Of a stretch of 64,000 bases of DNA, positions 1-64,000 are shown piece by piece. Under the pieces are notes generated by a model. The model was not told the origin of the DNA, searched no databases, and saw only the letters and a program-made list of their open reading frames with translations. Source of the stretch: a virus; the IMG/VR virus record IMGVR_UViG_3300022723_000207, positions 1 through 64,000 of that record. One strand, given 5' to 3'. The translations under genes and the position numbers were made by a program. Within the stretch, counting starts at the first letter, position 1; every line of letters begins with the position of its first letter.

Positions 1-315
1 TACATCATCTACTTCTACTTCAAGTGATTCTTCACTGAGTAGTCTGAGCACATCTAGTTCTAGTAGTGATGATACTTCTAGTTCTAGCTCAAGTAATACT
101 CCTTCTACATCATCTACTTCTACTTCAAGTGATTCTTCACTGAGTAGTCTGAGCACATCTAGTTCTAGTAGTGATGATACTTCTAGTTCTAGCTCAAGTA
201 ATACTCCTTCTACATCATCTACTTCTACTTCAAGTGATTCTTCACTGAGTAGTCTGAGCACATCTAGTTCTAGTAGTGATGATACTTCTAGTTCTAGCTC
301 AAGTAATACTCCTTC
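1..315 (+). repeat. Three exact 105-bp (35-codon) tandem copies within the Ser-rich gene
   Basis: tacatcatctacttctacttcaagtgattc restarts at 1, 106 and 211; a fourth copy starts at 316 and diverges. Confidence 0.9.
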
Positions 316-3300
316 TACATCATCTACTTCTACTTCATCTGACAGCAGCTTAAGTTCTCAAAGTACTAGCAGCTCAAGCAGCTCTAATACCCCTTCAACA
401 TCTTCTTCACAATCTAGCCTGAGTACTAGCTCAAGTTCCAGCAATACTCCATCCACATCTTCAAGTTCTACTTCAAGTGATTCTTCTTTAAGTAGCTTGA
501 GCACTAGTTCTAGTTCAAGTAATACTCCGTCTACAAGCAGTTCTTCGTCATCCCCATCTAGCCTGAGCACTAGTTCTAGTTCAAGTAGCTCTAATACTCC
601 ATCTACCAGCTCTAGTTCATCTTCACCATCTAGTTTGAGCACTAGCTCTAGCTCAAGTAATACTCCATCTACATCGTCCACGTCTACCTCTAGCAGCTCT
701 TCTCAGAGTAGCCTAAGCACATCTAGTTCAAGTAGCTCTAATACCCCGTCTACTTCATCTAGCACAATTTCAAGTGGGTCAAGTAGTTCTAGCTCCAGCA
801 ATACTCTATCTAGCTCGACTTCTAGCGATGATGATAGCTCAACCTCGACTTTTAGTTCAAGTAGCTCTAATACTCCATCTAGTTTAAGCAGCTCTAGCTC
901 CAGCAATACTCCATCCACATCTTCAAGTTCTACTTCAAGTGATTCTTCATTAAGCAGTCTGAGCACCAGCAGCTCTAGCTCCAGCAATACTCCATCCACA
1001 TCTTCTACTTCAAGTGATTCTTCATTAAGCAGTCTGAGCACCAGCAGCTCTAGCTCCAGCAATACTCCATCCACATCTTCTACTTCAAGTGATTCTTCAC
1101 TGAGTAGTCTGAGCACCAGCAGCTCTAGCTCCAGCAATACTCCTTCTACAAGTTCTAGTTCTAGTTCTACTTCAAGTGATTCATCTCAGAGTAGCTCAAG
1201 TAGCTCTAACACCCCTTCTAGTTCATCATCTAGTGATGACGACAGTTCTAGTTCTACTTCTAGCTCAAGTAGCTCTAACACCCCGTCCACATCTTCTAGT
1301 TCTATTTCAAGTGATTCTTCTTTAAGTAGCCTGAGCACCAGCAGCTCCAGCAATACTCCATCCACATCTTCAAGTTCTACTTCAAGTGATTCTTCGCTAA
1401 GTAGTTTGAGTACTAGTAGCTCAAGCAGCTCTAACACTCCATCTACAAGCAGCTCAACTTCTTCTGATTCAAGTGTTAGCAGCAGCTCTAGCTCCAGCAA
1501 TACCCCATCAACCTCATCCTCTAGCAGCACACCAAGTTCTCAGAGTGATGTTCAGAGCGAGTCTACTTCTAGCTCCAGCAATACTCCATCTACTAGTTCT
1601 ACTTCTATTTCAAGTGATTCTTCTCAGAGTAGCCTGAGCATTAGTAGTTCTAGCTCCAGCAATACTCCATCTACTAGTTCTACTTCTATTTCAAGTGATT
1701 CTTCTCAGAGTAGCCTGAGCATTAGTAGTTCTAGCTCCAGCAATACTCCATCTACAAGCAGCTCCTCTTCAAGAAGTTCAGTAAGCACTTCTAGTTCTAG
1801 TTCAAGTAATACTCCATCTTCAAGTTCTACTTCTTCGACAAGTAGTGAATCTGGCGCAAGTGAATCGACTTCTAGCACTGCGTCTACAGCATCTTCGATT
1901 AGTAGCAACAGCTCGTTATCAACAAGCAGCACCGACTCTACCGCATCTGAATCATCAGAGTCGATGTCGTCAGCTTCTGAATCGTCAGAGTCTGAATCGT
2001 CGTTGTCAGAATCTAGTTTGTCGATTAGTTCTATTAGTTCATTATCAACTCAATCCGACTCTACCGCATCTGAATCATCAGAGTCGATGTCGTCAGCTTC
2101 TGAATCGTCAGAGTCTGAATCTACCGTGTCAGCCTTATCGATTAGCTCTATCTCAACAGGCTCTTCTAGCTCTTCGACTTCACTGTCTTCTGTTAGCACA
2201 TCAAGCAGCAGCTCTAACACCCCATCTACTAGCAGTACATCAAGCAGCAGCTCTAACACACCCAGTTCAAGTAGCTCCTCTAGCTCTACCTTCTCGTCGC
2301 CTACTAACTCATTTAGTAGCATTTCATCAAGTAGTAGCTCTAACACTCCATCGACAAGTAGCAGCTCAAGCTCTAGTGGATCCAGCAGTAGCTCGCCCTC
2401 TAGTAATACTCCATCGACAAGCAGCTCTGGTACATCTTCGTCAAGCAGCCCTACGTCTCAGTCTGAGTCTAGCGAATCTGAATCGACTGCTTCAGAATCA
2501 ACAGTATCTGCATCATCTATAAGTTCTGTTTCGACAAGCTCTTCCAGCTCGCCAACTTCTGTTTCTGAGTCTAGCTTCTCTGAGTCAACCGCTTCTGAGT
2601 CAACTGTTAGCGCTTCTAGTGTTTCGTCTGTGTCAACACTATCTTCAGAAAGTAGCTCAAGCTCAAGTTCTAATACTCCTTCTTCTATTAGCTCTCTTAC
2701 TACCAGTGTTTCTTCAGAGTCAAGCTCAAGTTCTAATACTCCTTCTTCTATTAGCACGTCAAGTTCTACTTATTCATCTCCCACTAACTCGTTTAGTAGC
2801 GCTAGCTCTTCTAGCTCTAGCAATACCCCAAGCAGCTTAAGTAGTACTTCATCAACATCATCTACTGCTACATCTCAAACCAGTGGGTCATCAACTTCCA
2901 CATCTTCTGAATCAGCATCTACACAATCTGATTCCACTGAGTCAGAGTCGACAAATTCTGAATCAACTGTCAGCGCATCATCTATAAGCTCGGTTTCTAC
3001 AAGCTCATCAAGTTCACCTACTAGTCAGTCATTATCCACTGATTCTGATTCTACTGTTTCAGAGTCAACAAATTCAGAATCTACAGTTTCAGCTTCGACT
3101 ATTAGCTCTATCTCTACTGGGTCATCTGACAGTACGTCAAGCGGCAGCTCTAACACCCCATCCACTAGTACCTCTGCATCTCCAAGCAGTACTTCAAGTA
3201 CATCAAGCTCTTCTTATTCATCTCCTACCAACTCGCTAAGCTCATCGTCATCTAGCAATACTGAGTCTAGCACCAGTTCTTCATCTTATTCGTCTCCTAC

Positions 3301-3919
3301 AAATTCAGAATCTTCTTCTACAAGCCAGACTTCGCCAACAACCCAGTCTGAGACATCAGTCTCTGAGTCTACTGTTTCCGAATCGTCTGTGTCTGACACG
3401 TCGGTTTCTACTTTAAGCACTACTAGCAGCAGCACCCCATCAACTCAATCTGACTCGACGGAATCAGAAACCTCGGTGTCAGAATCTACGGTGTCAGAAT
3501 CCACTGTCTCTGACTCCACAGCTACATCAGTTACGACTTCATCGTCTAGTGAGTCGCAGTCTAGCGCTTCTTCGGATAGCACGTCTCAGACTAGCATATC
3601 TTCTGAGTCATCGACGAGTAGCGCCGTTGGTTCCAGTTCTAGTACTAGTGCACCATTCTCTCAAAGCTCTGCATCTAGCTCTAGTAATACGCCTAGCTCT
3701 CAGACAAGCTTGTCGTCTGAGTCTTCTTCAAGCTCTGGTGCTCCTGGATCTAGCCTTAGTAGCTTAACAACAGGTTCAACTGATACTTCATTAAGTAGTG
3801 AAAGCAGCAGTAGTTCTGTAAGTTCTGTCAGTTCTGAGAGCAGTGAGTCTTCGCCAAATGTTTCATCATCATCGTCCAGTTTTGTGGAAGATGATATTGC
3901 GTTTGGATTCTTATTTTAG
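2..3919 (+). CDS. Giant serine-rich repeat protein (5' partial), probable glycosylated surface/virion protein
   Basis: Frame 2 has no stop from nt 2 to TAG at 3917-3919, so the track start at 497 is internal. Mostly Ser/Thr with recurring SSSNTPST and SESTVS units; ends FVEDDIAFGFLF. Confidence 0.85.
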   Translation, partial: TSSTSTSSDSSLSSLSTSSSSSDDTSSSSSSNTPSTSSTSTSSDSSLSSLSTSSSSSDDTSSSSSSNTPSTSSTSTSSDSSLSSLSTSSSSSDDTSSSSSSNTPSTSSTSTSSDSSLSSQSTSSSSSSNTPSTSSSQSSLSTSSSSSNTPSTSSSSTSSDSSLSSLSTSSSSSNTPSTSSSSSSPSSLSTSSSSSSSNTPSTSSSSSSPSSLSTSSSSSNTPSTSSTSTSSSSSQSSLSTSSSSSSNTPSTSSSTISSGSSSSSSSNTLSSSTSSDDDSSTSTFSSSSSNTPSSLSSSSSSNTPSTSSSSTSSDSSLSSLSTSSSSSSNTPSTSSTSSDSSLSSLSTSSSSSSNTPSTSSTSSDSSLSSLSTSSSSSSNTPSTSSSSSSTSSDSSQSSSSSSNTPSSSSSSDDDSSSSTSSSSSSNTPSTSSSSISSDSSLSSLSTSSSSNTPSTSSSSTSSDSSLSSLSTSSSSSSNTPSTSSSTSSDSSVSSSSSSSNTPSTSSSSSTPSSQSDVQSESTSSSSNTPSTSSTSISSDSSQSSLSISSSSSSNTPSTSSTSISSDSSQSSLSISSSSSSNTPSTSSSSSRSSVSTSSSSSSNTPSSSSTSSTSSESGASESTSSTASTASSISSNSSLSTSSTDSTASESSESMSSASESSESESSLSESSLSISSISSLSTQSDSTASESSESMSSASESSESESTVSALSISSISTGSSSSSTSLSSVSTSSSSSNTPSTSSTSSSSSNTPSSSSSSSSTFSSPTNSFSSISSSSSSNTPSTSSSSSSSGSSSSSPSSNTPSTSSSGTSSSSSPTSQSESSESESTASESTVSASSISSVSTSSSSSPTSVSESSFSESTASESTVSASSVSSVSTLSSESSSSSSSNTPSSISSLTTSVSSESSSSSNTPSSISTSSSTYSSPTNSFSSASSSSSSNTPSSLSSTSSTSSTATSQTSGSSTSTSSESASTQSDSTESESTNSESTVSASSISSVSTSSSSSPTSQSLSTDSDSTVSESTNSESTVSASTISSISTGSSDSTSSGSSNTPSTSTSASPSSTSSTSSSSYSSPTNSLSSSSSSNTESSTSSSSYSSPTNSESSSTSQTSPTTQSETSVSESTVSESSVSDTSVSTLSTTSSSTPSTQSDSTESETSVSESTVSESTVSDSTATSVTTSSSSESQSSASSDSTSQTSISSESSTSSAVGSSSSTSAPFSQSSASSSSNTPSSQTSLSSESSSSSGAPGSSLSSLTTGSTDTSLSSESSSSSVSSVSSESSESSPNVSSSSSSFVEDDIAFGFLF
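1568..1754 (+). repeat. 81-bp tandem duplication within the Ser-rich gene
   Basis: tctagctccagcaatactccatctactagttctacttctatttcaagtgattc occurs at about 1568 and 1649, with a third partial start at about 1730. Confidence 0.8.
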
Positions 3920-4581
3920 CGGAATCTGGCAGTTACTCTGCCATACCAATTAACTGACATATGTTCATTACCAAGATGAATACACGCAGCTTTCTTAATT
4001 CTACCGCGTTGCTCATCTGGCCATTGCCTTAAGAACATTCTGTCTGATCTGCCGCAATGATCGTATCTTTCGGAGTACCAATTGGTTCTTCCCATTAAGA
4101 TATCGCAATTGAAATTCACTAATTGAAAAAAACCAACACCAATAGCTTTATAATTGCGTTGATGTTCCCATTCTGAAACAATATCAGGATTTCTGAGATA
4201 TTTCATCCATCCCTTGTAGTCAGGACACATGAACCTTGATGTTCCGTAAATGCACTGATCATTTAAATTCTTTTTCTCTAAAACCTGTCTAAGATCTGGG
4301 GCCATTATCATGTCAGCATCAGTAATCAAAACCCAATCTTTTTTCTCTAGAGCAGCAATACCATCATTGATTGCTTTACCCTTGTTGAATCTATCGCCAT
4401 TTTCATAAAGTCTATCTGTAAACACATGCTTGACTTTATGTTTCTCACATACCTTGATGGTTTCTTGATCTTTAGCAACTGTTACAACAACGATATTATC
4501 GAAATGGCGTTTGTTGTTATCTAAGGTGAGATCTAAAAAATCACCATAGTCAACGCACACCATGACGCATTCTAGGAACAT
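3916..4581 (-). CDS. GT-A fold glycosyltransferase (GT2-like)
   Basis: FNKGKAINDG, WVLITDAD (DxD), GVGFFQL and GRSDRMF motifs. Confidence 0.8.
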   Translation of the reverse strand: MFLECVMVCVDYGDFLDLTLDNNKRHFDNIVVVTVAKDQETIKVCEKHKVKHVFTDRLYENGDRFNKGKAINDGIAALEKKDWVLITDADMIMAPDLRQVLEKKNLNDQCIYGTSRFMCPDYKGWMKYLRNPDIVSEWEHQRNYKAIGVGFFQLVNFNCDILMGRTNWYSERYDHCGRSDRMFLRQWPDEQRGRIKKAACIHLGNEHMSVNWYGRVTARFR

Positions 4582-5090
4582 TTATAGACTCCGACCCCAG
4601 TGCGACCATTAAAGGAAGCCACTAGCTCGTATCCTTTGCTTTCTAAATAAAGTCGTGATTTATGGCCAGACCTTTTTCTCCAATCATGAATCATAATATG
4701 GCCGCCATCTTTAAGAAGCCTTTCGCTGAATTCGCAAGCATCATGACGGTGAAGCCCATCGCCACCCGGCGGGTATCCGGCACTAGAATCCACAAATACT
4801 AAATCATACTTAATGTTATCTGGGATTCCATACCAATCTGTTTTGACGATTGTAATATCTTCTAAATGATCGATCACATCCTTTATCGAAGGCACCCAAT
4901 GTTCCATGCACACATACTTTGATGGGCTAATAGCAGTAGCAATAGCCCAAGTAGTGGGACCAGCGCCAAATTCAAGAATGTTAGCGCCTTCAGCGACGTT
5001 GTTTTTGCACCAGTCGTGCATGAATTCCAACTCTGGAATAGTTGGCGATACTCTGGTTACGGTAAATGTTTTAGGTAGAGCTGGATTCAT
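4572..5090 (-). CDS. Class I SAM-dependent methyltransferase
   Basis: ILEFGAGPTT motif I, YDLVFVDS, GGHIMIHDW; ATG at 5090 preferred as start. Confidence 0.8.
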   Translation of the reverse strand: MNPALPKTFTVTRVSPTIPELEFMHDWCKNNVAEGANILEFGAGPTTWAIATAISPSKYVCMEHWVPSIKDVIDHLEDITIVKTDWYGIPDNIKYDLVFVDSSAGYPPGGDGLHRHDACEFSERLLKDGGHIMIHDWRKRSGHKSRLYLESKGYELVASFNGRTGVGVYKCS

Positions 5091-5931
5091 GGTGTCTCTC
5101 AACAAGATTGATTAGAGTTTTGGCCATTCCATAAGGTGAGAAATGGTCAAAATAAAGCTGCCGAGAAGCCTGGGCATACGGCTTTGGGTCGATATCTCTT
5201 AATTTAGCCATATCCTCTGGTTTCTCTAGTTTTACGTAGTGAACACCAGCCTTCATCGGAAATGGATAAAAAGGATCGTAGTTTAGCGCTAAAGGTATAC
5301 CGCAAGATGAGAATTCGCACTCTCTTCTATTCTTCTCCGCGCCTTTCTTACCCTTTAAGATAATGCCCCACTTGCACTCTTTAAGTCTATCTAAATAAGA
5401 GTCTAAAGTGTCGTTTACTAAATAAGCACCGCTAGAGTAGAAGTCGTCCTGAGACTCACACCAATCAACCCATGGTTGGCGGCCAAACCGATTATTTTTA
5501 CCAGTTACGGTGCCATGCCACTTATGGTTTTTATCTTCCCATTTGAAATATTCTAATTGGAAATCTTTAGTCGGCATAACTGTCCATGCAGTGACAGGGA
5601 TGCCGGTATCCTTTGTAAATTCATCCCAGAACTTGCACGGATGGTACTGAATTTTAATTAGTAATTTGATATCTTTATAAGTGTCCTTGAAAAACCCATG
5701 TCCATGAAAATGAGCACTTGGGCTTAGAGTATCCCAGGTATCAAGACCTACTCTTATGCCATTAACCTCGATAGTGCACCAGTTAGAATTTCTGGCGCCG
5801 TCTACTCTAGCATATGGAAAGATGGTGGTGCTAACATCGAATACTTTGCTAGCAGCAAGCATGCGACATAGCGTCCAATTCCATCCATTAAGACGCTCGT
5901 ATCCTTCTGATAGGACTAACTTATTACGCAT
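5071..5931 (-). CDS. Putative GT-B glycosyltransferase-like protein
   Basis: C-terminal YLDRLKECKWGIIL...NRRECEFSSCGIP...GVHYV resembles the GT-B nucleotide-sugar domain; lies in the glycan cluster. Confidence 0.55.
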   Translation of the reverse strand: MRNKLVLSEGYERLNGWNWTLCRMLAASKVFDVSTTIFPYARVDGARNSNWCTIEVNGIRVGLDTWDTLSPSAHFHGHGFFKDTYKDIKLLIKIQYHPCKFWDEFTKDTGIPVTAWTVMPTKDFQLEYFKWEDKNHKWHGTVTGKNNRFGRQPWVDWCESQDDFYSSGAYLVNDTLDSYLDRLKECKWGIILKGKKGAEKNRRECEFSSCGIPLALNYDPFYPFPMKAGVHYVKLEKPEDMAKLRDIDPKPYAQASRQLYFDHFSPYGMAKTLINLVERHHESSST

Positions 5932-7501
5932 GTTGAACTTGGCTTACGACTTCTCTTAGTTTATCGATATTTGTTTGGTTTCCGCATCCAGTCTTTTTAA
6001 ATGAGTGCCAGCACCATTTACGGTCTGGAAGTCTTTCTGCCATGTACCACAAGTAAGTGTCGTGACTCGGAACGGGCAGTCTCTTACCGGCTGCCTCTGC
6101 TGCCTCCTTGGTGAATTCAGTATTATGCAGACAAACAAAGGAGGCTATGCGACGATGGCCATATCTTTTAGACGCTTCAGCTTCTGGTCTTTGCTCTTCA
6201 GAAAGATAAGCATCGCCATCAATATCAGCATTGAACGCCCAGTCATCTAGATCGCAAATCCAACGTCCAGGTTTTGTGTATTTCCACTTATGGCCGGCCA
6301 AATCATACTCGAAGAAATGATCTAGAATGATGTCTTGGTCATTGTAGAAATAAGCATCAGCGTCAATCTTAAGCCAATAGGGCGTGTCAACTTCATTAGG
6401 TGCACCCAAGACAAAAGCTGAAAGCATAAGTTCTCTTAAACTATCGGATTCTGGCATGTCCCAAGCCACCAATTTAACATTTCGTCCTGTCACTTCATGA
6501 ATGAAAGCCAATTCATTAACTGGATCACTAAACCCGTTATGGAATACTACCATTGGGCAGTCTTTGAGTTGTGGTTTCTTTTGCCACGTTGGCAAAGTAA
6601 TTTTTAGCTTCTCTAGATATGGTGGATTAATTGCGGTGACAATAGTAATCCTCTTGTCTGTGACCACTTTCTTAGGCGTGAAATTCTTGAATTTACGATA
6701 CATACGATCAATTGGTGAATCACTAATACTGAGATAGTTCTCTTTTTGCGCTTCTTCATATTCTTCAATCCATAAATCGCCGTGGTATAATACTTCGCCT
6801 TCATCATTTAGGCGGCAGTGTTTTCTACCATGATAATGAATTATTCTGGCGTCATCACCACGAGGGTTGCTGTATTTACAAGAAATGTTGAATTTTTGGT
6901 CACAAACGTAGTGTGGATATTGATGTAAGACAACCTGCATTCCAGTCTCGTCTGGAATGAAATTATGCCTTCCAGGTTTGATGTCGTTGCACCAATTGAC
7001 TGCAAACTTAGCATTTTTTTTAAATGCGAACACGCCACAATTCACTGCTGGGCCAAAATTAAGCGCTGGCTCCATTAGGTCAGGATAGGCTTCTTTCCAG
7101 CCATTAATGCGCCTTTGAATGGCTCTGGTGTTAGTGGTCCATTTAGTAAATTGCGGGACTATAAAATCATGCTTTTCAGCATATTCAAACAACTCATCAA
7201 TGGGGCCTCTAACTAAAGTATCTGCGTCCAAAAATACTGACAACTCGTATGGTGTCCAAGCATTGACTGATGCTTTTTTAAGGTATACGTCATTTTTACC
7301 ATCTAGCGATTTATCAAATGATGCTTCAACAATGTTGACAAATGTTCCGCCGAACAATCGCTTACAAAGTGCATGAGAATCAGCACCACTTGAGATTACT
7401 GTGATAGGTCCGTCATAATACTTTCTGAGGCTATGAATCGATACAATTAACCGGAGCAAGCACTTGGAGCCCTGGTTGAAATAAATTACGCCTTTGCCCA
7501 T
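5924..7501 (-). CDS. Two-domain GT-A glycosyltransferase (GT8-like N-terminal domain plus second DxD domain)
   Basis: SVFLDADTLV, VNCGVFAF, DETGMQ, IIHYHGRK; second domain YWLKIDADA; ATG at 7501 preferred. Confidence 0.8.
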   Translation of the reverse strand: MGKGVIYFNQGSKCLLRLIVSIHSLRKYYDGPITVISSGADSHALCKRLFGGTFVNIVEASFDKSLDGKNDVYLKKASVNAWTPYELSVFLDADTLVRGPIDELFEYAEKHDFIVPQFTKWTTNTRAIQRRINGWKEAYPDLMEPALNFGPAVNCGVFAFKKNAKFAVNWCNDIKPGRHNFIPDETGMQVVLHQYPHYVCDQKFNISCKYSNPRGDDARIIHYHGRKHCRLNDEGEVLYHGDLWIEEYEEAQKENYLSISDSPIDRMYRKFKNFTPKKVVTDKRITIVTAINPPYLEKLKITLPTWQKKPQLKDCPMVVFHNGFSDPVNELAFIHEVTGRNVKLVAWDMPESDSLRELMLSAFVLGAPNEVDTPYWLKIDADAYFYNDQDIILDHFFEYDLAGHKWKYTKPGRWICDLDDWAFNADIDGDAYLSEEQRPEAEASKRYGHRRIASFVCLHNTEFTKEAAEAAGKRLPVPSHDTYLWYMAERLPDRKWCWHSFKKTGCGNQTNIDKLREVVSQVQHA

Positions 7502-7551
7502 AGTAATATATACTTCAAAGCATTTGGACAAAAATAATCAAAGAGGCCATT

Positions 7552-7992
7552 ATGTCTTTCATTGACCAACTACATTTTAGACTTCTAGAAGAAGATTCAG
7601 CATGCCCTTGCAAGATGTTCTGGTGTGTTCCAACACCAACTGACAGCAATGATATAAGCTGGGATGTTATGTCATTCGACTCTGATAGTGATGATTTAAG
7701 TAATTGGCTAATTATTCTGCATAGACTTAAAAAGGATTGGAAAAAAGACTTTGATGTTTGCAAGGGCAGTCACTCTGGCCTTCCTAGAGGGATATTGGTT
7801 GATGGTCATCTTTATCATGGCAATAACCTGCCTCCAACATTAGACCTACCAACTGTAGCCTCCAAAATGGGTGGAAGCCTTGGCAGAGATATTACACCAG
7901 TCTATAGTTCTAACTATGGAATAAACCAAGAAGACCTTGCTAGAATTGAAGAATTAATAGGTCAAGAATTGGGTTTGCAATACACAGATTAA
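7552..7992 (+). CDS. Hypothetical protein
   Basis: 146-aa ORF with GAGG RBS and upstream AAAATA motif. Confidence 0.65.
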   Translation: MSFIDQLHFRLLEEDSACPCKMFWCVPTPTDSNDISWDVMSFDSDSDDLSNWLIILHRLKKDWKKDFDVCKGSHSGLPRGILVDGHLYHGNNLPPTLDLPTVASKMGGSLGRDITPVYSSNYGINQEDLARIEELIGQELGLQYTD

Positions 7993-8058
7993 CGATTTAA
8001 CAAATTCCATACTTGACAAAAATGCCTCCTCTACTATTTTCATAAAGGAGGCCATACC

Positions 8059-8238
8059 GTGACTAACAATAAAGTTAAACAAATTTGTAGTGAAATATTC
8101 GATGATTATGACATTTTAAATGCCACGTTAGATGGTAAGGACGTGGTTCTTAAGATGAAACCTAAAAAATTAAGAAAGAGCTTTTCTAAAGTAGTCGATA
8201 GTGCCCTTGAGCCCATCCCTAAGCTTAATTTTGGGTGA
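8059..8238 (+). CDS. Small hypothetical protein (59 aa, not in ORF track)
   Basis: AAAGGAGG at 8044-8051, GTG at 8059, reads [18 protein letters not shown]...KLNFG, TGA at 8236-8238. Confidence 0.55.
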
Positions 8239-9124
8239 CCAGTCTAAGTCTCTTTGAGACTTGCTGATATCCGGCTTCCGGCGTTTAGGATCGTCTCTAG
8301 GAAGATCCTGCCAAACAATCTTTGAATTAGATCCGGTCATCTCAATGATGATTTCGGCCAATTCCAACATGGTATACTCATCTGGATTTCCAATATTGTA
8401 TGGTTCGTGATACTTAGGCCATTCGGCAGATTTGCAATTCATTAATTTTATCATTCCGTCAATTAAATCATCGACATATTGAAATGACCTTGACTGTTTG
8501 CCATCACCATACATAGTAATATCTTGGTCTTGCAATGCTTGTGCGATGAAATTACTAACTACACGCCCATCGTCAACATCCATGTTTGGACCATAAGTAT
8601 TGAAAATGCGAACTACTCTTACATCTATCCCAAATTGCCTGGCATAATCATAGCACAGGGTTTCTGCGACGCGTTTTCCTTCATCATAGCAAGATCTAAT
8701 ACCTATCGGATTAACGTTGCCCCAATATGACTCCGACTGCGGGTGCTCAGATGGATCACCATAGATCTCAGATGTAGACGCTTGCAGTATTTTAGCGCCA
8801 GTTTCTTTGGCTAAATCTAAAGTTTGAATCATTCCAAGAACATTGGTTTTAATAGTAAAAACTGGGTCTCTTTGGTAGTGTGGCGGGCTGGCTGGGCATG
8901 CCAGATTGTAGATCTGATCTAATCTGCTGCAGAAATTGATTGGTTTAGAAACATCAGCAACCAATAGATGGAAGTTGTAGTGGCATTTAAATTGGCTTAT
9001 GTTTACGTTAGATCCTGTATAAAAATTGTCAATACAGAAAACTTCATGACCTTCATCAAGTAGTTTCTGGCATAAATGACTACCAATAAATCCGGCCCCG
9101 CCAGTCACAAGAATTAATTCTCAT
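8170..9124 (-). pseudogene. uxs: UDP-glucuronate decarboxylase (UDP-xylose synthase), frameshifted after codon 3 in this sequence
   Basis: [45 protein letters not shown]. Native ATG at 9124 has a GGAG RBS and reads MRI-LVTGG only if the duplicated AATT (9112-9115) is removed. Confidence 0.8.
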
Positions 9125-9245
9125 TTATTGTCTCCGCAAAAGTATATAAAGCTAGAAATTCTTTTACATCTAAATACACACATGTCTCCCTGGTGACTTT
9201 AAACCCAGCCGTTAGTCACCCGGCTTAACAAGGAAGGAGATTGAC

Positions 9246-10037
9246 ATGATGCACCGAAACGATTTCGTCGTATCTATACGACCAGCGGGTGGAGGAAAGA
9301 CTTATCGAGAGTATAAGATCGATAAGACTCCTGATTCTTCAGACACTCGCTCTCGCCAAATCAATATTCCATTCGATCAAGAGTATGAATTTGTCTTCAA
9401 GAATATGAAGGCTGTTCGTAGATCCATCACTCTTGAGATTGATGGTAATGAAATTGGTAGCTGGGTCGTTGGTAAGGGCGATCGCAAATTCCCCAATGAG
9501 GTTGTCTTAGAACGCTTCATGGACAGTGACAAGAGATTCAAGGTACTTCACCTTGGGGATGGTGGGGTTGACGACCCCAGTAATCCAGAGAATGGCGTCA
9601 TCAAGATTAAAGTAATCGATGAACAGCCAAGTATTTCCATGAGATGGATACGATCTCATGATGGAGAACAGTACTCTAACGGTGGAATAACTAGGGGAAT
9701 GCGCGGTTGCAGTGGTGGCGACATGAAGGGTATGTCTGCTGCAGCCAGCTACTCTTGTGATTTAAACGTAGCGCCTAGTGGTGGTGAGGTTAACTTATCC
9801 GCCCACACCGCCAACGCTGCTACAGGAGAAGGTTCTCACAGTGGTCAGCAGTTCACCAGCACTACATGGCATGGAGATAATGGGACACCCATCTTCTTCG
9901 TGTTTTATATCCATGGCGTCGATAGGCCAGTACAGATGCGAAGCGCGGTTTTATTCTGCCATGAATGTGGATCGGAAGTGGTGAACTGCGCTAAGTTTTG
10001 CCACCATTGCGGAACTAAGGTAGCGGTGACAGTATGA
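9246..10037 (+). CDS. Hypothetical phage protein with C-terminal double zinc ribbon
   Basis: CHECG...CHHCG at the C-terminus; AAGGAG RBS. Confidence 0.75.
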   Translation: MMHRNDFVVSIRPAGGGKTYREYKIDKTPDSSDTRSRQINIPFDQEYEFVFKNMKAVRRSITLEIDGNEIGSWVVGKGDRKFPNEVVLERFMDSDKRFKVLHLGDGGVDDPSNPENGVIKIKVIDEQPSISMRWIRSHDGEQYSNGGITRGMRGCSGGDMKGMSAAASYSCDLNVAPSGGEVNLSAHTANAATGEGSHSGQQFTSTTWHGDNGTPIFFVFYIHGVDRPVQMRSAVLFCHECGSEVVNCAKFCHHCGTKVAVTV

Positions 10038-10234
10038 GATATACAGGCACTGATCAGCAGTTTTTAAAAAACCCGCTTAGTACCCCTATTGGCACTAACC
10101 CGATGATCCCAAAACCAATTCCAAAAATTCCGATGCTGGTTGGGTGGTTATGCCCTAGTTGTGGATGTTCTAACAGCCCAAACATGAGAGTGTGTGGGCG
10201 ATGCTCTCCTCCCATGCCACATGAAATAAGCTAG
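10034..10234 (+). CDS. Small zinc-finger protein
   Basis: GWLCPSCG...CGRC; ATGA overlap with the upstream gene. Confidence 0.6.
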   Translation: MRYTGTDQQFLKNPLSTPIGTNPMIPKPIPKIPMLVGWLCPSCGCSNSPNMRVCGRCSPPMPHEIS

Positions 10235-10243
10235 AACATCAAA

Positions 10244-12925
10244 CTACGGCACGTTGGTTATGTAATTTGTAGCATCCATGTTAACCAACGTGCCGTTTAC
10301 ACTTCCAACAGCATCAAAAACAGTAGTAGCACTGTCTCCTTCACCCATTCTCCACCAAGTGAAAATATCATTTAGAGTGGAATGTTCGCTTGGGTCTATA
10401 AGATTGCCACTGTTATATAAATCTGATATTTCTTGGTTGGTTATCACTCTATTCCAAATCATCATTTCGCTGATGTAGCAATCTGAATGCCTGATATTAT
10501 TAGAAAATGCCCCCATTACCAAATCTGATGAATTTGTTATAGAGCCTATAGTTGTTCCAGTGTAGGTGGCACTAAATTGAACTCCATCAGACCATATCTC
10601 AATATTTGAGATATCACCATCACCGTTGTAAGTTATTACAAAATGATACCAAGTATCTTCAGAGATTACAGGACCAGAAGCTATTACTTCTGTGGTGCCG
10701 TTTGCAAATCTGACTTCTAAAGCTTCGGAGCTATCTTCAATTAATATAGCATATCCAGTGGCCGCACCGCCGTTATCATTCTTTTTAACTAATATACCAG
10801 AATTTAATGTAGGCAGTGTTTGAACATTGAGGTAAAATGCTACTGTAAACGGAGTGCTGGATGTAAGTGGAAGTGAATTTCCAAAGTTAATATATTCATC
10901 AGCACCATTAAATGATGTTGATAATGTGTTCGCTATCTGCCCATCAATGGCATCGTCTAAGGTTTGAGCAGCATCACCAAATCTTCTATCCAAAACTTCA
11001 ACATTTGAAGTTTCTGATTCATCTAATATAAGAAGTCTATCTGGACCATTGGTGATTTGACTTTGTTCGCTGGCAGGAAAACTTGTTCTATCTAAGATAT
11101 ATCTGTGCAAAATTGTTATTTCTTCTGGATCGTCTTCTTCTGGGTCTTCTTCTGTTTTCTTAAACACTCTAGAACAGTCTACTTTAAGTCTTGGAACCCT
11201 AATTCCGTAAAAATTAGGATTATATATATCTGGTATTATCCCACCGCCAAATATTTCAAAAACTTCGTCTGCCACTAAACCATTATTGACAGAATTAGTA
11301 AATCTTCTGGCCATCAAATCACATGTACCACCGCCACTTGATTCTGAACTTGAACTGTCTTCTAAAAGAGAAAAAGCTTCCCATTCCTCACAAGTGAATT
11401 TAAACCATTGATCGCATGTAAAGGTATCCCAATCTGGATACCCAGCAGATGATGTACTATTAGTTGATTGACTTTCTATATCACTTGAGCTAGATGTGCT
11501 TATTGATGACGTACTAGAACTGAAACTGGAATCAGAACTAGAACTTGCACTTGAATCAGAACTCGTACTGCTGGTGGTACTGCTGCTATTATCATCAAAT
11601 AGGCTGGCAAGATTAATACCTTGAATTACATAATCATTTGGCTGGAAAGTAGCATTGACATCAGTTCCAGTAGATTCATCTATGTTTGTTATGCTTATAT
11701 CATCGGTGTCAGTAAGATTGGCTATAAAACCGCCAGAGCGGCCAGCATATAACACTGGTGCACCACCCTGGGTACCTCTATTGTAAAAACCAAAACTGCC
11801 GTATTGTTGACTAGTTCCGTTTACTTCCCACACCCAGTGAGGAACTAATCTGGATCCACTTGTTCCAGTTCTATCTGAGTAGAATGTTGACAGAAACAAA
11901 TAATCGCCTGTTTTATTAACTTGAATATTTTCAGTATTTGTTACTGTCGAATGTGTAAAACTAGCAGAATCAACTTCAACATTAGTATCCCAAGTTATGT
12001 CTGCATTAGTATCAATTCTTTGGCCACCGCCAGTTTCTCTTAGCCTTACAAACTCAGCAAAGTCATTTAACTTAACCGCTGTAAATCCAGTTGAATCGCT
12101 TAAAATGTTGGCGGTAGCAAAAGTGTCTCTAATCGCCTGAAGTCTTAAAATCTGGCCAGCAGTGGCTTCAATAATGATGAATAAGTTAGCACAACCAGTA
12201 TTGCAACCATTGTTGCCACGCATATACGCAGTTACTTCTGAACCATTAACTTGCGTGCCATCTAGCGTAAGACGTATTTTGGCACCAACTCTAGTTCCAG
12301 AAGAACCAGTATCGAACATTACGTTGGAACAGACCATATAGTGGCCTGTTTGGTTTAGTGTAATATTGCCAGAAGATTGGGTAAATGATCCAGAGTCTAC
12401 TTCGTCTTGAACATTCCAAGTTACATCAGTATATGTTGTTGCTACTGATTGATTAGCAGAATTCCTTATCCTTAGATAATCCCAGTTATCATTTAATTTT
12501 AATAATTGAAGACCGCATTCATTAGCGCGCCTTTGAACAGTTGCTGAGTTACTGTCAGTCCTAATTGCATTAACAATTAAGTCATTGCCAGCAGTAGCAT
12601 TGATAATGGTGGCACTGGACAAAAAACATTCATCTGTGCCGCCAGATCTTCTGATGTAACCAGTAGATCTGCCGTAAGCTAAGTTGACGCCATTTAGATT
12701 AAGTCTAGACTGGATCTCACTTCTGTTAGATCCACTAGCGCTTTGTAAACCTAGGTTGGTTATTACTAAATAATGGCCGCTTTCGCCAAGATCAACGTTG
12801 GTGCCGGTCCTAGTATAAATAGCATCTTGTCTAACATTGGTATCCCAAGTTTGATTAGTTTGGGTTGTGCCAATGGTCTCTAAGCCAGCGGCTTCTCTAT
12901 AAATTGCAATATCGCCAGCGGCCAT
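10244..12925 (-). CDS. Virion adhesin-like protein: three C1q/BclA-like repeats, Ser-rich linker, C-terminal LamG/concanavalin-A domain
   Basis: Three repeated W..(VDS.SFT)..GxYLV units; SSSTTSSTSSDSS linker; FNGADEYI...WYHFVITYNG...ISEMMIWNRVIT LamG signature. Confidence 0.7.
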   Translation of the reverse strand: MAAGDIAIYREAAGLETIGTTQTNQTWDTNVRQDAIYTRTGTNVDLGESGHYLVITNLGLQSASGSNRSEIQSRLNLNGVNLAYGRSTGYIRRSGGTDECFLSSATIINATAGNDLIVNAIRTDSNSATVQRRANECGLQLLKLNDNWDYLRIRNSANQSVATTYTDVTWNVQDEVDSGSFTQSSGNITLNQTGHYMVCSNVMFDTGSSGTRVGAKIRLTLDGTQVNGSEVTAYMRGNNGCNTGCANLFIIIEATAGQILRLQAIRDTFATANILSDSTGFTAVKLNDFAEFVRLRETGGGQRIDTNADITWDTNVEVDSASFTHSTVTNTENIQVNKTGDYLFLSTFYSDRTGTSGSRLVPHWVWEVNGTSQQYGSFGFYNRGTQGGAPVLYAGRSGGFIANLTDTDDISITNIDESTGTDVNATFQPNDYVIQGINLASLFDDNSSSTTSSTSSDSSASSSSDSSFSSSTSSISTSSSSDIESQSTNSTSSAGYPDWDTFTCDQWFKFTCEEWEAFSLLEDSSSSESSGGGTCDLMARRFTNSVNNGLVADEVFEIFGGGIIPDIYNPNFYGIRVPRLKVDCSRVFKKTEEDPEEDDPEEITILHRYILDRTSFPASEQSQITNGPDRLLILDESETSNVEVLDRRFGDAAQTLDDAIDGQIANTLSTSFNGADEYINFGNSLPLTSSTPFTVAFYLNVQTLPTLNSGILVKKNDNGGAATGYAILIEDSSEALEVRFANGTTEVIASGPVISEDTWYHFVITYNGDGDISNIEIWSDGVQFSATYTGTTIGSITNSSDLVMGAFSNNIRHSDCYISEMMIWNRVITNQEISDLYNSGNLIDPSEHSTLNDIFTWWRMGEGDSATTVFDAVGSVNGTLVNMDATNYITNVP

Positions 12926-12940
12926 AAATTAACTTTTACG

Positions 12941-13621
12941 CTAATCGTCGCCGTATAGAATGCTCAATTCTCCATAAGCGCTCTTAGCGACAGATCCATT
13001 ATTGACCATCTTCATTCTCAATGGGGTATTAGCTGGAAGTAGAGCACTATCAAACGTGTCTTCTCCCCATGTTCTTACCACACCAGGAATTACTCTGTAA
13101 TTTGCTGGCGGAGTCCCAACAAAGTACCTGTGCATGTGTAGCGAAGTGCCGATACTTAGATCATCTTCCAATTCATCTTTTAATGTGATCTCTCCAGTTT
13201 CTCTGTTTATTTCAATAATATGTAGATACACATCGTTATCATCATCATTTCCGATAGCCAGGAAATCTCCTTGGCTCATGCCTAGAGGTTCAATTAGTAA
13301 TTGTGGGATATACACTGTAGAATCACCAGTAGTAGCGTTCTGGGTTAGTGCTAGCGATGGATGCTCTATATCAACCCATACAGATATAAAGTCACCTAAA
13401 TCCGTGGATTCTGATCCACCTTCAGCATTGACTACTTTTAATAATGCTCCAGAACTGACCCCAATAGGATATGGCCAAGATTTTGTCTCAACTTTTGACT
13501 CGCCAGCAGCAACATTTAATATGTCTAGTGATTCATAACGTATATGGCCTGACTTTAGACCCTCAGGAGTATGGACTTGTCTAAATAAATTGCCAGCCAG
13601 TACGCCCTCTTCTTCTGACAT
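12941..13621 (-). CDS. Hypothetical structural protein
   Basis: 226-aa acidic ORF with GGAG RBS in the fibre operon. Confidence 0.65.
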   Translation of the reverse strand: MSEEEGVLAGNLFRQVHTPEGLKSGHIRYESLDILNVAAGESKVETKSWPYPIGVSSGALLKVVNAEGGSESTDLGDFISVWVDIEHPSLALTQNATTGDSTVYIPQLLIEPLGMSQGDFLAIGNDDDNDVYLHIIEINRETGEITLKDELEDDLSIGTSLHMHRYFVGTPPANYRVIPGVVRTWGEDTFDSALLPANTPLRMKMVNNGSVAKSAYGELSILYGDD

Positions 13622-13629
13622 GGTGTCTC

Positions 13630-14529
13630 CTAAGAATACTTCCGTATAGTTGATCTTCTAGAAGCGTAGAACGTCCTAGTATCTGTTGATTGTACGTTGC
13701 CATCAGAATCATAATTGTTAGTAGTGATTGAAATCAATTTGTTTCTGACGTAATTGTACACATCTTCTTTAACCAAACCAGAATATGTTCCATCTCCATT
13801 ATCAATTATATATTTCTTAATTGATTCAATCTTATCATTGTCTTTTTCCACTACTTCGTAACGCCAATCTACATAACCAGTTGACGATGAATCAAGCCTT
13901 TTGTTAACGACAGTGCTAGCAATATCATCTGATTCTGATCTACTATCAATTATGCTGTCAATTTCAGATTTTGAGGTAGCATTATTTATTTGGCTCTTCA
14001 AATCCCTGCCTGCGTTTAAGTGATGATTTACTGTATTTGCATAGGCAGCGAAGAAACTATTAGCATCAGAAATAGTTCTAAGGATATATGTCTGATTGTC
14101 AGCGGTCGATAAATATCTCGGAAAATCAATAGAAGATAGGACTCCAGTTGACAGAGAAGTTCTGAGCATGTTCCAGGTCAGCTGGGCTGGCTGGCTCATA
14201 CTGAATCTGTTGCCATCAAATTCAAATCCACATGCTATTAATTCTTGGGTTTTATCATCTATTAACTGAAACTTTCTAGCCTTATATGCATCTAGATCTG
14301 GTATTACTGTATAGTGGTTTATGTTTGTACCATCACCAGAAGTTTTTCTGTGATACTCAGTGGCATTTGGGTGCGGATCATTGATTCTGAGAGGTTTTAA
14401 GCCACTTGGGGCATTAGAAATCTTAATCGTAACATCTGGAGCCTTATTTTGAATTTCTTCAATAGATGGATCAGCATTTTTAGCAACCGCTAGCACGTCA
14501 CCGTCATCATTGAGATACGCACTAGTCAT
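13630..14529 (-). CDS. DUF4376-like tail fibre-associated protein
   Basis: YKARKFQLIDDKTQELIACGFEFDG...TADN...GRDLKSQINNATSKSEIDSI pattern. Confidence 0.6.
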   Translation of the reverse strand: MTSAYLNDDGDVLAVAKNADPSIEEIQNKAPDVTIKISNAPSGLKPLRINDPHPNATEYHRKTSGDGTNINHYTVIPDLDAYKARKFQLIDDKTQELIACGFEFDGNRFSMSQPAQLTWNMLRTSLSTGVLSSIDFPRYLSTADNQTYILRTISDANSFFAAYANTVNHHLNAGRDLKSQINNATSKSEIDSIIDSRSESDDIASTVVNKRLDSSSTGYVDWRYEVVEKDNDKIESIKKYIIDNGDGTYSGLVKEDVYNYVRNKLISITTNNYDSDGNVQSTDTRTFYASRRSTIRKYS

Positions 14530-17186
14530 TAGTCGAGCCTCTTGCGAGAGAATTCAACGTCGATATCTACTATAACCCAATCATCGACCAAAGTATCATC
14601 GCCATTGCCAACACTGCCATCTCTCTCTAAAGCAACTACAACTCTGCCCCCTGGTGGTAATCCTGGTAAGGAAACTTCAATCTCGTGTTCTACCAATTGT
14701 CCTGAGATAGCTGTTGCTGCTTGGATATCAGAAAATGGACCAAATTCGGTTAGTGTCCCAGCGTTAATATTTTGACCTTCAAAATACGATGCAACTAGTA
14801 ACTGTAACTCAATATTACCACTTCCAGTTCCTAATTGGAATCCTGATATCTTAACAATCGCTGGCGATGAAGTATCAACCCATTCTGGAACTTTTAATCT
14901 GTAATGGATTTGAGTTAATTGGCTACCACTAAGACTATTTCTAATTCCTATTGTGCTAATATTGGTGCTAAAATTGATGTTTTCATCAGCGGCAGCATTG
15001 GTGGTTGGCTCTAGAGCAATAGAAGGCAATATTGTGATGTTATCAGATCCTCTAGATCCACCCCACAAAACAATGTCGCCATCAGTATGTACACTAACGT
15101 CATTTCCAATTACTGACCCACCGCTAAATGTTGCTCCAGAAGTTATGGCCCCTGAATTTCTAAATCTTATTGCGTAATGGTCTTGGCTGTCATCCCATTC
15201 TGGAACTTCATCAGCAACATCATTTGCTGCCGCCTGAGAAACAGCCTTACTTACTTCTAGCAACTGAGTCTCGACCATGGTGAAAGGTGTTATTCCTCTA
15301 AAATTCAGCTCCTCTTCGTCGCCATAAGCGTTATAGTCAGTTGAAACCCATGATGATCCATTCCAGTACTCCGCAACTATGGATCCGGAGCCCAACACAG
15401 CTGCAGTATCTATGTCTAACTTAATCGCTTGGAATGGACACAAACTACCGATTATAATAGCATCATTGTCGGCAGTTAGCTGAGAACCGCCATTACTGGC
15501 AAATCTTGAAAACTTGCTGCCACTTGAGGCGGAATCATCATAAGACCAATATTCAACGATCTCTTGCCCAAATTCATTGTTTATATATGGCCCACCTTCA
15601 CCTATGTATGTGAAAATATCCTGAACTCCTGGGACACCAACGGACAAGCCACCTTCCACTTTGGCACCGCCGCCAAGCAATGCTCTGTTAGTTGTCTTGT
15701 CTATCCCGGTAAAGTTTAATGTAGCGCCACTAGCTATTGACCTTTTTTCTAGATTGGATATCCCAATTATATTAACCAATCCAGATGATGCTTCAATCAA
15801 GACATCAAATGTTGTAGAATTTTCAATACTAGTGGATGATGAGAATATACTGTTGGCCCCACTGGAACCAGATCTGATAGAATTTACAGTATTGACTACC
15901 CTAAGACCTTGTGAATTAATCGTTCCGCTATTGTTGGCGTATAAACCATTGGTAGCTTCTTGAGTAACAATACTAGTAGCACTAATAGTGCCACCATTAG
16001 CGAATAAACTAGTAGTTAACTGGGATATTGCTGTTCCGCCTACAATCGGGCTAACACAATTTAAGCTAGCGCTGCTAGTTGCTTCTAGCCCAACAGAAAG
16101 AGTTTCTCCTGGGGCTCTAAATATCACACATCCATTGACAGCTAGTATAGTGCCAGATCCTGTTGCTAGGATACCGGTCTCGCAATTTCTAACTAAACAC
16201 GAATTAACACTACCGTTCTGATTGCCACCTGAAGCTCTAAATCCAACACCACCTGCCCCGGAGGCCCCTCTGGCAGTTATGCCGCTGACTAATGCACTAG
16301 ACTCTATTTCGAATATAGCAGCAGTAGTGGTGGCTGGTTCTACAAAGGTAGTTCCAAAACCACTGGGAGCAACAATACTAACGCCAGTAGGAACTGTTAA
16401 AGGATTAGGCTCGTTTAAATAAACACCGGCAGTTAGTTCAATTAAAATAGGATTGCTAGTGCTTGGCGAAAAAGAATTAGCGACAGCCAATGCACCAGCA
16501 ATGGTGGTGGCATCACCATTACCTGCTGGATCAACAACAATAGGCAATAAAGGAATTTGGCCGACAATGATGTAGTCACTACCATCGCTAGTGATGGCGA
16601 TATTGCCGTATTGTTTGGCGATAGAAACTGTAGTATTACCATTGATTGTTTCGGAACCATCCCCATCAATGATTACAAGGTTCCCACTAGTGTCAATCTT
16701 ATAAACTCGAAAAACAATACCAACAGAAGTTGACGCTGGTGGCAGCGTGATAGTTCTATCACCACCAGAAGCATCAACATTTAAGATACTATCACTAAGC
16801 AATAAAGTTGTATTTGTAGCTGTGGCTCTAATTGTTCGGCGGATTTTTACAATATCCCAAGAAGAGCCATCCCATTGGTAATGAACATCTTCGTCATCAT
16901 CTCTTACAATCCACCCTTCTTTTGGGGTGTTAAACCGCCATACGCCGTCAGTATATTCAGCGATATCGTTATCTTGTCCGGACCAAGCGCCAGTAGCTCC
17001 AGAAGCGACTAAATATCGATTACCTTCTGAGGGGCTGCCCGGAGGAGTGGTAATGTAATCTAGAACTGGTAATCTGAAGGGGTTTCGACTAGATCTTATG
17101 AAGTTTTCGTTTAGTACTTCGCCAGCGTCGCCAGACGGAGTAGGGTCAACAATCTTATACCCGTTATTGAAGACAAATGATGACAT
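14529..17186 (-). CDS. Tail fibre/spike-like protein: DUF2793 plus beta-helix
   Basis: PPGSPSEGNRYLVASGATGAWSG (DUF2793), VDASGGDRTITLP, TIAGALA followed by Gly/Ser/Asn-rich beta-helix repeats. Confidence 0.7.
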   Translation of the reverse strand: MSSFVFNNGYKIVDPTPSGDAGEVLNENFIRSSRNPFRLPVLDYITTPPGSPSEGNRYLVASGATGAWSGQDNDIAEYTDGVWRFNTPKEGWIVRDDDEDVHYQWDGSSWDIVKIRRTIRATATNTTLLLSDSILNVDASGGDRTITLPPASTSVGIVFRVYKIDTSGNLVIIDGDGSETINGNTTVSIAKQYGNIAITSDGSDYIIVGQIPLLPIVVDPAGNGDATTIAGALAVANSFSPSTSNPILIELTAGVYLNEPNPLTVPTGVSIVAPSGFGTTFVEPATTTAAIFEIESSALVSGITARGASGAGGVGFRASGGNQNGSVNSCLVRNCETGILATGSGTILAVNGCVIFRAPGETLSVGLEATSSASLNCVSPIVGGTAISQLTTSLFANGGTISATSIVTQEATNGLYANNSGTINSQGLRVVNTVNSIRSGSSGANSIFSSSTSIENSTTFDVLIEASSGLVNIIGISNLEKRSIASGATLNFTGIDKTTNRALLGGGAKVEGGLSVGVPGVQDIFTYIGEGGPYINNEFGQEIVEYWSYDDSASSGSKFSRFASNGGSQLTADNDAIIIGSLCPFQAIKLDIDTAAVLGSGSIVAEYWNGSSWVSTDYNAYGDEEELNFRGITPFTMVETQLLEVSKAVSQAAANDVADEVPEWDDSQDHYAIRFRNSGAITSGATFSGGSVIGNDVSVHTDGDIVLWGGSRGSDNITILPSIALEPTTNAAADENINFSTNISTIGIRNSLSGSQLTQIHYRLKVPEWVDTSSPAIVKISGFQLGTGSGNIELQLLVASYFEGQNINAGTLTEFGPFSDIQAATAISGQLVEHEIEVSLPGLPPGGRVVVALERDGSVGNGDDTLVDDWVIVDIDVEFSRKRLD

Positions 17187-17216
17187 ACTCTATATTTACA
17201 CCAGAGCCCATGCCAT

Positions 17217-18050
17217 TTAAGATTCGTTATCTTCATCATCTGGAAGGTCATTTTTATTCCAAACTTTTTCGTACAATTCCTGAATCTCACGCATTTTGGA
17301 TCCTAGTTCATCCATGCGCTCGTTGTACTTCTCTTCCTTACCATCTGTGTCGAAATCCAAACCAGACTGTTCTTGCATATAAATGTCAGTCAAGAAGTCA
17401 GATAATTTTTCAATATGCTGCAACGCTTTGTTAACCGGGCGCATTGGAGATGAGCCCTTAGACGCAGAACTCTCTCCGGTACTACCACCAAGGCCAGAAG
17501 AACCATCTTCATCTAATCCGGATAGCTGAGCATTTTTCTCGTCAGAAATGGTCTTCTGAAGCTCTTTTACTTTAGGAGCTTCATCTTCCTTTTCGACTTG
17601 CGCAATCATGTGTTTTTTGATATCGCCATCTGGAAGATCATTAATAATTTTAAAATGAGACCAAGTATACCCAACCTGTGCCCTCTCAATAATTTTATCT
17701 TTATCGAAGGATAGATAAAACTTGCGGAAACGGGACAGATCAGAAATAGCGATGTCCAATTCGTTGCTGGTGCGCTTTAGGATACTTTCCTCATATTTAG
17801 TTTCATTATCGTAAGCATCATTAATTTTTTGGCCAATCATCCAACGCCATGCTAAATCGTTTTCACGGCCTTTTTGATAGATGTCGCGACATTCAGAGAT
17901 TAATTGGTTACTAGCTTCAACTTGATTCGAAGTAACAACTTCATTAGGGGATACCGCCCTGATATCTTCGGAATCGCTCTTTGAGTCCTCTTCATCCAGA
18001 CCCAATTCGCCAATTAGTGTGTCAATTTCGTTATTATCTTCGTCGCTCAT
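17217..18050 (-). CDS. DUF1016/YhcG N-terminal-like DNA-binding protein
   Basis: WMIGQKI...LSRFRKFY...YTWSHFKII pattern; acidic termini. Confidence 0.55.
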   Translation of the reverse strand: MSDEDNNEIDTLIGELGLDEEDSKSDSEDIRAVSPNEVVTSNQVEASNQLISECRDIYQKGRENDLAWRWMIGQKINDAYDNETKYEESILKRTSNELDIAISDLSRFRKFYLSFDKDKIIERAQVGYTWSHFKIINDLPDGDIKKHMIAQVEKEDEAPKVKELQKTISDEKNAQLSGLDEDGSSGLGGSTGESSASKGSSPMRPVNKALQHIEKLSDFLTDIYMQEQSGLDFDTDGKEEKYNERMDELGSKMREIQELYEKVWNKNDLPDDEDNES

Positions 18051-18063
18051 AGTAATTTAAATA

Positions 18064-18615
18064 CTACGAACCAAGAAGCTGATTGACGAATCCCTTGCCG
18101 TAGTGTTTGGCAAGCTTCTTCATAGTGTCGAAGCTAGGCTTGCGAGATCCAGTCTTGTAGCGGCTGATGGTAGATTTGTGAACATCAATCTCATCTGCCA
18201 TATCATCTTGAGTTTCACCCTTTGAACGAGCGGCTTTAGCAATAGGGGACTGTTCGCCCTTCTTACGCTTGTCAGCTTCTTTTTCAAACTTCTCTTTATT
18301 CTTTTTAGACTGTTCGTCTTCGTCTTCTTCCTCAGTGATTGCTTGAATAATTTGCATAGCACTATGTCCGAGATCATCACGGACCCGGCGGTATTTATTG
18401 TCAATAAATTCATATAAATTGGTTTTGAAATCGTTGAATTCTTCTAGTTCCCAAGATTCGCAGATATCCCTTAGATCGCGATATGTTTTTAGCATATCGC
18501 CAGCTTTGTAATCGTGTCCTAATTCTGCTAGATCTGCTAAGACAATCACTCGACCATCAGCATCGATGTGGCTTAAAAATTCTAACAAAAAATCACTGCG
18601 TGGGCCAAATTCCAT
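18064..18615 (-). CDS. XRE-family HTH protein with N-terminal extension
   Basis: TQDDMADEIDVHKSTISRYKTGSRKPSFDTMKKLA. Confidence 0.8.
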   Translation of the reverse strand: MEFGPRSDFLLEFLSHIDADGRVIVLADLAELGHDYKAGDMLKTYRDLRDICESWELEEFNDFKTNLYEFIDNKYRRVRDDLGHSAMQIIQAITEEEDEDEQSKKNKEKFEKEADKRKKGEQSPIAKAARSKGETQDDMADEIDVHKSTISRYKTGSRKPSFDTMKKLAKHYGKGFVNQLLGS

Positions 18616-18645
18616 TACCCTTCTCCTGACCTATTTTTGCATTTC

Positions 18646-18846
18646 CTAATAAGTTTTATGCTGGGGTCGCACAATGTCGTTTAATGATAGTTCTCCATTA
18701 TTAATTTTGTTCAATATTGTTTCGATTTCATTTTCTAATGCTATTCTTTGAGTGTTTAAATTTTCAATTTTAATTCTTTCTGTATTATGTGACATCTTTA
18801 AATGTACAGTAAATAATTTGTCAATGCAGTTACCTAATGTGTCCAT
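18646..18846 (-). CDS. DUF4254-like protein, C-terminal half
   Basis: MDTLGNCIDKL...NLNTQRIALENEI...QHKTY; ATG at 18846 with GAGG RBS inside the upstream endonuclease gene. Confidence 0.6.
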   Translation of the reverse strand: MDTLGNCIDKLFTVHLKMSHNTERIKIENLNTQRIALENEIETILNKINNGELSLNDIVRPQHKTY

Positions 18847-19648
18847 GCAGATTCCTCTCAAAGTTAAATTTTTTCCTTGACATATATATTGAGCTGCTAT
18901 CATAAAACCAGTTATAGATTGACAGTATTTTAGATTTATCAGTAGTCCTAATCCTAAATAAATCTTTTAAGTCATTACCATGCTTGGTTTTTCTAAACCT
19001 TGCGCTTCTTTTATCACAATATACTTTAATGCTGCATCCTATTTCTTTTAATATTTTGTTTATACTATGCAGGATATTATAGTGCGGTGAAGAAATATTA
19101 AACTCTCTTGGTCCTATAGACCCATCGCCGTCAAAAAAACCACGCATCAAATGGCGATGAGATTTTATCTCTTTAAATATCTTAGGGTTTCCATCATATT
19201 TAAAATTATTCCAGCCAATAGATATTAAACTTTTACATATCGATTTTGAGCATATTTCGATCTTAGACGTCTTGCTATTCGGTGATATCCTATTATTGCT
19301 TATTATTATTGGAATTGATTCGCATACGTATGCACCAAATTTTTTTAAATGATCGTAATCTTTGTAAGATAATTCGACTACTATTTTGTTTTTGTTGATA
19401 TGGCCGTCAGCTAGCAAGAAGCCTAGCCAATAATCACCATATTCTGTGTTGATTGGCCATTTACTGAATGTTTTATGATGATATGAATGGTACCTTCTAA
19501 TACTAACCCCTAATTTTCTAATGAATGATGTCATATTATTAGGAGCCACTGAAAATTCTCTAGCCAGACTAGAAGAACTTCTACCATTTTCATATTCATT
19601 GATGATATACGATTTTACATTGTTGTCTAAATCAACTAATTTGGACAT
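18830..19648 (-). mobile_element. Free-standing double-motif LAGLIDADG homing endonuclease with N-terminal HTH
   Basis: YWLGFLLADG and LMRGFFDGDG; AT-rich; overlaps both neighbours. Confidence 0.85.
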
Positions 19649-19994
19649 TTTTGGCTGCTACTTTATCTATTGCATCCATTAGATTGGCTCTTTGAACATT
19701 CAGATCACAACATCTTTTGATTGTCATGTGTAATTCTTTAAGATTGTTATCATATTGTTTTATAAATTCATCAGTATCCATAAATCTTATAGCATATAAT
19801 ACTTCCTGGTTTGACCACATTTGAGTAGTCACACATGCTAATTTTGATATTAACGTACCAACAGAGTCGCACTCTGATGGGTCATTCTCTTTTAAGGCGT
19901 CTAGATAGTGTCTGCCATCTTTTCCGATTTCTTTCTTGATGTTAACATGGTCAGTTGAATCTAGTTTGTCCATTATTTTGTCATATATGAACAC
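19632..19994 (-). CDS. DUF4254-like protein, N-terminal half
   Basis: DSVGTLISKL...MWSNQE...IKRCCDLNVQRANLMDAID. Confidence 0.6.
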   Translation of the reverse strand: MFIYDKIMDKLDSTDHVNIKKEIGKDGRHYLDALKENDPSECDSVGTLISKLACVTTQMWSNQEVLYAIRFMDTDEFIKQYDNNLKELHMTIKRCCDLNVQRANLMDAIDKVAAKNVQIS

Positions 19995-20040
19995 GTATTG
20001 TTTCTCCTTGTTGTTTACAATATTTTTGGTTTAAATACGT

Positions 20041-20545
20041 CCCCACCGCTTTCCCATGGGAGATCCCCTTGGAAAAAGATCTTAAAGAATGTTTCCGAAC
20101 TCTTCTGAACTTAGGTCTCTAGGCTGCTATTCTTTTATTTGCGGTAGTGTTTCCACTATCCTCTGAGTTTCGGGTTATAAAACCCGCTCCCATTTCAGCA
20201 GCCGGGGCAGAATCGGACAAAGCACTAGTGGGGAACTTCTAGTGTCCGCATTACGCGGAGCCTCCTTGTCAGACCTTATTCAGATCATTCTATGTCCCGA
20301 AGATCTTTCCAAGACGAACAGACGACACGTGTAGACCCAAGGCGAAGCCCTCAAGAGCCAACCGTCTATTCTCGATCCATCCACGCCCCGGTGGTTTTAA
20401 CGCCCGATTAGGCATGGAGGGTTCTTGCTAAGACCCCTGGTCGAAATCAGCCTGATTAGGTTTCGCCAAAAGTTTGCGGTCATTTCTCTAGTCTCTGTGC
20501 CTAATGGCATCTCGATGTAGACCTGACTTTTGGGGTTCGGTTTTT
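20041..20545 (-). ncRNA. Unclassified large structured RNA candidate (~500 nt)
   Basis: No tracked ORF and GC-richer than flanks. Nested long-range helices 20068-20083/20300-20313, 20104-20118/20271-20284, 20122-20128/20197-20203, plus many hairpins. Strand is inferred from a GAAA loop and the upstream GTATTT motif. Confidence 0.6.
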
Positions 20546-20578
20546 GGATTTAAATACACACAAGGACAAAAATAAGTC

Positions 20579-21145
20579 ATGAAACTAATAAACGATTTAA
20601 TAATTGAACAAAATGGCATTCTTTCTGTAGTTCGATCAGGAACTCTGATTAGAGAGACGGTAGAAGATTTCTTTTCTCAGTATGTTTCTGAGATACCAAA
20701 AAACGCTAAAATTATTAAGAATACGGTAGAAGACTTTACCGATAAGGTGGAAGGCCGTCAAACAGATGTTGACGACTTTGATATGCATCATGTGGATGTA
20801 GCAGAAGGTGAATTTATTTTTCAATCATCAGTTCCATTGACTGATGAAATCATCAGGGATTTTCAAGAGGAAATTGAGGAGCCAGTTACAGCTGAAAAAA
20901 TGGCTAACTATATTCAGGAAGATTTAGATGAAAATGATTTGTATGAAATTTTGGTCAGTAAATTATTGCCTGGTTTGGAAGGTTATACAAGAGAGGATGA
21001 TGATCGCGCAGCTGTAGTGGATTATGGCCTAAATGGTTACAATCTTAATCTGACAATCAAAATGAATATTAATCGTTATGATATGGCAGATGAACCGTTT
21101 CACAAGGGCAGTTACCGAACTGGTGGCTATTATCCAGATGCCTGA
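20579..21145 (+). CDS. Acidic hypothetical protein with MKL..IIE leader (possible internal head protein)
   Basis: Starts MKLINDLIIEQ; AAAATA 4 nt before the ATG. Confidence 0.65.
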   Translation: MKLINDLIIEQNGILSVVRSGTLIRETVEDFFSQYVSEIPKNAKIIKNTVEDFTDKVEGRQTDVDDFDMHHVDVAEGEFIFQSSVPLTDEIIRDFQEEIEEPVTAEKMANYIQEDLDENDLYEILVSKLLPGLEGYTREDDDRAAVVDYGLNGYNLNLTIKMNINRYDMADEPFHKGSYRTGGYYPDA

Positions 21146-21156
21146 ATAAATAAAGC

Positions 21157-21528
21157 ATGCCTAAAAATATCCCAAAATACGTTCAAGTCCTAAATCGCGT
21201 CCCTGATCCAGACAATAAGTTAAAAGAACACCTGATCAAGGCGTATGAGTTAGACGGTGTTTTAGTTGATAAGGAGATGGCACGTCTAAACCCCAATGCT
21301 AAGACGAAGGTTATTTGTGTTACTTCGCGCCATGCTAAGAAGGTGGTGATGGCTGGAGCAGAGGAATTTGAGGGTCGCAATCAGAAGCTGGGGCATTGGA
21401 TTTATTGTGGTAATCTTTATTATGTGCGGAAATTAGGAGAAGAATACGAATTTGCGCAGTATTTGCGCTATAACACTGAGACTAAAAAGACCGAGGGTCT
21501 TTGGGATGCGGAATCCGATAATCCATGA
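21157..21528 (+). CDS. Hypothetical protein
   Basis: 123-aa ORF; TAAATA 4 nt upstream. Confidence 0.65.
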   Translation: MPKNIPKYVQVLNRVPDPDNKLKEHLIKAYELDGVLVDKEMARLNPNAKTKVICVTSRHAKKVVMAGAEEFEGRNQKLGHWIYCGNLYYVRKLGEEYEFAQYLRYNTETKKTEGLWDAESDNP

Positions 21529-21896
21529 TCGTTGAGCTTATTACTGTTCTCTTAATATTGATTGTTAGCGGGATTGTTAGCGGGATAGTTTGCCGTATTG
21601 TTTGTTATGGCATTAAACAACGTTGTGAAAGCAATGAGCGAATTGCAGCATTGATAGTAAATGCTTTAAGACACTATTCAGAAATACATAGGGAATGGAT
21701 AGAGTATCAGGCTACTAATGGACCAAAACGCTTTACTAACAACCCAGAGAGTAGCCCTAGAACTGCTGAAAAAGAATCAACTGGAGACGAAGATCGATCA
21801 GCTATGGCGATCGGTCCGCAGCCGGAAGATTACCTCTCGAAAATTTCTAAAGGAACTAAAACGGCTGTGTCATTTGGAGAAGATGTCTCCGAGTGA
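21525..21896 (+). CDS. Membrane-anchored protein
   Basis: Hydrophobic N-terminus LITVLLILIVSGIVSGIVC; ATGA overlap with the upstream gene. Confidence 0.6.
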   Translation: MIVELITVLLILIVSGIVSGIVCRIVCYGIKQRCESNERIAALIVNALRHYSEIHREWIEYQATNGPKRFTNNPESSPRTAEKESTGDEDRSAMAIGPQPEDYLSKISKGTKTAVSFGEDVSE

Positions 21897-21951
21897 AGTA
21901 GATAATATCAAATGGCATTATACAGCATTACTCATTAAGAGGGGCCAGCTA

Positions 21952-22983
21952 ATGCGCTTGGGACTCGATTTAGGCACTAAGAATATTGTTCTCTGTTACG
22001 AGGATGATGGTAAGATGCGTTTTCGCAGGGAGGTTAACGGTTTTTATCGTCTTCCACAGGATAATAATTTCACTAAGAATATGCTAGTATCCGCTGGAGT
22101 ACCGTATATTGAAATGGATGGTGCTTTTGTAGCATTAGGTGGTAAAGCAGAAGAAATTGCCCATGCCTTCAATAAGACTCTGCGTCGCCCAATGCAAGAA
22201 GGTGTCTTGGCTCGTGGTGAGGAAGATGCTATTGAAATCATGGCTATTATTGTTCAAAACCTCATTGGCTTTGATCTAGCAGAAGATGCTACTTTATACT
22301 ATTGTGTACCAGCTCCTGCACTTAATGCTGATGTCAACACGGACTTCCACCAAAGAATTGCCCAATTGATTATTAATGGTTATGAAAGCCAAAGTGGCAA
22401 ATCTTTAACGGGTCATCACGTCAATGAAGCACATGCTCTTGTCTTATCGTCGTTACCAGCTCCCACGGGTATCGGTATTTCTTGGGGCGCTGGCATGGTT
22501 AATGTTTGTTATTGTCTTTTTGGGCTTCCTGTTTACAGCTTTTCTCTTGTTGGTTCTGGTGACTGGATCGATACAGAGGCAGCGCGGCAGTTCGGTTATG
22601 ACCCCAAGAATCCAGAGGGGGACTACAAACACACCCCCACGTCCATTGCCAGGCTAAAAGAAGAGGTCAGCTTGACGGGAATGCCGTCAGACCCTACTAA
22701 GCGGGCGATTTATGTTTGTTATACTATTCTTATGGATAAGGTTATCGATGGAATCATTGATGGCTTTAAGAAGAATGAAGATAAGGCTCGCATTAACGAC
22801 GAAATACCTGTCGTAGTAGCAGGTGGTACTTCTAGCCCTGAAGGCTTTACTGAACTTTTCAAAGAACAATTCATGAAGAAGAATCCGCCATTTAAGGTCG
22901 GAGAGATAACTAGACCAGAGAAACCACTTTTCGCAGTAGCAGAAGGGTGTCTTCGCGCTGCACAACTACATGAGGAGGACTAA
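21952..22983 (+). CDS. Actin-like ATPase (MreB/ParM superfamily)
   Basis: Phosphate-1 GLDLGTKNI, connect-1 VNEAHA, phosphate-2 GISWGAGMVN, adenosine VVAGGTS; ATG at 21952 follows GAGGGG. Confidence 0.85.
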   Translation: MRLGLDLGTKNIVLCYEDDGKMRFRREVNGFYRLPQDNNFTKNMLVSAGVPYIEMDGAFVALGGKAEEIAHAFNKTLRRPMQEGVLARGEEDAIEIMAIIVQNLIGFDLAEDATLYYCVPAPALNADVNTDFHQRIAQLIINGYESQSGKSLTGHHVNEAHALVLSSLPAPTGIGISWGAGMVNVCYCLFGLPVYSFSLVGSGDWIDTEAARQFGYDPKNPEGDYKHTPTSIARLKEEVSLTGMPSDPTKRAIYVCYTILMDKVIDGIIDGFKKNEDKARINDEIPVVVAGGTSSPEGFTELFKEQFMKKNPPFKVGEITRPEKPLFAVAEGCLRAAQLHEED

Positions 22984-22985
22984 TC

Positions 22986-23255
22986 ATGTCTGATGAAGAG
23001 AATACCCAAGATACCAGTGATGTCAGTGAGGACACCAGTGTCAAGAAGAATGTTGTAGAATTCGATCTTGATGCTATTGGTTCGGATTCAGCTGAGCTGG
23101 TTGGGTTGGCCAAGCAGATTGTTGACGATACCCCTAAGGGTCTCGCTGGCAACAAGCAGGCCGCACGCCGGGCGCGTAAGGCGCTCAATGAGCTGAAGAA
23201 GTTGTGTACGCCTCTGCGTATCAAGATCCAAGAAGCGATCAAAAAGGGCGACTGA
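22986..23255 (+). CDS. Hc1-like histone H1-type nucleoid protein
   Basis: KGLAGNKQAARRARKALNELKKLCTPLRIKIQE matches the Hc1 GNKxAxxRxR core; acidic N-terminal tail; GAGGAGG RBS. Confidence 0.7.
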   Translation: MSDEENTQDTSDVSEDTSVKKNVVEFDLDAIGSDSAELVGLAKQIVDDTPKGLAGNKQAARRARKALNELKKLCTPLRIKIQEAIKKGD

Positions 23256-23279
23256 AGTCACGACACCCTTCTGCTCTCT

Positions 23280-23316
23280 CTTTGATGGCCATTGGGATTT
23301 CCAGTGGCCATCAAAG
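23280..23316. terminator. Stem-loop after the Hc1-like gene
   Basis: ctttgatggcca ... tggccatcaaag, a 12-bp perfect stem. Confidence 0.7.
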
Positions 23317-23323
23317 TTAATGT

Positions 23324-24418
23324 ATGGAAGATATCAAAAATAATGCTGAGAGCAGTTTACTTAAAAAGAAGAATGTCGTCGGGGTTGGGTTAGGCCAAAA
23401 ATGGATTAAAGGCCAAAACACCGGGGAAGACGCGATATTGGTCTTTGTGTCACGTAAGATGGATAAAAGAGCGTTGTCTAAGGACGACCTTATCCCTGAC
23501 ACTATCGACGGCGCTAAAACAGATGTAGTGGGCCGGTCTGGTACTTTTAAAGTCCAGGGGGTTTACACTAATCGCATGCGGCCACTCCAACCGGGGTATT
23601 CAGTTAGTCACCCACGAGTGACTGTGGGCACGATGGGCGCAGTATTCAGAGATTTTAATAATGAAGTAGTGATCCTGTCTAATAGCCATGTCTTGGCAAA
23701 TTCTGGCCGTAGAGTTCGACGGGGAGATCCGATTTATCAGCCAGGGACTTATGACGGCGGTGCTGGAGGAGATACGGTTGGTAAACTTAAATATCATAGA
23801 GGACTAGCAACGCAATGGGGTAGGGCATGGAATAACGCCGATCGTCATCATGTATATGGTTATAATTTTGAAGATTCAGCAGTGATGTCAATTAACGATG
23901 GGATTGATTACAATCATGAAATCCCAGTTGTTGGTTATGTACAAGACTTTAGAGAAGAATTATTGACAGTTGGTGAGAACCTTCAGAAGTCTGGTCGTAC
24001 AACAGGATATACAAGAGCTAAAGTGATCGCTACTAGCATGACTGTTAATGTTGACTATGGATTTGCGGTTTTGCAATTTAGAGATCAGATTGCTACGGAC
24101 GCAATGAGTAGTGGTGGGGATTCCGGTAGTGTAACCCTAGATATGAATAACAATGCAGTAGGGTTGTTGTTTGCTGGTTCTTCTACTGTCACACTTCATA
24201 ATCGCATTCGTTACCCACGTGCTTCTTATGGTCTGCAGATTATTCCTGGAACTAACATTGTTACATCTTATGATTACCAACTAATTGTTGATGGGCAGAC
24301 CACTGAACAGTCATATAACATTAATGATTATGATGTAGCGATGCAAGATGTGCGCCAATTAGCACTGGATGGCAAGACTGCTTCAATTGCACTGACCTAT
24401 CAGGCTCAACCAGAATGA
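23324..24418 (+). CDS. Trypsin-like serine protease (Nal1-type)
   Basis: NVVGVGLG...TDVV pro-domain, LSNSHVLA (His), EDSA (Asp), GGDSGS (Ser), VGLLFAGS. Confidence 0.85.
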   Translation: MEDIKNNAESSLLKKKNVVGVGLGQKWIKGQNTGEDAILVFVSRKMDKRALSKDDLIPDTIDGAKTDVVGRSGTFKVQGVYTNRMRPLQPGYSVSHPRVTVGTMGAVFRDFNNEVVILSNSHVLANSGRRVRRGDPIYQPGTYDGGAGGDTVGKLKYHRGLATQWGRAWNNADRHHVYGYNFEDSAVMSINDGIDYNHEIPVVGYVQDFREELLTVGENLQKSGRTTGYTRAKVIATSMTVNVDYGFAVLQFRDQIATDAMSSGGDSGSVTLDMNNNAVGLLFAGSSTVTLHNRIRYPRASYGLQIIPGTNIVTSYDYQLIVDGQTTEQSYNINDYDVAMQDVRQLALDGKTASIALTYQAQPE

Positions 24419-25554
24419 CCTTAACTAGTATTAGTCCACCATTTATCTTCGAGGATGATCAAGACCCCGAGCATGTTTATCGAGGAATCAAGGATCACGA
24501 AATTAAATTATTGGAGAAAATTGGCGATATCCATACTTTAGTTGATTTTGAAATATTAGATGAACGAGTTGAAGTTGGTGGTTCTAAAATTCGCTTGGCG
24601 CGGATGAAGCGTGTTCCAGCGGACATTCGTATTCAAGAACTTACTAAGAAACAAGCCAAAAAACTTTTATGTGATCAGATCGATCTATGTGTTGATGTAT
24701 TAAAATGTGGTGTCTGCTTATCTGATATTTCAGAATCTAACATTATTTATTGGGCTGGCAAGTCATACTTCATTGATTTAAATGCCTTTGCGGATCCTGT
24801 TTCCCGTAGGGGCATGCCTTATGCGTATGTTAAAATGTCTTATATGGTCAATCGTTATTTGGGTGATAAGACTTGCATTGGTTCTTCAGTAAATGCAGAT
24901 CATAAGACTATTAGAGGGTATAAAGATTGGACTGCACATAATTGGACCCCAGATCAAGATATAAATTTATGGCAACGTTTTCAAGAATATGTCCATAATT
25001 ACCCAATAACCGAAGCTAAAAAAACTCACTGGTCGGATGAGTATGCACATGATGAAGAGAAATTACGTGAAAACAAAAAGATGAAAATTGTAGCAGACAT
25101 GTTGAAACAGGTAAAAGGGTATTCTGTTCTAGACATTGGGACTAATAAAGGGTATTACTTAGATATCGTTAAGGACAAGTTTGATCGTTTAATTGGATTT
25201 GATTGTGATGATCGCTGCATTAATTTGGCTGAACAACAATGCGGTGATGATAAGACTACATTTGTAAAGTTTGGAATTGAAGACTGTTTTGGTGACAGGA
25301 CTAAAAGAGAAGAGCGATATCGTTCTGATGTAGTTTTAGCACTGGCGGTTACACATCATTTTGCAACTAATAGGATATCCGCGCAAAAGGCAGCTACAGC
25401 TATTGCCAAAATGGCAAATAAGACGATCTTAATTGAAGACATAGATAATGGGCATATGTATCGTGGAGTGTTTGAAGCTGCAGGATTTAAGCGGGTTGAT
25501 CGTAGAGACTCAGACCCGTGTAGACGCAAGCTAACTCTGTGGTCTAAATCTTAA
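24415..25554 (+). CDS. Kinase-like plus SAM methyltransferase fusion (NoeA-like)
   Basis: LSDISESNIIY...FIDL kinase-like motifs; SVLDIGTNKGYY and DVVLALAVTHH methyltransferase motifs. Confidence 0.7.
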   Translation: MTLTSISPPFIFEDDQDPEHVYRGIKDHEIKLLEKIGDIHTLVDFEILDERVEVGGSKIRLARMKRVPADIRIQELTKKQAKKLLCDQIDLCVDVLKCGVCLSDISESNIIYWAGKSYFIDLNAFADPVSRRGMPYAYVKMSYMVNRYLGDKTCIGSSVNADHKTIRGYKDWTAHNWTPDQDINLWQRFQEYVHNYPITEAKKTHWSDEYAHDEEKLRENKKMKIVADMLKQVKGYSVLDIGTNKGYYLDIVKDKFDRLIGFDCDDRCINLAEQQCGDDKTTFVKFGIEDCFGDRTKREERYRSDVVLALAVTHHFATNRISAQKAATAIAKMANKTILIEDIDNGHMYRGVFEAAGFKRVDRRDSDPCRRKLTLWSKS

Positions 25555-26170
25555 CATAAAACGAATTGTTGTGGCTCTTCTTGTCGAAACGGTAGCCTAG
25601 TTTAGATAAATATTTGTCTATTTGTTGCCCTAGATGACCGTGTTCAATGCAGAATACTTTTGGCAGGATTTTAGACCCGTGCATTCCGTCTAATACTTGC
25701 AGTTCATGTCCTTCCACATCAAGAACAAAGAGATCTAGTTCTTTGATCTCTGCGATCTCCAGTAACTCTGGATAGGTAATCAAATCAACATCATATTTTT
25801 CGAATTTGCAGCCGTCTTTGATTAGAGACTGCTTGTGGGTAGGAGTGTGCGCCAATGACCCATTACCAAAACGACGACCTAGACTAGGATGAATGGCATG
25901 CATAAATTCAGCCGCGCCTGACTGACCAGATAATGCAGCTCGTACGTTGATGCTATCCGGTCTGTTGTTACAGAGCATTTCATAGAGAGGCGGCACTGGT
26001 TCCACATTAATAGTGGTCCATCCCATGGTTTCTTCAAAGAATTTGCAACTGGATTCCAATAATCCGTCTAGTGCGCCACATTCGATGCATATGCCGTTTC
26101 TTTTATCCTTGAAATAATTGTCGTATAAGAATTTATCGACAGGTGGATCCCATTGGCCATAAAATTTCAT
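25544..26170 (-). CDS. FkbM-family methyltransferase
   Basis: IECGALDG, VEP, LDLFVLDVEGHELQVLDG, IEH. Confidence 0.9.
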   Translation of the reverse strand: MKFYGQWDPPVDKFLYDNYFKDKRNGICIECGALDGLLESSCKFFEETMGWTTINVEPVPPLYEMLCNNRPDSINVRAALSGQSGAAEFMHAIHPSLGRRFGNGSLAHTPTHKQSLIKDGCKFEKYDVDLITYPELLEIAEIKELDLFVLDVEGHELQVLDGMHGSKILPKVFCIEHGHLGQQIDKYLSKLGYRFDKKSHNNSFYVKI

Positions 26171-27021
26171 GATAAGTCTTTCTTCAAATCGTTTAAGAAG
26201 TTAGGCAGTGCATGTCCTAATGGTTTTAATCTTTGTTTAAAATAGCCAGCTGCGTTAGAGCTTAATGGTTGGACATTAAAATCTTCTTCGATCCATCTTT
26301 CTTTGTGGTCTTTAAATTTAGAAAATACTTCTTCGTACCAATCTTTGCGAATGCACCCTGGAATTCTGTGGTTATAATATTTCATTTTCATTTTGACAGA
26401 GCGGTCTAAGACATATGAGAAATGATAAGTGTAAATGCCTGCTGCTTTAAAGATATCAGGCTGCACAGTCGGGGCCGGTAGCACACGTTTTGTTTTAGGG
26501 TCGTAGTATCCACGTTGAGGAATATGATGGATATACTTCCCTGGTGATCGGCGGAAGATCCGTTCAAAAGTGAACCAATCTCTTTTCCATCCATTTGCGC
26601 CGTGTGCTTCTATGATAGTGTCGGTATCGCCCCAGAATACGTAATTTGGGATTGAAAGGATTTGATTATGTCGGTTACTAAATTGTTTTTTAATGAATGG
26701 GATATGTGCGGGGTCAACGAATTCATCAATGTCGATGTGCCAAATGATATCGCCAGTAGCGTGCCTGCTGTATTCGTGACACATTTCATTTTTATTATTC
26801 CAATCACGCTGAATTAATTTGATTTTATTATGGGGGTCTGAATATGATTTAATAAAATCGATAGTTCCATCCTGTGAACGTCTATATCCGTTTATCTTGT
26901 TCCAAGTATTGTCTCCACCCTCGCATATAATTATTTGGTGGGCATGCGGGTAGATCAGTTTTAATTGATGCTTGATGAACGGCATGCCATCCACCACAAT
27001 CACACCATAGGTAATTTTCAT
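26167..27021 (-). CDS. GT2-like glycosyltransferase
   Basis: IIICEGG, SQDGTIDFI, IIWHIDIDEF (DxD), YHFSYV; ATG at 27021. Confidence 0.8.
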   Translation of the reverse strand: MKITYGVIVVDGMPFIKHQLKLIYPHAHQIIICEGGDNTWNKINGYRRSQDGTIDFIKSYSDPHNKIKLIQRDWNNKNEMCHEYSRHATGDIIWHIDIDEFVDPAHIPFIKKQFSNRHNQILSIPNYVFWGDTDTIIEAHGANGWKRDWFTFERIFRRSPGKYIHHIPQRGYYDPKTKRVLPAPTVQPDIFKAAGIYTYHFSYVLDRSVKMKMKYYNHRIPGCIRKDWYEEVFSKFKDHKERWIEEDFNVQPLSSNAAGYFKQRLKPLGHALPNFLNDLKKDLS

Positions 27022-27719
27022 AAAAACTCCGTCGACCAACTATCGTCTGATTCATATCCTAGTTCTTGGAGTACACGACAGAAATCAGAATGATAGCTTT
27101 TCAAGATTTCTTTAATTCGATTTTTGTGTTCTTGATTTCGCCAGTTGCCGACACTATTTTGATCAATTGGCCTTAGGTTTCTAACAGCATTCCTTACTTG
27201 AGAATTATTTTCAAATGAGCTATATGCCTTGTTGTAGTTGCTATAGACATCATTTAAGAATTTGGCTATCTTTTTTACTATATGCTGATGGTTAGTAGTT
27301 AAATCTTCATATTTAACGAAAAATAAGTTAGGGTTATCATAATAACTTTTAGCATTATCGTGTGAATAGATCCATTGCCATGGTCTAGCCCAATAAATGT
27401 CTTTGTTCAGATTATGTTTCGAAACACAAACATCACGGCCATCCCTTGCGACGTAGATTATTTTCCAGTTTTCTTTCAATAAGTCGCCAATAGTTTTAAT
27501 TTGATCACCTTTAATAAAGTCCCCTTTATATCGATCATTTTCTTCAATGTATTGCCCTTGTGGGCATTTGACTATATAATTTTTGTGTTTTGTTTTAGGT
27601 ATTTTGTTGAAGGGGTTTTTCTCTTCTGGATGTGTATAGGAACCCCTAAAAGAAGAAAGTATCACTTGTAACAGTGTGGTCCCAGACCGTTGATTACCAG
27701 TGACAAGCACTTTTTGCAT
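27018..27719 (-). CDS. Sulfotransferase
   Basis: 5'-PSB loop VTGNQRSGTTLL, 3'-PB IYVARDGRDVCVS, VKYEDL, SVGNWR. Confidence 0.9.
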   Translation of the reverse strand: MQKVLVTGNQRSGTTLLQVILSSFRGSYTHPEEKNPFNKIPKTKHKNYIVKCPQGQYIEENDRYKGDFIKGDQIKTIGDLLKENWKIIYVARDGRDVCVSKHNLNKDIYWARPWQWIYSHDNAKSYYDNPNLFFVKYEDLTTNHQHIVKKIAKFLNDVYSNYNKAYSSFENNSQVRNAVRNLRPIDQNSVGNWRNQEHKNRIKEILKSYHSDFCRVLQELGYESDDSWSTEFL

Positions 27720-27743
27720 ATACTATTTACAAAAATAGCTAAG

Positions 27744-28016
27744 CTAAATAGATGGACTGGGGTTCGGAACTAGATTTCCAGGCTTATTGCGGTCGCGATC
27801 TCCTTCGGAGGCACCGACCATATCTTTAACATCTTTGTCGTTTGTTGCAGCTGCAGTTTGATTGCCAGAACGATCAGGTTGTTCTGTTTTATCAGGGTCG
27901 TCTTCAGCTTGTTTTTTATTGATGTTGCCTCGCCCTCTAGCACGCACATATTTGCTTAGAGAATTATCGAATAACTCATCTTCATCAAAGTCCTCGTTGA
28001 TGATTTTAAGCTTCAT
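27744..28016 (-). CDS. Small protein with MKLKIINE leader (possible internal head protein)
   Basis: Starts MKLKIINEDFDED; low complexity. Confidence 0.6.
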   Translation of the reverse strand: MKLKIINEDFDEDELFDNSLSKYVRARGRGNINKKQAEDDPDKTEQPDRSGNQTAAATNDKDVKDMVGASEGDRDRNKPGNLVPNPSPSI

Positions 28017-28527
28017 TATAAGAAGGTCTCACGTTATCTGGCTCTGCGCCAGTGTGAGGTTCGTTGTCACCGCTCATGGTGTCTTTATCTAAATCGTTGA
28101 CGGGATTATGGTGAGGCTCTTGAGTTACCTGTTTAATGCCTTCCATGTCTTCTGGCCAACCGCTCGCATTTTCGTTATTATGGTCAGGAAGGTATTCTGT
28201 GCGCACTTTATCAAGGGCTTCTAGAGCTGTTTCTATTTCTTCGTGGGGAATCCCTTGCCCCTCTAATTCTGAAGTTAAGGCTTCTTCAAAAGTAGAGTCA
28301 TTAATCCATTTGTAAGTGTGCACTTTATAGAAAGCACTGGTCAGTGAGTCAAAGAAATCGGATTCTCTAACGGCTACAGAAAAGCTGTTTTGGATATCTT
28401 CCCATTGGAATTGAGTGTTGTGGGAATGTTCTTCGTCTGAGCCGCCTTCTACCCGACCTAGATCATCTTGATCCAATAGGTTCTTCATAGATTCGACTAA
28501 TAGCTTCTCTAAGCGTGGTTTATCCAT
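28006..28527 (-). CDS. Acidic hypothetical protein
   Basis: 173-aa ORF overlapping the next gene. Confidence 0.65.
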   Translation of the reverse strand: MDKPRLEKLLVESMKNLLDQDDLGRVEGGSDEEHSHNTQFQWEDIQNSFSVAVRESDFFDSLTSAFYKVHTYKWINDSTFEEALTSELEGQGIPHEEIETALEALDKVRTEYLPDHNNENASGWPEDMEGIKQVTQEPHHNPVNDLDKDTMSGDNEPHTGAEPDNVRPSYNEA

Positions 28528-28550
28528 AATATTGATTCCTGTAAATAGAT

Positions 28551-28853
28551 TTGACGAAAATGAAAAGAACTACTTTCCAGCAATTCGATTTAGTCCGTAT
28601 CTTAACTACTCGCAATGTACAATGGCGTTGCGATACACCTGGAACGGTAACTGATCCTAAAGGGGCTTGGTCCGTGGTTGCGACTATGCCTTCTAAGGGG
28701 TGTTTGTTAATCCAAAAAGAAAATGCTCTAGCAGAGATTCCGGCATCGGATGTTAAAAGAGTGGCTAACTTTGATGTAGAAACTGTATTTGAAAAGATTG
28801 AAGAAATCAATAACAAACACTTGCCATCAAAGAGAGACGAAGAAGATGCCTGA
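28551..28853 (+). CDS. Hypothetical protein (SH3-like)
   Basis: FQQFDLVRIL...WSVVA beta-barrel-like pattern; upstream of recA. Confidence 0.55.
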   Translation: MTKMKRTTFQQFDLVRILTTRNVQWRCDTPGTVTDPKGAWSVVATMPSKGCLLIQKENALAEIPASDVKRVANFDVETVFEKIEEINNKHLPSKRDEEDA

Positions 28854-29874
28854 TAAAGATTTGGAATCCATCTTAAAGGCCGTCAATGGTAAAGACGGCA
28901 ATTTAGTTAAAATTGCATCTGATAGAGAACCAGTCGAAGCCTTAACAACCGGGTCGATTGCTATTGATCGTGCTATTGGTATTGGAGGGATGCCTAAAGG
29001 GCGCATTGTAGAAATTTATGGTCCAGAGGCTAGCGGTAAGACTACGATTATTCTTGGTATGATCGCAGCAGCCCAAAAAGCTGGTGTTAAATGTGCTTTT
29101 TTGGACATGGAACACGCTCTTACGCCTGGGTTGGCTACTGGCTGTGGCATTGATATGGATCAGTTAATATTCTCACAGCCGAATTATGGAGAGCAGTGCT
29201 TGAGCTTTGCTCAGAAATTGATTGAGACCGGGAAAGTCGGCATTGTAGTGATTGATAGTGTGGCAGCTATGGTCCCCAAGGCAGAATTAGATGGCGAAAT
29301 GGAGGACAACCAAATTGGTGCCCAAGCAAGGATGATTGGCAAAGGTGTTCGTAAGATTGTCGGCTCTATTAGTGATACTAATACGGTAATGATATTTGTT
29401 AATCAAATTCGTGAAAAAGTTGGTGTTATGTTTGGATCACCAGAAGTAACTCCTGGCGGTAAAGCAATCAAGTTTGCAGCTTCCCTACGTTTGGAAGTAC
29501 GTCGTACCACTTCTATAACGCAAGGTAGGAAGACTATTGGAAACAATCTTAAAGTCAAGGTCATCAAGAATAAGGTTGATATGCCAGGTGATTTTGCTGA
29601 AGTTGAATTATATTTCGGCAATGGAATTGACAATTCTAAGGACTTTATTACTGTTGCCATAGAGATGGGAATTGTAGAAAAGAGTGGTAGTTTCCTGACT
29701 TACGGGGAAATTAAAGAGAATGGCGCAGCCAATTTCCTGACTGAGGTTAAAAAGAAAGGCGTGTACGAGGAAATTGAGAAGAAGACTCGTGTAGCAATGA
29801 TCCAAGAAGTTAAAGATCCCATACCTCCAGAAGATAACGGGTTTGATGATGAGGAAGAAGGGGATCAAACTTAG
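28846..29874 (+). CDS. recA: RecA recombinase
   Basis: GRIVEIYGPEASGKTT, VVIDSVAAMVPKAELDG, NQIREKVGVMFGSPEVTPGG, KNKV; ATG at 28846. Confidence 0.95.
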   Translation: MPDKDLESILKAVNGKDGNLVKIASDREPVEALTTGSIAIDRAIGIGGMPKGRIVEIYGPEASGKTTIILGMIAAAQKAGVKCAFLDMEHALTPGLATGCGIDMDQLIFSQPNYGEQCLSFAQKLIETGKVGIVVIDSVAAMVPKAELDGEMEDNQIGAQARMIGKGVRKIVGSISDTNTVMIFVNQIREKVGVMFGSPEVTPGGKAIKFAASLRLEVRRTTSITQGRKTIGNNLKVKVIKNKVDMPGDFAEVELYFGNGIDNSKDFITVAIEMGIVEKSGSFLTYGEIKENGAANFLTEVKKKGVYEEIEKKTRVAMIQEVKDPIPPEDNGFDDEEEGDQT

Positions 29875-29879
29875 AATAG

Positions 29880-30557
29880 ATGGCCGATAACACTATAATT
29901 CGCGTTCCGCAGCCCCGTTTTGGCATTAGGGAAGTTGTCTATTTTAGAGAATCAGCCTTATTGGGTTATTTAGAGCCCGCTAAGGTTAAAGAGACTTTTT
30001 ATGATCCAGAACTTGGTAAGACTTTTTATGTTTTTGAATATAAAAAGAGTAAACCTAATACACAGATTGCTGGGGATGCAATTGATTTAAAAAGTGCTAA
30101 AAGGATTAGTGTAGTAGAAGAAGAATTATTAACTTACCAAGAAGCTTTGGCGATTAAATTGAATGCCTTGAATGCTGAACTAGATAAAACACAAACTCAA
30201 ATTGATAATAGTTTAGGAAGCCCAGAAATCGATGTAGTTGAAGCAGAAGCTACTGTGCCTCTTGAATTTGGTGATGTGGCTGTTGGGTCTTCAGTAACTA
30301 GAGAATATTCCGTCACTAATAATGGCGGAATCAACTTAGTATTGACCGGTTCTCCTGCTGTTTCGGTGTTAGGTGATGCTAATGACTTCTTGGTTACAGT
30401 GCAGCCAATTTCAACTATAGCTCCTGGTGATAGCGCCACGTTTACCTTGCGTTTTGCGCCTGTAGTTGTTGGCAGGAGAGTTGGCGTAATACAGATTTTA
30501 AGCAATGACTCCACGACATCGTTATTGTCATTTTCTGTAGAAGGAAATGGGACGTAG
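29880..30557 (+). CDS. Protein with C-terminal ASH/choice-of-anchor D Ig-like domain
   Basis: LEFGDVAVG...TNNG...L...IAPGDSATFTLRFAP...SND...GNG. Confidence 0.7.
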   Translation: MADNTIIRVPQPRFGIREVVYFRESALLGYLEPAKVKETFYDPELGKTFYVFEYKKSKPNTQIAGDAIDLKSAKRISVVEEELLTYQEALAIKLNALNAELDKTQTQIDNSLGSPEIDVVEAEATVPLEFGDVAVGSSVTREYSVTNNGGINLVLTGSPAVSVLGDANDFLVTVQPISTIAPGDSATFTLRFAPVVVGRRVGVIQILSNDSTTSLLSFSVEGNGT

Positions 30558-30583
30558 GGGATTAAAGCAGTATTTAACTTTTT

Positions 30584-31906
30584 ATGGCCGAAGAGTTCAC
30601 GGAATTTGAAGAAGAGCAGATAGTATTATTAGCTCTTGATAGTCCTGATTTTTTCTATCGTATTGCTAGATTCATGCAGCCTGGTTATTTTGAATCAGAT
30701 ATACATCAATATATTATGACTTCATATTTGGAATATTATGAGAAATTTGATGATGTTCCAACCAAGGAAGTATTGAAGAACTTAATTTATCGAGAGCTTA
30801 AATCAGACGATGAATTAGCTGAGCCAGTTATTGATGTTTTAAACAAGGAGATCGATCCTAGGAATAGTAAGTATATTCGCGATACAGTTGTTAAGTGGGC
30901 TAGGATTAAGCAGTTGGCTGAGTTATATGATGAGGAAGTAATGGAGGCTGTTAATGATGGTCAAATAGAGAGTGTTGAAGAAATATTTGAAAAAGCAATG
31001 GCCATTTCTGATGTGGTGATTAAACCATTTCGATTTTTTGAAGATGTAGATGAATTATTTATCGAAGATGAAAGAGAATACTATACGTCTGGATTTACTA
31101 GGCTAGACGGTTTTATTCATGACAATCGTGGGCCAGCTAGAAGAGAAGTTTTTATTTGGGTTGCACCTACGGGTGTCGGTAAGTCTATCATGCTTGTGAA
31201 TACAGCAGTTGCTAATATCTTGGACGGCAAGAATGTATTGCATGTCTCATTAGAGAATAGCGAAAAAGTAACTGGTCATCGCTATCTTGGCGCTTTTACT
31301 GATATGGCGATTGCTAATCGGAAAGTAAAAGAAGAACAAATGAAGGACAAGCTGCGGAAGATAAGTCTGTCTGATGGCTCTGGTGATTTGTTTATTACTT
31401 ATTTCCCAACAGATACAATATCGGTTAGAGAGATCGAACTGACGATTACGGAATTGAAGCGCCATCATGGATTTGTTCCAGATGTTATTGTCGTCGATTA
31501 TTTAGAGTGCCTGATATCTAAAAATCCATACAAGAATCGTGAAGAGTATTCGCGTCAGAAAGCTGTGTCAGCTGAGCTTAGACAATTAGCGGCAGTCACA
31601 AACACTATGCTTTATTCAGCTTCGCAAACAAATAGATCTGGTTCTACTTCCGCAGATAATAATGAAAACATTAACCTTGATAAGTTAGCAGAATCTTTTG
31701 GTAAAGCTATGCCCCTTGACTACGTGGTAAGTATCAATCAGAGTCAGAGGCAATACCAGTCTGATTCTGACTCTTCTAATTCGCATATTGGGCACGTGCG
31801 GTTTTTCTTTGCAAAAAATAGAAACGGTCCTAAGTTTAAAGTGGTTAATGCTAGAATTAATTATGCCACCATGAAGGCTCTCCAGGAGCAGGCCAGTGAT
31901 TCCTAA
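30584..31906 (+). CDS. DnaB/gp41-type replicative helicase
   Basis: Walker A APTGVGKS, HVSLE, IVVDYLE, SASQTNR, LAESFGK, KNRNG. Confidence 0.92.
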   Translation: MAEEFTEFEEEQIVLLALDSPDFFYRIARFMQPGYFESDIHQYIMTSYLEYYEKFDDVPTKEVLKNLIYRELKSDDELAEPVIDVLNKEIDPRNSKYIRDTVVKWARIKQLAELYDEEVMEAVNDGQIESVEEIFEKAMAISDVVIKPFRFFEDVDELFIEDEREYYTSGFTRLDGFIHDNRGPARREVFIWVAPTGVGKSIMLVNTAVANILDGKNVLHVSLENSEKVTGHRYLGAFTDMAIANRKVKEEQMKDKLRKISLSDGSGDLFITYFPTDTISVREIELTITELKRHHGFVPDVIVVDYLECLISKNPYKNREEYSRQKAVSAELRQLAAVTNTMLYSASQTNRSGSTSADNNENINLDKLAESFGKAMPLDYVVSINQSQRQYQSDSDSSNSHIGHVRFFFAKNRNGPKFKVVNARINYATMKALQEQASDS

Positions 31907-32207
31907 TGATGGTTCAGAAATAATTGTTGATGATATTAAGCAGAAAGTGATCTATTATTTGGTACCCAAGGATGATGGTGATGTATTGATAGTTGACTTG
32001 CCAGAGATAGTGCATGAGGATATCGATGCTTGGATAAATGATGGTAAGAAAGATTTGTACTTGAATACGATTAAGCGCAAGTTTACTTTTAGAGATGCCT
32101 TAGTTGATAAACAAGTAATAGGTGTAAATAGATATGGAATGACAAGCAGAAATCTTAGAGTATCTTATTCAACGATGCTTTTTGGATTTCATAGGAGAAG
32201 TGAGTAA
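31896..32207 (+). CDS. Hypothetical protein
   Basis: Overlapping ORF in the replication operon. Confidence 0.6.
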   Translation: MIPNDGSEIIVDDIKQKVIYYLVPKDDGDVLIVDLPEIVHEDIDAWINDGKKDLYLNTIKRKFTFRDALVDKQVIGVNRYGMTSRNLRVSYSTMLFGFHRRSE

Positions 32208-32860
32208 TGCCAGTATATCAATATGTATGCGATGATTGTTCAACTGACGGAAAGATCAAGAAGAGCGATCTATATGATCGCGAAGAAGATACCGCTGGCT
32301 ATCATCCAAATGGGTCGTATTTATTCTTTAAGAACTATCCTATGAAGAAAATGGTTCCCAAGCCTAAATGCCCGAAATGTGGTGGGGCCAATACTTCTCG
32401 TTCATATCATGATATTAATCTGGTTTGTTATATTCGTGGTGACGGTATTGTTAAAGATAGGGCTGGTGCTAGAAGAGATATGAATAGGCATCATCTTCAA
32501 AATGGTGATCCGTATGGTTACATGCGTCAACCAGGTGAAGTGGACCACATGTTAGATCAAATTAGAGATGCTGGTCGCGATATGTCTAAAATTCGCTCTG
32601 AGGCAGCGTCAACTTCTAGAGAGACAGCTAAAAGAGCGCGTCGGATGCAACAAGATGATTTACCACGCGATCAAGAAAGAGTTCTTATTAAGATAGAAGA
32701 ACTAGGAGGGTCTTGTCGTTTTAGTGATTTATCTGAATTTGATGATGTTAGTGGTTTGTTGAATAAATTGATGCCCGAATTTGTTTGTGAATCTAAAGAT
32801 ATTTTTATGTTGATGGCTGCTGGTAGGGCATATGTGGACAATATTCTTAACCCAGATTAA
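32207..32860 (+). CDS. FmdB-like zinc-ribbon protein
   Basis: MPVYQYVCDDC...CPKCGG; GGAG RBS. Confidence 0.7.
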   Translation: MPVYQYVCDDCSTDGKIKKSDLYDREEDTAGYHPNGSYLFFKNYPMKKMVPKPKCPKCGGANTSRSYHDINLVCYIRGDGIVKDRAGARRDMNRHHLQNGDPYGYMRQPGEVDHMLDQIRDAGRDMSKIRSEAASTSRETAKRARRMQQDDLPRDQERVLIKIEELGGSCRFSDLSEFDDVSGLLNKLMPEFVCESKDIFMLMAAGRAYVDNILNPD

Positions 32861-32868
32861 AAAGTGAG

Positions 32869-33966
32869 ATGGATGTTCTAATAGTTCAATGGGGAAATAA
32901 GAGGCCAGAAGAAGTACTTATTACTAATCTTGAGAAATGTAAAAAGATAACTCTTTGGAAGAAAGGGTCTGATTTAACCATTCAGGAAGTATTAGATAAT
33001 GAAAAAAGGTTGATTGATATAGTAAATGATAAAGATGATTTGACAATAGTAGAATATAAGAAATATTGTGACTACTTTGGGGTTGCTAGATCTCAGCAGT
33101 TATATGATTGTCCTCTTGATTTTGATGATTTAAAACATGGATTAAAATTAATTGCGTTAGATAGGAATAATCTTGGTAAAGAATGGCAAGCTATTCGTGC
33201 TGATGCTGCAGAAGCTTATATGGCTATTGAGAAAAGAGGGATTCTTGTTAGTGGTATACCTAAATTTCCTAAATATTCAATGGATGTTTATAGTGGGCGC
33301 TCTAAGACTACATCTTTCAACATCCAGGGATTAGGCCCTGGCTATGAGATAGAACACCCGGATATTAAAAATAATATTTTTGTTCGTTTTGATTGGGTTG
33401 CAGCTGATATGCGTATGGCATCCTATTTGTCAGAAGACAAGGAATTGATGGGTAGCTATAATACTGCCGACCCGTATGCATATATAATGGATTGTTTGGG
33501 TGATAAGATTGACAGAGATCAGTGCAAATTGGCTTTAAATAGGGCGGTTAATTCATTAAACAATAATGATTTGATATTGAAGATATTTCCCAAATTTGGT
33601 TCATGGATCCAAGATCAAAAGAGGAACTTAGAGAAATTAGGGTACGCTAGATCTATTATGGGTAGAAGGTTTTACACGGATAGAACCCTAAAGGGAGACA
33701 GAAGAGCCTTTAATGGTACATTACAAGGTAGCGTAGCGCATGCAATGCAAAACACGGTGTCGAGAGTTACGAGATCGTGTGGTAATATTATCATTACGGA
33801 ACAGCACGACTCTTTGACGATTGCTATTTCTGAACCTCGGTTGATGAAGACCATCAGAAAAATTACGGAGATAATGCTTAATCCTATTGATGGTGTGACA
33901 ATGCCGCTGACGGTTGAGGTTGGCAGGTCTTGGGGTACTTACAAAAGATTTAAGGAGTTTCGATGA
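32869..33966 (+). CDS. Minimal, divergent family A DNA polymerase domain
   Basis: SGRSKT, NIQG, motif A DWVAADMR, ARSIMGRR, AFNGTLQGSVA, motif C QHDSL. Confidence 0.75.
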   Translation: MDVLIVQWGNKRPEEVLITNLEKCKKITLWKKGSDLTIQEVLDNEKRLIDIVNDKDDLTIVEYKKYCDYFGVARSQQLYDCPLDFDDLKHGLKLIALDRNNLGKEWQAIRADAAEAYMAIEKRGILVSGIPKFPKYSMDVYSGRSKTTSFNIQGLGPGYEIEHPDIKNNIFVRFDWVAADMRMASYLSEDKELMGSYNTADPYAYIMDCLGDKIDRDQCKLALNRAVNSLNNNDLILKIFPKFGSWIQDQKRNLEKLGYARSIMGRRFYTDRTLKGDRRAFNGTLQGSVAHAMQNTVSRVTRSCGNIIITEQHDSLTIAISEPRLMKTIRKITEIMLNPIDGVTMPLTVEVGRSWGTYKRFKEFR

Positions 33967-34169
33967 GCAAGAAACTATCTAAAGATCAAAAGCGTAATAA
34001 GAAACTCAATAAGAAGAAGTCTAAGAAGAGGCGTTGGGAAGAGCGGTGTGTTAATAGATTGATAGAAGCGGCGGAAGAATATAACCGTCTAAAGACTCAG
34101 GAAAATTCTGAGGTATTTGATAAAGAGAATCCGGAGTCTGATGATGAAGAACAAGTGGTGGGAGAATAA
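33963..34169 (+). CDS. Small basic protein
   Basis: AAGGAG RBS; Lys-rich N-terminus. Confidence 0.55.
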   Translation: MSKKLSKDQKRNKKLNKKKSKKRRWEERCVNRLIEAAEEYNRLKTQENSEVFDKENPESDDEEQVVGE

Positions 34170-34620
34170 CGTAGATTCAGATATTGCTGACGTAATTATT
34201 GATCTTAGGGCTACCTTGAGTGGCAAAAAGGTCAGCAAGAATTGGGTTGATGATTTGGCCCTTAATTATGAAAATCTCGATAGAGATATGGAAGATATTC
34301 CTACCGTATTAGCGTTTTGGGGCGCAGTATTGGCGGAAGCTAGAAAACAGCGTGGCATTAATAGAATGAAGATGGATATTCGTAGGTCTAAAGTGCTTGA
34401 AGGTACCAAGGAACTTGCAAAAGAAGGAATTAAATTAACGGTTAGTGATAAAGATAACATTGTTAATGTGGACCAAAAGTATATGGCTCTTGGAACCAAA
34501 GAGATCGAATTGGATGCCACGATTTCCAAGCTATTTGGAATTGTAGATGCCCTCAAGATTAAGGCTGATAATTTGCGTTCTTTTGCAGCCATGAAGAGAG
34601 CGGAATTACACAACACATGA
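34141..34620 (+). CDS. UvsY-like recombination mediator
   Basis: Helical KLTVSDKDNIVNVDQKY...VDALKIKADNLRS; adjacent to the SSB gene. Confidence 0.6.
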   Translation: MMKNKWWENNVDSDIADVIIDLRATLSGKKVSKNWVDDLALNYENLDRDMEDIPTVLAFWGAVLAEARKQRGINRMKMDIRRSKVLEGTKELAKEGIKLTVSDKDNIVNVDQKYMALGTKEIELDATISKLFGIVDALKIKADNLRSFAAMKRAELHNT

Positions 34621-34640
34621 TTTTAAGCAAATGTAAGGCA

Positions 34641-34747
34641 TACTAGAGACAAGCTAGAAATACTAGAGCGTATTTCAAAATAAACCAGAGATCTGAGGAT
34701 GTTCCTCAGAACGAAGAGACAGCCAGAACAACTAGAGGAGACTAGAG
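34641..34747 (+). promoter_or_regulatory. SSB leader with ACTAGAG repeats and a hairpin
   Basis: ACTAGAG at 34642, 34662, 34731 and 34741; hairpin tctgagga-tgt-tcctcaga at 34692-34710. Confidence 0.55.
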
Positions 34748-35863
34748 ATGGCGCTTTCACGAAGTGAAAAGCAGAAGCTTCTGCAAAAGATGAGGGAAAC
34801 CAAAGCCAAGAAGGGTGGCGGATTCCGGGACCCCAATGAATGGCGTCCCAAGTTTGAGAAAGATAAAGATTTAACTTATCGCATTCATATCTTGCCACCA
34901 TTGTTGGAGGGTGACGAGTGCATTGGTAAAGATGGTAAAACCACTAAATGTGAGAAAGACTGGGACCTATATTATTACCAGCGTGGTGGCCATTTTATTA
35001 ATAAGAAGATCCACGAGTGTCCAAGAGTGCGTGATGGCGGCGAATGCCCCATGTGTTCTATCGGTTTTGATTTAATGCGCGAAAGTGATGATAAAGAAGT
35101 TCGTAAGCAGATCGCTAAAGAGTGGCTCTCTCAAGAGTCCCATGTTGTGAACATTTACTTCCCTGACCATAAAGACAATCCATCCGATTTGCGTGGTAAT
35201 GTGATGTATTGGCGTTTACCTATGGCTATTTTCCGCCAGTGTGAAGATGCTTTTGATCGTGATGATGACGGTGGCGATGATGACGACCCATTAGCATTTG
35301 GGCTGTTTTTTGATCCGGAAGAAAGCTTCCCGATTAAAATCACTCTGCGCGAAAAGGCTGGATACAATAATTATGATGACTCCAAGCTCTTAGGCAAGAG
35401 CAGAGCATTAGCTGATTCTGAAAGTGAAATTGAAGAGATTTTAGCTAAGCGTATTGATGTGCCAGAGCGGTATCCTAAGCCTGATATTAAAGAGCTGCAA
35501 AAGATTGCTGACGCTAAGATGTCTGGTGACACTGACGGGTCGTCTGGCTTTGATGAAGATGATAACTCTTCCAAGGAAAATAAGAAGGTTCAAGAGTCTA
35601 AAGAAGAACCTGAGAGTAAAGATGACTCAGATGGCTCAGAAGAGGATGAGAAGAAGAAAAAGAAGGAAGAGGCCCTTAAAAAGCAGCGGGAAGCCAAGAA
35701 GAAGAGGGAAGAAGCTGCCAAGAAAGAAGCTGAAGAGTCTAAGGATGACGATGACGATGACGATGATGATGGTGATTCAAAGTCTAAGTCTAAATCCAAG
35801 GATGACGATGACGACGATGAATTAGATCCCGAGATGGCTGCCCTTCTTGAAGATCTTGCTTAA
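34748..35863 (+). CDS. gp32-like single-stranded DNA-binding protein
   Basis: WRP...RIHILP, H...C...CPMC zinc site, GYNNYDDS, long acidic C-terminal tail. Confidence 0.8.
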   Translation: MALSRSEKQKLLQKMRETKAKKGGGFRDPNEWRPKFEKDKDLTYRIHILPPLLEGDECIGKDGKTTKCEKDWDLYYYQRGGHFINKKIHECPRVRDGGECPMCSIGFDLMRESDDKEVRKQIAKEWLSQESHVVNIYFPDHKDNPSDLRGNVMYWRLPMAIFRQCEDAFDRDDDGGDDDDPLAFGLFFDPEESFPIKITLREKAGYNNYDDSKLLGKSRALADSESEIEEILAKRIDVPERYPKPDIKELQKIADAKMSGDTDGSSGFDEDDNSSKENKKVQESKEEPESKDDSDGSEEDEKKKKKEEALKKQREAKKKREEAAKKEAEESKDDDDDDDDDGDSKSKSKSKDDDDDDELDPEMAALLEDLA

Positions 35864-35889
35864 TAATATCGAATGAGTTTTTTGGTCTT

Positions 35890-35918
35890 GCTTGCGGGAG
35901 GCGCTGCCTCCCGCAAGC
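35890..35918. terminator. Stem-loop after the SSB gene
   Basis: gcttgcgggaggc-gct-gcctcccgcaagc, a 13-bp perfect stem. Confidence 0.75.
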
Positions 35919-35932
35919 TGTATTTGAATTAT

Positions 35933-36748
35933 ATGTATGACAATATTTTAGTTGATGGTAAGAACATTGTGTGCAGGGCAACTATGGCTGCCCGTAGTGG
36001 GGGATTTAAAGTACATCCTGTCACAATAATGATTAGAATGATGGATCGCTGGCGTAGAACTTTTGATCCAAAACATTGGAGAATATTCTGGGATGTGCCT
36101 AAAGAAACTTTGTGGCGCAGGGAGATATATTCAGAATATAAGGAAGGAAGGCCAGAATATGATAAAGTTGTCCACGGTTATATAAAAGATAGCCAGAAGA
36201 TTGCGGCTCTGGTTTTTGCTAACATGGCAATGACGCAATATATTAAAAAATGTCATGAAGCTGATGACTTAGTATATGCTTTTGTTGTTGGTCATTTAGA
36301 CCAAAATAACTTGGTGGTTACTAGCGATGGCGATGCTACACAAATACCTTACCATTTGGGGGTAGATCTATTTAACCCCGGCAATAAAGATGGGAATGTT
36401 GAACCTATTCCGGAATACGATCCAGTTGTGGTGAAATCATTAGCTGGGGATAAATCCGATAATATACCTAATTATCGGCTTATTAGAGATTTATCAGCGT
36501 ACAAAATAATCGACAAAGGCATTGATGAATTTTTAGATGAAAGAGGAAGGGAATTATTTGATAGAAATAAGAAACTGGTAGATCTATCTTATAATCCGTA
36601 TTTAGATGAAAATATTGAATATGTTAAGAGTGTAAAAGAAAATGACTCTTTTGACATCCAAAAAATAAGAAAATTAATCGCTAAATATAATATAGATGGT
36701 TTGAGTGGTGACTTGGTTACGAGGGTCAGACCGTTCAAAAATATTTAA
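35933..36748 (+). CDS. 5'-3' exonuclease / T4 RNase H-like FEN
   Basis: ILVDGKN, WRREIYSEYKEGR, HEADD, VTSDGD, LAGDKSDNIP; ATG at 35933. Confidence 0.9.
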   Translation: MYDNILVDGKNIVCRATMAARSGGFKVHPVTIMIRMMDRWRRTFDPKHWRIFWDVPKETLWRREIYSEYKEGRPEYDKVVHGYIKDSQKIAALVFANMAMTQYIKKCHEADDLVYAFVVGHLDQNNLVVTSDGDATQIPYHLGVDLFNPGNKDGNVEPIPEYDPVVVKSLAGDKSDNIPNYRLIRDLSAYKIIDKGIDEFLDERGRELFDRNKKLVDLSYNPYLDENIEYVKSVKENDSFDIQKIRKLIAKYNIDGLSGDLVTRVRPFKNI

Positions 36749-36760
36749 ACGGAGGACGCA

Positions 36761-37030
36761 ATGGCTGTTCGAACTGCGATAATGAGATTGGTTAATGTAG
36801 ATTCTAGCGGAAATATTGTGTATAAGGACAATGCAACTATTGCCCAAGTGATGGCACATGCAGCTCCGCAGCTTAGAGTGTTCGAATTTCAATCTGGCTC
36901 AGCCCCAAATGCTGCTAAAAACAATTCAAAGACCGCACCTACTTTACATGAATACTTGAATCTTGAAGATGATGATGGATATGAATTATGGCATCTAGAT
37001 CAGACTTTTGTGATTACGCACATTCCTTAA
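36761..37030 (+). CDS. Hypothetical protein
   Basis: GGAGG RBS; 89 aa. Confidence 0.65.
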   Translation: MAVRTAIMRLVNVDSSGNIVYKDNATIAQVMAHAAPQLRVFEFQSGSAPNAAKNNSKTAPTLHEYLNLEDDDGYELWHLDQTFVITHIP

Positions 37031-37045
37031 ATTGATATATAATGT

Positions 37046-37633
37046 ATGTCATCGTGGAAAGCAGCCGAAAGCAGAATAGGAATCTGGTTTGGTGCTAAGG
37101 GAATTAAAAAATCTGGTCGAGTACCGTTAAGTGGTGGCGGTTCTGGTACTTCGCGTAGCGATTCACCACATAGAACGGTTTTTATAGAATCTAAAAGAGA
37201 TAAGCGATATCATTCGGTTATCAGATTATGGAAGAATAATAGGAAAAATAAAGGTTTGCATGTGCAGGCATTACCTGTCGCTGAACACGGCAAAATAACC
37301 GCCAAAACAAGTGATTTATGGTGCTTTCATAATTCTGATATGGAAGCGATCGTTAATGCACTGAATAACGATGAAGAAATTACCATCCATAGTTGGAAGG
37401 GCAACTATCCAAGTGCATTAACGTTGTATAAAGAAGCATTGTCAATAAAGAACTCCACTATTTTAGATAGGGATAAACAAGTAGTTTGCTGTAGTTTAGT
37501 TTATCATCGCAGTCCTGGATTTTGGATTATTATTAATAAAAATGACATAATTAAATGTTGGGATTTGATATTGCTGGAGAGAGAATATAGAGAAGAATTG
37601 ATTAGAGAAGAAGAATTATTTCAAGGAGAATAA
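37046..37633 (+). CDS. PD-(D/E)XK nuclease, Holliday-junction resolvase-like
   Basis: WKAAE...RVPLSGG...SD...FIESK. Confidence 0.65.
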   Translation: MSSWKAAESRIGIWFGAKGIKKSGRVPLSGGGSGTSRSDSPHRTVFIESKRDKRYHSVIRLWKNNRKNKGLHVQALPVAEHGKITAKTSDLWCFHNSDMEAIVNALNNDEEITIHSWKGNYPSALTLYKEALSIKNSTILDRDKQVVCCSLVYHRSPGFWIIINKNDIIKCWDLILLEREYREELIREEELFQGE

Positions 37634-37634
37634 A

Positions 37635-37817
37635 ATGGGATGCGGTTGTGGCAAAAAGAAAGTCAAAGTCAATATTAAAAATTCTAAGTTGCGCAAAGCA
37701 TGCCCTAAATGTAGAACCTTGATGGGATACAAGCAGTTATACTCTCCTAAGATGAAACGATATATAAAGAAGTGGGAGTGCCCAAGATGCAAACACACGG
37801 AAGTTTTGAAGAAATAG
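37635..37817 (+). CDS. Small Cys-rich zinc-binding protein
   Basis: MGCGCG, CPKC, CPRC; AAGGAG RBS. Confidence 0.65.
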   Translation: MGCGCGKKKVKVNIKNSKLRKACPKCRTLMGYKQLYSPKMKRYIKKWECPRCKHTEVLKK

Positions 37818-38176
37818 CAATCTTTATTCTGCTATGGATATTTTTCATAGTCTTTGCGGAGTCGCTAACACAAATCCTTTTGCATGCAGGACCGCTTGAG
37901 CCTATTAGAGCATTTTTGGCTCGCCAGAGTCGATTTCTGGCTGATCTTTTAGGATGCGGATATTGCTTTTCAGTTTGGGTTGCTTTTTCGATTGCGTGGG
38001 TATTGCCATCTCCCGTTGGTTTAGCTTTGTCTTTTGGTATATCTAATGATTTTTTAATATTCGTGGAAGATAATTTGTGGTGGTTTGTGAATGGATTGAT
38101 ACTACACAGATTGGCTAATGTGTTCCACGATAGAGTAACTAGTGTACCAGAAATAGAGGTCATTGATGAAGAATAG
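37787..38176 (+). CDS. DUF1360-like membrane protein
   Basis: Hydrophobic helices and LLGCGYCFSVWVA. Confidence 0.65.
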   Translation: MQTHGSFEEIAIFILLWIFFIVFAESLTQILLHAGPLEPIRAFLARQSRFLADLLGCGYCFSVWVAFSIAWVLPSPVGLALSFGISNDFLIFVEDNLWWFVNGLILHRLANVFHDRVTSVPEIEVIDEE

Positions 38177-38180
38177 ACGG

Positions 38181-38648
38181 ATGAGATCTGATGTTAAGGT
38201 TGAGGATCACCTTAAGCCGGTTGTCATTAATAATATTCAGGATATTCGTAGGGCGATAATGCCTTTTGTTAGAGAGGTTCCTGAAGGTAAGGTAGACATT
38301 GAAGGTAAGGTAGATTGGACTGATGAGGATGGTAAGAAACATTCTACTGATGTTAAGTCATATAGCTCTGACGCAAGTATGCGCAAAGGCTTGATTGATG
38401 GATTTGAGCATGTTAAAGAACAAGAAGAGATGTGGAATCGGCTTTATAATGTGCTAGATGATGATGAATATAGTGCTACTTTGCCTAAAGTGAATGTTGA
38501 CAGTATGTCTCTTCCAGTAGACCGCATTATCAAACAACGTCTTGGTGGTCGTAGAGAGGGTATGACGGTGGTCTGGAATTTATCGACTAGAAAAGTGGTA
38601 TTTGATCCTTATAGTAAGAAGTTAGAAGAGATACCATTGGAGGAATAA
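38181..38648 (+). CDS. Hypothetical protein
   Basis: Tightly packed ORF in the operon. Confidence 0.6.
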   Translation: MRSDVKVEDHLKPVVINNIQDIRRAIMPFVREVPEGKVDIEGKVDWTDEDGKKHSTDVKSYSSDASMRKGLIDGFEHVKEQEEMWNRLYNVLDDDEYSATLPKVNVDSMSLPVDRIIKQRLGGRREGMTVVWNLSTRKVVFDPYSKKLEEIPLEE

Positions 38649-38923
38649 TGGCTAGAGACGTTCAAGTTGATCTTATTGAGCATGGCTCCATGAATATGTG
38701 GGTGCCTAAAGTCGGTGATATGATTTTTAAAGATGGCGGTCTCTTTAGATGGTGTGGGGTTATTGACGGTATTAAAGATGATAATGCAAGTGTTAGGAAG
38801 TCTGGCAACCCGACTTTGTTGTTGACTGGCGATTATAAAGCTGAGATCATAAATGTCCAAAAAATCAAGCATGCCAGGATGGGTTCATATTTTGTAGTTT
38901 CTGGTGGTACTTATTATGTATGA
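38648..38923 (+). CDS. Hypothetical protein (SH3/KOW-like)
   Basis: PKVGDMIF...GVID; GGAGG RBS. Confidence 0.6.
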   Translation: MARDVQVDLIEHGSMNMWVPKVGDMIFKDGGLFRWCGVIDGIKDDNASVRKSGNPTLLLTGDYKAEIINVQKIKHARMGSYFVVSGGTYYV

Positions 38924-39447
38924 GCTTTACTATACCAGATTTTGTTGACTATCCTGAGCTTTATAATGTTAGCGATAACCTTAAATTATTTAAGGGTGTT
39001 TTTGTATATGTCATCGAGCCTTATCCTGTAAAAGGTTATAGTTTATATATTGGCTTTAGGGAAGATTATAGCTTTTTCAGAATTGCTGATTTTAAGTCTA
39101 AGGAAATTGGTAAAGATGATTTAGATCAGCAGTCTCAAACTGTATTAGCCTGGTCTGCATTATTGAAAGAAGTGATGAAGTCAGCGCGAGTTACTGATGC
39201 CCTGTTTTATTTTTCGGCAGGAAAAGATTTAAGGTTAGTGGATGTCATGATGTCAGCCAATAAATTTCTTGGACCAGGTATGTTAAAAGACTTGTTTGCT
39301 AGTGTTGTGCCTACTCAAGAGGTAATAACTCATGTTGTTTTAGATGATGAAGAAATATCTAAATACAAAGGTAAGATAGTGAAGCCTAGTAGGTTCAGGT
39401 ATCTTACTGAAGAAGGATTAGTCAGGCCACAATACGGAATTATATAG
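38920..39447 (+). CDS. Hypothetical protein
   Basis: ATGA overlap; 175 aa. Confidence 0.6.
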   Translation: MSFTIPDFVDYPELYNVSDNLKLFKGVFVYVIEPYPVKGYSLYIGFREDYSFFRIADFKSKEIGKDDLDQQSQTVLAWSALLKEVMKSARVTDALFYFSAGKDLRLVDVMMSANKFLGPGMLKDLFASVVPTQEVITHVVLDDEEISKYKGKIVKPSRFRYLTEEGLVRPQYGII

Positions 39448-42329
39448 TGCAATATTTGTTTAGGAACATTAAGGGACATACGGTTAAGTTGCCAGGGCGT
39501 GATGGCAAGCTGGTACATTTCGCAGTTGGTGAGCAGAAAGCTTTGGATTCTTATTTTAAGAAGTATGCTCCAAAGTATTTGGCGGTTGTTAGGGAAGTTA
39601 AGGGTAAGGCAGTAAATGTCAGCAATCAGAGAGTACGTGTAGTAAAGCCCAAGACTAAAAAAACTAGTGAACCTAAAAAAGTACTGATAACACGTAAAGC
39701 AGCCAATTCTACTATTACTGTCGACAATGGCAGAAGGGTTATAAAGACTTCGAAAGTTGTCGGCAGGGCGTCTAAAATAGGGCGCAAGAATGCCACTGCT
39801 TTTTCCCAAGCCAGGATTACGGAAAATTCTGTTCCAATCTCTAATGATATTGGTGTTGGTATACTAAGTTTTAATCGTTTAAAATCACTAATACCACTTA
39901 TTGAATCTATTCGTAAATATACAGATTTAAAAAAGACAACTATTTTTGTTAGCGATGAAAGTACAAATCCAGAAGTATGGAATTGGCTTAAAGAACAAAA
40001 GGACATTGTAGTTTTTCATGAAGAACGCAAGGGAATCGCTGTTAACACTAACAGGATTTTGAGATGCCTTGCTCGTTTTAAGTATAAATTGCTCCTTAAT
40101 GATGATGTTGAAGTATTAAAGGAGGGCTGGGATTCTTTTTATTTTGAAGCAATGAAAAAAACCGGTTTGAAACATTTTTGCTATCGGCAGCGAGGGATTT
40201 ATGGAGCTGAAAGACCTAGAGCTGATTCAAAAGGTCTCTTAAAGATCGTAGAGAAGCCTCATGGTGCTGTATTGGCAGTTCATGATGATGCATTTAGAGA
40301 AGTTGGTTATTTCGATGAGGGATTTGGCACTTATGGATTTGAACACGTAGAATATAGTGATCGCATAGCCAGAGTCTGTCATAAAGAAGATGGTTATTTT
40401 GATGTAAGCGGGTCTGACTCTTATTTTAGAATTTACGATGATACTTCAAGTGATCCAGAAAAGCACAGAAATTATGCCAAAGCCAAAAAACGGTATGCCG
40501 AAACCCCTAAAAATAGGAAATTTGTTGATACTACTGATAATTCTGCAGTTCCTGGAATTACTTATATTATCCCTTTTAGGGATATTGGTCGGCAAGAGTG
40601 CGTTAGGACAGTGGTAAACAATATCAAAGCTCAGCGCTACCCTGAAATTCAAATTATTTTAGCCGAACAAGATGAGCGTTTAAAGACTAGCTTTAGCTGT
40701 ATTGATCATATATTAGTTAAGAGCTGGTTTAAAGGTATGCACTTTTGTAAGGCGGCAGCATTTAATAGAGGTGTTGAGGTTGCGAAATTTGATAAGCTGA
40801 TTTTACATGATGCGGATATGTTGGTTAGGTCTGACTATACGCACAATCTGTCTATATTATTAACAAAGTATGAGTCGGCCCATATAGGTGCCACTGTTTG
40901 TTATATGGAGAAAGAGTCTACTGATAAGATTGTTCGTAATCAGTCTATTAATAGAGATCAAGTGTCTAGTGATAGAATTGTTAATTATTACGAAGGAGGG
41001 TCTTTTGGTATTTTGAAATCTGCCTACATTAGAATAGGTGGATTCTGTGAAGATTTCATAGGTTATGGGTGTTTCACTGAAAATAATTATGTGGTTACTT
41101 CTGACGGTTTGGTTGACATTAAAGATGTTCAAGTAGATGACTATGTTTTAACACATACTGGTGAATACCATGCAGTAACCAGAAAGTTCATTAGAAATCA
41201 TGGTGGTGAAGTACATGACATCTTCATCCCTGGGAGATTGCCAATAAAAGGAGTGACTGAAGAACATCCATTCTTGGTTGACGGCGAATGGATTAGGGTT
41301 GATGATCTAAAAATCGGCATGAAATCAACATTTCAACCAGATTATTTAGACCTAGTTCAATATCAAGACCTTAGTTATATTTCTAATGCTGACAATTCAA
41401 AAAATGAAATAAATATTGATTTTTACTCAAAAGAATTTTCATGGTTTGTTGGAGTGTTTTTGGCTGAAGGAGTTGTTAAATTAAACAAAGCGGTATACTT
41501 GTACATCGCAGAAGACGAATCATGCTTATTGTCAAGAATATTAGACATGATTAACAAAATAAACCCGATGATCTCAGTTAAATCTCATTATGTTAAAAAT
41601 GGGTGTAGGGAAGTAAGAATATTTAGTTCAAAATTGGCTAAAATAATTAATGCTGTTTCACCAAAATCAATTGCAAGAAACAAAGTGCTAGCCAAATGGT
41701 ATATTGAAAAGTTGAACACCAATTCTAAGCTATGGCTCCTTAATGGTTTGATAGATGGTGATGGCGATAAGCAACATGGATCCAAAAAAAGGTTAGTTTA
41801 TACGACTGGTAGTATAAACCTAGCTAACATTATATCGATGATGATGGGCGAATCTGGCATAACACATAGCTTTGGAATAAGAAAAACTGGTGGTTTTACA
41901 GAAAATGATTATTATTCATTAACAATAAATAGAAATTGTGAAAGATTTTTAGATGTTGTTGGCATGATAAAAGAAGATGTCGTAAGTCATGACTCAAATT
42001 TTGGGCACATAAATGAAATAAGAAAAAGACTGGTTAATGAGCCTGTTTACAATTTAGAAGTAGAATGCGATAATTCATATATAGTTAATGGTGTGGTTGT
42101 TCATAATTGTGAAGACACAGAGTTTTATAAGAGGATGACCGAAGGAACAAAGAGTTTTACGCAGAGGTCTGTTGATCTGTTTCATTTGTGGCATGGTCGC
42201 ACTGATGGCTGGACTGAACGCCATGACATTAATAAGAATATTCAAGTTAAAATGTTTAAAGAGAATCAAGTTTCTTTGTACAAGAGACTAAATAAGTTTT
42301 TGCTGAATAAGTATGAAGGATTAAAGTGA
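39447..42329 (+). CDS. Double glycosyltransferase (GT2 plus GT2/GT7-like galactosyltransferase domain) containing an intein
   Basis: LLLNDD, VGYFDEGFGTYGFEH; second domain YIIPFRD, FCKAAAFNRG, ILHDAD, IGGFCEDFIGYG|CED, HLWH. Confidence 0.88.
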   Translation: MQYLFRNIKGHTVKLPGRDGKLVHFAVGEQKALDSYFKKYAPKYLAVVREVKGKAVNVSNQRVRVVKPKTKKTSEPKKVLITRKAANSTITVDNGRRVIKTSKVVGRASKIGRKNATAFSQARITENSVPISNDIGVGILSFNRLKSLIPLIESIRKYTDLKKTTIFVSDESTNPEVWNWLKEQKDIVVFHEERKGIAVNTNRILRCLARFKYKLLLNDDVEVLKEGWDSFYFEAMKKTGLKHFCYRQRGIYGAERPRADSKGLLKIVEKPHGAVLAVHDDAFREVGYFDEGFGTYGFEHVEYSDRIARVCHKEDGYFDVSGSDSYFRIYDDTSSDPEKHRNYAKAKKRYAETPKNRKFVDTTDNSAVPGITYIIPFRDIGRQECVRTVVNNIKAQRYPEIQIILAEQDERLKTSFSCIDHILVKSWFKGMHFCKAAAFNRGVEVAKFDKLILHDADMLVRSDYTHNLSILLTKYESAHIGATVCYMEKESTDKIVRNQSINRDQVSSDRIVNYYEGGSFGILKSAYIRIGGFCEDFIGYGCFTENNYVVTSDGLVDIKDVQVDDYVLTHTGEYHAVTRKFIRNHGGEVHDIFIPGRLPIKGVTEEHPFLVDGEWIRVDDLKIGMKSTFQPDYLDLVQYQDLSYISNADNSKNEINIDFYSKEFSWFVGVFLAEGVVKLNKAVYLYIAEDESCLLSRILDMINKINPMISVKSHYVKNGCREVRIFSSKLAKIINAVSPKSIARNKVLAKWYIEKLNTNSKLWLLNGLIDGDGDKQHGSKKRLVYTTGSINLANIISMMMGESGITHSFGIRKTGGFTENDYYSLTINRNCERFLDVVGMIKEDVVSHDSNFGHINEIRKRLVNEPVYNLEVECDNSYIVNGVVVHNCEDTEFYKRMTEGTKSFTQRSVDLFHLWHGRTDGWTERHDINKNIQVKMFKENQVSLYKRLNKFLLNKYEGLK
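41070..42107 (+). mobile_element. Intein (346 aa) with LAGLIDADG endonuclease
   Basis: Starts CFTENNYVVT; block B VTEEHPF; FVGVFLAEG and LLNGLIDGDG; ends VYNLEVECDNSYIVNGVVVHN, followed by +1 Cys. Confidence 0.93.
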
Positions 42330-43340
42330 CTTGATTTTTTCTATTAGTGATTGTTCATTTTTGAATTCATCTTCCCAAATTTCGATTAGCATATAATTAG
42401 TATTGCTATTGACAAATGACCTTTTTCTTTTGTCTCTTGCTATTACTTCTGGTTTTGTATGCCAATAATTACCTTGAACTTCTATTAAAATATTATTGTT
42501 TGGTAAGAAATAATCAAAATGCCAAAATTTAATTAAGTGTTCTTCTTTCCATTCAATGTTTAATAAATTGAATATTGGTATTAGTTTTCTTTGTAGTTTA
42601 GATGGCTGTGGACTCCAAAAAGCTGTGTTAGCCATATGTTCTCTATAATCGTCGTTTGCCCATAGTTCTATCATTAGTTGTCTATTGAATTCTCTTTTTT
42701 CTTTTGTCATAATTTTGGATTTTAGTTTTCTGTGTTCTGCAGATTGCATTATAGATAATAATTTTTCTCTAAAGTCTGGTTTTCCCCACATTTTAGAAGA
42801 TCGTTTTGAACGCTGTTCAAATGATTCGTTATTGCCTAATTCCTTGTTTTCCCTTTCTAACAATGATGAGACTACTTTATTTCTAAAGTCAGTGTCTCTC
42901 CACAATCCAGATATTATTGATGATGCCAGCTCATGAGATTCTGGTTTAGACCAATATTCTTTAGAAGCTAATATTGATTTTTGTAGTACTTTTTCAGAAT
43001 GTTCAAAACACTTTTTGTGTTTAACTCTGTGTAACTTTTTTAGCAAATCATTAGCACCTCTATATTGGATCTCTACTTGTTTCTTGCACTTAATGCATTT
43101 GCATATTACCGGATTTCGCATTCTGATATTAGTGTAATCATATCCGTATTTGTTTTTGGTGGTGCTCCATAGAACGTTAGGAGCGGTTTTTAATGTTTTA
43201 ATTCTGTTCTGCAGCTTGTTTTCAGCTAAGGAACAATTGCGACATGTGAATCCATTATTTTGTGCTTTCTTGATCGCTCTTCTGTCTTTTAGTGTAAATA
43301 ATTCGTTGCATTTTTTGCATGGTGTTGTTAAAGAATCCAT
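42321..43340 (-). mobile_element. Free-standing Vsr/DUF559-type putative homing endonuclease with Zn fingers and helical repeats
   Basis: CxxC motifs, repeated W..P.FR.K units, PSKLQ...FDYFLP..ILIEVQGNYWH...RDKRK...IEIWE; AT-rich and antisense to the operon. Confidence 0.8.
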
Positions 43341-43385
43341 GCATTACTTTTGGTTGTGTGGTTTCACTAACACAAGGAGAGGGCC

Positions 43386-44380
43386 ATGAAGGTTCTTATC
43401 ACTCGACCGCAAGGTGGAGCTTTTTTTTTTTTTTTTTCATAACCAAGGGTTTTCTAAACGCTTTTAATGATATCGGGGTTGAAGCAAAATATTGGGATGG
43501 TGATCAAAAGTCGTGGTTCGATTTTGATCCTGACCTGTATTGCGGAGCCAGTGGCCACAGACAAAACATTCCGTTAAATCGAGGGAAATGTAAAGTTGCT
43601 GTTCATGTCAACCCGTTTGGAGTCCAATTAAAACCTTTGTTTGGTGTTGATATCAATGAGCCAAGACATGCTATCGATTGGACCGCTAAGCAGAAACCGG
43701 ATGCCGTATTTGGTTATGGTTTACAACAAGATGCTAAAACTTATTGGAAAAATTGGTCTGATATAGCACCATTTGTGGGGTGTCCAACTGCTGGTGATGT
43801 TACTGAGTATTATCCTCAAAAAGAAGATTGTGATTATAAAGTTGCTTTTTTAGGTGGTAGGTGGGGTTATAAAGGTCACAATATTAATAAGTGGTTGCTG
43901 CCGTCGATTTATAAACTAGGAAATAAGATAGCGATTAAAGGATGGGGTGGTTGGCAAGAAGTCAAGCAATATCATGGAGTTCTACCAGAGAGTGATAGTG
44001 GAAGAGTATTTTTAAGCTCTGCTTTAGTGGGTCCATGTGTTTGTGAACCGCATACGTCTGATTATGGCATAGATATCCCTGAACGATTTTTTAAGGTTGC
44101 TTTGTGTGGCGCTTTACCAATTATGGATAATGTTGTTGGGTTTGATCGATATTGTGATAATTATGTAATGGCGAGTAACCCAAATGATTATTATACTAAA
44201 ATTTTAAATTATTCTTCCAATCCTGATTATATTGAGGAGGGTAAAAGGCTAGCGGCTAAAATTAGGGAAGAAGTATTGAAAAAGCACACTTATCATCATC
44301 GCATGCGCGATTTATGCTTGGCAGTTGGGTTTGATGATATTGCTAAAAGATTTGATGAAAGAATAGCTAAATTCGATTAG
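43386..44380 (+). pseudogene. GT-B glycosyltransferase (CgeB-like) frameshifted at a T17 tract
   Basis: AAGGAG plus ATG at 43386 gives MKVLITRPQGGA, then T17 (43421-43437) leads to a stop. The body (ITKGFLNAF, VAFLGGRW, ERFFKVALCG, HTYHHR) is in another frame. Confidence 0.75.
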
Positions 44381-44604
44381 CCTTCACCAACATTTATCAT
44401 TACCTGTCTTAGAAATTGTGTATGGGTTGTTTTAAGTGTACGGGTAATTTCCATAATATCTTGAGGCCTATATAAAACTGCTAATTTTTCTTCTTCAATA
44501 TGGGGATTGTCGTATATGAAGACGTATTTTTCAATGTTGAATTCTTCAACTAATTTTTCAAATCGGTCTCTGAATTCATTTAGATTCGCATCATCTTCAC
44601 TCAT
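44377..44604 (-). CDS. Small hypothetical protein
   Basis: 75-aa ORF filling the gap. Confidence 0.55.
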   Translation of the reverse strand: MSEDDANLNEFRDRFEKLVEEFNIEKYVFIYDNPHIEEEKLAVLYRPQDIMEITRTLKTTHTQFLRQVMINVGEG

Positions 44605-44618
44605 AGTGTATTATCTAC

Positions 44619-45230
44619 GTGGCTGAGATACGTAAAGATGTACTAGAAGCGGCTGTCGCATTTAAGAACGAAATGCGAAAAGTTGGCAAGGGTTTTAAAT
44701 TCGCTAAGGCTAAAGATATTACTAAGACCTACCATTATCGGTGGTTCTGTTCTTTTTTAGATAAATGCTATCGTAATGGATTTAATTCAGATAGTGTCAA
44801 AGAAGTTGTGAGAGCAGTGGTGTTGTATGCCAAAGAATATGGTCTGCTCAATAAGGGAGTAGCTTTATTGAGCAGAAGTGATATTGTCGACATTTGCATT
44901 AAAAATATGGAAAAAGAAGTGCAAGACACTGACGACCATTTGTCATTGATAAGGTCTGCTGTGGAAATAATTGACGTTGATGATCCTGTTAGAATGTTAA
45001 CTAAAAAGCAACATCGTCATGGTTCTCCAAATATTATTGCTCTAAGGGATAATGGCAAGTTGCCTGATTTCTTTATAGCTATATCAAAATCCTGCATGAA
45101 AGCCGTGGCAGATTTGAAATGTGATGATTTACCTACTGTAAGGGAATATTTTATTACGAGGATGAAAATGAAAACCAAGTTTGGTGATGAAGTTCTTGGT
45201 GAGGTGATGGGAGGTGAATATAATGGCTAA
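44619..45230 (+). CDS. Hypothetical protein upstream of primase
   Basis: 203-aa helical ORF. Confidence 0.65.
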   Translation: MAEIRKDVLEAAVAFKNEMRKVGKGFKFAKAKDITKTYHYRWFCSFLDKCYRNGFNSDSVKEVVRAVVLYAKEYGLLNKGVALLSRSDIVDICIKNMEKEVQDTDDHLSLIRSAVEIIDVDDPVRMLTKKQHRHGSPNIIALRDNGKLPDFFIAISKSCMKAVADLKCDDLPTVREYFITRMKMKTKFGDEVLGEVMGGEYNG

Positions 45231-46251
45231 ATATATGGATTTTAAGAGAAGTAAGTACACCATTCAGCCTACCCCAGACCAAATGGAATACTGGTTTAGA
45301 GCCAATGGTGTTGACTATAAGATAGGAACCAAAGACCAATTTAGGATCTGTAATCCAGACGGTGATACTAAGTTTTGTGTAGAGGTGAGTAAAGAAAAAG
45401 CACTAGTTCATGATTTTAGGCCAAATCACCAGCAATACGATGGTACCTTCATACGATTTGTTTCAAAGTATAAAGGCATATCAATCCAAGAATCTATCGA
45501 AGAGGTATGTGGCAAGAATATTAGATTAGCAGCTATTGCCAAGAAGCAAGAAGAGGTTGAAGAAGAAATTGAAGATGAGATAGATCTTCCCAGTGGTTGT
45601 TGTTCTATTAGAGATGAATCAATGTTTGATACTAAAATGCACCAACTGGTCATAAATTATTTGATTAAGGACCGTTGCTTAGACAAAGAGGCGGTCATGA
45701 AAGCTAATATTCACTATCTTGGGACATCTATTGTGGTTCCGTATTATGAGTACGGGATGATAGTCTTTTGGCAAATGCGCCAGCAGCTTTCTAAAGTGTT
45801 TAAGTTCCCGCCTTCTTCTAATAAAAGTGCTGGCGATTTCTTGTATGGATTTGATAATGTAGAACCACATTCTTTTGTTATTGTTACTGAAGCTATTTTT
45901 AATACATTATCTATTGGTGATGACTGTGTAGCAACTGGTGGAGCTACTTTGAAAAGCGGTCAAATCCAGCTACTAAAGGCGTTGTCTCCTGAGAAAATCA
46001 TATTGGCACCAGACAATGACCCTGCAGGAATTAAGTCGTTACAAAAAGACTATTTAGCTTTGAGAAAAGGGAAATGGGATATCTATTATTGTTTGCCGCC
46101 TTACGCTGGCAAAGGAGAATCGGATATTGATTGGAATGACTTGAAGAAAATGGGAGTTGATCCTAGGGAATATATATTAAATACTAATCGAAAGCTAACT
46201 ATGAAAGATGTTTTCAATGGCGTCGATAACAAGTCATTTAAGATGCCCTAG
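45223..46251 (+). CDS. DNA primase (TOPRIM)
   Basis: IVVPYY...FWQMR, FLYGFD, IVTEAIFN, VATGG, LAPDNDPAG, DWND; ATG at 45223 follows GGAGG. Confidence 0.85.
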   Translation: MAKYMDFKRSKYTIQPTPDQMEYWFRANGVDYKIGTKDQFRICNPDGDTKFCVEVSKEKALVHDFRPNHQQYDGTFIRFVSKYKGISIQESIEEVCGKNIRLAAIAKKQEEVEEEIEDEIDLPSGCCSIRDESMFDTKMHQLVINYLIKDRCLDKEAVMKANIHYLGTSIVVPYYEYGMIVFWQMRQQLSKVFKFPPSSNKSAGDFLYGFDNVEPHSFVIVTEAIFNTLSIGDDCVATGGATLKSGQIQLLKALSPEKIILAPDNDPAGIKSLQKDYLALRKGKWDIYYCLPPYAGKGESDIDWNDLKKMGVDPREYILNTNRKLTMKDVFNGVDNKSFKMP

Positions 46252-46555
46252 GATTATTTTTGATATATTTCCTGTTGGATAGAGAATATGACCGTTGAAC
46301 TGTTACTTTGTCTAGTATGAACTCTCGATATCCTTTTTTATATGCCTTTGGTGTATTCCTTTTAAACCAAGACACTTTGTTGATTAGTTGATATGAATCA
46401 AGTTTATCATTATTGTTCATAATAATTTCAGCTTCTTGCTTGTCGATAGCTTCATCTAAAATGGCGACAAGTTTGTCCCCTTTGCGTCCAATCATCAAAA
46501 TGACGACGTTTTTGCGTTCGTTTCTTTTTTGATATAGTATTTGGCTTAATATCAT
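46238..46555 (-). CDS. Hypothetical protein
   Basis: 105-aa ORF between primase and the baseplate genes. Confidence 0.55.
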   Translation of the reverse strand: MILSQILYQKRNERKNVVILMIGRKGDKLVAILDEAIDKQEAEIIMNNNDKLDSYQLINKVSWFKRNTPKAYKKGYREFILDKVTVQRSYSLSNRKYIKNNPRAS

Positions 46556-46583
46556 GGATACATAAAATATAGATCAGTGAAGC

Positions 46584-48656
46584 ATGGCAATAAACGACAA
46601 CCTTCATAATATTTACAATAAATTAGCCTACGACCGCAAGCAGCAGTCTGCTTATGATCGTTATCCCGGCATGTATCGTGCAGAGGTGGTCGAGACTAAT
46701 GATCCGCTAAATATTCACCGAATCCGGTATAAAATGCCGGAACAACATGATTTTGATTTGAAGCCTGAAGATTGCCCATGGGCAGTGCCTGGATTTCAGC
46801 ATGGTGGCAAGGGAGCTGGTTATTGGTCGGCTCCTAAAATAGGCGACATTGTTTGGATTTCTTTTGAAAAACAACATTTTTACTCGCCCATATGGGTTGG
46901 CCATGCAGAGCCGACTAGGCGTCGCTTTTATAAACTGCATGCTTTATTTCAAAAGACTCAAGTATATGTGGATAGAGAAGGTAAACCAGTTGGTGATGAT
47001 CCTATTTCATATGAAGACTATTATCCTAAAGATGGCAGACCTTATTCATTAGGGACCAGAGATCGTTATGGCAATATGTTTGTCATGGATGAAACTGGAT
47101 TCTTTCCTTCAGAGCATTCTCAGTTTCCAGCACCTGCTGGTGTAGACGGCATAACTAACTCCAATTTTCAGAGCCAGCAATCATCTCCGGAATCCAACAG
47201 TCCTGATCGCAAAATGATTGCCCATGTTAGCAAGTATGGGCATTATATGATTTTAGGTGATCAGGGTTATGATTGGCAATCGGAATTTTCCGGCGATTTT
47301 GACGAAGATCACGAGAAAGAGAAGCAGCGAGAAAATAATTTAATTAGGACATTGAATGAGGACGTTCCTAATAGTGCTGATAGAGACCAGAGGCGAATTG
47401 AATTTCGTAGTGGCTACGGCCACAAGTTTGAAATGCGTGATGTTGGCTGGTCTTCTGCTGGACCCAGCGGTAGCAATAGTAGGTCCAATGATTGGTTTGA
47501 AAGTTCTGCTCAGCAATCACAATTTAGTGAGCGTGATGAACGTTGGATGAAGTTCAGAACTAAGGGTGGTCACCTTATTCAAATGATGGATATGGGTGCT
47601 GACCCGTCATCTGATGTTTTTATTAGACGTAATCGAATAGAAGAGATCGGTGGGACAGCGGACGCTGAAGATGATCATTGGCAAGATAGAGATGCTAGAC
47701 AGTTGCGATTTGTGTCTAGATATGGTTTTAAATTTGTTTTGGATGATCGTGGTTCTGATCCAACTGATGCAGAAGGAGCAGAATCTCCTAGGGGAAATGG
47801 GTGGTTAATAAAAGGCCGCAGAGATAACAGGGGGTTCGGTTGGGAAGTTAACGAGAAGGATACTCTTAATCATTCTTTGATGTACACACCTAAATCTAAA
47901 ATTATGGAGCTAAATGATCGATTTGATTATATGATGATGTGTACTGATACCAATTCACCAATTAGTAGGGATTGGGAGAAGCTTAGAGAGAATGAGTTTG
48001 CGCTAGCCAATGCTATGTCTTTCACACCTGAAAATGATACCTATCATTGTAAGCTGGACTTAGCTAACAATTATATTAGAATGAAAACACCCGGCGGTCA
48101 ACGTAATGGTCAGGGTTTTGAGACACGCTATGAGGGTGGCCCAAATACTGTTTGGACTGAAATGATGGATCGAGACAATCGTGCCTTGATTATGAATAGT
48201 ACCTTGCGCCATACTTCATGGCACGATCCGAGAGAGCAGAAATTTATAATGATAGGAGATGACGAACAGGTTATATTGATTAGGAATAAAGCGGGTAAGG
48301 TGCAAATTCATGCTGCTGGTAATGTTGAGGTCAAATCTGATGCTAATATTACTTTAGATGCTGCAGCAAATATTAATGCCAGAGCTGGTGGTCAATTTAT
48401 TGTTAATGCTGGCGGTGGTCAATTTGTTGTCGATGGGTCTGGCGCTGGTACTACTGGTGATCTTAGAGCATCGCAAGTCTTAGCATTCCACCCAGGATGC
48501 GAGCCGGGTGGCGGCGGAGGTTCGCCTTCGCCGTCTGGTGGAGTAGCTCCCCCGTACATTCCTCCAGCAGAGTTGCCTTTGACACCTACAGATCGTGGAA
48601 GAACGTTTAATGGTGGATTTAGCCCTGTTGATGAAAATGTAATAACGGGGATCTAA
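46584..48656 (+). CDS. Baseplate central spike (gp5/gpV/VgrG-like)
   Basis: OB-fold YRAEVVETNDP...PWAVP...PKIGDIVWISFE..PIWVG; repeated F.S.YGH.. units; C-terminal beta-helix. Confidence 0.8.
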   Translation: MAINDNLHNIYNKLAYDRKQQSAYDRYPGMYRAEVVETNDPLNIHRIRYKMPEQHDFDLKPEDCPWAVPGFQHGGKGAGYWSAPKIGDIVWISFEKQHFYSPIWVGHAEPTRRRFYKLHALFQKTQVYVDREGKPVGDDPISYEDYYPKDGRPYSLGTRDRYGNMFVMDETGFFPSEHSQFPAPAGVDGITNSNFQSQQSSPESNSPDRKMIAHVSKYGHYMILGDQGYDWQSEFSGDFDEDHEKEKQRENNLIRTLNEDVPNSADRDQRRIEFRSGYGHKFEMRDVGWSSAGPSGSNSRSNDWFESSAQQSQFSERDERWMKFRTKGGHLIQMMDMGADPSSDVFIRRNRIEEIGGTADAEDDHWQDRDARQLRFVSRYGFKFVLDDRGSDPTDAEGAESPRGNGWLIKGRRDNRGFGWEVNEKDTLNHSLMYTPKSKIMELNDRFDYMMMCTDTNSPISRDWEKLRENEFALANAMSFTPENDTYHCKLDLANNYIRMKTPGGQRNGQGFETRYEGGPNTVWTEMMDRDNRALIMNSTLRHTSWHDPREQKFIMIGDDEQVILIRNKAGKVQIHAAGNVEVKSDANITLDAAANINARAGGQFIVNAGGGQFVVDGSGAGTTGDLRASQVLAFHPGCEPGGGGGSPSPSGGVAPPYIPPAELPLTPTDRGRTFNGGFSPVDENVITGI

Positions 48657-49366
48657 TGATAGTAACTGCTCCGACAGGATTATATGAACCGATACTTCCT
48701 CAATCTTCAGAGGATGCGGGCAATTTTACTTATACTATATCAAGTCAGTCTCCACCTAGATCGGCTGGCACATTTGTTCAGTTACCTGCACCAGAAGTAT
48801 TCCGTAAGCAGCCAGATAGGGTGTACACCAAGCAGCAAAAGAGGGTATTTCTTGGCAAACTTGTTTTTGATGTGACGGTGCCTGGCCCAGCGATTACAGG
48901 TAGTGGCACTGCCCAATTTGATATTGGTGATATTCTAGAATTTGTGGATGCGGATCCTGTGACAAGCGATCCGTTTACGTTGGTTAGGGAACAAGTAAGA
49001 CAAGATCTTAAAGCTATTGACTTTGAGTCTGCTGGCTTATCCAAGGATGAATATATTCAACTTAGAGAAGCTTCGGAACGACGAATGGATGAGATCACTG
49101 TACAAATTGCGGAGGTTAGCTCTGATATTAATTCAAATAAAGAATCTATTCAGCATAATCAAGCCAACATTAATAACTCTAGGTCATTATTGGATAATAT
49201 CATTTTAGTGCTTGGGGATGATAGTGTACAAGCAGAGAAAGTGAAAAATAATTTAGATGATTTAAATGCTCGAAAAGCTGATCTGCTTGTTGAGCGCCAA
49301 CAGTTGCAGGCTTCTTTGCAAACGCTGAGGGATGAGCTGCAGAAAGTTCGTGAGGTAGTAAGGTAG
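48656..49366 (+). CDS. Hypothetical protein with C-terminal coiled coil
   Basis: Lies in the baseplate operon. Confidence 0.65.
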   Translation: MIVTAPTGLYEPILPQSSEDAGNFTYTISSQSPPRSAGTFVQLPAPEVFRKQPDRVYTKQQKRVFLGKLVFDVTVPGPAITGSGTAQFDIGDILEFVDADPVTSDPFTLVREQVRQDLKAIDFESAGLSKDEYIQLREASERRMDEITVQIAEVSSDINSNKESIQHNQANINNSRSLLDNIILVLGDDSVQAEKVKNNLDDLNARKADLLVERQQLQASLQTLRDELQKVREVVR

Positions 49367-49818
49367 TGGCTACTTGGTATGGACCTAGTTTTCCTTTTTA
49401 TCGTGGTAACACACTTTTAGGTGCTACTTCGCAGGTTTTACCTAGGCAAGAAGACAGCAGATTAATTAGAAACGACTTTATTCAAGGCATTTTGACGAAT
49501 AAAGGCGAAAGGGTATTTCGTCCTTCATTTGGCGGTGATGTTTTTAATTTCTTGTTTGAACAAAACGATGCGCAATCTAGAACAGCTCTAGAGAGTTCTA
49601 TCAGACAACAGACATCAACTTATCATCCTAGAATTATAATTAATAATATTGATATAGATCAGCCAAATGATAGCCCAAATGCTGTGGTGGTTAAAATATT
49701 TGGAAGAACCAGCTTAGATGCCACCAATGTGGATGATTTGTTAGTGAGATTTATGGTTCCGATATCTGGGTCTGTTGGACAGAATGCTACAAATAATCCT
49801 TTGGGGTCTAATTCATGA
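49366..49818 (+). CDS. gp25/gpW-like baseplate protein
   Basis: ILTNKGERVFRPSFGGDVFNFLFEQ...YHPRI. Confidence 0.88.
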   Translation: MATWYGPSFPFYRGNTLLGATSQVLPRQEDSRLIRNDFIQGILTNKGERVFRPSFGGDVFNFLFEQNDAQSRTALESSIRQQTSTYHPRIIINNIDIDQPNDSPNAVVVKIFGRTSLDATNVDDLLVRFMVPISGSVGQNATNNPLGSNS

Positions 49819-51503
49819 ATGACTTTAATACAATAATTGATCTACCGATTAGCCCAGAAGAGATTGGCGTTAGTTTGCCGCCGTCGCAGTTGCGTCGTAT
49901 CGATTTTTCAGCCTTAGATTTTGAAGCTCTTAGGAGAATGGGAGTTGAATATGTAAGAACATATTTCCCAGAAGACTTCAATGATTTTACAATTAGTAAT
50001 GGGTTTGTATTATTTCTAGAAATAGTTTCGGCTGTTGGTAATGTTATATCGGAACGGTCAGATATAATTGCTGATGAGTCATTCCTTCCTACAGCACAAT
50101 CTAGGACAGCAGTTGCCAATCATTTAGAACTGATTGGCCAAATGCTTCGTAGGGCATCTGCTGCTACGGTTGAGATAGAATGTAGCCTAGCAGTTCCTGC
50201 CGCTTTCGATGTCACAATTCCAGCGGGCCTTATTTTTACGGTTTCTGGCCCAGATGGCTCACCAGTGGCCTATGAGTTATATGGTGCACCTGGTGACTTT
50301 GAGACTGATTTAGTGATTCCAAGAGGTAAGCGTGGCGTAATCGGATTCGCTATTGAAGGAAGGTTTGCATCTCCAATCACTCAGATTAGCAATGGTGAGC
50401 CTAATCAGTTTGTTGATATTGTTGGTTCCAATATTTTAGAATCTCCGATCACTGTAGAAGTCGCCAGTGGGTCTACTGCCACTTTGTGGTCGAGGGTCGA
50501 TTTTATTGAGCAATCTGATGCTAATGATGATGTGTTTGAAGTCAGATTTTTGGAAGATAGAGCAAGAGTAATATTTGGCGACGACCAGAATGGTAAGATA
50601 CCAATTTCTGGGCAAGTCATTACGGTAAATCATAGGACTGGTGGTGGTATTCGCGGGCGTATTGGCTCTGGCATCATTAATGAAACCAGACCAATTGGAC
50701 AAACAGGATTTGCTACTCAGACCGTTCTTTTCAGGAATGTGGAACCTTCTATTGGCGGTCAAGACCAAGAATCTTTAAGTAGCGCTAAGAAGAGGGCTCC
50801 GAGAACGTTTGCGATTCATAATAATGTTGCCACATCAGAAGATTATATCTCAATATCTGAGACGTTTGCGCATCCAGCTTTTGGCGCTATCCAGAAGGCT
50901 TCAGCAGCCATTAGGACTGGTATTGATAATGACGTAGATGACGTAGTTAAAGCTGTTCGTTCTGCCCCTACGTTGGAGGCTGCAAAAACGTATTTGTTAG
51001 GAAATTATGTTAATAGAAATATCGTAGAGTTATACGTTTTGCAAGAGGACGAGAATGTACCAATCGCTCCGAATAAGGGGCTAAAGGAAGCTTTAAAGAC
51101 TAGGATTGAAGACATCAATGTGTTTACAGACGAGGTGCGTGTATTAGACGGCAGCATTAGGCCAATTAATATTAGTGCTACTGTTACTGTCTCACGAAAT
51201 GTCGATGCCACATTAGTTAAGGAACAAGTAGACCTTGCTATAGCTGGTGTGTTTAATATTAATGAAATAGAGATGGGCGAGAGCTTTAATAGGAGTGATT
51301 TGATTAGAGCTATTTCTAATGTTGCTGGTGTTGCCGCTGTTGATTTGTTTGAACCAGCTGATGATTTCCCATCTCTAGGTACTATTGTTGACTCTAGTAT
51401 TCCTGTCGAAGATAGGCCGCAAGGTATAGGCATTAATGAATTGTTTGTGCTGGGGTCACAGAACCTTCAATATTTCTTAGAACGTGGAAATTTGAATACG
51501 TAA
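49815..51503 (+). CDS. Baseplate wedge protein (gp6/J-like)
   Basis: IDFSALDF, ESFLPTA, FGDDQNGKIP, GGQDQESL, VATSEDY. Confidence 0.85.
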   Translation: MNDFNTIIDLPISPEEIGVSLPPSQLRRIDFSALDFEALRRMGVEYVRTYFPEDFNDFTISNGFVLFLEIVSAVGNVISERSDIIADESFLPTAQSRTAVANHLELIGQMLRRASAATVEIECSLAVPAAFDVTIPAGLIFTVSGPDGSPVAYELYGAPGDFETDLVIPRGKRGVIGFAIEGRFASPITQISNGEPNQFVDIVGSNILESPITVEVASGSTATLWSRVDFIEQSDANDDVFEVRFLEDRARVIFGDDQNGKIPISGQVITVNHRTGGGIRGRIGSGIINETRPIGQTGFATQTVLFRNVEPSIGGQDQESLSSAKKRAPRTFAIHNNVATSEDYISISETFAHPAFGAIQKASAAIRTGIDNDVDDVVKAVRSAPTLEAAKTYLLGNYVNRNIVELYVLQEDENVPIAPNKGLKEALKTRIEDINVFTDEVRVLDGSIRPINISATVTVSRNVDATLVKEQVDLAIAGVFNINEIEMGESFNRSDLIRAISNVAGVAAVDLFEPADDFPSLGTIVDSSIPVEDRPQGIGINELFVLGSQNLQYFLERGNLNT

Positions 51504-51513
51504 AATATAGAGT

Positions 51514-52263
51514 ATGATTTGTGGACCTAACGGCCCAGGCGGGCAAGGGTGTGGTGCGGTTCTTCAGTTGGATACTAATCCAACTAAATTAGAGGTTTTA
51601 GCGCATTTTGGTCATCCCAATGTGCGTGTTGAAATAACTGAAGAACAGTTTCAGACTATTTTTAGAAGTGCTGGTGATTTTATTGCTGGATACTTTCCAT
51701 TTGAAGAACAAATTGCCACTTTTTACACCAAGCCCCTTGTAAACGAATATGATCTTCCTCCTAATGCGTATTGGATAAAGCAAGTTAAATGGGATCCAGC
51801 AGTAACTCGAATAGGCGATATATTTGGCGCTGAATCGTTTTTATTTAATATAGGTAATATAACCGGTTTGCAAGGATTGTTGTTAGATTATCATTTATTG
51901 CAAGCATACCGCAAGTTTAGTCAAAGAATACTAGGCACTGAAGGTAGGTGGGAAGTAAAAGGAAATAACAAGATAAGGTTACTGCCAATACCCCGTGGAA
52001 CATTTCCTGTGTTTGTAGAGTATTTTCCATGTGTCAATGAATTTAGAACACCTTGGGCTAAAGAGTTACTTAGAAGATACGTAATTGCGGAAGCTTCTAT
52101 GGTTATTGGTCACACTAGAGCTAGGCGTGCTTTGCCAACCCCCGATGGTGGGACTACTACATTTAATGGTGAAGATTTGTTGTCGTGGGGTCGTGATGAG
52201 AAACGTAAGGTTGAAGAAGAAGCTATTAAGTATGGTGAACCTCCTGGGATTTACCCATATTAG
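51514..52263 (+). CDS. Neck/head-tail adaptor (gp13-like)
   Basis: FGHPNVRVEITEEQ...W..RYVIA...P.GG.TFNG..L. Confidence 0.75.
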   Translation: MICGPNGPGGQGCGAVLQLDTNPTKLEVLAHFGHPNVRVEITEEQFQTIFRSAGDFIAGYFPFEEQIATFYTKPLVNEYDLPPNAYWIKQVKWDPAVTRIGDIFGAESFLFNIGNITGLQGLLLDYHLLQAYRKFSQRILGTEGRWEVKGNNKIRLLPIPRGTFPVFVEYFPCVNEFRTPWAKELLRRYVIAEASMVIGHTRARRALPTPDGGTTTFNGEDLLSWGRDEKRKVEEEAIKYGEPPGIYPY

Positions 52264-52299
52264 AATTTACTGAAATGTTTCCTATATCAAAAATATTTT

Positions 52300-53730
52300 A
52301 TGGAATTTGTACCGATAGCTTTAAAAGATTTGGCAGACAAATACCAAAATGGTAGTTCGCTGAGATCTTTAGCGAAAGAATTTGGAACATCTAAATTAAC
52401 TATAAAAAGGAAATTGCAAAAAGCGGGAATTCCTGTTTTGAGTTCTAAAGAATTTATACAAAACAATAAAGAAAAACATAGACGGCAGTCATCTAATAGA
52501 TATAATTACGATCAAAAAATATTTGATGATTACCATAAAGAAAATAAATCTATAAACCAGATAATTAATTTTTATGATGTATCTGAATCAAAAGTTCGTA
52601 GAATTATTGGCACTACAAGAATAATTGATGGTAATTACATAGCTTCTAGGTTTGCTGATATTTATAATGAAGTAAAGCCGGATTGGATTGATAGTGACAA
52701 TTTGTATAATTTATATTATAATGAAAAATGGTCTATTTCTGATATTGCCAAACATTACGGGTATGATGAAGAATCTATTAGACAAGCATTTATTAAATAT
52801 GGAATTAAAAGAAGGAGCACATCAGAAGCCACTTTTTTATGTAATAAAAATAAGAATTATGAGTCTGGATTAGAAGCAGTTGTTAAAAGAATATTAGATG
52901 ATAACAGCGTAAAATATGATAAAGTGATTTTTGGTGGTTATGAATTTGATTTTTTAATTGATAATAAACTATTATTGGAGATTAATGGTTTGTTTTATCA
53001 TTTAAATTGTGATAAGAAGGTTAAAAGAGATGAAGAAAAATATGAATATTGGCACAATAATCTTAGAGAAAAATATGACTTTAAAATATTATGGGAACAT
53101 TTCGCTGAGTCAGTTGGCTCTCTATATGATTTATTAAATAAGTGGATTGGTTTTAATAATGAATATATTGATAAAATCAATATAAGATTTGATAATATAT
53201 CATATAGCGAAGCTGATAATTTTTGTAAATCGTATCACTATCATAGAAAAACTAGAAAAGGTTGTTATTATGGCGCTTTTTATGATGGTGAAATGATCGG
53301 TGTTGCGGTGTTTTCATCGATAACTCGCAAGCAGTCTGCTGATAGATTAGGTGTTTTGACTACTCAAATCAAAGAACTAACTAGATTTTGTATTAATCCG
53401 CGTTTCAAATCTGATAATCTAGCATCGTTTTTGTTGGCAAAATTCGAAAAATTATTTAAAAAATATTCTAATAATACAACAATATTATTAACGTTTGCAG
53501 ATCAAACGACTGGTCATATAGGAACAGTGTATAAAGCATGTAATTGGATTCCTGATGGTGAAACAAAAGAATCTTATTACTATGAGAAAGGTGGCATGAG
53601 ATGGCACAAGAGAACCATATGGCAACATGCAAAGTCTTTAAAAATGAAAGAGATGGAGTTTGCATCGTTGTTTGGTATAAGTAGAGTTAACACTTTAAAG
53701 AAATATAGATTTATTAAGATGGTTAAGTAA
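52300..53730 (+). mobile_element. Triple HTH + Vsr/DUF559-type endonuclease + Mom-like GNAT fusion
   Basis: Three HTH units; ESGLE...YEFDFLI...LEINGLFYH...ILWE; YHY...IGVAVFS...ELTRFC...TFADQTTGHIGTVYKACNW; AT-rich. Confidence 0.75.
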
Positions 53731-53739
53731 ATTTATTCT

Positions 53740-54321
53740 ATGAAACTGTCAGTTTTAAATGAAGGCGCTTGGGGTTATGGTCCTCTAGATAATGATGCTG
53801 CCTCTGATCGAAAATGGGAAATTGGTAGATCAGCAGTTGAAGGGCTATCAGATGATCTAATGAATAAATCTGATCCCAGAAAAATGTATCATGCTATTGG
53901 CTTGTGGCTTGATTTAGAGGATAGGCTGGAGACTAGACATTCATATTTAACTGATGATATTAAAGCTAAACATTTTGCATTAGCCAGAGAAGCAATCGAA
54001 TGGTTGCTTAATAATACTGGTGAACTCCATTATGATGAACCGTCAAAAGTAGAAAATATTCTCAAGCGGATGCAAGATTATATTGAATCTCAAGAGTTAG
54101 AGTTAGTTGAAAACATAGCACCTGATCACAAGGATATGCTTAAAAGCTTGTTCACTGATAACCCGATAATGTCCATGGCTTTAGAACCTAAAGAGGATAG
54201 TATTGAAGAATTAGAAGATGAAATTGGTGATGAAATAAGTCAGAAGTCATACGGTCAATCATCAAATTATCATCGTTTAAACACATATGGGAATGACGAT
54301 ATTAGGGGCAGCCAAAAATAA
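53740..54321 (+). CDS. DUF4259-like protein with MKLSVLNE leader
   Basis: GAWGYGPLDNDAASD begins directly after the 8-residue leader. Confidence 0.6.
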   Translation: MKLSVLNEGAWGYGPLDNDAASDRKWEIGRSAVEGLSDDLMNKSDPRKMYHAIGLWLDLEDRLETRHSYLTDDIKAKHFALAREAIEWLLNNTGELHYDEPSKVENILKRMQDYIESQELELVENIAPDHKDMLKSLFTDNPIMSMALEPKEDSIEELEDEIGDEISQKSYGQSSNYHRLNTYGNDDIRGSQK

Positions 54322-54324
54322 AAT

Positions 54325-54753
54325 GTGGCCAATCCTATTGTAATTAAGAATCGTTTGTTGGTTATAGGTAATCGAGTACGTGTGCCTGGATTCGAGCCCC
54401 TATCTGAACAGACTACCAATAATTTATCTTTAGCGTTACAAGGTGCTAACACATTCATCGATTTGGATATCGCTTTAGATTTAATACCTGGATCTAGAGT
54501 AGTTGTTACGCATAATGGTGGCCCAACTGCTGGATCATTCGGGTTTGATAAATGGTTTGAGATTCCTAGTGGCCCCCCACCAAACGGGAACCAATGCCCA
54601 AATAATTGCATAAGGGACTCTTATAAGATATTACAAGACTATGCTCGTTCTTCATTATCCTCCTTACAGCAATCGACATTGGTGCAAGAGTGTAATAAAC
54701 TTGGCGAGTTTGGTCAGTGTGATTTTGATGAATTTGATAGGGGGCTTACATGA
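54325..54753 (+). CDS. Hypothetical protein
   Basis: Lies in the structural cluster. Confidence 0.6.
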   Translation: MANPIVIKNRLLVIGNRVRVPGFEPLSEQTTNNLSLALQGANTFIDLDIALDLIPGSRVVVTHNGGPTAGSFGFDKWFEIPSGPPPNGNQCPNNCIRDSYKILQDYARSSLSSLQQSTLVQECNKLGEFGQCDFDEFDRGLT

Positions 54754-55328
54754 GTGAGTTTCCAGAATACAGCAGTTTGGATCAGCAGCAGGATTTTAGA
54801 GATCCTGATGCGTCACAAATATCAATATTCGATCCAAATAATCCAGATATCGCGTTCATGGAGCGCGAAGCTTTTAATTATATTCATGAATCTGGCGCTC
54901 CAACTAAGATCTATCTAAGAACAAATGATTTAGGTAATGTCGATGAAGTATGGGAAGAAGATAATAACCCAATATACGATTTGCCTATCACTATTAAGGG
55001 CCAATTTGTTCCTGAGAAAATGAGTATGGCTCTCAATAAATTCGGTGTTGAAAATAATGCCCAATTTGAGATCCACTATTCGAGAGCAGAGCTATTTCAT
55101 ACCTTTAATACCAGAATGATTCGGTCTGGTGATATCATACAGATACCATATAATACATTAATTCAAACTCAGAATACAGAATTTATCGATGGTCAGTTTG
55201 GATTGGCAGATAAATTTAGGGTAATTAGTGCCACCGATACTGGTAATTTTAATTATCGATGGCTTTATTGGTCATGTACCGTTGAACTACTGACAGGCAA
55301 CTTTACTGTGAGGCCAGAGAATGGCTGA
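54750..55328 (+). CDS. Neck/head-closure protein (gp14-like)
   Basis: VDEVWEED, LNKFGVE, IRSGDIIQIP; position among neck genes. Confidence 0.65.
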   Translation: MSEFPEYSSLDQQQDFRDPDASQISIFDPNNPDIAFMEREAFNYIHESGAPTKIYLRTNDLGNVDEVWEEDNNPIYDLPITIKGQFVPEKMSMALNKFGVENNAQFEIHYSRAELFHTFNTRMIRSGDIIQIPYNTLIQTQNTEFIDGQFGLADKFRVISATDTGNFNYRWLYWSCTVELLTGNFTVRPENG

Positions 55329-55590
55329 ATTGCGTACTAACTGGGATCTAGTTAAGCAGCAGATGTTAAATGAGACTTCTAAAGTCTTGCGTAATTTTGG
55401 TAGACGTGCCGTAAGTGATTTTGAAAATCGATTAAAAAAGAAAGGAGTAGACCCTACTAAAATGACTAAATCATCAGATGGAATTGCTTTTATTACTGAT
55501 GATCAACAAGAATATGAATCTGGTAAGGTTTATTTTAGTGAGGTTTATGAGGAAGTAAGCGACAAGAAGTGGCCGGAATCTATATTATGA
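55321..55590 (+). CDS. Hypothetical protein
   Basis: Overlapping ORF in the neck cluster. Confidence 0.6.
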   Translation: MAELRTNWDLVKQQMLNETSKVLRNFGRRAVSDFENRLKKKGVDPTKMTKSSDGIAFITDDQQEYESGKVYFSEVYEEVSDKKWPESIL

Positions 55591-56528
55591 CAATCCATGA
55601 ATTTGACTTCCCTTCTTTTAATACTGGGCAGGAGGAACAGCAAAGTTTTGTTCCTAAACCTAAGATTGATAATGATTTGCCTGGAGAAAGAGAAACACCA
55701 ATTATAGATGATGTGGGTGATCCAGGTGCTCGTATAAATGATGAACGGAATTTAGAGGATTGTCAACCTTGCAGTTATGTTGATGAAGATAGAATTGATG
55801 TAAATTTTGTTGAGGATGTCAGAGAAACCTATCCGATTGGATTTAAGTTAATGGATAGGGGGATTAAGAACTATTTCTCTGGAATTAGGATACCTGTAGG
55901 TAGCGGTGCTGAACACTATACGATTTTACCAGTTCGTATTACGGCTGCTGACCCAGATACTCTGATTTATTCGGACCAGCACCTCCGTGGCGGCAGGATT
56001 GAATATCCATTTTTGGCGATCACTAGAACAGATGAAAGTTTTGATAATAAGCGTTATAGCCCGCCAATAAGGCCTATTTTTAGGCACATGTTAAAAAGCG
56101 GCAAAAAATCAGAGCTAGTTTATCGTCCAGCTCCTTATCTTATTGACTATACTTTAGACATAGTGGCGGAGCATAAGAGTGAAGCAGAATATGCTCTGTT
56201 TTCAATTATTGCTAAGTTAAATCCGATTGGGTCTTTCTTTTTAGAGGAGAGATCTATGGGTATGGCCCATGAGGTTATATTACATCCTGGAAGCAGTACT
56301 GATAATAGTGATCTAGAGACAGATGCTAATACTAGGCAGTATATTAGGAAAACGATTACTTTGAAGATGGAAGGTTGGTTGCCTACTCCGACTAAAGTTG
56401 TTCCCAATATATTGGCCAAGCCCTTGGCTATTAAAGAAGGTATTGGTCGCACACCTAGTGAAGTCAAAATTCCTGGAGAAACATTTGCTGTAATACGAGA
56501 TTCAGCTATCCCCCCAAGTGAGGATTAA
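55587..56528 (+). CDS. Tail terminator/sheath stabiliser (gp15-like)
   Basis: YPFLAITR, PAPYLIDYTLDI, ITLKMEGWLP; ATG at 55587. Confidence 0.7.
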   Translation: MTIHEFDFPSFNTGQEEQQSFVPKPKIDNDLPGERETPIIDDVGDPGARINDERNLEDCQPCSYVDEDRIDVNFVEDVRETYPIGFKLMDRGIKNYFSGIRIPVGSGAEHYTILPVRITAADPDTLIYSDQHLRGGRIEYPFLAITRTDESFDNKRYSPPIRPIFRHMLKSGKKSELVYRPAPYLIDYTLDIVAEHKSEAEYALFSIIAKLNPIGSFFLEERSMGMAHEVILHPGSSTDNSDLETDANTRQYIRKTITLKMEGWLPTPTKVVPNILAKPLAIKEGIGRTPSEVKIPGETFAVIRDSAIPPSED

Positions 56529-56529
56529 C

Positions 56530-56997
56530 ATGGTTCAACAAAAAGATAGACCCCTTACTGTTCGTGAGCTTCAGGCTCAGAAAAAACAAAAGAGAGAAGC
56601 AGAACAAAATAAAATCAGAATTCGTAACGTCACTAAGCTTCAACCTGTACCACTGCAACTATATGGCAAAGAATCAAAAGCTGCAGTCAATCAAATTACT
56701 ATTCATATTGGTCCTGGAAAATCTGTTGATTTACCTGAATATCGCTTAATTCCTGGTCAAATTATTAATCTTCGTAAGAAGAAATTAATTTCTACTACTA
56801 AGATGGGCGCGTCTGGTAAGACATTTAAAGATACAGACTACAAGCAATTTTTGCCTGCGGCGAAAAAAGCCCAAAAGGTTGATTTAACTAGATCTGGGAA
56901 GGGTGCCAAAGCGAGTTCAACTAAGGTCGAATCTAAAACCAATAAGTCTTCTAAAAAGAAGACTGATAAGATCACTAAGTCAGAACCGGCTGAATAG
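56530..56997 (+). CDS. Lys-rich hypothetical protein
   Basis: GAGG RBS, ATG at 56530. Confidence 0.6.
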   Translation: MVQQKDRPLTVRELQAQKKQKREAEQNKIRIRNVTKLQPVPLQLYGKESKAAVNQITIHIGPGKSVDLPEYRLIPGQIINLRKKKLISTTKMGASGKTFKDTDYKQFLPAAKKAQKVDLTRSGKGAKASSTKVESKTNKSSKKKTDKITKSEPAE

Positions 56998-57037
56998 TGA
57001 CTTCAGCAAAAATATTATAAAGTTTACGGAGTAAGCG

Positions 57038-59905
57038 ATGGCGACGTTTCTAAGTCCTGCAGTTTTTGTGAATGAAATCGACCTGAGCGCCCTCCCAGGC
57101 GGATCAAGCGGTATCATTCCTGCTTTTATTGGCACTGCTAATAAGGGTCCGGTAAATGAGCCTCAGGTCATTACTAATGCGCAACAGTTTGTAGATTCTT
57201 TTGGGAATCCTTTCCCAGAGAGTTTCTTGGGGTATGCTGTAATTGCATATCTTGAGGAAGGAAATGTCGCTTGGGTTAATAGGGTTGGTGTTGAATGTGA
57301 AGATGGCCAAGTAGAAGAATTAGATAGCATTTGCATAGATACTTCTGGAAATCAGGGTAAAGGTTGGGGTCGCATTCCAATCTACCAGAATATCGATTTT
57401 GGTAAAATCTGTAGTCGTGATATTGATGATGGTTTTAGTTTTCATGATCAGTCTATCACTTTTGTCGAGTTCAATGATGCGATTGTTAACGATGTAACTT
57501 TTGGTCCTACTGCTGCTACATTAACATTCACTGGTACTGATTACACTGCTCCTATCGATGATGAATTCTTAGTGATCATCACTACTGCCCCAACTACTGT
57601 TGGTAGCGTTATGGATGGTGCAGGATACTCTGTTATTCGCAGCTCAGATGGTCTTGAGGTTGATTCAGGGGCCATTGTCGAGAGTGGTACACCAGGCACC
57701 AGCGAAGACATTGCGTTGAGTGATGGTATAATCGTTCAAATTGTGGTGTCCGCAGGCACACTGGACGTTAATGATAGCTTCCGGTTTAGTGTGGAGCCTG
57801 ATAATCGTTCATTCTCATTCAATGTGACTGATAATGTGACTCGTTGTGGATTTAGAGATCCTAGTGATGTTGAAACTTTCAGTCTTACTGGCGATTATAC
57901 AGATGTTGAGGTTTTAGTAACTGATATCTTGGCTATCTCTGGGTTCTCGGCTGAGGATTATACTGTAGTAGTGGACGGCGATACTATCTGCTTTAGAACT
58001 GAGAATAATGGTGATGCGATTCAGCTAGTAGGATCTGAAGCTTTTGCATTAGAGATCGGTCAGAGCCTCTACGCCTTTGATATTCCTAGGTCTAATCTAG
58101 TAGGAATTCAGCCTGAACCTTTCGATATTACCTCTGATAATAGCACTGCTAAGTTTGAGGTTGAGTCTAATACTGGCAAGACACAGTTCACCGCGACTAT
58201 TCCAGTAGGGTTCGATATTCCAGCAGCTACAATTGCCTCGGCAATTAATGCTGCTGCGACTGTTTCTGGCGACACATTAGTTTGTTCTTATCCGCTGACG
58301 ATCCCAGGTGGTGATGTTGTTCTAGTGGTTGAAACCACGGTTGATCACCAACTAGATCAGCTCAAATTGTTAGCTAATGGTAGTAATATCTCTTCGGTAA
58401 GATTCGCTGAAGAGGTTGGGTTTATTTTCCCATATACTGAAAACTTTAGAGGTTTCTTCGATTCTCGCACTATTCTTCCTGAGGGCGGCGAGGTGACAGA
58501 AGAGACTCCCCTCTCCTGCGAGGAATTCTTGGATGGTGACTCCAGTCAAGAGGCTCAATGTACGTTAGATGCTGCGTACTATGCCAACATTGTTGGTTGG
58601 TTTGTGGCTACCTCTGCAGGCACTTGGGTTGACAGTTACACGCTTGATCTAGAGAGATTTGAGGGAGATGTCACAGAGCCTGGTAGGTTTACTCTTAAAC
58701 TTTATGATAATCAAGATGTGTTGATCTTCCGTCTGGATGATTTCAGTTTCAATCCGGGTAGTGATGCTTATATTGGAGATCAGATTAATCCTGGCACCAG
58801 TGGTGGTGGCGTTAATGGCAACGAATTCATTAATTGGATTAATCGTCCTGATTTCTTAGGTGGTGACGCCACCAGTGATGATTTTGAGGATCGTGAGCCA
58901 GCTTCCTTCTTCAATCGGGAGTTTGCTGGACAAGCCAATGGCATCCCGGCTGATCCTGCCTTTAGCAGTGAATTAGATCGTGCCATTATTGGTAATCCTG
59001 CGTTGCAGACTGGTCTGTTCAAATTCTCTGATCCAGAACGCTTTGATATTAGCCTATTGGCTGCCCCTGGCTTTAGCAGCGGGGCAGTGATTACAACGGG
59101 CATTTCAATTGCTACTCAGCGTGGTGATGTCCTTTATCTGGTGGATGCTCCATTCGGCTTGAATGCGCAGCAGGTTGTTGACTGGCATAATGGCCTTCTG
59201 TTCAATGACTTACAAGCCGCGCTTAATAGTAGCTATGGCGCTTTGTACTACCCATATGTGAAGATCAGTGATCAGTTTAATGGGGGCAATATCTTCACAC
59301 CTCCATCAGGCCATGTTGCTTCGGTATTCGCACGCACAGAGCGTGAGAATGAGCAATGGTTCGCACCAGCTGGTCTGCGTAGAGGTAAACTAAGTCAGGC
59401 TCTAGATCTTGAGATCGACGTAACTCGTGGTGAAAGAGATCTTCTCTACGGTCTGAATAATGCGGTCAATCCGCTTGTCAATTTCCCTCAGCGTGGCATT
59501 CATGTTTGGGGTCAGAGAACTTTACAGAGGCTGGATAGTGCGCTCGATCGCATCAATGTTCGTATGCTCTTATCCTTCATTAAGAAGGGCTTGGCTGGAC
59601 CTAATGGCCTGCTTAATGATTTCATCTTTGAACAGAACGATGAAATCACTCGTTCATCTGTCACGTCGGTCGTGTCCGGATTTATGGGTGATATTCAGGC
59701 AAGAAGGGGTGTTACTGGTTTCCGCGTGATTTGCGATGAGACTAATAATACTCCAGTGCGTATTGATAGGAATGAGCTTCATGTCGCTCTTCTTATTAAG
59801 CCGACTCGCGTTGCCGAATTTATCGTCTTAAACATTGCTGTGCTTCGCACTGATCAGAGCTTCTCTAGTGAAGAGGTTCTGGCTGCTGCTGGCGTGGTAG
59901 TCTAA
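57038..59905 (+). CDS. Contractile tail sheath protein (gp18-like)
   Basis: FLSPAVFVNEIDLS, FIGTANKGPVNEP, SSYGALYYP, WFAPAGLRRG, WGQRTLQ, RINVR, IKPTRVAEFI. Confidence 0.95.
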   Translation: MATFLSPAVFVNEIDLSALPGGSSGIIPAFIGTANKGPVNEPQVITNAQQFVDSFGNPFPESFLGYAVIAYLEEGNVAWVNRVGVECEDGQVEELDSICIDTSGNQGKGWGRIPIYQNIDFGKICSRDIDDGFSFHDQSITFVEFNDAIVNDVTFGPTAATLTFTGTDYTAPIDDEFLVIITTAPTTVGSVMDGAGYSVIRSSDGLEVDSGAIVESGTPGTSEDIALSDGIIVQIVVSAGTLDVNDSFRFSVEPDNRSFSFNVTDNVTRCGFRDPSDVETFSLTGDYTDVEVLVTDILAISGFSAEDYTVVVDGDTICFRTENNGDAIQLVGSEAFALEIGQSLYAFDIPRSNLVGIQPEPFDITSDNSTAKFEVESNTGKTQFTATIPVGFDIPAATIASAINAAATVSGDTLVCSYPLTIPGGDVVLVVETTVDHQLDQLKLLANGSNISSVRFAEEVGFIFPYTENFRGFFDSRTILPEGGEVTEETPLSCEEFLDGDSSQEAQCTLDAAYYANIVGWFVATSAGTWVDSYTLDLERFEGDVTEPGRFTLKLYDNQDVLIFRLDDFSFNPGSDAYIGDQINPGTSGGGVNGNEFINWINRPDFLGGDATSDDFEDREPASFFNREFAGQANGIPADPAFSSELDRAIIGNPALQTGLFKFSDPERFDISLLAAPGFSSGAVITTGISIATQRGDVLYLVDAPFGLNAQQVVDWHNGLLFNDLQAALNSSYGALYYPYVKISDQFNGGNIFTPPSGHVASVFARTERENEQWFAPAGLRRGKLSQALDLEIDVTRGERDLLYGLNNAVNPLVNFPQRGIHVWGQRTLQRLDSALDRINVRMLLSFIKKGLAGPNGLLNDFIFEQNDEITRSSVTSVVSGFMGDIQARRGVTGFRVICDETNNTPVRIDRNELHVALLIKPTRVAEFIVLNIAVLRTDQSFSSEEVLAAAGVVV

Positions 59906-59915
59906 GGAGAAATAA

Positions 59916-60452
59916 ATGCCAGGATTCGCTATTCCTTATAGTGCTTCTCATGCTGGGCGGGATGCTCCGAATGCTCGTTCAGAGTCGAAAAGAAAGCATC
60001 GGTGGATTTTCACGGTTTTCTGGAATAACGACATCTCGTCACTCCAGAATAGTTCAGTTTATTTGCAGTCTGCTCAAAGGCCGCATGCAGTAACTGAAGA
60101 AGTCGTGATGCATCATGATGAAGAACAGGTGTATTTTGCTGGTAAGTATCATTGGGAGCCTCTTTCGTTGGTATTCTATGATGTTCAGGATCCAGTGAAT
60201 TCATCGCAGGCTATTTGGGATTGGTTTAATGCTGTTGTTGATGTCCCAAATGCCACTGTTGCATTGCCTTCAGATTACAAGAAACAGTGCAAACTTGATA
60301 TGACTGATGGCGCTGGTGGGTCGATCGAGTTATGGGAAATTGATAACTGTTGGCCAATCGATGTGAATTGGAATGATCTCGATTACACCAATACTGAAAT
60401 TCAGACTGTTGACGTTTCGATGAAGTTCGACAGAGCTAACAAGACTTCTTAG
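59916..60452 (+). CDS. Tail tube protein (gp19-like)
   Basis: YFAGKYHWEPLSLVFYD, IWDW, YKK, WEIDNCWP, LDY; follows the sheath gene. Confidence 0.9.
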   Translation: MPGFAIPYSASHAGRDAPNARSESKRKHRWIFTVFWNNDISSLQNSSVYLQSAQRPHAVTEEVVMHHDEEQVYFAGKYHWEPLSLVFYDVQDPVNSSQAIWDWFNAVVDVPNATVALPSDYKKQCKLDMTDGAGGSIELWEIDNCWPIDVNWNDLDYTNTEIQTVDVSMKFDRANKTS

Positions 60453-60462
60453 CATAGTGTTT

Positions 60463-60493
60463 CTGATCCCCTCGCTTTTAGTGAGGGGATCAG
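60463..60493. terminator. Stem-loop after the tail tube gene
   Basis: ctgatcccctc ... gaggggatcag. Confidence 0.75.
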
Positions 60494-60526
60494 TGTATTC
60501 TGAAGTCTGTTGTTAGTAAATAGTGT

Positions 60527-61522
60527 ATGAGTAATGAGAACGAAGCCGAAAACGATGACATGGACCAGCTTCCAGATGCCGTCGTTAGAAATGCTGAGAG
60601 ACTACAGCAAGACAAGGAGGCTCAAGCTGAGTCCCTTGACCTGCTTGATGAACTTTTAGGTCATGTACAAAATAATTATATTCCTTGGGAGAAGGTCCAG
60701 CTTCCGAGTAAGGGGATCTATTACGGCGATCTTATGCCAGACGGTTGGCTTGAAGTCAAGCCGATGGGCGTGGATGTCGATAAGATGCTTACTAATCAAA
60801 GGCTGATTGCTAATGGTGAACTTTTAAATAAAGTGATTGAGGTTTGTACTCGTCTCCCAGATGGCTTTAGCATTCGTGATATGCTATCTGGTGATTTCAA
60901 CTTTTTGCTTTATTATCTTAGAGGCATCACTCACGGCCCTGATTATGAGTTTGTGGCGGATTGCCCTGCCTGTAAGACTAAGAATACTTTCACGTTTGAT
61001 CTTAGTGGTTTGAACGAAACTATTAACTGGGCTAATGAAGCATATCTAGAGGAACCCTTTGAGGTTGAGTTGCCTGTTCTTACTAAGTCGTTTGGTAAGA
61101 AAGTTTGCGCCCTTGTGCGGATGATCCGTGTAGACGACATTATGCGTATGGCTAGGCCAGGTGAAGATAAGGTCTTTGACCCTGTTCGTCGTGGTCGTGT
61201 TTCGGTTAGAAAGAAGAAAGATAAAACTATTATTCGTAACGATGGTCAAAACCTTGAACGGATTTACGAAGATAATATGAAATCGCAAATATTGGCTGTA
61301 ACGATTGATGGAGTAAGGTATGGAGATCGTGAAAAGTTGAATGCTATCATTGACCAGATGCATCAGAGGGATGCAGCAGAGATTAGAGATTTCTTGGATG
61401 ATGTTAGCCCAAGCATTGATACAACATTGGATGTAACTTGTGTCAATGACGAGTGCAAAAATGAATTTAGTGTAAACTTACCCTTTAACGAAAACTTTTT
61501 TCGCCCCAATAACCAGCATTGA
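60527..61522 (+). CDS. gp26-like baseplate hub/tail assembly chaperone
   Basis: VQLPSKGIYY, DFNFLLYYLRGITHG.Y...CPAC, VELP, C...C...LPFNENFFRP. Confidence 0.8.
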   Translation: MSNENEAENDDMDQLPDAVVRNAERLQQDKEAQAESLDLLDELLGHVQNNYIPWEKVQLPSKGIYYGDLMPDGWLEVKPMGVDVDKMLTNQRLIANGELLNKVIEVCTRLPDGFSIRDMLSGDFNFLLYYLRGITHGPDYEFVADCPACKTKNTFTFDLSGLNETINWANEAYLEEPFEVELPVLTKSFGKKVCALVRMIRVDDIMRMARPGEDKVFDPVRRGRVSVRKKKDKTIIRNDGQNLERIYEDNMKSQILAVTIDGVRYGDREKLNAIIDQMHQRDAAEIRDFLDDVSPSIDTTLDVTCVNDECKNEFSVNLPFNENFFRPNNQH

Positions 61523-61739
61523 CCTAGAGAAACAGTATTGGGGTATCTGGAATCAGATATTCTTACTTAAGGAGTATTGTGGTCTGAGTCTAGAAGAACA
61601 GCGGATGATGACTGCTGAGGAACGGGCTTGGTATTTATCTAGATATAATGAAGAAGTAAAGAAACGTAATGAAGATGAGAAGAGACATTCTCGTAATGCT
61701 CGTGCGCCCAGTGTATCAAGACCGAGCGTCAGAAGATAG
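61500..61739 (+). CDS. gp51-like frame with no start of its own (missing from ORF track)
   Basis: The +1 frame is open 61476-61739 and reads IDLEKQYWGIWNQIFLLKEYCGLSLEEQRMMTAEERAWYL...; the first ATG is only at 61605. Confidence 0.7.
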   Translation, partial: FAPITSIDLEKQYWGIWNQIFLLKEYCGLSLEEQRMMTAEERAWYLSRYNEEVKKRNEDEKRHSRNARAPSVSRPSVRR

Positions 61740-61756
61740 TAATGCAAATATAACCT

Positions 61757-62626
61757 ATGCCAACAAGAGAGCGTCTTAGTGGTGCTGTATGTGAAGATAT
61801 TGCTCTCAACGTACAGTTCTTAAATAGCGGTGTTCCAGCGGATCCATCTGCCATATGTTCAGTAAAGATTTATAAGTGTTCAGTTAGCCAAGAGAATTTG
61901 GTGACTGAGGTTGTGTTCCCAGAGCCAACTGATAATGATTTCGATTTATCTAATGAGTTTGTTTATGGAGGCATGCTCCAGCGGTGCAATGATACTTCCG
62001 ATCCTGCCCTTTGCGGTACTGATGTGGAGCCCCAGTTTACTCCTGGATGTTTTGTACTAAATCTTAATCTGTGTCCGGATGTGTTTGAGCCTGGTGTTTA
62101 TTTTGATGTGTGGAATTTTGTAGGTACTGCATGCGATCCTTGTGAAGGTACTGATGTTACTTCGGTCACAGATGCTAGCATTTGTGCTGATGAGACGCAA
62201 CTTCAGAGTCAATGTAATAAATTCTTCGTAAGTGATCGTGGTTGGTTTGTAGATGATGGCCTTAAGAATATTAGGTTAGGGTTCGAACCACTAGATAAAA
62301 GGTTCCAGCAGCCAGAGAAGCGGTATCTTGAAGTTGGCTTGACTCCGTTACCGCTATATGATTTTGATACAGATAAAATTCAAGCAATTTTGCCGTCGTT
62401 AAGTGCCACAATCACAATTCAGACGGCTTGTTTTGAGTTGTTGGTTGACGCAGAACCAATGAAAGTTGGGTTGAGGCAAGGGTCTTACCGCTCTAATCCA
62501 TATATTTTAAAATATCTTTTAGATACTAACAGATTTCTAAAGGGTACATATCGATATCGGGTAGACGTACAACTACCTGATGGTCAAACTAGATCGTCAC
62601 CTTATTTCACTCTGGCTATAAGATGA
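61757..62626 (+). CDS. Cys-rich hypothetical structural protein
   Basis: 289 aa, Ig-like C-terminus (GTYRYRV), CAAATA upstream. Confidence 0.65.
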   Translation: MPTRERLSGAVCEDIALNVQFLNSGVPADPSAICSVKIYKCSVSQENLVTEVVFPEPTDNDFDLSNEFVYGGMLQRCNDTSDPALCGTDVEPQFTPGCFVLNLNLCPDVFEPGVYFDVWNFVGTACDPCEGTDVTSVTDASICADETQLQSQCNKFFVSDRGWFVDDGLKNIRLGFEPLDKRFQQPEKRYLEVGLTPLPLYDFDTDKIQAILPSLSATITIQTACFELLVDAEPMKVGLRQGSYRSNPYILKYLLDTNRFLKGTYRYRVDVQLPDGQTRSSPYFTLAIR

Positions 62627-63102
62627 AGATTTTAAATCAATCAGGGATTAGAAAAATCATAAAGTATCTAGGAGAAGACCGCTTCGCCTTGGCGAAACCC
62701 TATGGTCTTGATTGCTTACTAGGCAAAGTAACGCAAGAAGACAAAGAGAAATTATCGGAGATTGGTGTTACGCTTCATCCGTGTAGTAATGATGGCGTCT
62801 TATTTGAAGCGACATTATCTGAAGAAGCATCATTAGATAGCACTAAGGTAGAGCCAGAAGATCCAACCAGCTCAGAAGAGCCAAAACAGGTTGGTGATGG
62901 CATACCAGAGGGTGAAGTTAGAAAATTAGCTAACGCATTGATTCCTTATTTGGAAAGAAACTTTCCGACTAAGGAAGAACTTAATGATATTTTGAGTGCT
63001 CTGCAAGCTCAAGCGATTGATCCTGAGGAAATGATTGATGGTCTTAAAATGCAGATTAAAAGAATAAAGAAACAGTCTCGGGTTAATGATGAAGTTGGGT
63101 GA
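62623..63102 (+). CDS. Hypothetical protein
   Basis: ATGA overlap. Confidence 0.6.
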   Translation: MKILNQSGIRKIIKYLGEDRFALAKPYGLDCLLGKVTQEDKEKLSEIGVTLHPCSNDGVLFEATLSEEASLDSTKVEPEDPTSSEEPKQVGDGIPEGEVRKLANALIPYLERNFPTKEELNDILSALQAQAIDPEEMIDGLKMQIKRIKKQSRVNDEVG

Positions 63103-63364
63103 TCTTAATCAGAATAATATCGATTTAGGCCACAGTAGAACTGTGGAAGGTGACTCTTTTGAATTCGCTGTTCCCATGAATATGCGCCAGATTGATAAAG
63201 CTAATATCGATGACGACGAGGATGAAATTGATTATTCAGATGATTTTGATGATGATATCGATCATGATAAATTAATTAATTTGTTACATGTTGCAAAATC
63301 TTGGGCACCTAAGAGGGATCTTCCAGATATGCGGAAGGTTCCCAATACGGCAAACGTAATGTAA
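63086..63364 (+). CDS. Acidic hypothetical protein
   Basis: 92-aa ORF. Confidence 0.6.
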   Translation: MMKLGDLNQNNIDLGHSRTVEGDSFEFAVPMNMRQIDKANIDDDEDEIDYSDDFDDDIDHDKLINLLHVAKSWAPKRDLPDMRKVPNTANVM

Positions 63365-63376
63365 TTGGAGGCATCC

Positions 63377-64000
63377 ATGTTTGGATTCGATGACAAAATG
63401 ACTAGTCTGTTTTCTGTTAACGATGAGATTATCGTTGAACAGGATGATGATCAGAGGGATTGGACTAATATCCCAAATCCAAAGCCTGGAAAGACTCTTG
63501 ATGATCTAAAGGGTGTCAAGTTGCCTTTAGAGAGTGGTTGGACTGAAGAAGAATTAGTGTCTGCACTTAAGCCCACTTTAATCGCTGCTGCTCGCAAGTA
63601 TGATACTCCTAACTTTAGTCAGGATGAAGCTTTAATGGCGGCTATGGAAGGCATTTTTGACGCGATTAGGACTGATAAAGGAATTGCACCGTTTACAACG
63701 CACGTGTTTCCAGCTATTAAGAGTAAGACCATGCGTGCGGCAGCTGGTACGCGTGATTTTCCAACGTCCAATGTGTCTGGAGTTAAACCTCACGAAGGCG
63801 GTAAGACAGATTTCTTAAAAGGATCCAAAGCGACCGTTAGCGCAGATACGCCGGTAGATGATGAATCGGGCGGCGGATCTCATGTAGCCAGAATGTCTAG
63901 CGATGCTGACTCTGGTGAAAGAGCTGCTCAAGAACAGATGAATACAGTTAAATTGTTGAATAATTTGTTCTCTTCTGAGGAAGTTGGTCTTAATAAGCAA
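63377..64000 (+). CDS. Sigma-70-family RNA polymerase sigma factor (3' partial, missing from ORF track)
   Basis: GGAGG plus ATG at 63377, open to the window end. Region-2-like LIAAARKY...QDEALMAAMEGIFDAIRTDKGIAPFTTHVFPAI; region-3-like VSADTPVDDE. Confidence 0.65.
   Translation, partial: MFGFDDKMTSLFSVNDEIIVEQDDDQRDWTNIPNPKPGKTLDDLKGVKLPLESGWTEEELVSALKPTLIAAARKYDTPNFSQDEALMAAMEGIFDAIRTDKGIAPFTTHVFPAIKSKTMRAAAGTRDFPTSNVSGVKPHEGGKTDFLKGSKATVSADTPVDDESGGGSHVARMSSDADSGERAAQEQMNTVKLLNNLFSSEEVGLNKQ

Follow-up and report, generated by a model that had tools for sequence, protein, structure and literature searches.

The only literature precedent that we found for the arrangement described below is virion glycosylation in the mycobacteriophages Che8, Corndog and Myrna (Freeman et al. 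2023, Cell Host Microbe; as summarized in PMC12619734), in which, according to that summary, soluble glycosyltransferases (GTs) encoded by the phage would modify its structural proteins within the cytoplasm and thereby provide the particle with a glycan shield. The locus analysed here, a four-gene minus-strand operon at positions 3916–7531 of a 64,000-nucleotide window with which a 153-kb genome fragment from an uncultured jumbo myovirus begins, would follow the same general plan but differs in its particulars. Whereas the mycobacteriophages are summarized as modifying short C-terminal ends of capsid or tail-tube subunits, the candidate acceptors in our case are Ser tracts of hundreds to more than 1300 residues in fibre, neck or adhesin-type proteins; furthermore, the GT family is a different one and a UDP-xylose synthase (UXS) is attached to it.

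Long Ser-rich proteins encoded beside cytoplasmic GT-B and GT8/GT2 enzymes are also characteristic of the Gram-positive serine-rich repeat protein (SRRP) and SD-repeat systems (GtfA/GtfB, Gtf3/GtfC, GlyE, SdgA/SdgB), where the adjacent GTs build O-glycans stepwise. Glycosylators of such proteins, namely GlyE (Z 18.4), SdgB, GtfA and Gtf3, are among the fold neighbours of the operon enzymes, a generic GT-A/GT-B likeness at 9%–18% identity. Unlike the Gram-positive systems, the locus resides in a phage and has no LPXTG anchor, and Pfam/NCBIfam scans of the window revealed neither a GtfA/GtfB pair nor SecA2/SecY2. Chloroviruses, with A064R-type GT–GT–methyltransferase proteins, and mimiviruses, with their fibrils, exemplify virus-encoded, host-independent cytoplasmic glycosylation of virions involving methylated sugars and xylose, although their hosts are eukaryotic and the chlorovirus glycans are N-linked. 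The likeness extends to GT–GT–methyltransferase fusions among homologues of the tandem GT of the operon, and mimivirus R699 is a fold neighbour of that enzyme.

The initial annotation of the window had instead likened the locus to the animal proteoglycan linkage region (Ser-O-Xyl-Gal), which is assembled by XYLT (GT14), B4GALT7 (GT7), B3GALT6 and B3GAT3 and then sulfated. What the two have in common is a Ser-rich core, a UXS1 orthologue and a sulfotransferase within one genome. Beyond that, the analogy is not supported: Ser-Gly acceptor motifs are absent, the window ORFs scanned gave no signal for GT14 (Branch), GT31 or GT43, so that a GT14-type xylosyltransferase is missing among them, the only GT7 signal comes from part of a motif, in a gene located among replication genes, and conservation of the system does not extend to the sulfotransferase.

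A Ser/Thr-repeat gene convergent with the operon

The window opens with a single open frame of 1305 codons (2..3919, plus strand; 19–217 stops in the other five frames), truncated at its 5′ end by the contig start, so that the protein comprises at least 1305 residues. It is acidic and almost devoid of basic residues (59% Ser, 14.5% Thr, one Arg and no Lys, His, Cys or Trp) and terminates in the tail ...AFGFLF*. The motif SSNTPS recurs in 32 copies specified by 21 different DNA strings that mix TCN and AGY Ser codons and, therefore, selection acts on the protein rather than on the DNA repeat. The stop codon of this gene (TAG, 3917–3919) overlaps that of the minus-strand GT2 gene (TAA, complement of 3916–3918), which bears out the initial claim that a Ser/Thr-repeat gene of more than 1300 codons abuts the GT operon stop to stop. 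The contig opens within perfect 105-bp tandem repeats, so that an assembly break has removed the N-terminus, and the missing part could not be recovered from the only other contig containing the neighbouring GT2 gene, which also breaks in repeats. The 1305 available residues include no globular or virion domain and, hence, placement of this protein in the virion is by analogy. The ...AFGFLF* tail and the convergent position are retained in a relative (L083/L084); in the closest relative, where identity of the tandem GT reaches 73%, the operon likewise faces a convergent Ser-rich ORF that ends in this tail.

At its 3′ end, the record again enters a Ser-rich ORF, with the same orientation, and k-mers shared between the two ends do not exceed 12; the two ORFs might or might not be parts of one gene joined by circular closure. 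The 100-residue N-terminal domain of the 3′-end ORF matched no known family, nothing in IMG/VR and none of the longer proteins, and the only two homologues found are both truncated and both enter Ser repeats. Altogether, the record contains four ORFs with Ser tracts, three of which directly abut GT genes, whereas the fourth, an 893-residue fibre-like protein with a Laminin_G_3 (LamG) domain and an internal Ser tract of ~50 residues (10244..12925, minus strand), lies ~2.7 kb from the operon. Ser-rich ORFs were identified by scans of ORF composition, since a strict (WSN)15 DNA pattern missed the long ORF, in which Asn and Pro interrupt the runs, and a looser pattern was noisy, a reversed control scoring alike. 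PHROGs added nothing for the operon or the Ser-rich proteins.

Enzymes of the operon and the UDP-xylose synthase

The initial reading of the operon as GT-A, methyltransferase, GT-B and double GT8-like enzyme is upheld, with a weak match for the methyltransferase and with the GT8 affiliation resting on the fold of the N-terminal half. The tandem GT-A enzyme (5924..7531, minus strand; the true start is probably at 7501) has a DxD motif in each GT-A domain (D102/D104 and D390/D392) that is invariant in both, D102/D104 being invariant across 23 homologues. Its N-domain adopts the GT8 fold (LgtC, Z 20.1, rmsd 3.1, 233 aligned residues; glycogenin, Z 19.5) and thus combines the GT-A fold and the DxD expected of a retaining GT8 enzyme. 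The protein itself has no Pfam match, PF01501 included, although a homologue (P0036) carries a precomputed PF01501 match; a profile of the homologues matches glycogenin (E 2e-5) over ~70 positions. In language-model features, the C-domain resembles GT8/GT6/GT77 enzymes rather than GT49, its atlas neighbours being GT8/GT6/Nucleotid_trans, and its profile yielded only chance matches, and no solved chain, among PDB sequences. The two domains invariably co-occur, be they fused or split and in either order, and in some homologues from other phages they are fused to a Methyltransf_24/CmcI-type domain.

Downstream of the tandem GT lies a compact GT-B-fold enzyme of 286 residues (5071..5931, minus strand; predicted model, pLDDT 93), which has no Pfam match and for which Foldseek recovered BGluT, SdgB, EXT1/2, GtfA and Gtf3 at E about 1e-5. 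Its language-model neighbours are viral clusters of the Glyco_trans_1_2/GT90/RXYLT1_C type, and its profile matched no PDB sequence. The small SAM-methyltransferase-like protein (4572..5105, minus strand; Methyltransf_24, E 0.009) is encoded in all close relatives. The last gene of the operon encodes a GT2-family GT-A enzyme (3916..4581, minus strand), whose Pfam score of 26–27 bits is barely above the cut-off; it is retained at 43%–63% identity in L083, L085, L087, L088 and L091 and has a paralogue (33% identity) at 152268–152708 of the record. No membrane-spanning segment was detected in any of the enzymes checked, indicating that they are soluble. Upstream, a 146-residue protein with no family match and no assigned function (7552..7992, plus strand) is conserved at 44%–56% identity in the same five relatives, and among close relatives its gene is always divergent from that of the tandem GT. 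The word CAAACGTAAT, considered as a putative late-promoter element, was neither enriched nor positioned before these genes.

The gene at 8170..9108 (minus strand) encodes a product that matches human UXS1 over its full length (E 1e-113, residues 1–311), the next family being UDP-glucose 4-epimerase (7e-40). By these matches it is a UDP-glucuronate decarboxylase (UXS), clearly closer to characterized UXS than to other NDP-sugar enzymes, as initially annotated. UXS lies near the operon in all close relatives, and the association is limited to this close clade. No UDP-glucose dehydrogenase was detected in the record, which represents 42% of the genome; therefore, the UDP-GlcA substrate would be supplied by the host. 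Farther from the operon, beyond the LamG protein, a tail-fibre module comprising a DUF4376 protein and an 885-residue DUF2793 tail-fibre protein (13630..17186, minus strand) is missing from L083 between the DUF1016 gene and UXS.

The top whole-chain Foldseek match of the tandem GT is LARGE1, the matriglycan polymerase composed of a GT8 xylosyltransferase and a GT49 glucuronyltransferase (E 8.5e-15, both domains aligned), closely followed by the tandem GT-A enzymes K4CP, PmHS2, LH3 and WbbM. LARGE1 and the phage protein share the tandem GT-A layout, with the GT8 fold in the N-domain, and the nearby UXS would convert UDP-GlcA into UDP-Xyl, the two donors of LARGE; however, the TM-score is only 0.34 and the affinities of the phage C-domain are those given above. 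By analogy, the phage enzyme might be an alternating polymerase that uses UDP-xylose and UDP-GlcA to extend long acidic repeat chains on Ser stalks primed by the GT-B and GT2 enzymes, a quite improbable scenario in our estimation. Were it correct, the phage would make a matriglycan-like 'proteoglycan', and brush appendages would be borne by the virions of an entire uncultured group of jumbo phages.

Linkage of the tandem glycosyltransferase to Ser/Thr-rich genes

When the tandem GT was compared with IMG/VR as a single sequence, no match was obtained, whereas an alignment-based scan found homologues, and a Ser/Thr-rich ORF is located within 10 kb of the homologue in 16 of the 27 loci. After clustering at 70% identity, 13 of 21 clusters are linked; a control set of 80 viral loci anchored on UXS (1.09 Mb), which is not matched to the tandem-GT loci in phage type, yielded none (Fisher p 2.5e-11). 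The same control shows that UXS on its own has no link to Ser-rich ORFs. In 9/21 clusters, the Ser/Thr-rich ORF is within 2.1 kb, against an expectation of ~9% that already allows for how densely such ORFs populate the genomes concerned (p 3.6e-5), and the lineages in which tight pairing recurs share only 29%–45% identity. Two complete genomes, G003 and G012, provide examples: a Ser-rich ORF (1108 and 903 residues, respectively) ends ~0.9 kb upstream of the GT gene, and just past it lies the largest Ser-rich ORF of the genome (1881 and 1546 residues). The distant phage G012/L103 encodes, directly upstream of the tandem GT, a Ser-rich LamG-type homologue of the 10244..12925 protein.

The neighbouring Ser-rich ORFs carry, according to domain matches, fibre, neck, head-completion or adhesin-type domains (Laminin_G_3 ×3, a T4 neck protein, a head-completion protein, DUF285 ×10 and a beta-propeller). 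The operon and its position next to the Ser-repeat ORF, the conserved pairing and the virion-type domains therefore support the notion that the phage glycosylates its own proteins. The analysis shows the genes and folds, their conservation and the statistical linkage; the role of the Ser tracts as acceptors, the virion location of the proteins bearing them and the identity of the sugars are inferences. We estimate at roughly 50% the probability that the operon O-glycosylates long Ser/Thr tracts of phage proteins that become stalks of virion appendages. According to this scenario, the four soluble enzymes, partly fed by the phage's own UXS, would act in the host cytoplasm, the likely substrates being the convergent Ser-repeat protein and shorter tracts such as that of the LamG fibre-like protein. 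Glycosylation would yield mucin-like stalks, methylated in part and possibly bearing xylose, on fibres, neck or whisker structures, where they could function in shielding, spacing or adhesion. If so, virion glycosylation would no longer be a peculiarity of mycobacteriophages but a feature common among environmental jumbo phages, with a bearing on the resistance of virions to proteases and defences, their sticking to surfaces or mucus and their recognition by hosts and grazers. The module, in turn, would amount to a compact, soluble and host-independent O-glycosylation kit (tandem GT-A, GT-B, methyltransferase, GT2 and UXS) with a candidate peptide acceptor. No homologue of the tandem GT was found among 50,697 GenBank phage records, leaving the family without a member in any cultured phage record searched. 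Its matches in metagenome-assembled genomes (MAGs) span unrelated phyla and probably represent mis-binned phage contigs.

The linkage is not universal. The operon and UXS are conserved in relatives of the jumbo myovirus, yet three of six close relatives (L085, L087 and L088) have no Ser-rich ORF within 10 kb. Distribution of the GTs independently of Ser-rich genes, which had been named initially as evidence against self-glycosylation, is thus seen in half of the close clade, whereas among the broader clusters the linkage prevails. The relatives devoid of an adjacent Ser-rich ORF could signify that the GTs remodel glycans of the host envelope (LPS, capsule, S-layer or surface glycoproteins), for instance, to block superinfection, and that the Ser-rich genes merely share a fast-evolving fibre or accessory region. 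Serotype-changing phage GTs are well known, as cited in PMC12619734, and FkbM, GT2 and sulfotransferase genes such as those elsewhere in the window are typical of polysaccharide clusters. We nevertheless regard this explanation as unlikely, considering that no enzyme has a membrane segment, that no flippase, polymerase or polyprenyl-phosphate transferase was found among the window ORFs scanned with Pfam and that it does not explain why the partners are specifically Ser/Thr-rich and located 0.9–2 kb away in nine independent lineages.

Alternatively, the operon might glycosylate a Ser-rich protein that is not part of the virion, but is released at lysis or forms an intra- or extracellular matrix, serving as a decoy or slime. 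Although the lack of a virion domain in the long ORF and the orphan status of the candidate N-terminal domain would agree with this possibility, it appears rather unlikely in light of the neck, head-completion and fibre domains carried by Ser-rich proteins encoded near this GT in other phages and the same kind of Ser tract in the LamG fibre-like protein of this phage. It is similarly rather improbable that the Ser tracts serve as flexible spacers or carry phosphate, and that the GTs act on some other substrate, sharing only a neighbourhood with the Ser-rich genes. Low-complexity linkers are indeed common in fibre proteins, and the linkage is incomplete, with no nearby Ser-rich ORF in 8/21 viral clusters and in 9/12 MAG loci (pairing was found in the other 3/12). 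However, 59% Ser over more than 1300 residues far exceeds a linker, the 1.09 Mb of control viral loci contain not a single Ser/Thr-rich ORF and the tight adjacency recurs between highly divergent lineages. Self-glycosylation of the Ser/Thr tracts thus remains our preferred reading.

Other sugar-related genes in the window

The initial annotation joined the operon and two additional gene clusters into one pathway, but, as judged from gene neighbourhoods, only the 3916–9108 cluster is linked to Ser-rich genes. In the second cluster (24415..27719), FkbM methyltransferase, GT2 and sulfotransferase (PF00685, E 1e-14) genes were confirmed, whereas both halves of the presumed kinase-methyltransferase (24415–25554) have only weak matches, to RIO1 (E 0.003) and to Hen1/type-12-like methyltransferases, respectively. 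The FkbM and GT2 genes are retained in L083/L085, where the sulfotransferase is missing; it is absent from L085 despite conservation of the flanking genes, and also from G001. Together with the lack of an APS kinase or any other PAPS-making gene in the record, this distribution leaves the proposed sulfation of the glycan unsupported.

The third cluster includes a two-domain GT-A protein (39447..42329, plus strand), consisting of a GT2 domain and a GT2/GT7C-type domain, and a GT-B-type enzyme (Glyco_trans_1_2; 43319..44380, plus strand), whose gene also adjoins that of the two-domain GT in G001. These assignments stand, the GT7 signal being a partial match to PF02709 (Glyco_transf_7C; 23.4 bits, 29 residues) that is split by an intein; the intein and an HNH homing endonuclease, rather than a GT, at 42321–43340 had been overlooked. 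Glycosylation of hypermodified bases in phage DNA as a means to evade restriction, an established activity of diverse phage GTs (Pyle et al. 2024, via PMC12619734), would be conceivable only for this pair, which sits among replication genes in a record that also encodes a Mom-family DNA-modification protein (52300–53730), and not for the 3.9–9.1 kb operon, and is highly improbable overall, given that the record yielded no thymidylate-synthase-like hydroxymethylase and that it would remain unexplained why the tandem GT is linked to Ser-rich ORFs.

The insert in the two-domain GT spans 346 residues (DNA 41070–42107) within the GYG-x-ED motif, with junctions GYG|C... and ...VVHN|CED, and matches the Pfam families Intein_splicing, PT-HINT and LAGLIDADG_3, the last corresponding to a LAGLIDADG nuclease. 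By all sequence criteria it is an intein, and an intein-less homologue of 626 residues in G001 reads GYGVED straight across the site.

A Ser-rich gene convergent with a glycosyltransferase operon

The Ser/Thr repeat gene of more than 1300 codons reported in the initial annotation is genuine: the plus-strand frame at positions 2–3919 stays open for 1305 codons, and each of the five other frames carries 19–217 stops. Ser makes up 59% of its product, Thr 14.5%, Pro 3.8% and Asp plus Glu together 6.5%; Arg occurs once, and Lys, His, Cys and Trp are absent. The 32 copies of the peptide SSNTPS are written by 21 distinct 18-mers in which TCN and AGY serine codons are mixed, showing that selection acts on the peptide. 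The only non-repeat portion of the available ORF is a 14-residue tail ending in AFGFLF. Since the contig begins within a perfect tandem repeat (3.2 copies of a 105-bp unit) and a second, independent assembly is likewise broken inside the gene, the N-terminus is absent for technical reasons. In the closest relative (loci L083/L084), a convergent Ser-rich ORF with the same tail occupies the same site, and the contigs stop there as well. Tandem copies that are 100% identical (1–337, the 105-bp unit; 1567–1755, 2.3 copies of an 81-bp unit) would imply recent expansion, and the length of the stalk probably varies within the population.

The facing operon is read on the minus strand from 7531 to 3916 and encodes a tandem glycosyltransferase (GT; 5924–7531), a 286-aa GT (5071–5931), a small methyltransferase-like protein (4572–5105) and a GT2 enzyme (3916–4581), with a UDP-xylose synthase (UXS; 8170–9108, minus strand) upstream. 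This is the gene set originally proposed, although the GT8 fold was recognized in the N-terminal half of the double enzyme and the methyltransferase match is weak. In the AlphaFold model of the tandem GT-A protein (pLDDT 92), residues 9–275 are predicted to adopt the GT8 fold, with Z scores of 20.1 to LgtC, 19.5 to glycogenin and 18.4 to pneumococcal GlyE, and a profile of its homologues matches glycogenin with E 2e-5. The C-terminal half had no match in a sequence search of the PDB and resembles GT8, GT6 and GT77 by language-model features; both halves contain an invariant DxD. The 286-aa protein is a compact GT-B (model pLDDT 93) with Foldseek matches to BGluT, SdgB, EXT, GtfA and Gtf3 at about 1e-5, and the UXS matches human UXS1 with E 1e-113, compared to 7e-40 for the next family. 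No hydrophobic span was found in UXS or any operon enzyme, and these proteins should therefore act on soluble cytoplasmic substrates. Outside the window (record 106176–106991, 117280–117945 and 143819–145139) are compact GT-B paralogues (31–34% identity) and three more GT2-type genes; the 153-kb fragment encodes at least a dozen GT domains.

Conservation of the module and linkage to Ser-rich genes

The block comprising the four operon genes and a divergent gene for a 146-aa protein (7552–7992, plus strand) is kept in five relatives, with the tandem GT 49–73% identical and UXS located 1–7 kb away. In more distant phages, the two GT-A halves always co-occur, whether joined in one protein, encoded by two separate genes or arranged in the opposite order, and some of these homologues are fused to a Methyltransf_24/CmcI-type domain. 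The family includes more than 400 metagenomic members and none among 50,697 GenBank phage records.

For all linkage tests, an ORF was considered Ser-rich if it was at least 100 aa long and Ser plus Thr reached 60% or more over a stretch of 100 aa. Of 27 IMG/VR loci chosen for carrying a tandem-GT homologue, 16 contained such an ORF (13 of 21 clusters at 70% identity), compared with none of 80 UXS-anchored viral control loci spanning 1.09 Mb (Fisher p 2.5e-11). In nine clusters, the Ser-rich ORF lies at most 2.1 kb from the tandem GT (binomial p 3.6e-5), the chance expectation of about 9% per cluster being based on the high density of Ser-rich ORFs in the GT-bearing genomes (17 in 772 kb). In two complete genomes, of 185 kb (G003) and 264 kb (G012), the region upstream of the GT contains a Ser-rich ORF (1108 and 903 aa, respectively) whose end lies about 0.9 kb away, and the largest Ser-rich ORF of each genome (1881 and 1546 aa) is found just upstream of this one. 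The pairing was repeated in 3 of 12 MAG contigs. The association has exceptions: three of six close relatives have no Ser-rich ORF within 10 kb.

A tail-fibre block (DUF2793, DUF4376, LamG; 10244–17186) sits between a DUF1016 gene and UXS and is missing at the corresponding site of the closest relative (L083, 7386–9264); in other relatives, the operon is flipped relative to DUF1016. This region is a rearrangement hotspot. A LAGLIDADG-type homing endonuclease is encoded near the fibre block (18830–19648), and in L083 a DUF723 protein gene (11583–13586) is inserted between the tandem GT and GT-B genes.

Nature of the Ser-rich proteins

The complete Ser-rich neighbours of the tandem GT consist of a Ser/Thr stalk and additional domains, including three Laminin_G_3 domains, a T4 neck-protein domain, a head-completion domain, a weakly matching BclA_C, ten DUF285 repeats, a DUF5122 propeller and a six-bladed repeat head, all of which are modules of virion or adhesin type. 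Our record carries four Ser-tract ORFs. Besides the large one, these are an 893-aa LamG fibre-like protein (10244–12925) with a Ser tract of about 50 residues, whose Ser-rich homologue in G012 directly precedes the tandem GT, and two ORFs at a second locus outside the window (record 149746–153184, equivalent to L130 3747–7185), where two additional GT2 genes lie between them on the other strand. One of these two Ser-tract ORFs encodes a protein of 538 aa that includes a Ser linker of 130 residues (149746–151362); the other (152724–153184) has a 95-aa N-terminal domain followed by Ser repeats that run off the 3' end of the contig. Both homologues of this domain also continue into Ser repeats and are truncated. 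The 3' ORF may represent the lost N-terminus of the large Ser-rich ORF, the ends of the record being non-overlapping.

Other sugar-related clusters

The initial annotation joined the operon and two further clusters into a single glycan system; nothing was found that ties either of these clusters to Ser-rich genes. The first (24415–27719) does encode the FkbM methyltransferase and GT2, as well as a genuine sulfotransferase whose N-terminus resembles a PAPS loop, whereas the presumed kinase–methyltransferase (24415–25554) matches RIO/kinase-like proteins weakly in its N-terminal half and Hen1 weakly in its methyltransferase half; this protein may function in RNA repair or modification instead of glycan synthesis. 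In relatives, FkbM and GT2 adjoin a volactin-like actin and a NAL1-type protease, away from Ser-rich genes. Sulfation could not be upheld as part of the system: in the relative L085, the genes that flank the sulfotransferase gene here are found without it, and the 153-kb record encodes no APS kinase.

The second cluster (39447–44380) is situated among replication genes, and DNA modification is a fair alternative role for its GT pair. Its two-domain GT (39447–42329) is interrupted exactly in the GYG-x-ED catalytic motif by a 346-residue intein with a LAGLIDADG nuclease (41070–42107); the homologue in another phage genome (G001) is intein-free. Inteins are unusual in GTs, and the presence of this one suggests that the enzyme is strongly conserved in the phage population. 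Homing endonucleases are scattered through the sugar gene clusters, with one of the HNH type (42321–43340) located between the two GT genes.

Putative function of the operon

The explanation with the best support, which we consider about as probable as not (roughly 50%), is that the operon attaches O-glycans, likely containing xylose and methylated sugars, to the Ser tracts of phage appendage proteins. In a whole-chain Foldseek search, LARGE1 was the best match of the tandem GT model (E 8.5e-15), and other tandem GT-A enzymes ranked next; a LARGE-like polymerase is a possible but weak reading. The analogy to animal proteoglycans fails because the scanned window ORFs include no GT14 and no genuine GT7, and because co-conservation does not extend to the sulfation machinery. 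Bacterial serine-rich repeat adhesins and mycobacteriophage virions, both of which are glycosylated, provide closer functional analogies to the putative appendage glycosylation. We found no description of phage Ser-repeat proteins paired with GTs in the full-text literature, the only precedent that surfaced being the glycosylation of mycobacteriophage capsids and tail tubes, as cited in PMC12619734. The present case adds a conserved five-gene module with UXS, the extreme tract length, the statistics for the tandem-GT family and the intein.

The phage and its genomic setting

The source record is a linear IMG/VR virus of 153,184 bp with an estimated completeness of 42% (CheckV). The window encodes a tail sheath, baseplate proteins (gp6/J-like and a V-like spike), a gp15-like protein, RecA, a DnaB-type helicase, a PolA fragment, a primase and a Mom-family protein. 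These genes identify the record as part of the genome of an uncultured jumbo myovirus, whose tail sheath shares no more than about 40% identity with the sheath of any phage in GenBank. In the Mom-family protein, encoded within the run of baseplate and tail genes (52300–53730), two helix-turn-helix regions are joined to the Mom-family domain for DNA adenine modification, and a protein with an ASH/HYDIN-type Ig-like domain is encoded between recA and the helicase gene (29880–30557). The volactin-family actin homologue (E 2e-58) adjoins the NAL1/trypsin-like protease at 21718–24418, and relatives have retained both, along with a gene for a histone of the chlamydial Hc1-like type.

Follow-up and report, generated by a model that had tools for sequence, protein, structure and literature searches.

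Covariation evidence for a large, previously uncatalogued structured RNA at a divergent gene junction of an uncultured jumbo phage

What occupies the one long interval without genes in a 64-kb segment of an uncultured phage genome, and does it act as an RNA in its own right, as the leader of a message or as a DNA signal? The segment, hereafter called the window, corresponds to the opening 64 kb of a virus record in IMG/VR (IMGVR_UViG_3300022723_000207) that totals 153 kb. This record is judged 42% complete, which assigns it to a jumbo phage. Positions given below are those of the window unless stated otherwise. The element of interest (20041-20560) sits between divergently transcribed genes. 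As claimed in an earlier reading made from the sequence alone, it is the only long non-coding gap: no ORF of at least 70 aa is found across 19995-20578, no other gap in the window exceeds 360 bp, and the interval stays without a coding frame under translation table 11, code 4 or a code in which TAG stands for Q. The G+C content of the element is 0.49-0.53 (~50%) versus 0.28-0.37 in its flanks.

The minus-strand block beside the gap codes for a DUF4254-family protein, a LAGLIDADG endonuclease, a second small DUF4254-like ORF, a HTH_3 protein and a DUF1016_N protein. The plus-strand block on the other side begins at 20579 and includes an actin-like 'volactin' gene. The flanking proteins have almost no matches among GenBank phages. 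The DUF4254 neighbour has 29 homologues in a large protein collection, one of which carries PF14063. Its predicted structure (pLDDT 85) is a helical bundle; comparison of the model with the PDB gave no significant match, and the fold is uninformative on the role of the RNA. Related loci display a DUF4254 ORF of ~120 aa followed by a separate ORF of 71-77 aa (MDTLGN...RPQHKTY; L084:5001-5607, L088:1119-1671 and L085:1557-2113), the latter 45-55% identical to the product of window positions 18646-18903 (region 18646-19994, minus strand). Because both ORFs adjoin in the relatives, the two-ORF arrangement is considered ancestral and the LAGLIDADG gene of the window a free-standing insertion between tandem genes, not the cause of a gene split. 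Genes of the homing-endonuclease type are found near the element. Outside the window, the 153-kb contig carries 24 tRNA genes within 107656-132713 and a tmRNA gene at 128102-128448 with the tag ADDHVSYAPVAVAA.

Folding of the single sequence is just modestly beyond that of shuffled sequences (z of -2.6 for the plus strand and -2.1 for the minus strand), and therefore proves little alone. Homologous loci were found by scanning IMG/VR and JGI metagenomes with an alignment of the DUF4254 protein. Three metagenome contigs carry the element at the equivalent position, immediately before a DUF4254 gene of the same orientation, with identities to the window of 76% over 458 nt (L088), 76% over 440 nt (L093) and 66% over 471 nt (L085). 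The loci of this group, termed group A, cluster together on a weakly supported DUF4254 tree. Alignment of the four sequences (A4) reveals long invariant blocks between helices that vary in sequence and length.

RNAalifold predicts 111 pairs on A4, of which 36 have compensatory changes. Standard pairs occupy 96.2% of the cells of these pairs versus 35-47% in controls with the 3' partners displaced by 1-3 columns; these slid controls yield 1-7 covarying pairs versus the 36 observed. In 500 shuffles neither the pairing nor the covariation score attained the observed value. The compensatory signal is greatest in helices H2 (7 of 10 pairs), H4 (10/15), H15 (4/6) and H17 (3/6). With four sequences as its whole basis, the secondary structure is strongly supported by covariation, and the existence of a genuine structured RNA can be considered very likely.

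The consensus fold is organized in three domains and a 3' tail joined by pseudoknots (Table 1), where the sequence-only reading had seen two domains. Compensatory changes are present in two of the four pairs of H1, and H4 contains an invariant G·U. Domain 3 encloses two hairpin branches (20245-20259, 20223-20244, 20171-20186 and 20144-20156); its covariance model scores 193-235 bits on the four members and finds nothing else in ~850 kb of loci. A good part of the helices drawn from the single sequence recurs in this fold: those at 20104-18/20271-84 and 20122-28/20197-203, as well as the hairpins at 20143-60 (with GAAA loop on the minus strand), 20171-86, 20223-44 and 20245-59, coincide with helices that are supported by covariation or conserved. 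Other elements of that reading have to be abandoned. Its outermost helix (20068-83/20300-13) has 12 of 16 positions paired in the window and 5-8 of 16 in the homologues, and clashes with H4 and its 10 compensatory pairs. Pairing of CCCCA with TGGGG at the two ends clashes with the covarying H2 and with pseudoknot 3. The GACAA/TTGTC helix is not kept in L085, TTGTC being part of the covarying pseudoknot 1, and the repeated words GTAGACC and CTCGAT are not conserved in both copies.

An exhaustive search for extra pairings identified three long-range helices that cross the nested structure. All 9 bp of pseudoknot 1 are paired in the four sequences, with four compensatory pairs that all come from L085. 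The 7 bp of pseudoknot 2 are likewise paired in 4/4 sequences, with one compensatory pair (G-C to A-U in L085). The six G+C-rich pairs of pseudoknot 3 are invariant, and this helix thus represents complementarity without covariation. Together the 22 pairs of the three pseudoknots are 100% paired, versus 38-50% when slid, and include five compensatory pairs. One of the three pseudoknots is strongly supported, through covariation.

In the 11-nt receptor of GAAA tetraloops, 5'-UAUGG-3' faces 5'-CCUAAG-3' in an internal loop that is flanked by G-C pairs at one end and by a U·G wobble at the other. In domain 3 the strand opposite CCUAAG reads UAUGG in L088 and UAAGG, UAAGG and UACGG in the other three sequences. 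The flanks of this internal loop are a U·G wobble (alignment columns 295/488) and GG/CC pairs (columns 298-299/483-484), both found in 4/4 sequences. The loop sequence, the GG/CC side and the U·G wobble of the 11-nt receptor are thus all found in the element, and we take the internal loop of domain 3 to have the sequence and geometry of that receptor. The hairpin that is the candidate partner is capped by G-GAAA-C in the window, L093 and L085, and by C-GAAAU-G in L088. Judged from these motifs, a contact between a GAAA tetraloop and an 11-nt receptor within domain 3 is probable.

Table 1. Features of the element, its predicted fold and its surroundings (window positions, except for the last line).
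Feature	Position	Strand	Remarks
Proposed structured RNA gene, ~500 nt, group A	20042..20542	-	block conservation and covariation in A4; no ORF; no Rfam match; predicted ends
Domain 1	20442..20539	-	H1 (20536-39/20442-45) around long variable hairpin H2 (20525-34/20464-74) and small hairpin CCU-AAUC-AGG (20451-60)
Domain 2	20297..20440	-	long closing helix H4 (20424-40/20297-313) around hairpins H5, H7, H8 and H9
Domain 3	20097..20290	-	long basal helix (20271-90/20097-118) with receptor-like motif
3' tail	20042..20096	-	variable U-rich linker, then invariant block UCUCCCAUGGGAAAGCGGUGG predicted to fold back into domains 3 and 2
Pseudoknot 1	20401..20409 (AAUCGGGCG) with 20211..20219 (UGUCCGAUU)	-	ties domain 2 to domain 3
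Pseudoknot 2	20187..20193 (AUGGGAG) with 20056..20062 (CUCCCAU)	-	3' strand in the 3' tail
Pseudoknot 3	20389..20394 (CCACCG) with 20043..20048 (CGGUGG)	-	3' strand at the RNA 3' end
Receptor-like internal loop, 5' half	20274..20278	-	UAAGG in the window; opposite CCUAAG
Receptor-like motif, 3' half	20110..20115	-	CCUAAG, invariant in 4/4 sequences
GAAA-tetraloop hairpin, candidate receptor partner	20144..20156	-	stem varies in length and sequence
Promoter-like motif GTATTTAAA	20549..20557	-	immediately before the first helix; position shared with L088 and L093
Second promoter-like motif GTATTTAAA	20030..20038	-	between the RNA 3' end and the DUF4254 gene
DUF4254-family gene	19632..19994	-	constant same-direction downstream neighbour in all seven RNA-bearing loci
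Divergent gene, 188 aa, no family assigned	20579..21145	+	RBS at most ~10 nt from the promoter-like motif of the RNA
Group B RNA	L002:955-1520; L084:4460-5010; L091:4440-5010	+ of loci	covariation

Known RNAs were sought with the covariance models of Rfam 15 (4227 families). At gathering scores there is no match anywhere in the 64-kb window, and in the element region a threshold of E up to 10 returns four chance-level matches, none better than E = 0.4. The best of these is CRISPR-DR26 (20149-20174, plus strand), with 21.9 bits for a gathering score of 39 and E = 0.4. It was set aside as a chance match since it lies on a hairpin that varies among the homologues and is not conserved. No match at E up to 1 was obtained for the homologous loci L088 and L093 or for L091 of the sister clade, and the island of L002, described below, gave no relevant match. 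The families without match include GOLLD, ROOL, OLE, HEARO, raiA, group I and group II introns, RNase P, tmRNA, 6S and SRP, and ARAGORN finds no tRNA or tmRNA in the window. The sequence-only reading had recognised no tmRNA, RNase P or intron core, which agrees with these searches. It had also proposed a new large structured phage ncRNA, to be checked by a Rfam scan and by covariation among homologues, and both outcomes uphold the proposal.

The element is rare in the sequence collections searched. No similar DNA was found among GenBank phages, scans of IMG/VR with a 17-mer and a 15-mer for further members gave chance matches only, and a 25-nt pattern is absent from 185,579 prokaryote genomes. 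No second group A copy was found in the viral collection (IMG/VR). Antisense targets of the conserved single-stranded blocks were sought in the 153-kb contig and none was found. The literature searched contains no record of the element. Fremin and Kyrpides (2023; PMC10690425) derived candidate structured RNAs from IMG/VR, the same data source and with the same covariation logic as used here; the study has 10,006 unnamed candidates and required at least three distinct sequences in IMG/VR. The element may be one of these candidates, although IMG/VR yields no second group A copy. It is a previously uncatalogued RNA that no Rfam 15 family matches.

The RNA is likely encoded by the minus strand of the window, in the sense of the DUF4254 gene. 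This strand is preferred because of the receptor motif, the GAAA hairpin, an excess of G·U pairs, the better fold and the conserved promoter-like motif. In the minus-strand structure of A4 there are 43 G·U cells versus ~6 A·C cells, with invariant G·U within covarying helices; the count is biased since the structure was predicted on that strand, and helices predicted on both strands give just 7 versus 4. The alifold consensus energy is -105.6 kcal/mol for the minus strand versus -91.4 for the opposite strand.

A minus-strand GTATTT motif had been pointed out at the right edge of the element, and it is indeed conserved in three of the four homologues and in the sister family. It belongs to the promoter-like motif GTATTTAAA, whose group B equivalent is GTATTTAAG/A. 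This motif is part of the near-palindrome TATTTAAAT and may therefore also serve the divergent plus-strand gene. The second copy, behind the RNA, has counterparts at the same place in the three homologues (GTATATAAC, GTAAATAAA and GTAAATAAA). There are seven copies of GTATTTAAA in 153 kb, five of which lie 13-129 nt upstream of the start of an ORF with the same orientation; enrichment is weak, with three copies in the window versus 1.45 expected. The possibility that the flanking TTTAAATAC repeats are a target-site duplication was considered and rejected. They are read as promoter-like because one consensus holds across phages and the motif precedes other genes. At 18056-18064 (minus strand) and at contig position 108491 (plus strand) GTATTTAAA is found 13-14 nt before ATG starts that lack a clear Shine-Dalgarno sequence, and in the group B loci the motif is likewise close to an ATG without clear Shine-Dalgarno. 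If GTATTTAAA is a promoter of the -10 type, the messages of these ORFs would be leaderless or nearly so.

The 5' end of the RNA is predicted to lie 6-8 nt after the promoter-like motif and its 3' end at the last conserved block, GCGGUGG. No intrinsic terminator was found at the 3' end, and the RNA may thus be made as the front of an operon transcript.

A second RNA is found in the same slot in a sister clade. Group B is composed of a locus in a 169.6-kb IMG/VR contig (L002) and of the metagenome loci L084 and L091. These feature a G+C-rich island of ~550 nt on the same strand as group A, behind the same GTATTTAA motif. Its members are 73-78% identical to each other and have 132 predicted pairs, 25 of them compensatory. 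Hairpins with GNRA (GAAA/GCAA) and UUCG loops occur on the DUF4254-sense strand only. No similarity between groups A and B was detected by blastn (word size 7-9), by local alignment compared with shuffles or by nhmmer, and the domain 3 covariance model run with filters off has no match in group B. The two groups share only position, strand, promoter-like motif and the presence of GNRA hairpins; they are two non-homologous or unrecognisably diverged forms. Each long contig has one form: no group B copy was found in the 153-kb contig of the window and the group A domain 3 model has no match in the sister contig. A search with a group B 23-mer returned the known contig only.

The divergent neighbour gene is shared between L085 and the group B loci, so that both RNA types lie between the same two gene families. 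In L002 an ORF of 473 aa (L002:1511-2932), with DUF4379 treble-clef and DUF723 zinc-ribbon domains, is located between the group B RNA and DUF4254; it is probably a homing-endonuclease-type gene. The loci L086 and L090 have the same divergent junction with 35-70 bp only and no insert, and no island accompanies the DUF4254 gene of a 636-kb huge phage. The RNA is therefore an accessory of a subclade.

The position of the element raises the question of a link to replication. In huge phages, bidirectional replication and origins have been deduced from GC skew (PMC7162821). For the 153-kb contig, cumulative GC skew reaches its global minimum at 20389, inside the element, and then rises over 133 kb. 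In the sister 169.6-kb contig the global minimum, at 26725, is inside the group B RNA gene (~26.2-26.8 kb). These skews come from two long contigs just 42-46% complete, and divergent transcription gives the same local signal, the coding strands being G-rich here, so that the minimum is suggestive only. In L084 and L091 (L084:1313-3417 and L091:1349-3464, minus strand) genes coding for a RNase_T/DnaQ-like exonuclease and a PHP/Pol III alpha protein of 513-515 aa are transcribed away from the RNA slot. No counterparts of these two proteins were found in the available 153 kb of the window phage.

The reading that we favour, with a probability of about 0.55, is that of a stand-alone, compactly folded phage ncRNA of ~500 nt, encoded by the minus strand and acting in trans. 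Transcription would be driven by the promoter-like GTATTTAAA of the RNA itself (20557-20549) and would run towards the co-oriented DUF4254 operon downstream, and the RNA would fold into the three helical domains and the 3' tail. The three long-range pseudoknots and the tetraloop/receptor contact would lock the domains together, with the 3' end tucked into the fold. The product would be a stable compact particle, made of RNA alone or as a ribonucleoprotein, comparable to the 'large ornate RNA' type carried by phages, and neither a message, a simple leader nor a DNA signal. Within this scheme the strand, the ends, the promoter, the docking of the tetraloop in its receptor and the action in trans are what we infer. 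A stand-alone RNA is preferred because one promoter-like element precedes it and another follows it, because the 473-aa ORF separates the sister RNA from DUF4254 in L002, and because a tucked-in 3' end is more in keeping with a stable particle than with a primer or simple leader.

The skew result makes an origin-linked transcript the main rival: the element would mark the replication origin of the clade and its transcript would be a folded pre-primer or an origin activator. This is possible but unlikely on the whole of the evidence. The position at the skew minimum fits such a role at least as well as it fits action in trans, the DnaQ-like exonuclease and Pol III alpha (PHP) genes diverge from the element in group B loci, and replacement of unrelated modules by one another, as happens at origins, would fit two unrelated RNAs in one slot. 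Yet the minimum in both contigs follows trivially from divergent transcription with G-rich coding strands, A4 shows no iterons, no A+T-rich unwinding element and no conserved repeats, and a 3' end locked by two pseudoknots is unlike that of a primer, whose 3' part must hybridise to DNA. Moreover, L086 and L090 keep the divergent junction without insert, hence the junction does not need the RNA. A bolder version, in which the element is the replication-origin RNA of a jumbo-phage clade, a compactly folded initiator or pre-primer made at the origin where groups A and B are interchangeable, must be regarded as distinctly unlikely. If true, it would represent origin specification by interchangeable non-homologous RNAs, a form undescribed for large phages. 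The sequence-only reading had offered an origin or packaging element as its alternative. The skew minimum inside the element speaks for the origin part, but a role of the DNA alone, with hairpins acting as DNA in an origin, a packaging site or a regulatory region, is hardly credible. The location between divergent genes at the skew switch and a palindrome of 10 invariant bp (TCCCATGGGA), which precedes the second promoter-like motif by ~20 bp, would suit it; against it stand the 36 compensatory pairs and the covarying 9-bp pairing of segments ~190 nt apart, the tolerance of G·U and not of A·C, and the RNA-specific tertiary motifs. The palindrome itself takes part in pairing with compensatory change.

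An RNA that acts in cis could be the structured 5' part of the DUF4254-HTH-DUF1016_N transcript, controlling its read-through, stability or processing. Such a leader is improbable, even if the RNA is always directly upstream of DUF4254 in the same direction with no terminator between them. A conserved promoter-like motif separates RNA and gene in all four members of group A, the sister RNA is retained in L002 where the 473-aa ORF intervenes, and no such leader precedes DUF4254 in over 100 further phage loci or in the close relatives L086 and L090. Known leaders are also far smaller, and far less complex in tertiary structure, than the element. In RNAs this large, pseudoknots combined with a tetraloop-receptor contact are typically the mark of a ribozyme (group I and II introns, RNase P). 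This resemblance brings up catalysis by a new ribozyme class, by a self-splicing intron or by an RNase P-like RNA, the latter two in a very divergent or degenerate form. The phage has tRNA and tmRNA genes and homing-endonuclease-type genes close to the element, which would fit. This explanation is nevertheless highly improbable: no intron or RNase P model matches the region at E up to 10 or three homologous loci at E up to 1, the element interrupts no gene and lies between a divergent gene and a promoter-like motif, inspection of A4 by eye finds neither a domain V-like hairpin nor a GUGYG 5' end, and the GGAAAG-type block is 3' of its complement, opposite to the order in RNase P. A stand-alone folded RNA acting in trans thus continues to be our preferred reading.

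Natural RNAs of at least 400 nt with pseudoknots and tetraloop-receptor contacts are, to our knowledge, few, and nearly all of those that are understood are ribozymes or unusual assemblies. A new large folded RNA in uncultured jumbo phages that carry tRNA and tmRNA genes adds a class to this short list. The contact between a GAAA tetraloop and its 11-nt receptor is known from group I domains of the P4-P6 type, group II introns and some RNase P RNAs. Domain 3 resembles the P4-P6 type in its CCUAAG opposite UAUGG, UAAGG or UACGG, in the U·G wobble and in its branch capped by a GAAA hairpin. The element differs from group I introns in that it has no exons, no intron-model match and no recognisable P3-P7 core, and its docking would be a prediction from sequence. 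Group I and II introns interrupt a host gene, but on neither strand does an ORF run through the element, which is bounded by the RBS of a divergent gene and by promoter-like motifs. Group II introns have a domain V hairpin of ~34 nt with an AGC triad, a 2-nt bulge and a GNRA loop, and a GUGYG 5' end; inspection of A4 for these features found a sole GAAA hairpin that is variable and without triad and bulge, and no GUGYG. Bacterial RNase P is recognised by its conserved regions CR-I to CR-V and the P4 pseudoknot, in which a GGAAAGUCCGG-type strand on the 5' side pairs with one of the CCGGCUU type on the 3' side. In the element the GGGAAAGCGGUGG block is at the 3' end and its complement CCACCG is 5' of the block, the reverse order.

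Origin transcripts offer another comparison, the best known being RNA II of ColE1 (~550 nt) and the R-loop transcripts of phage T4 oriF and oriG. Origin RNAs of the RNA II type are characterised by a persistent RNA-DNA hybrid, by RNase H processing that yields a 3' end able to prime DNA synthesis and by an antisense regulator. The element is similar to these transcripts as a putative non-coding transcript of ~500 nt with a predicted promoter at a likely origin marked by base composition. It differs by the 3' end buried in pseudoknots and by the lack of any sequence relation. The occurrence of a second unrelated structured RNA in the identical slot, with the skew minimum there in both lineages, makes the locus more than a catalogue entry and provides a concrete and testable link between a large folded RNA and a replication or early-control region of huge phages.

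The closest counterparts in general character are GOLLD and ROOL, large 'ornate' ncRNAs of bacteria and phages that are Rfam families and whose assemblies were visualized by cryo-EM (bioRxiv 10.1101/2024.12.08.627333). The element matches neither of their covariance models. It is not beside tRNA genes, those of the phage being at 107-133 kb, and is placed instead at a divergent junction on the GC-skew minimum, with four members known. Like GOLLD and ROOL it is a phage-carried ncRNA longer than 400 nt, multi-domain, predicted to be pseudoknotted and conserved in blocks, and its four-member family provides a starting model for searching larger assemblies.
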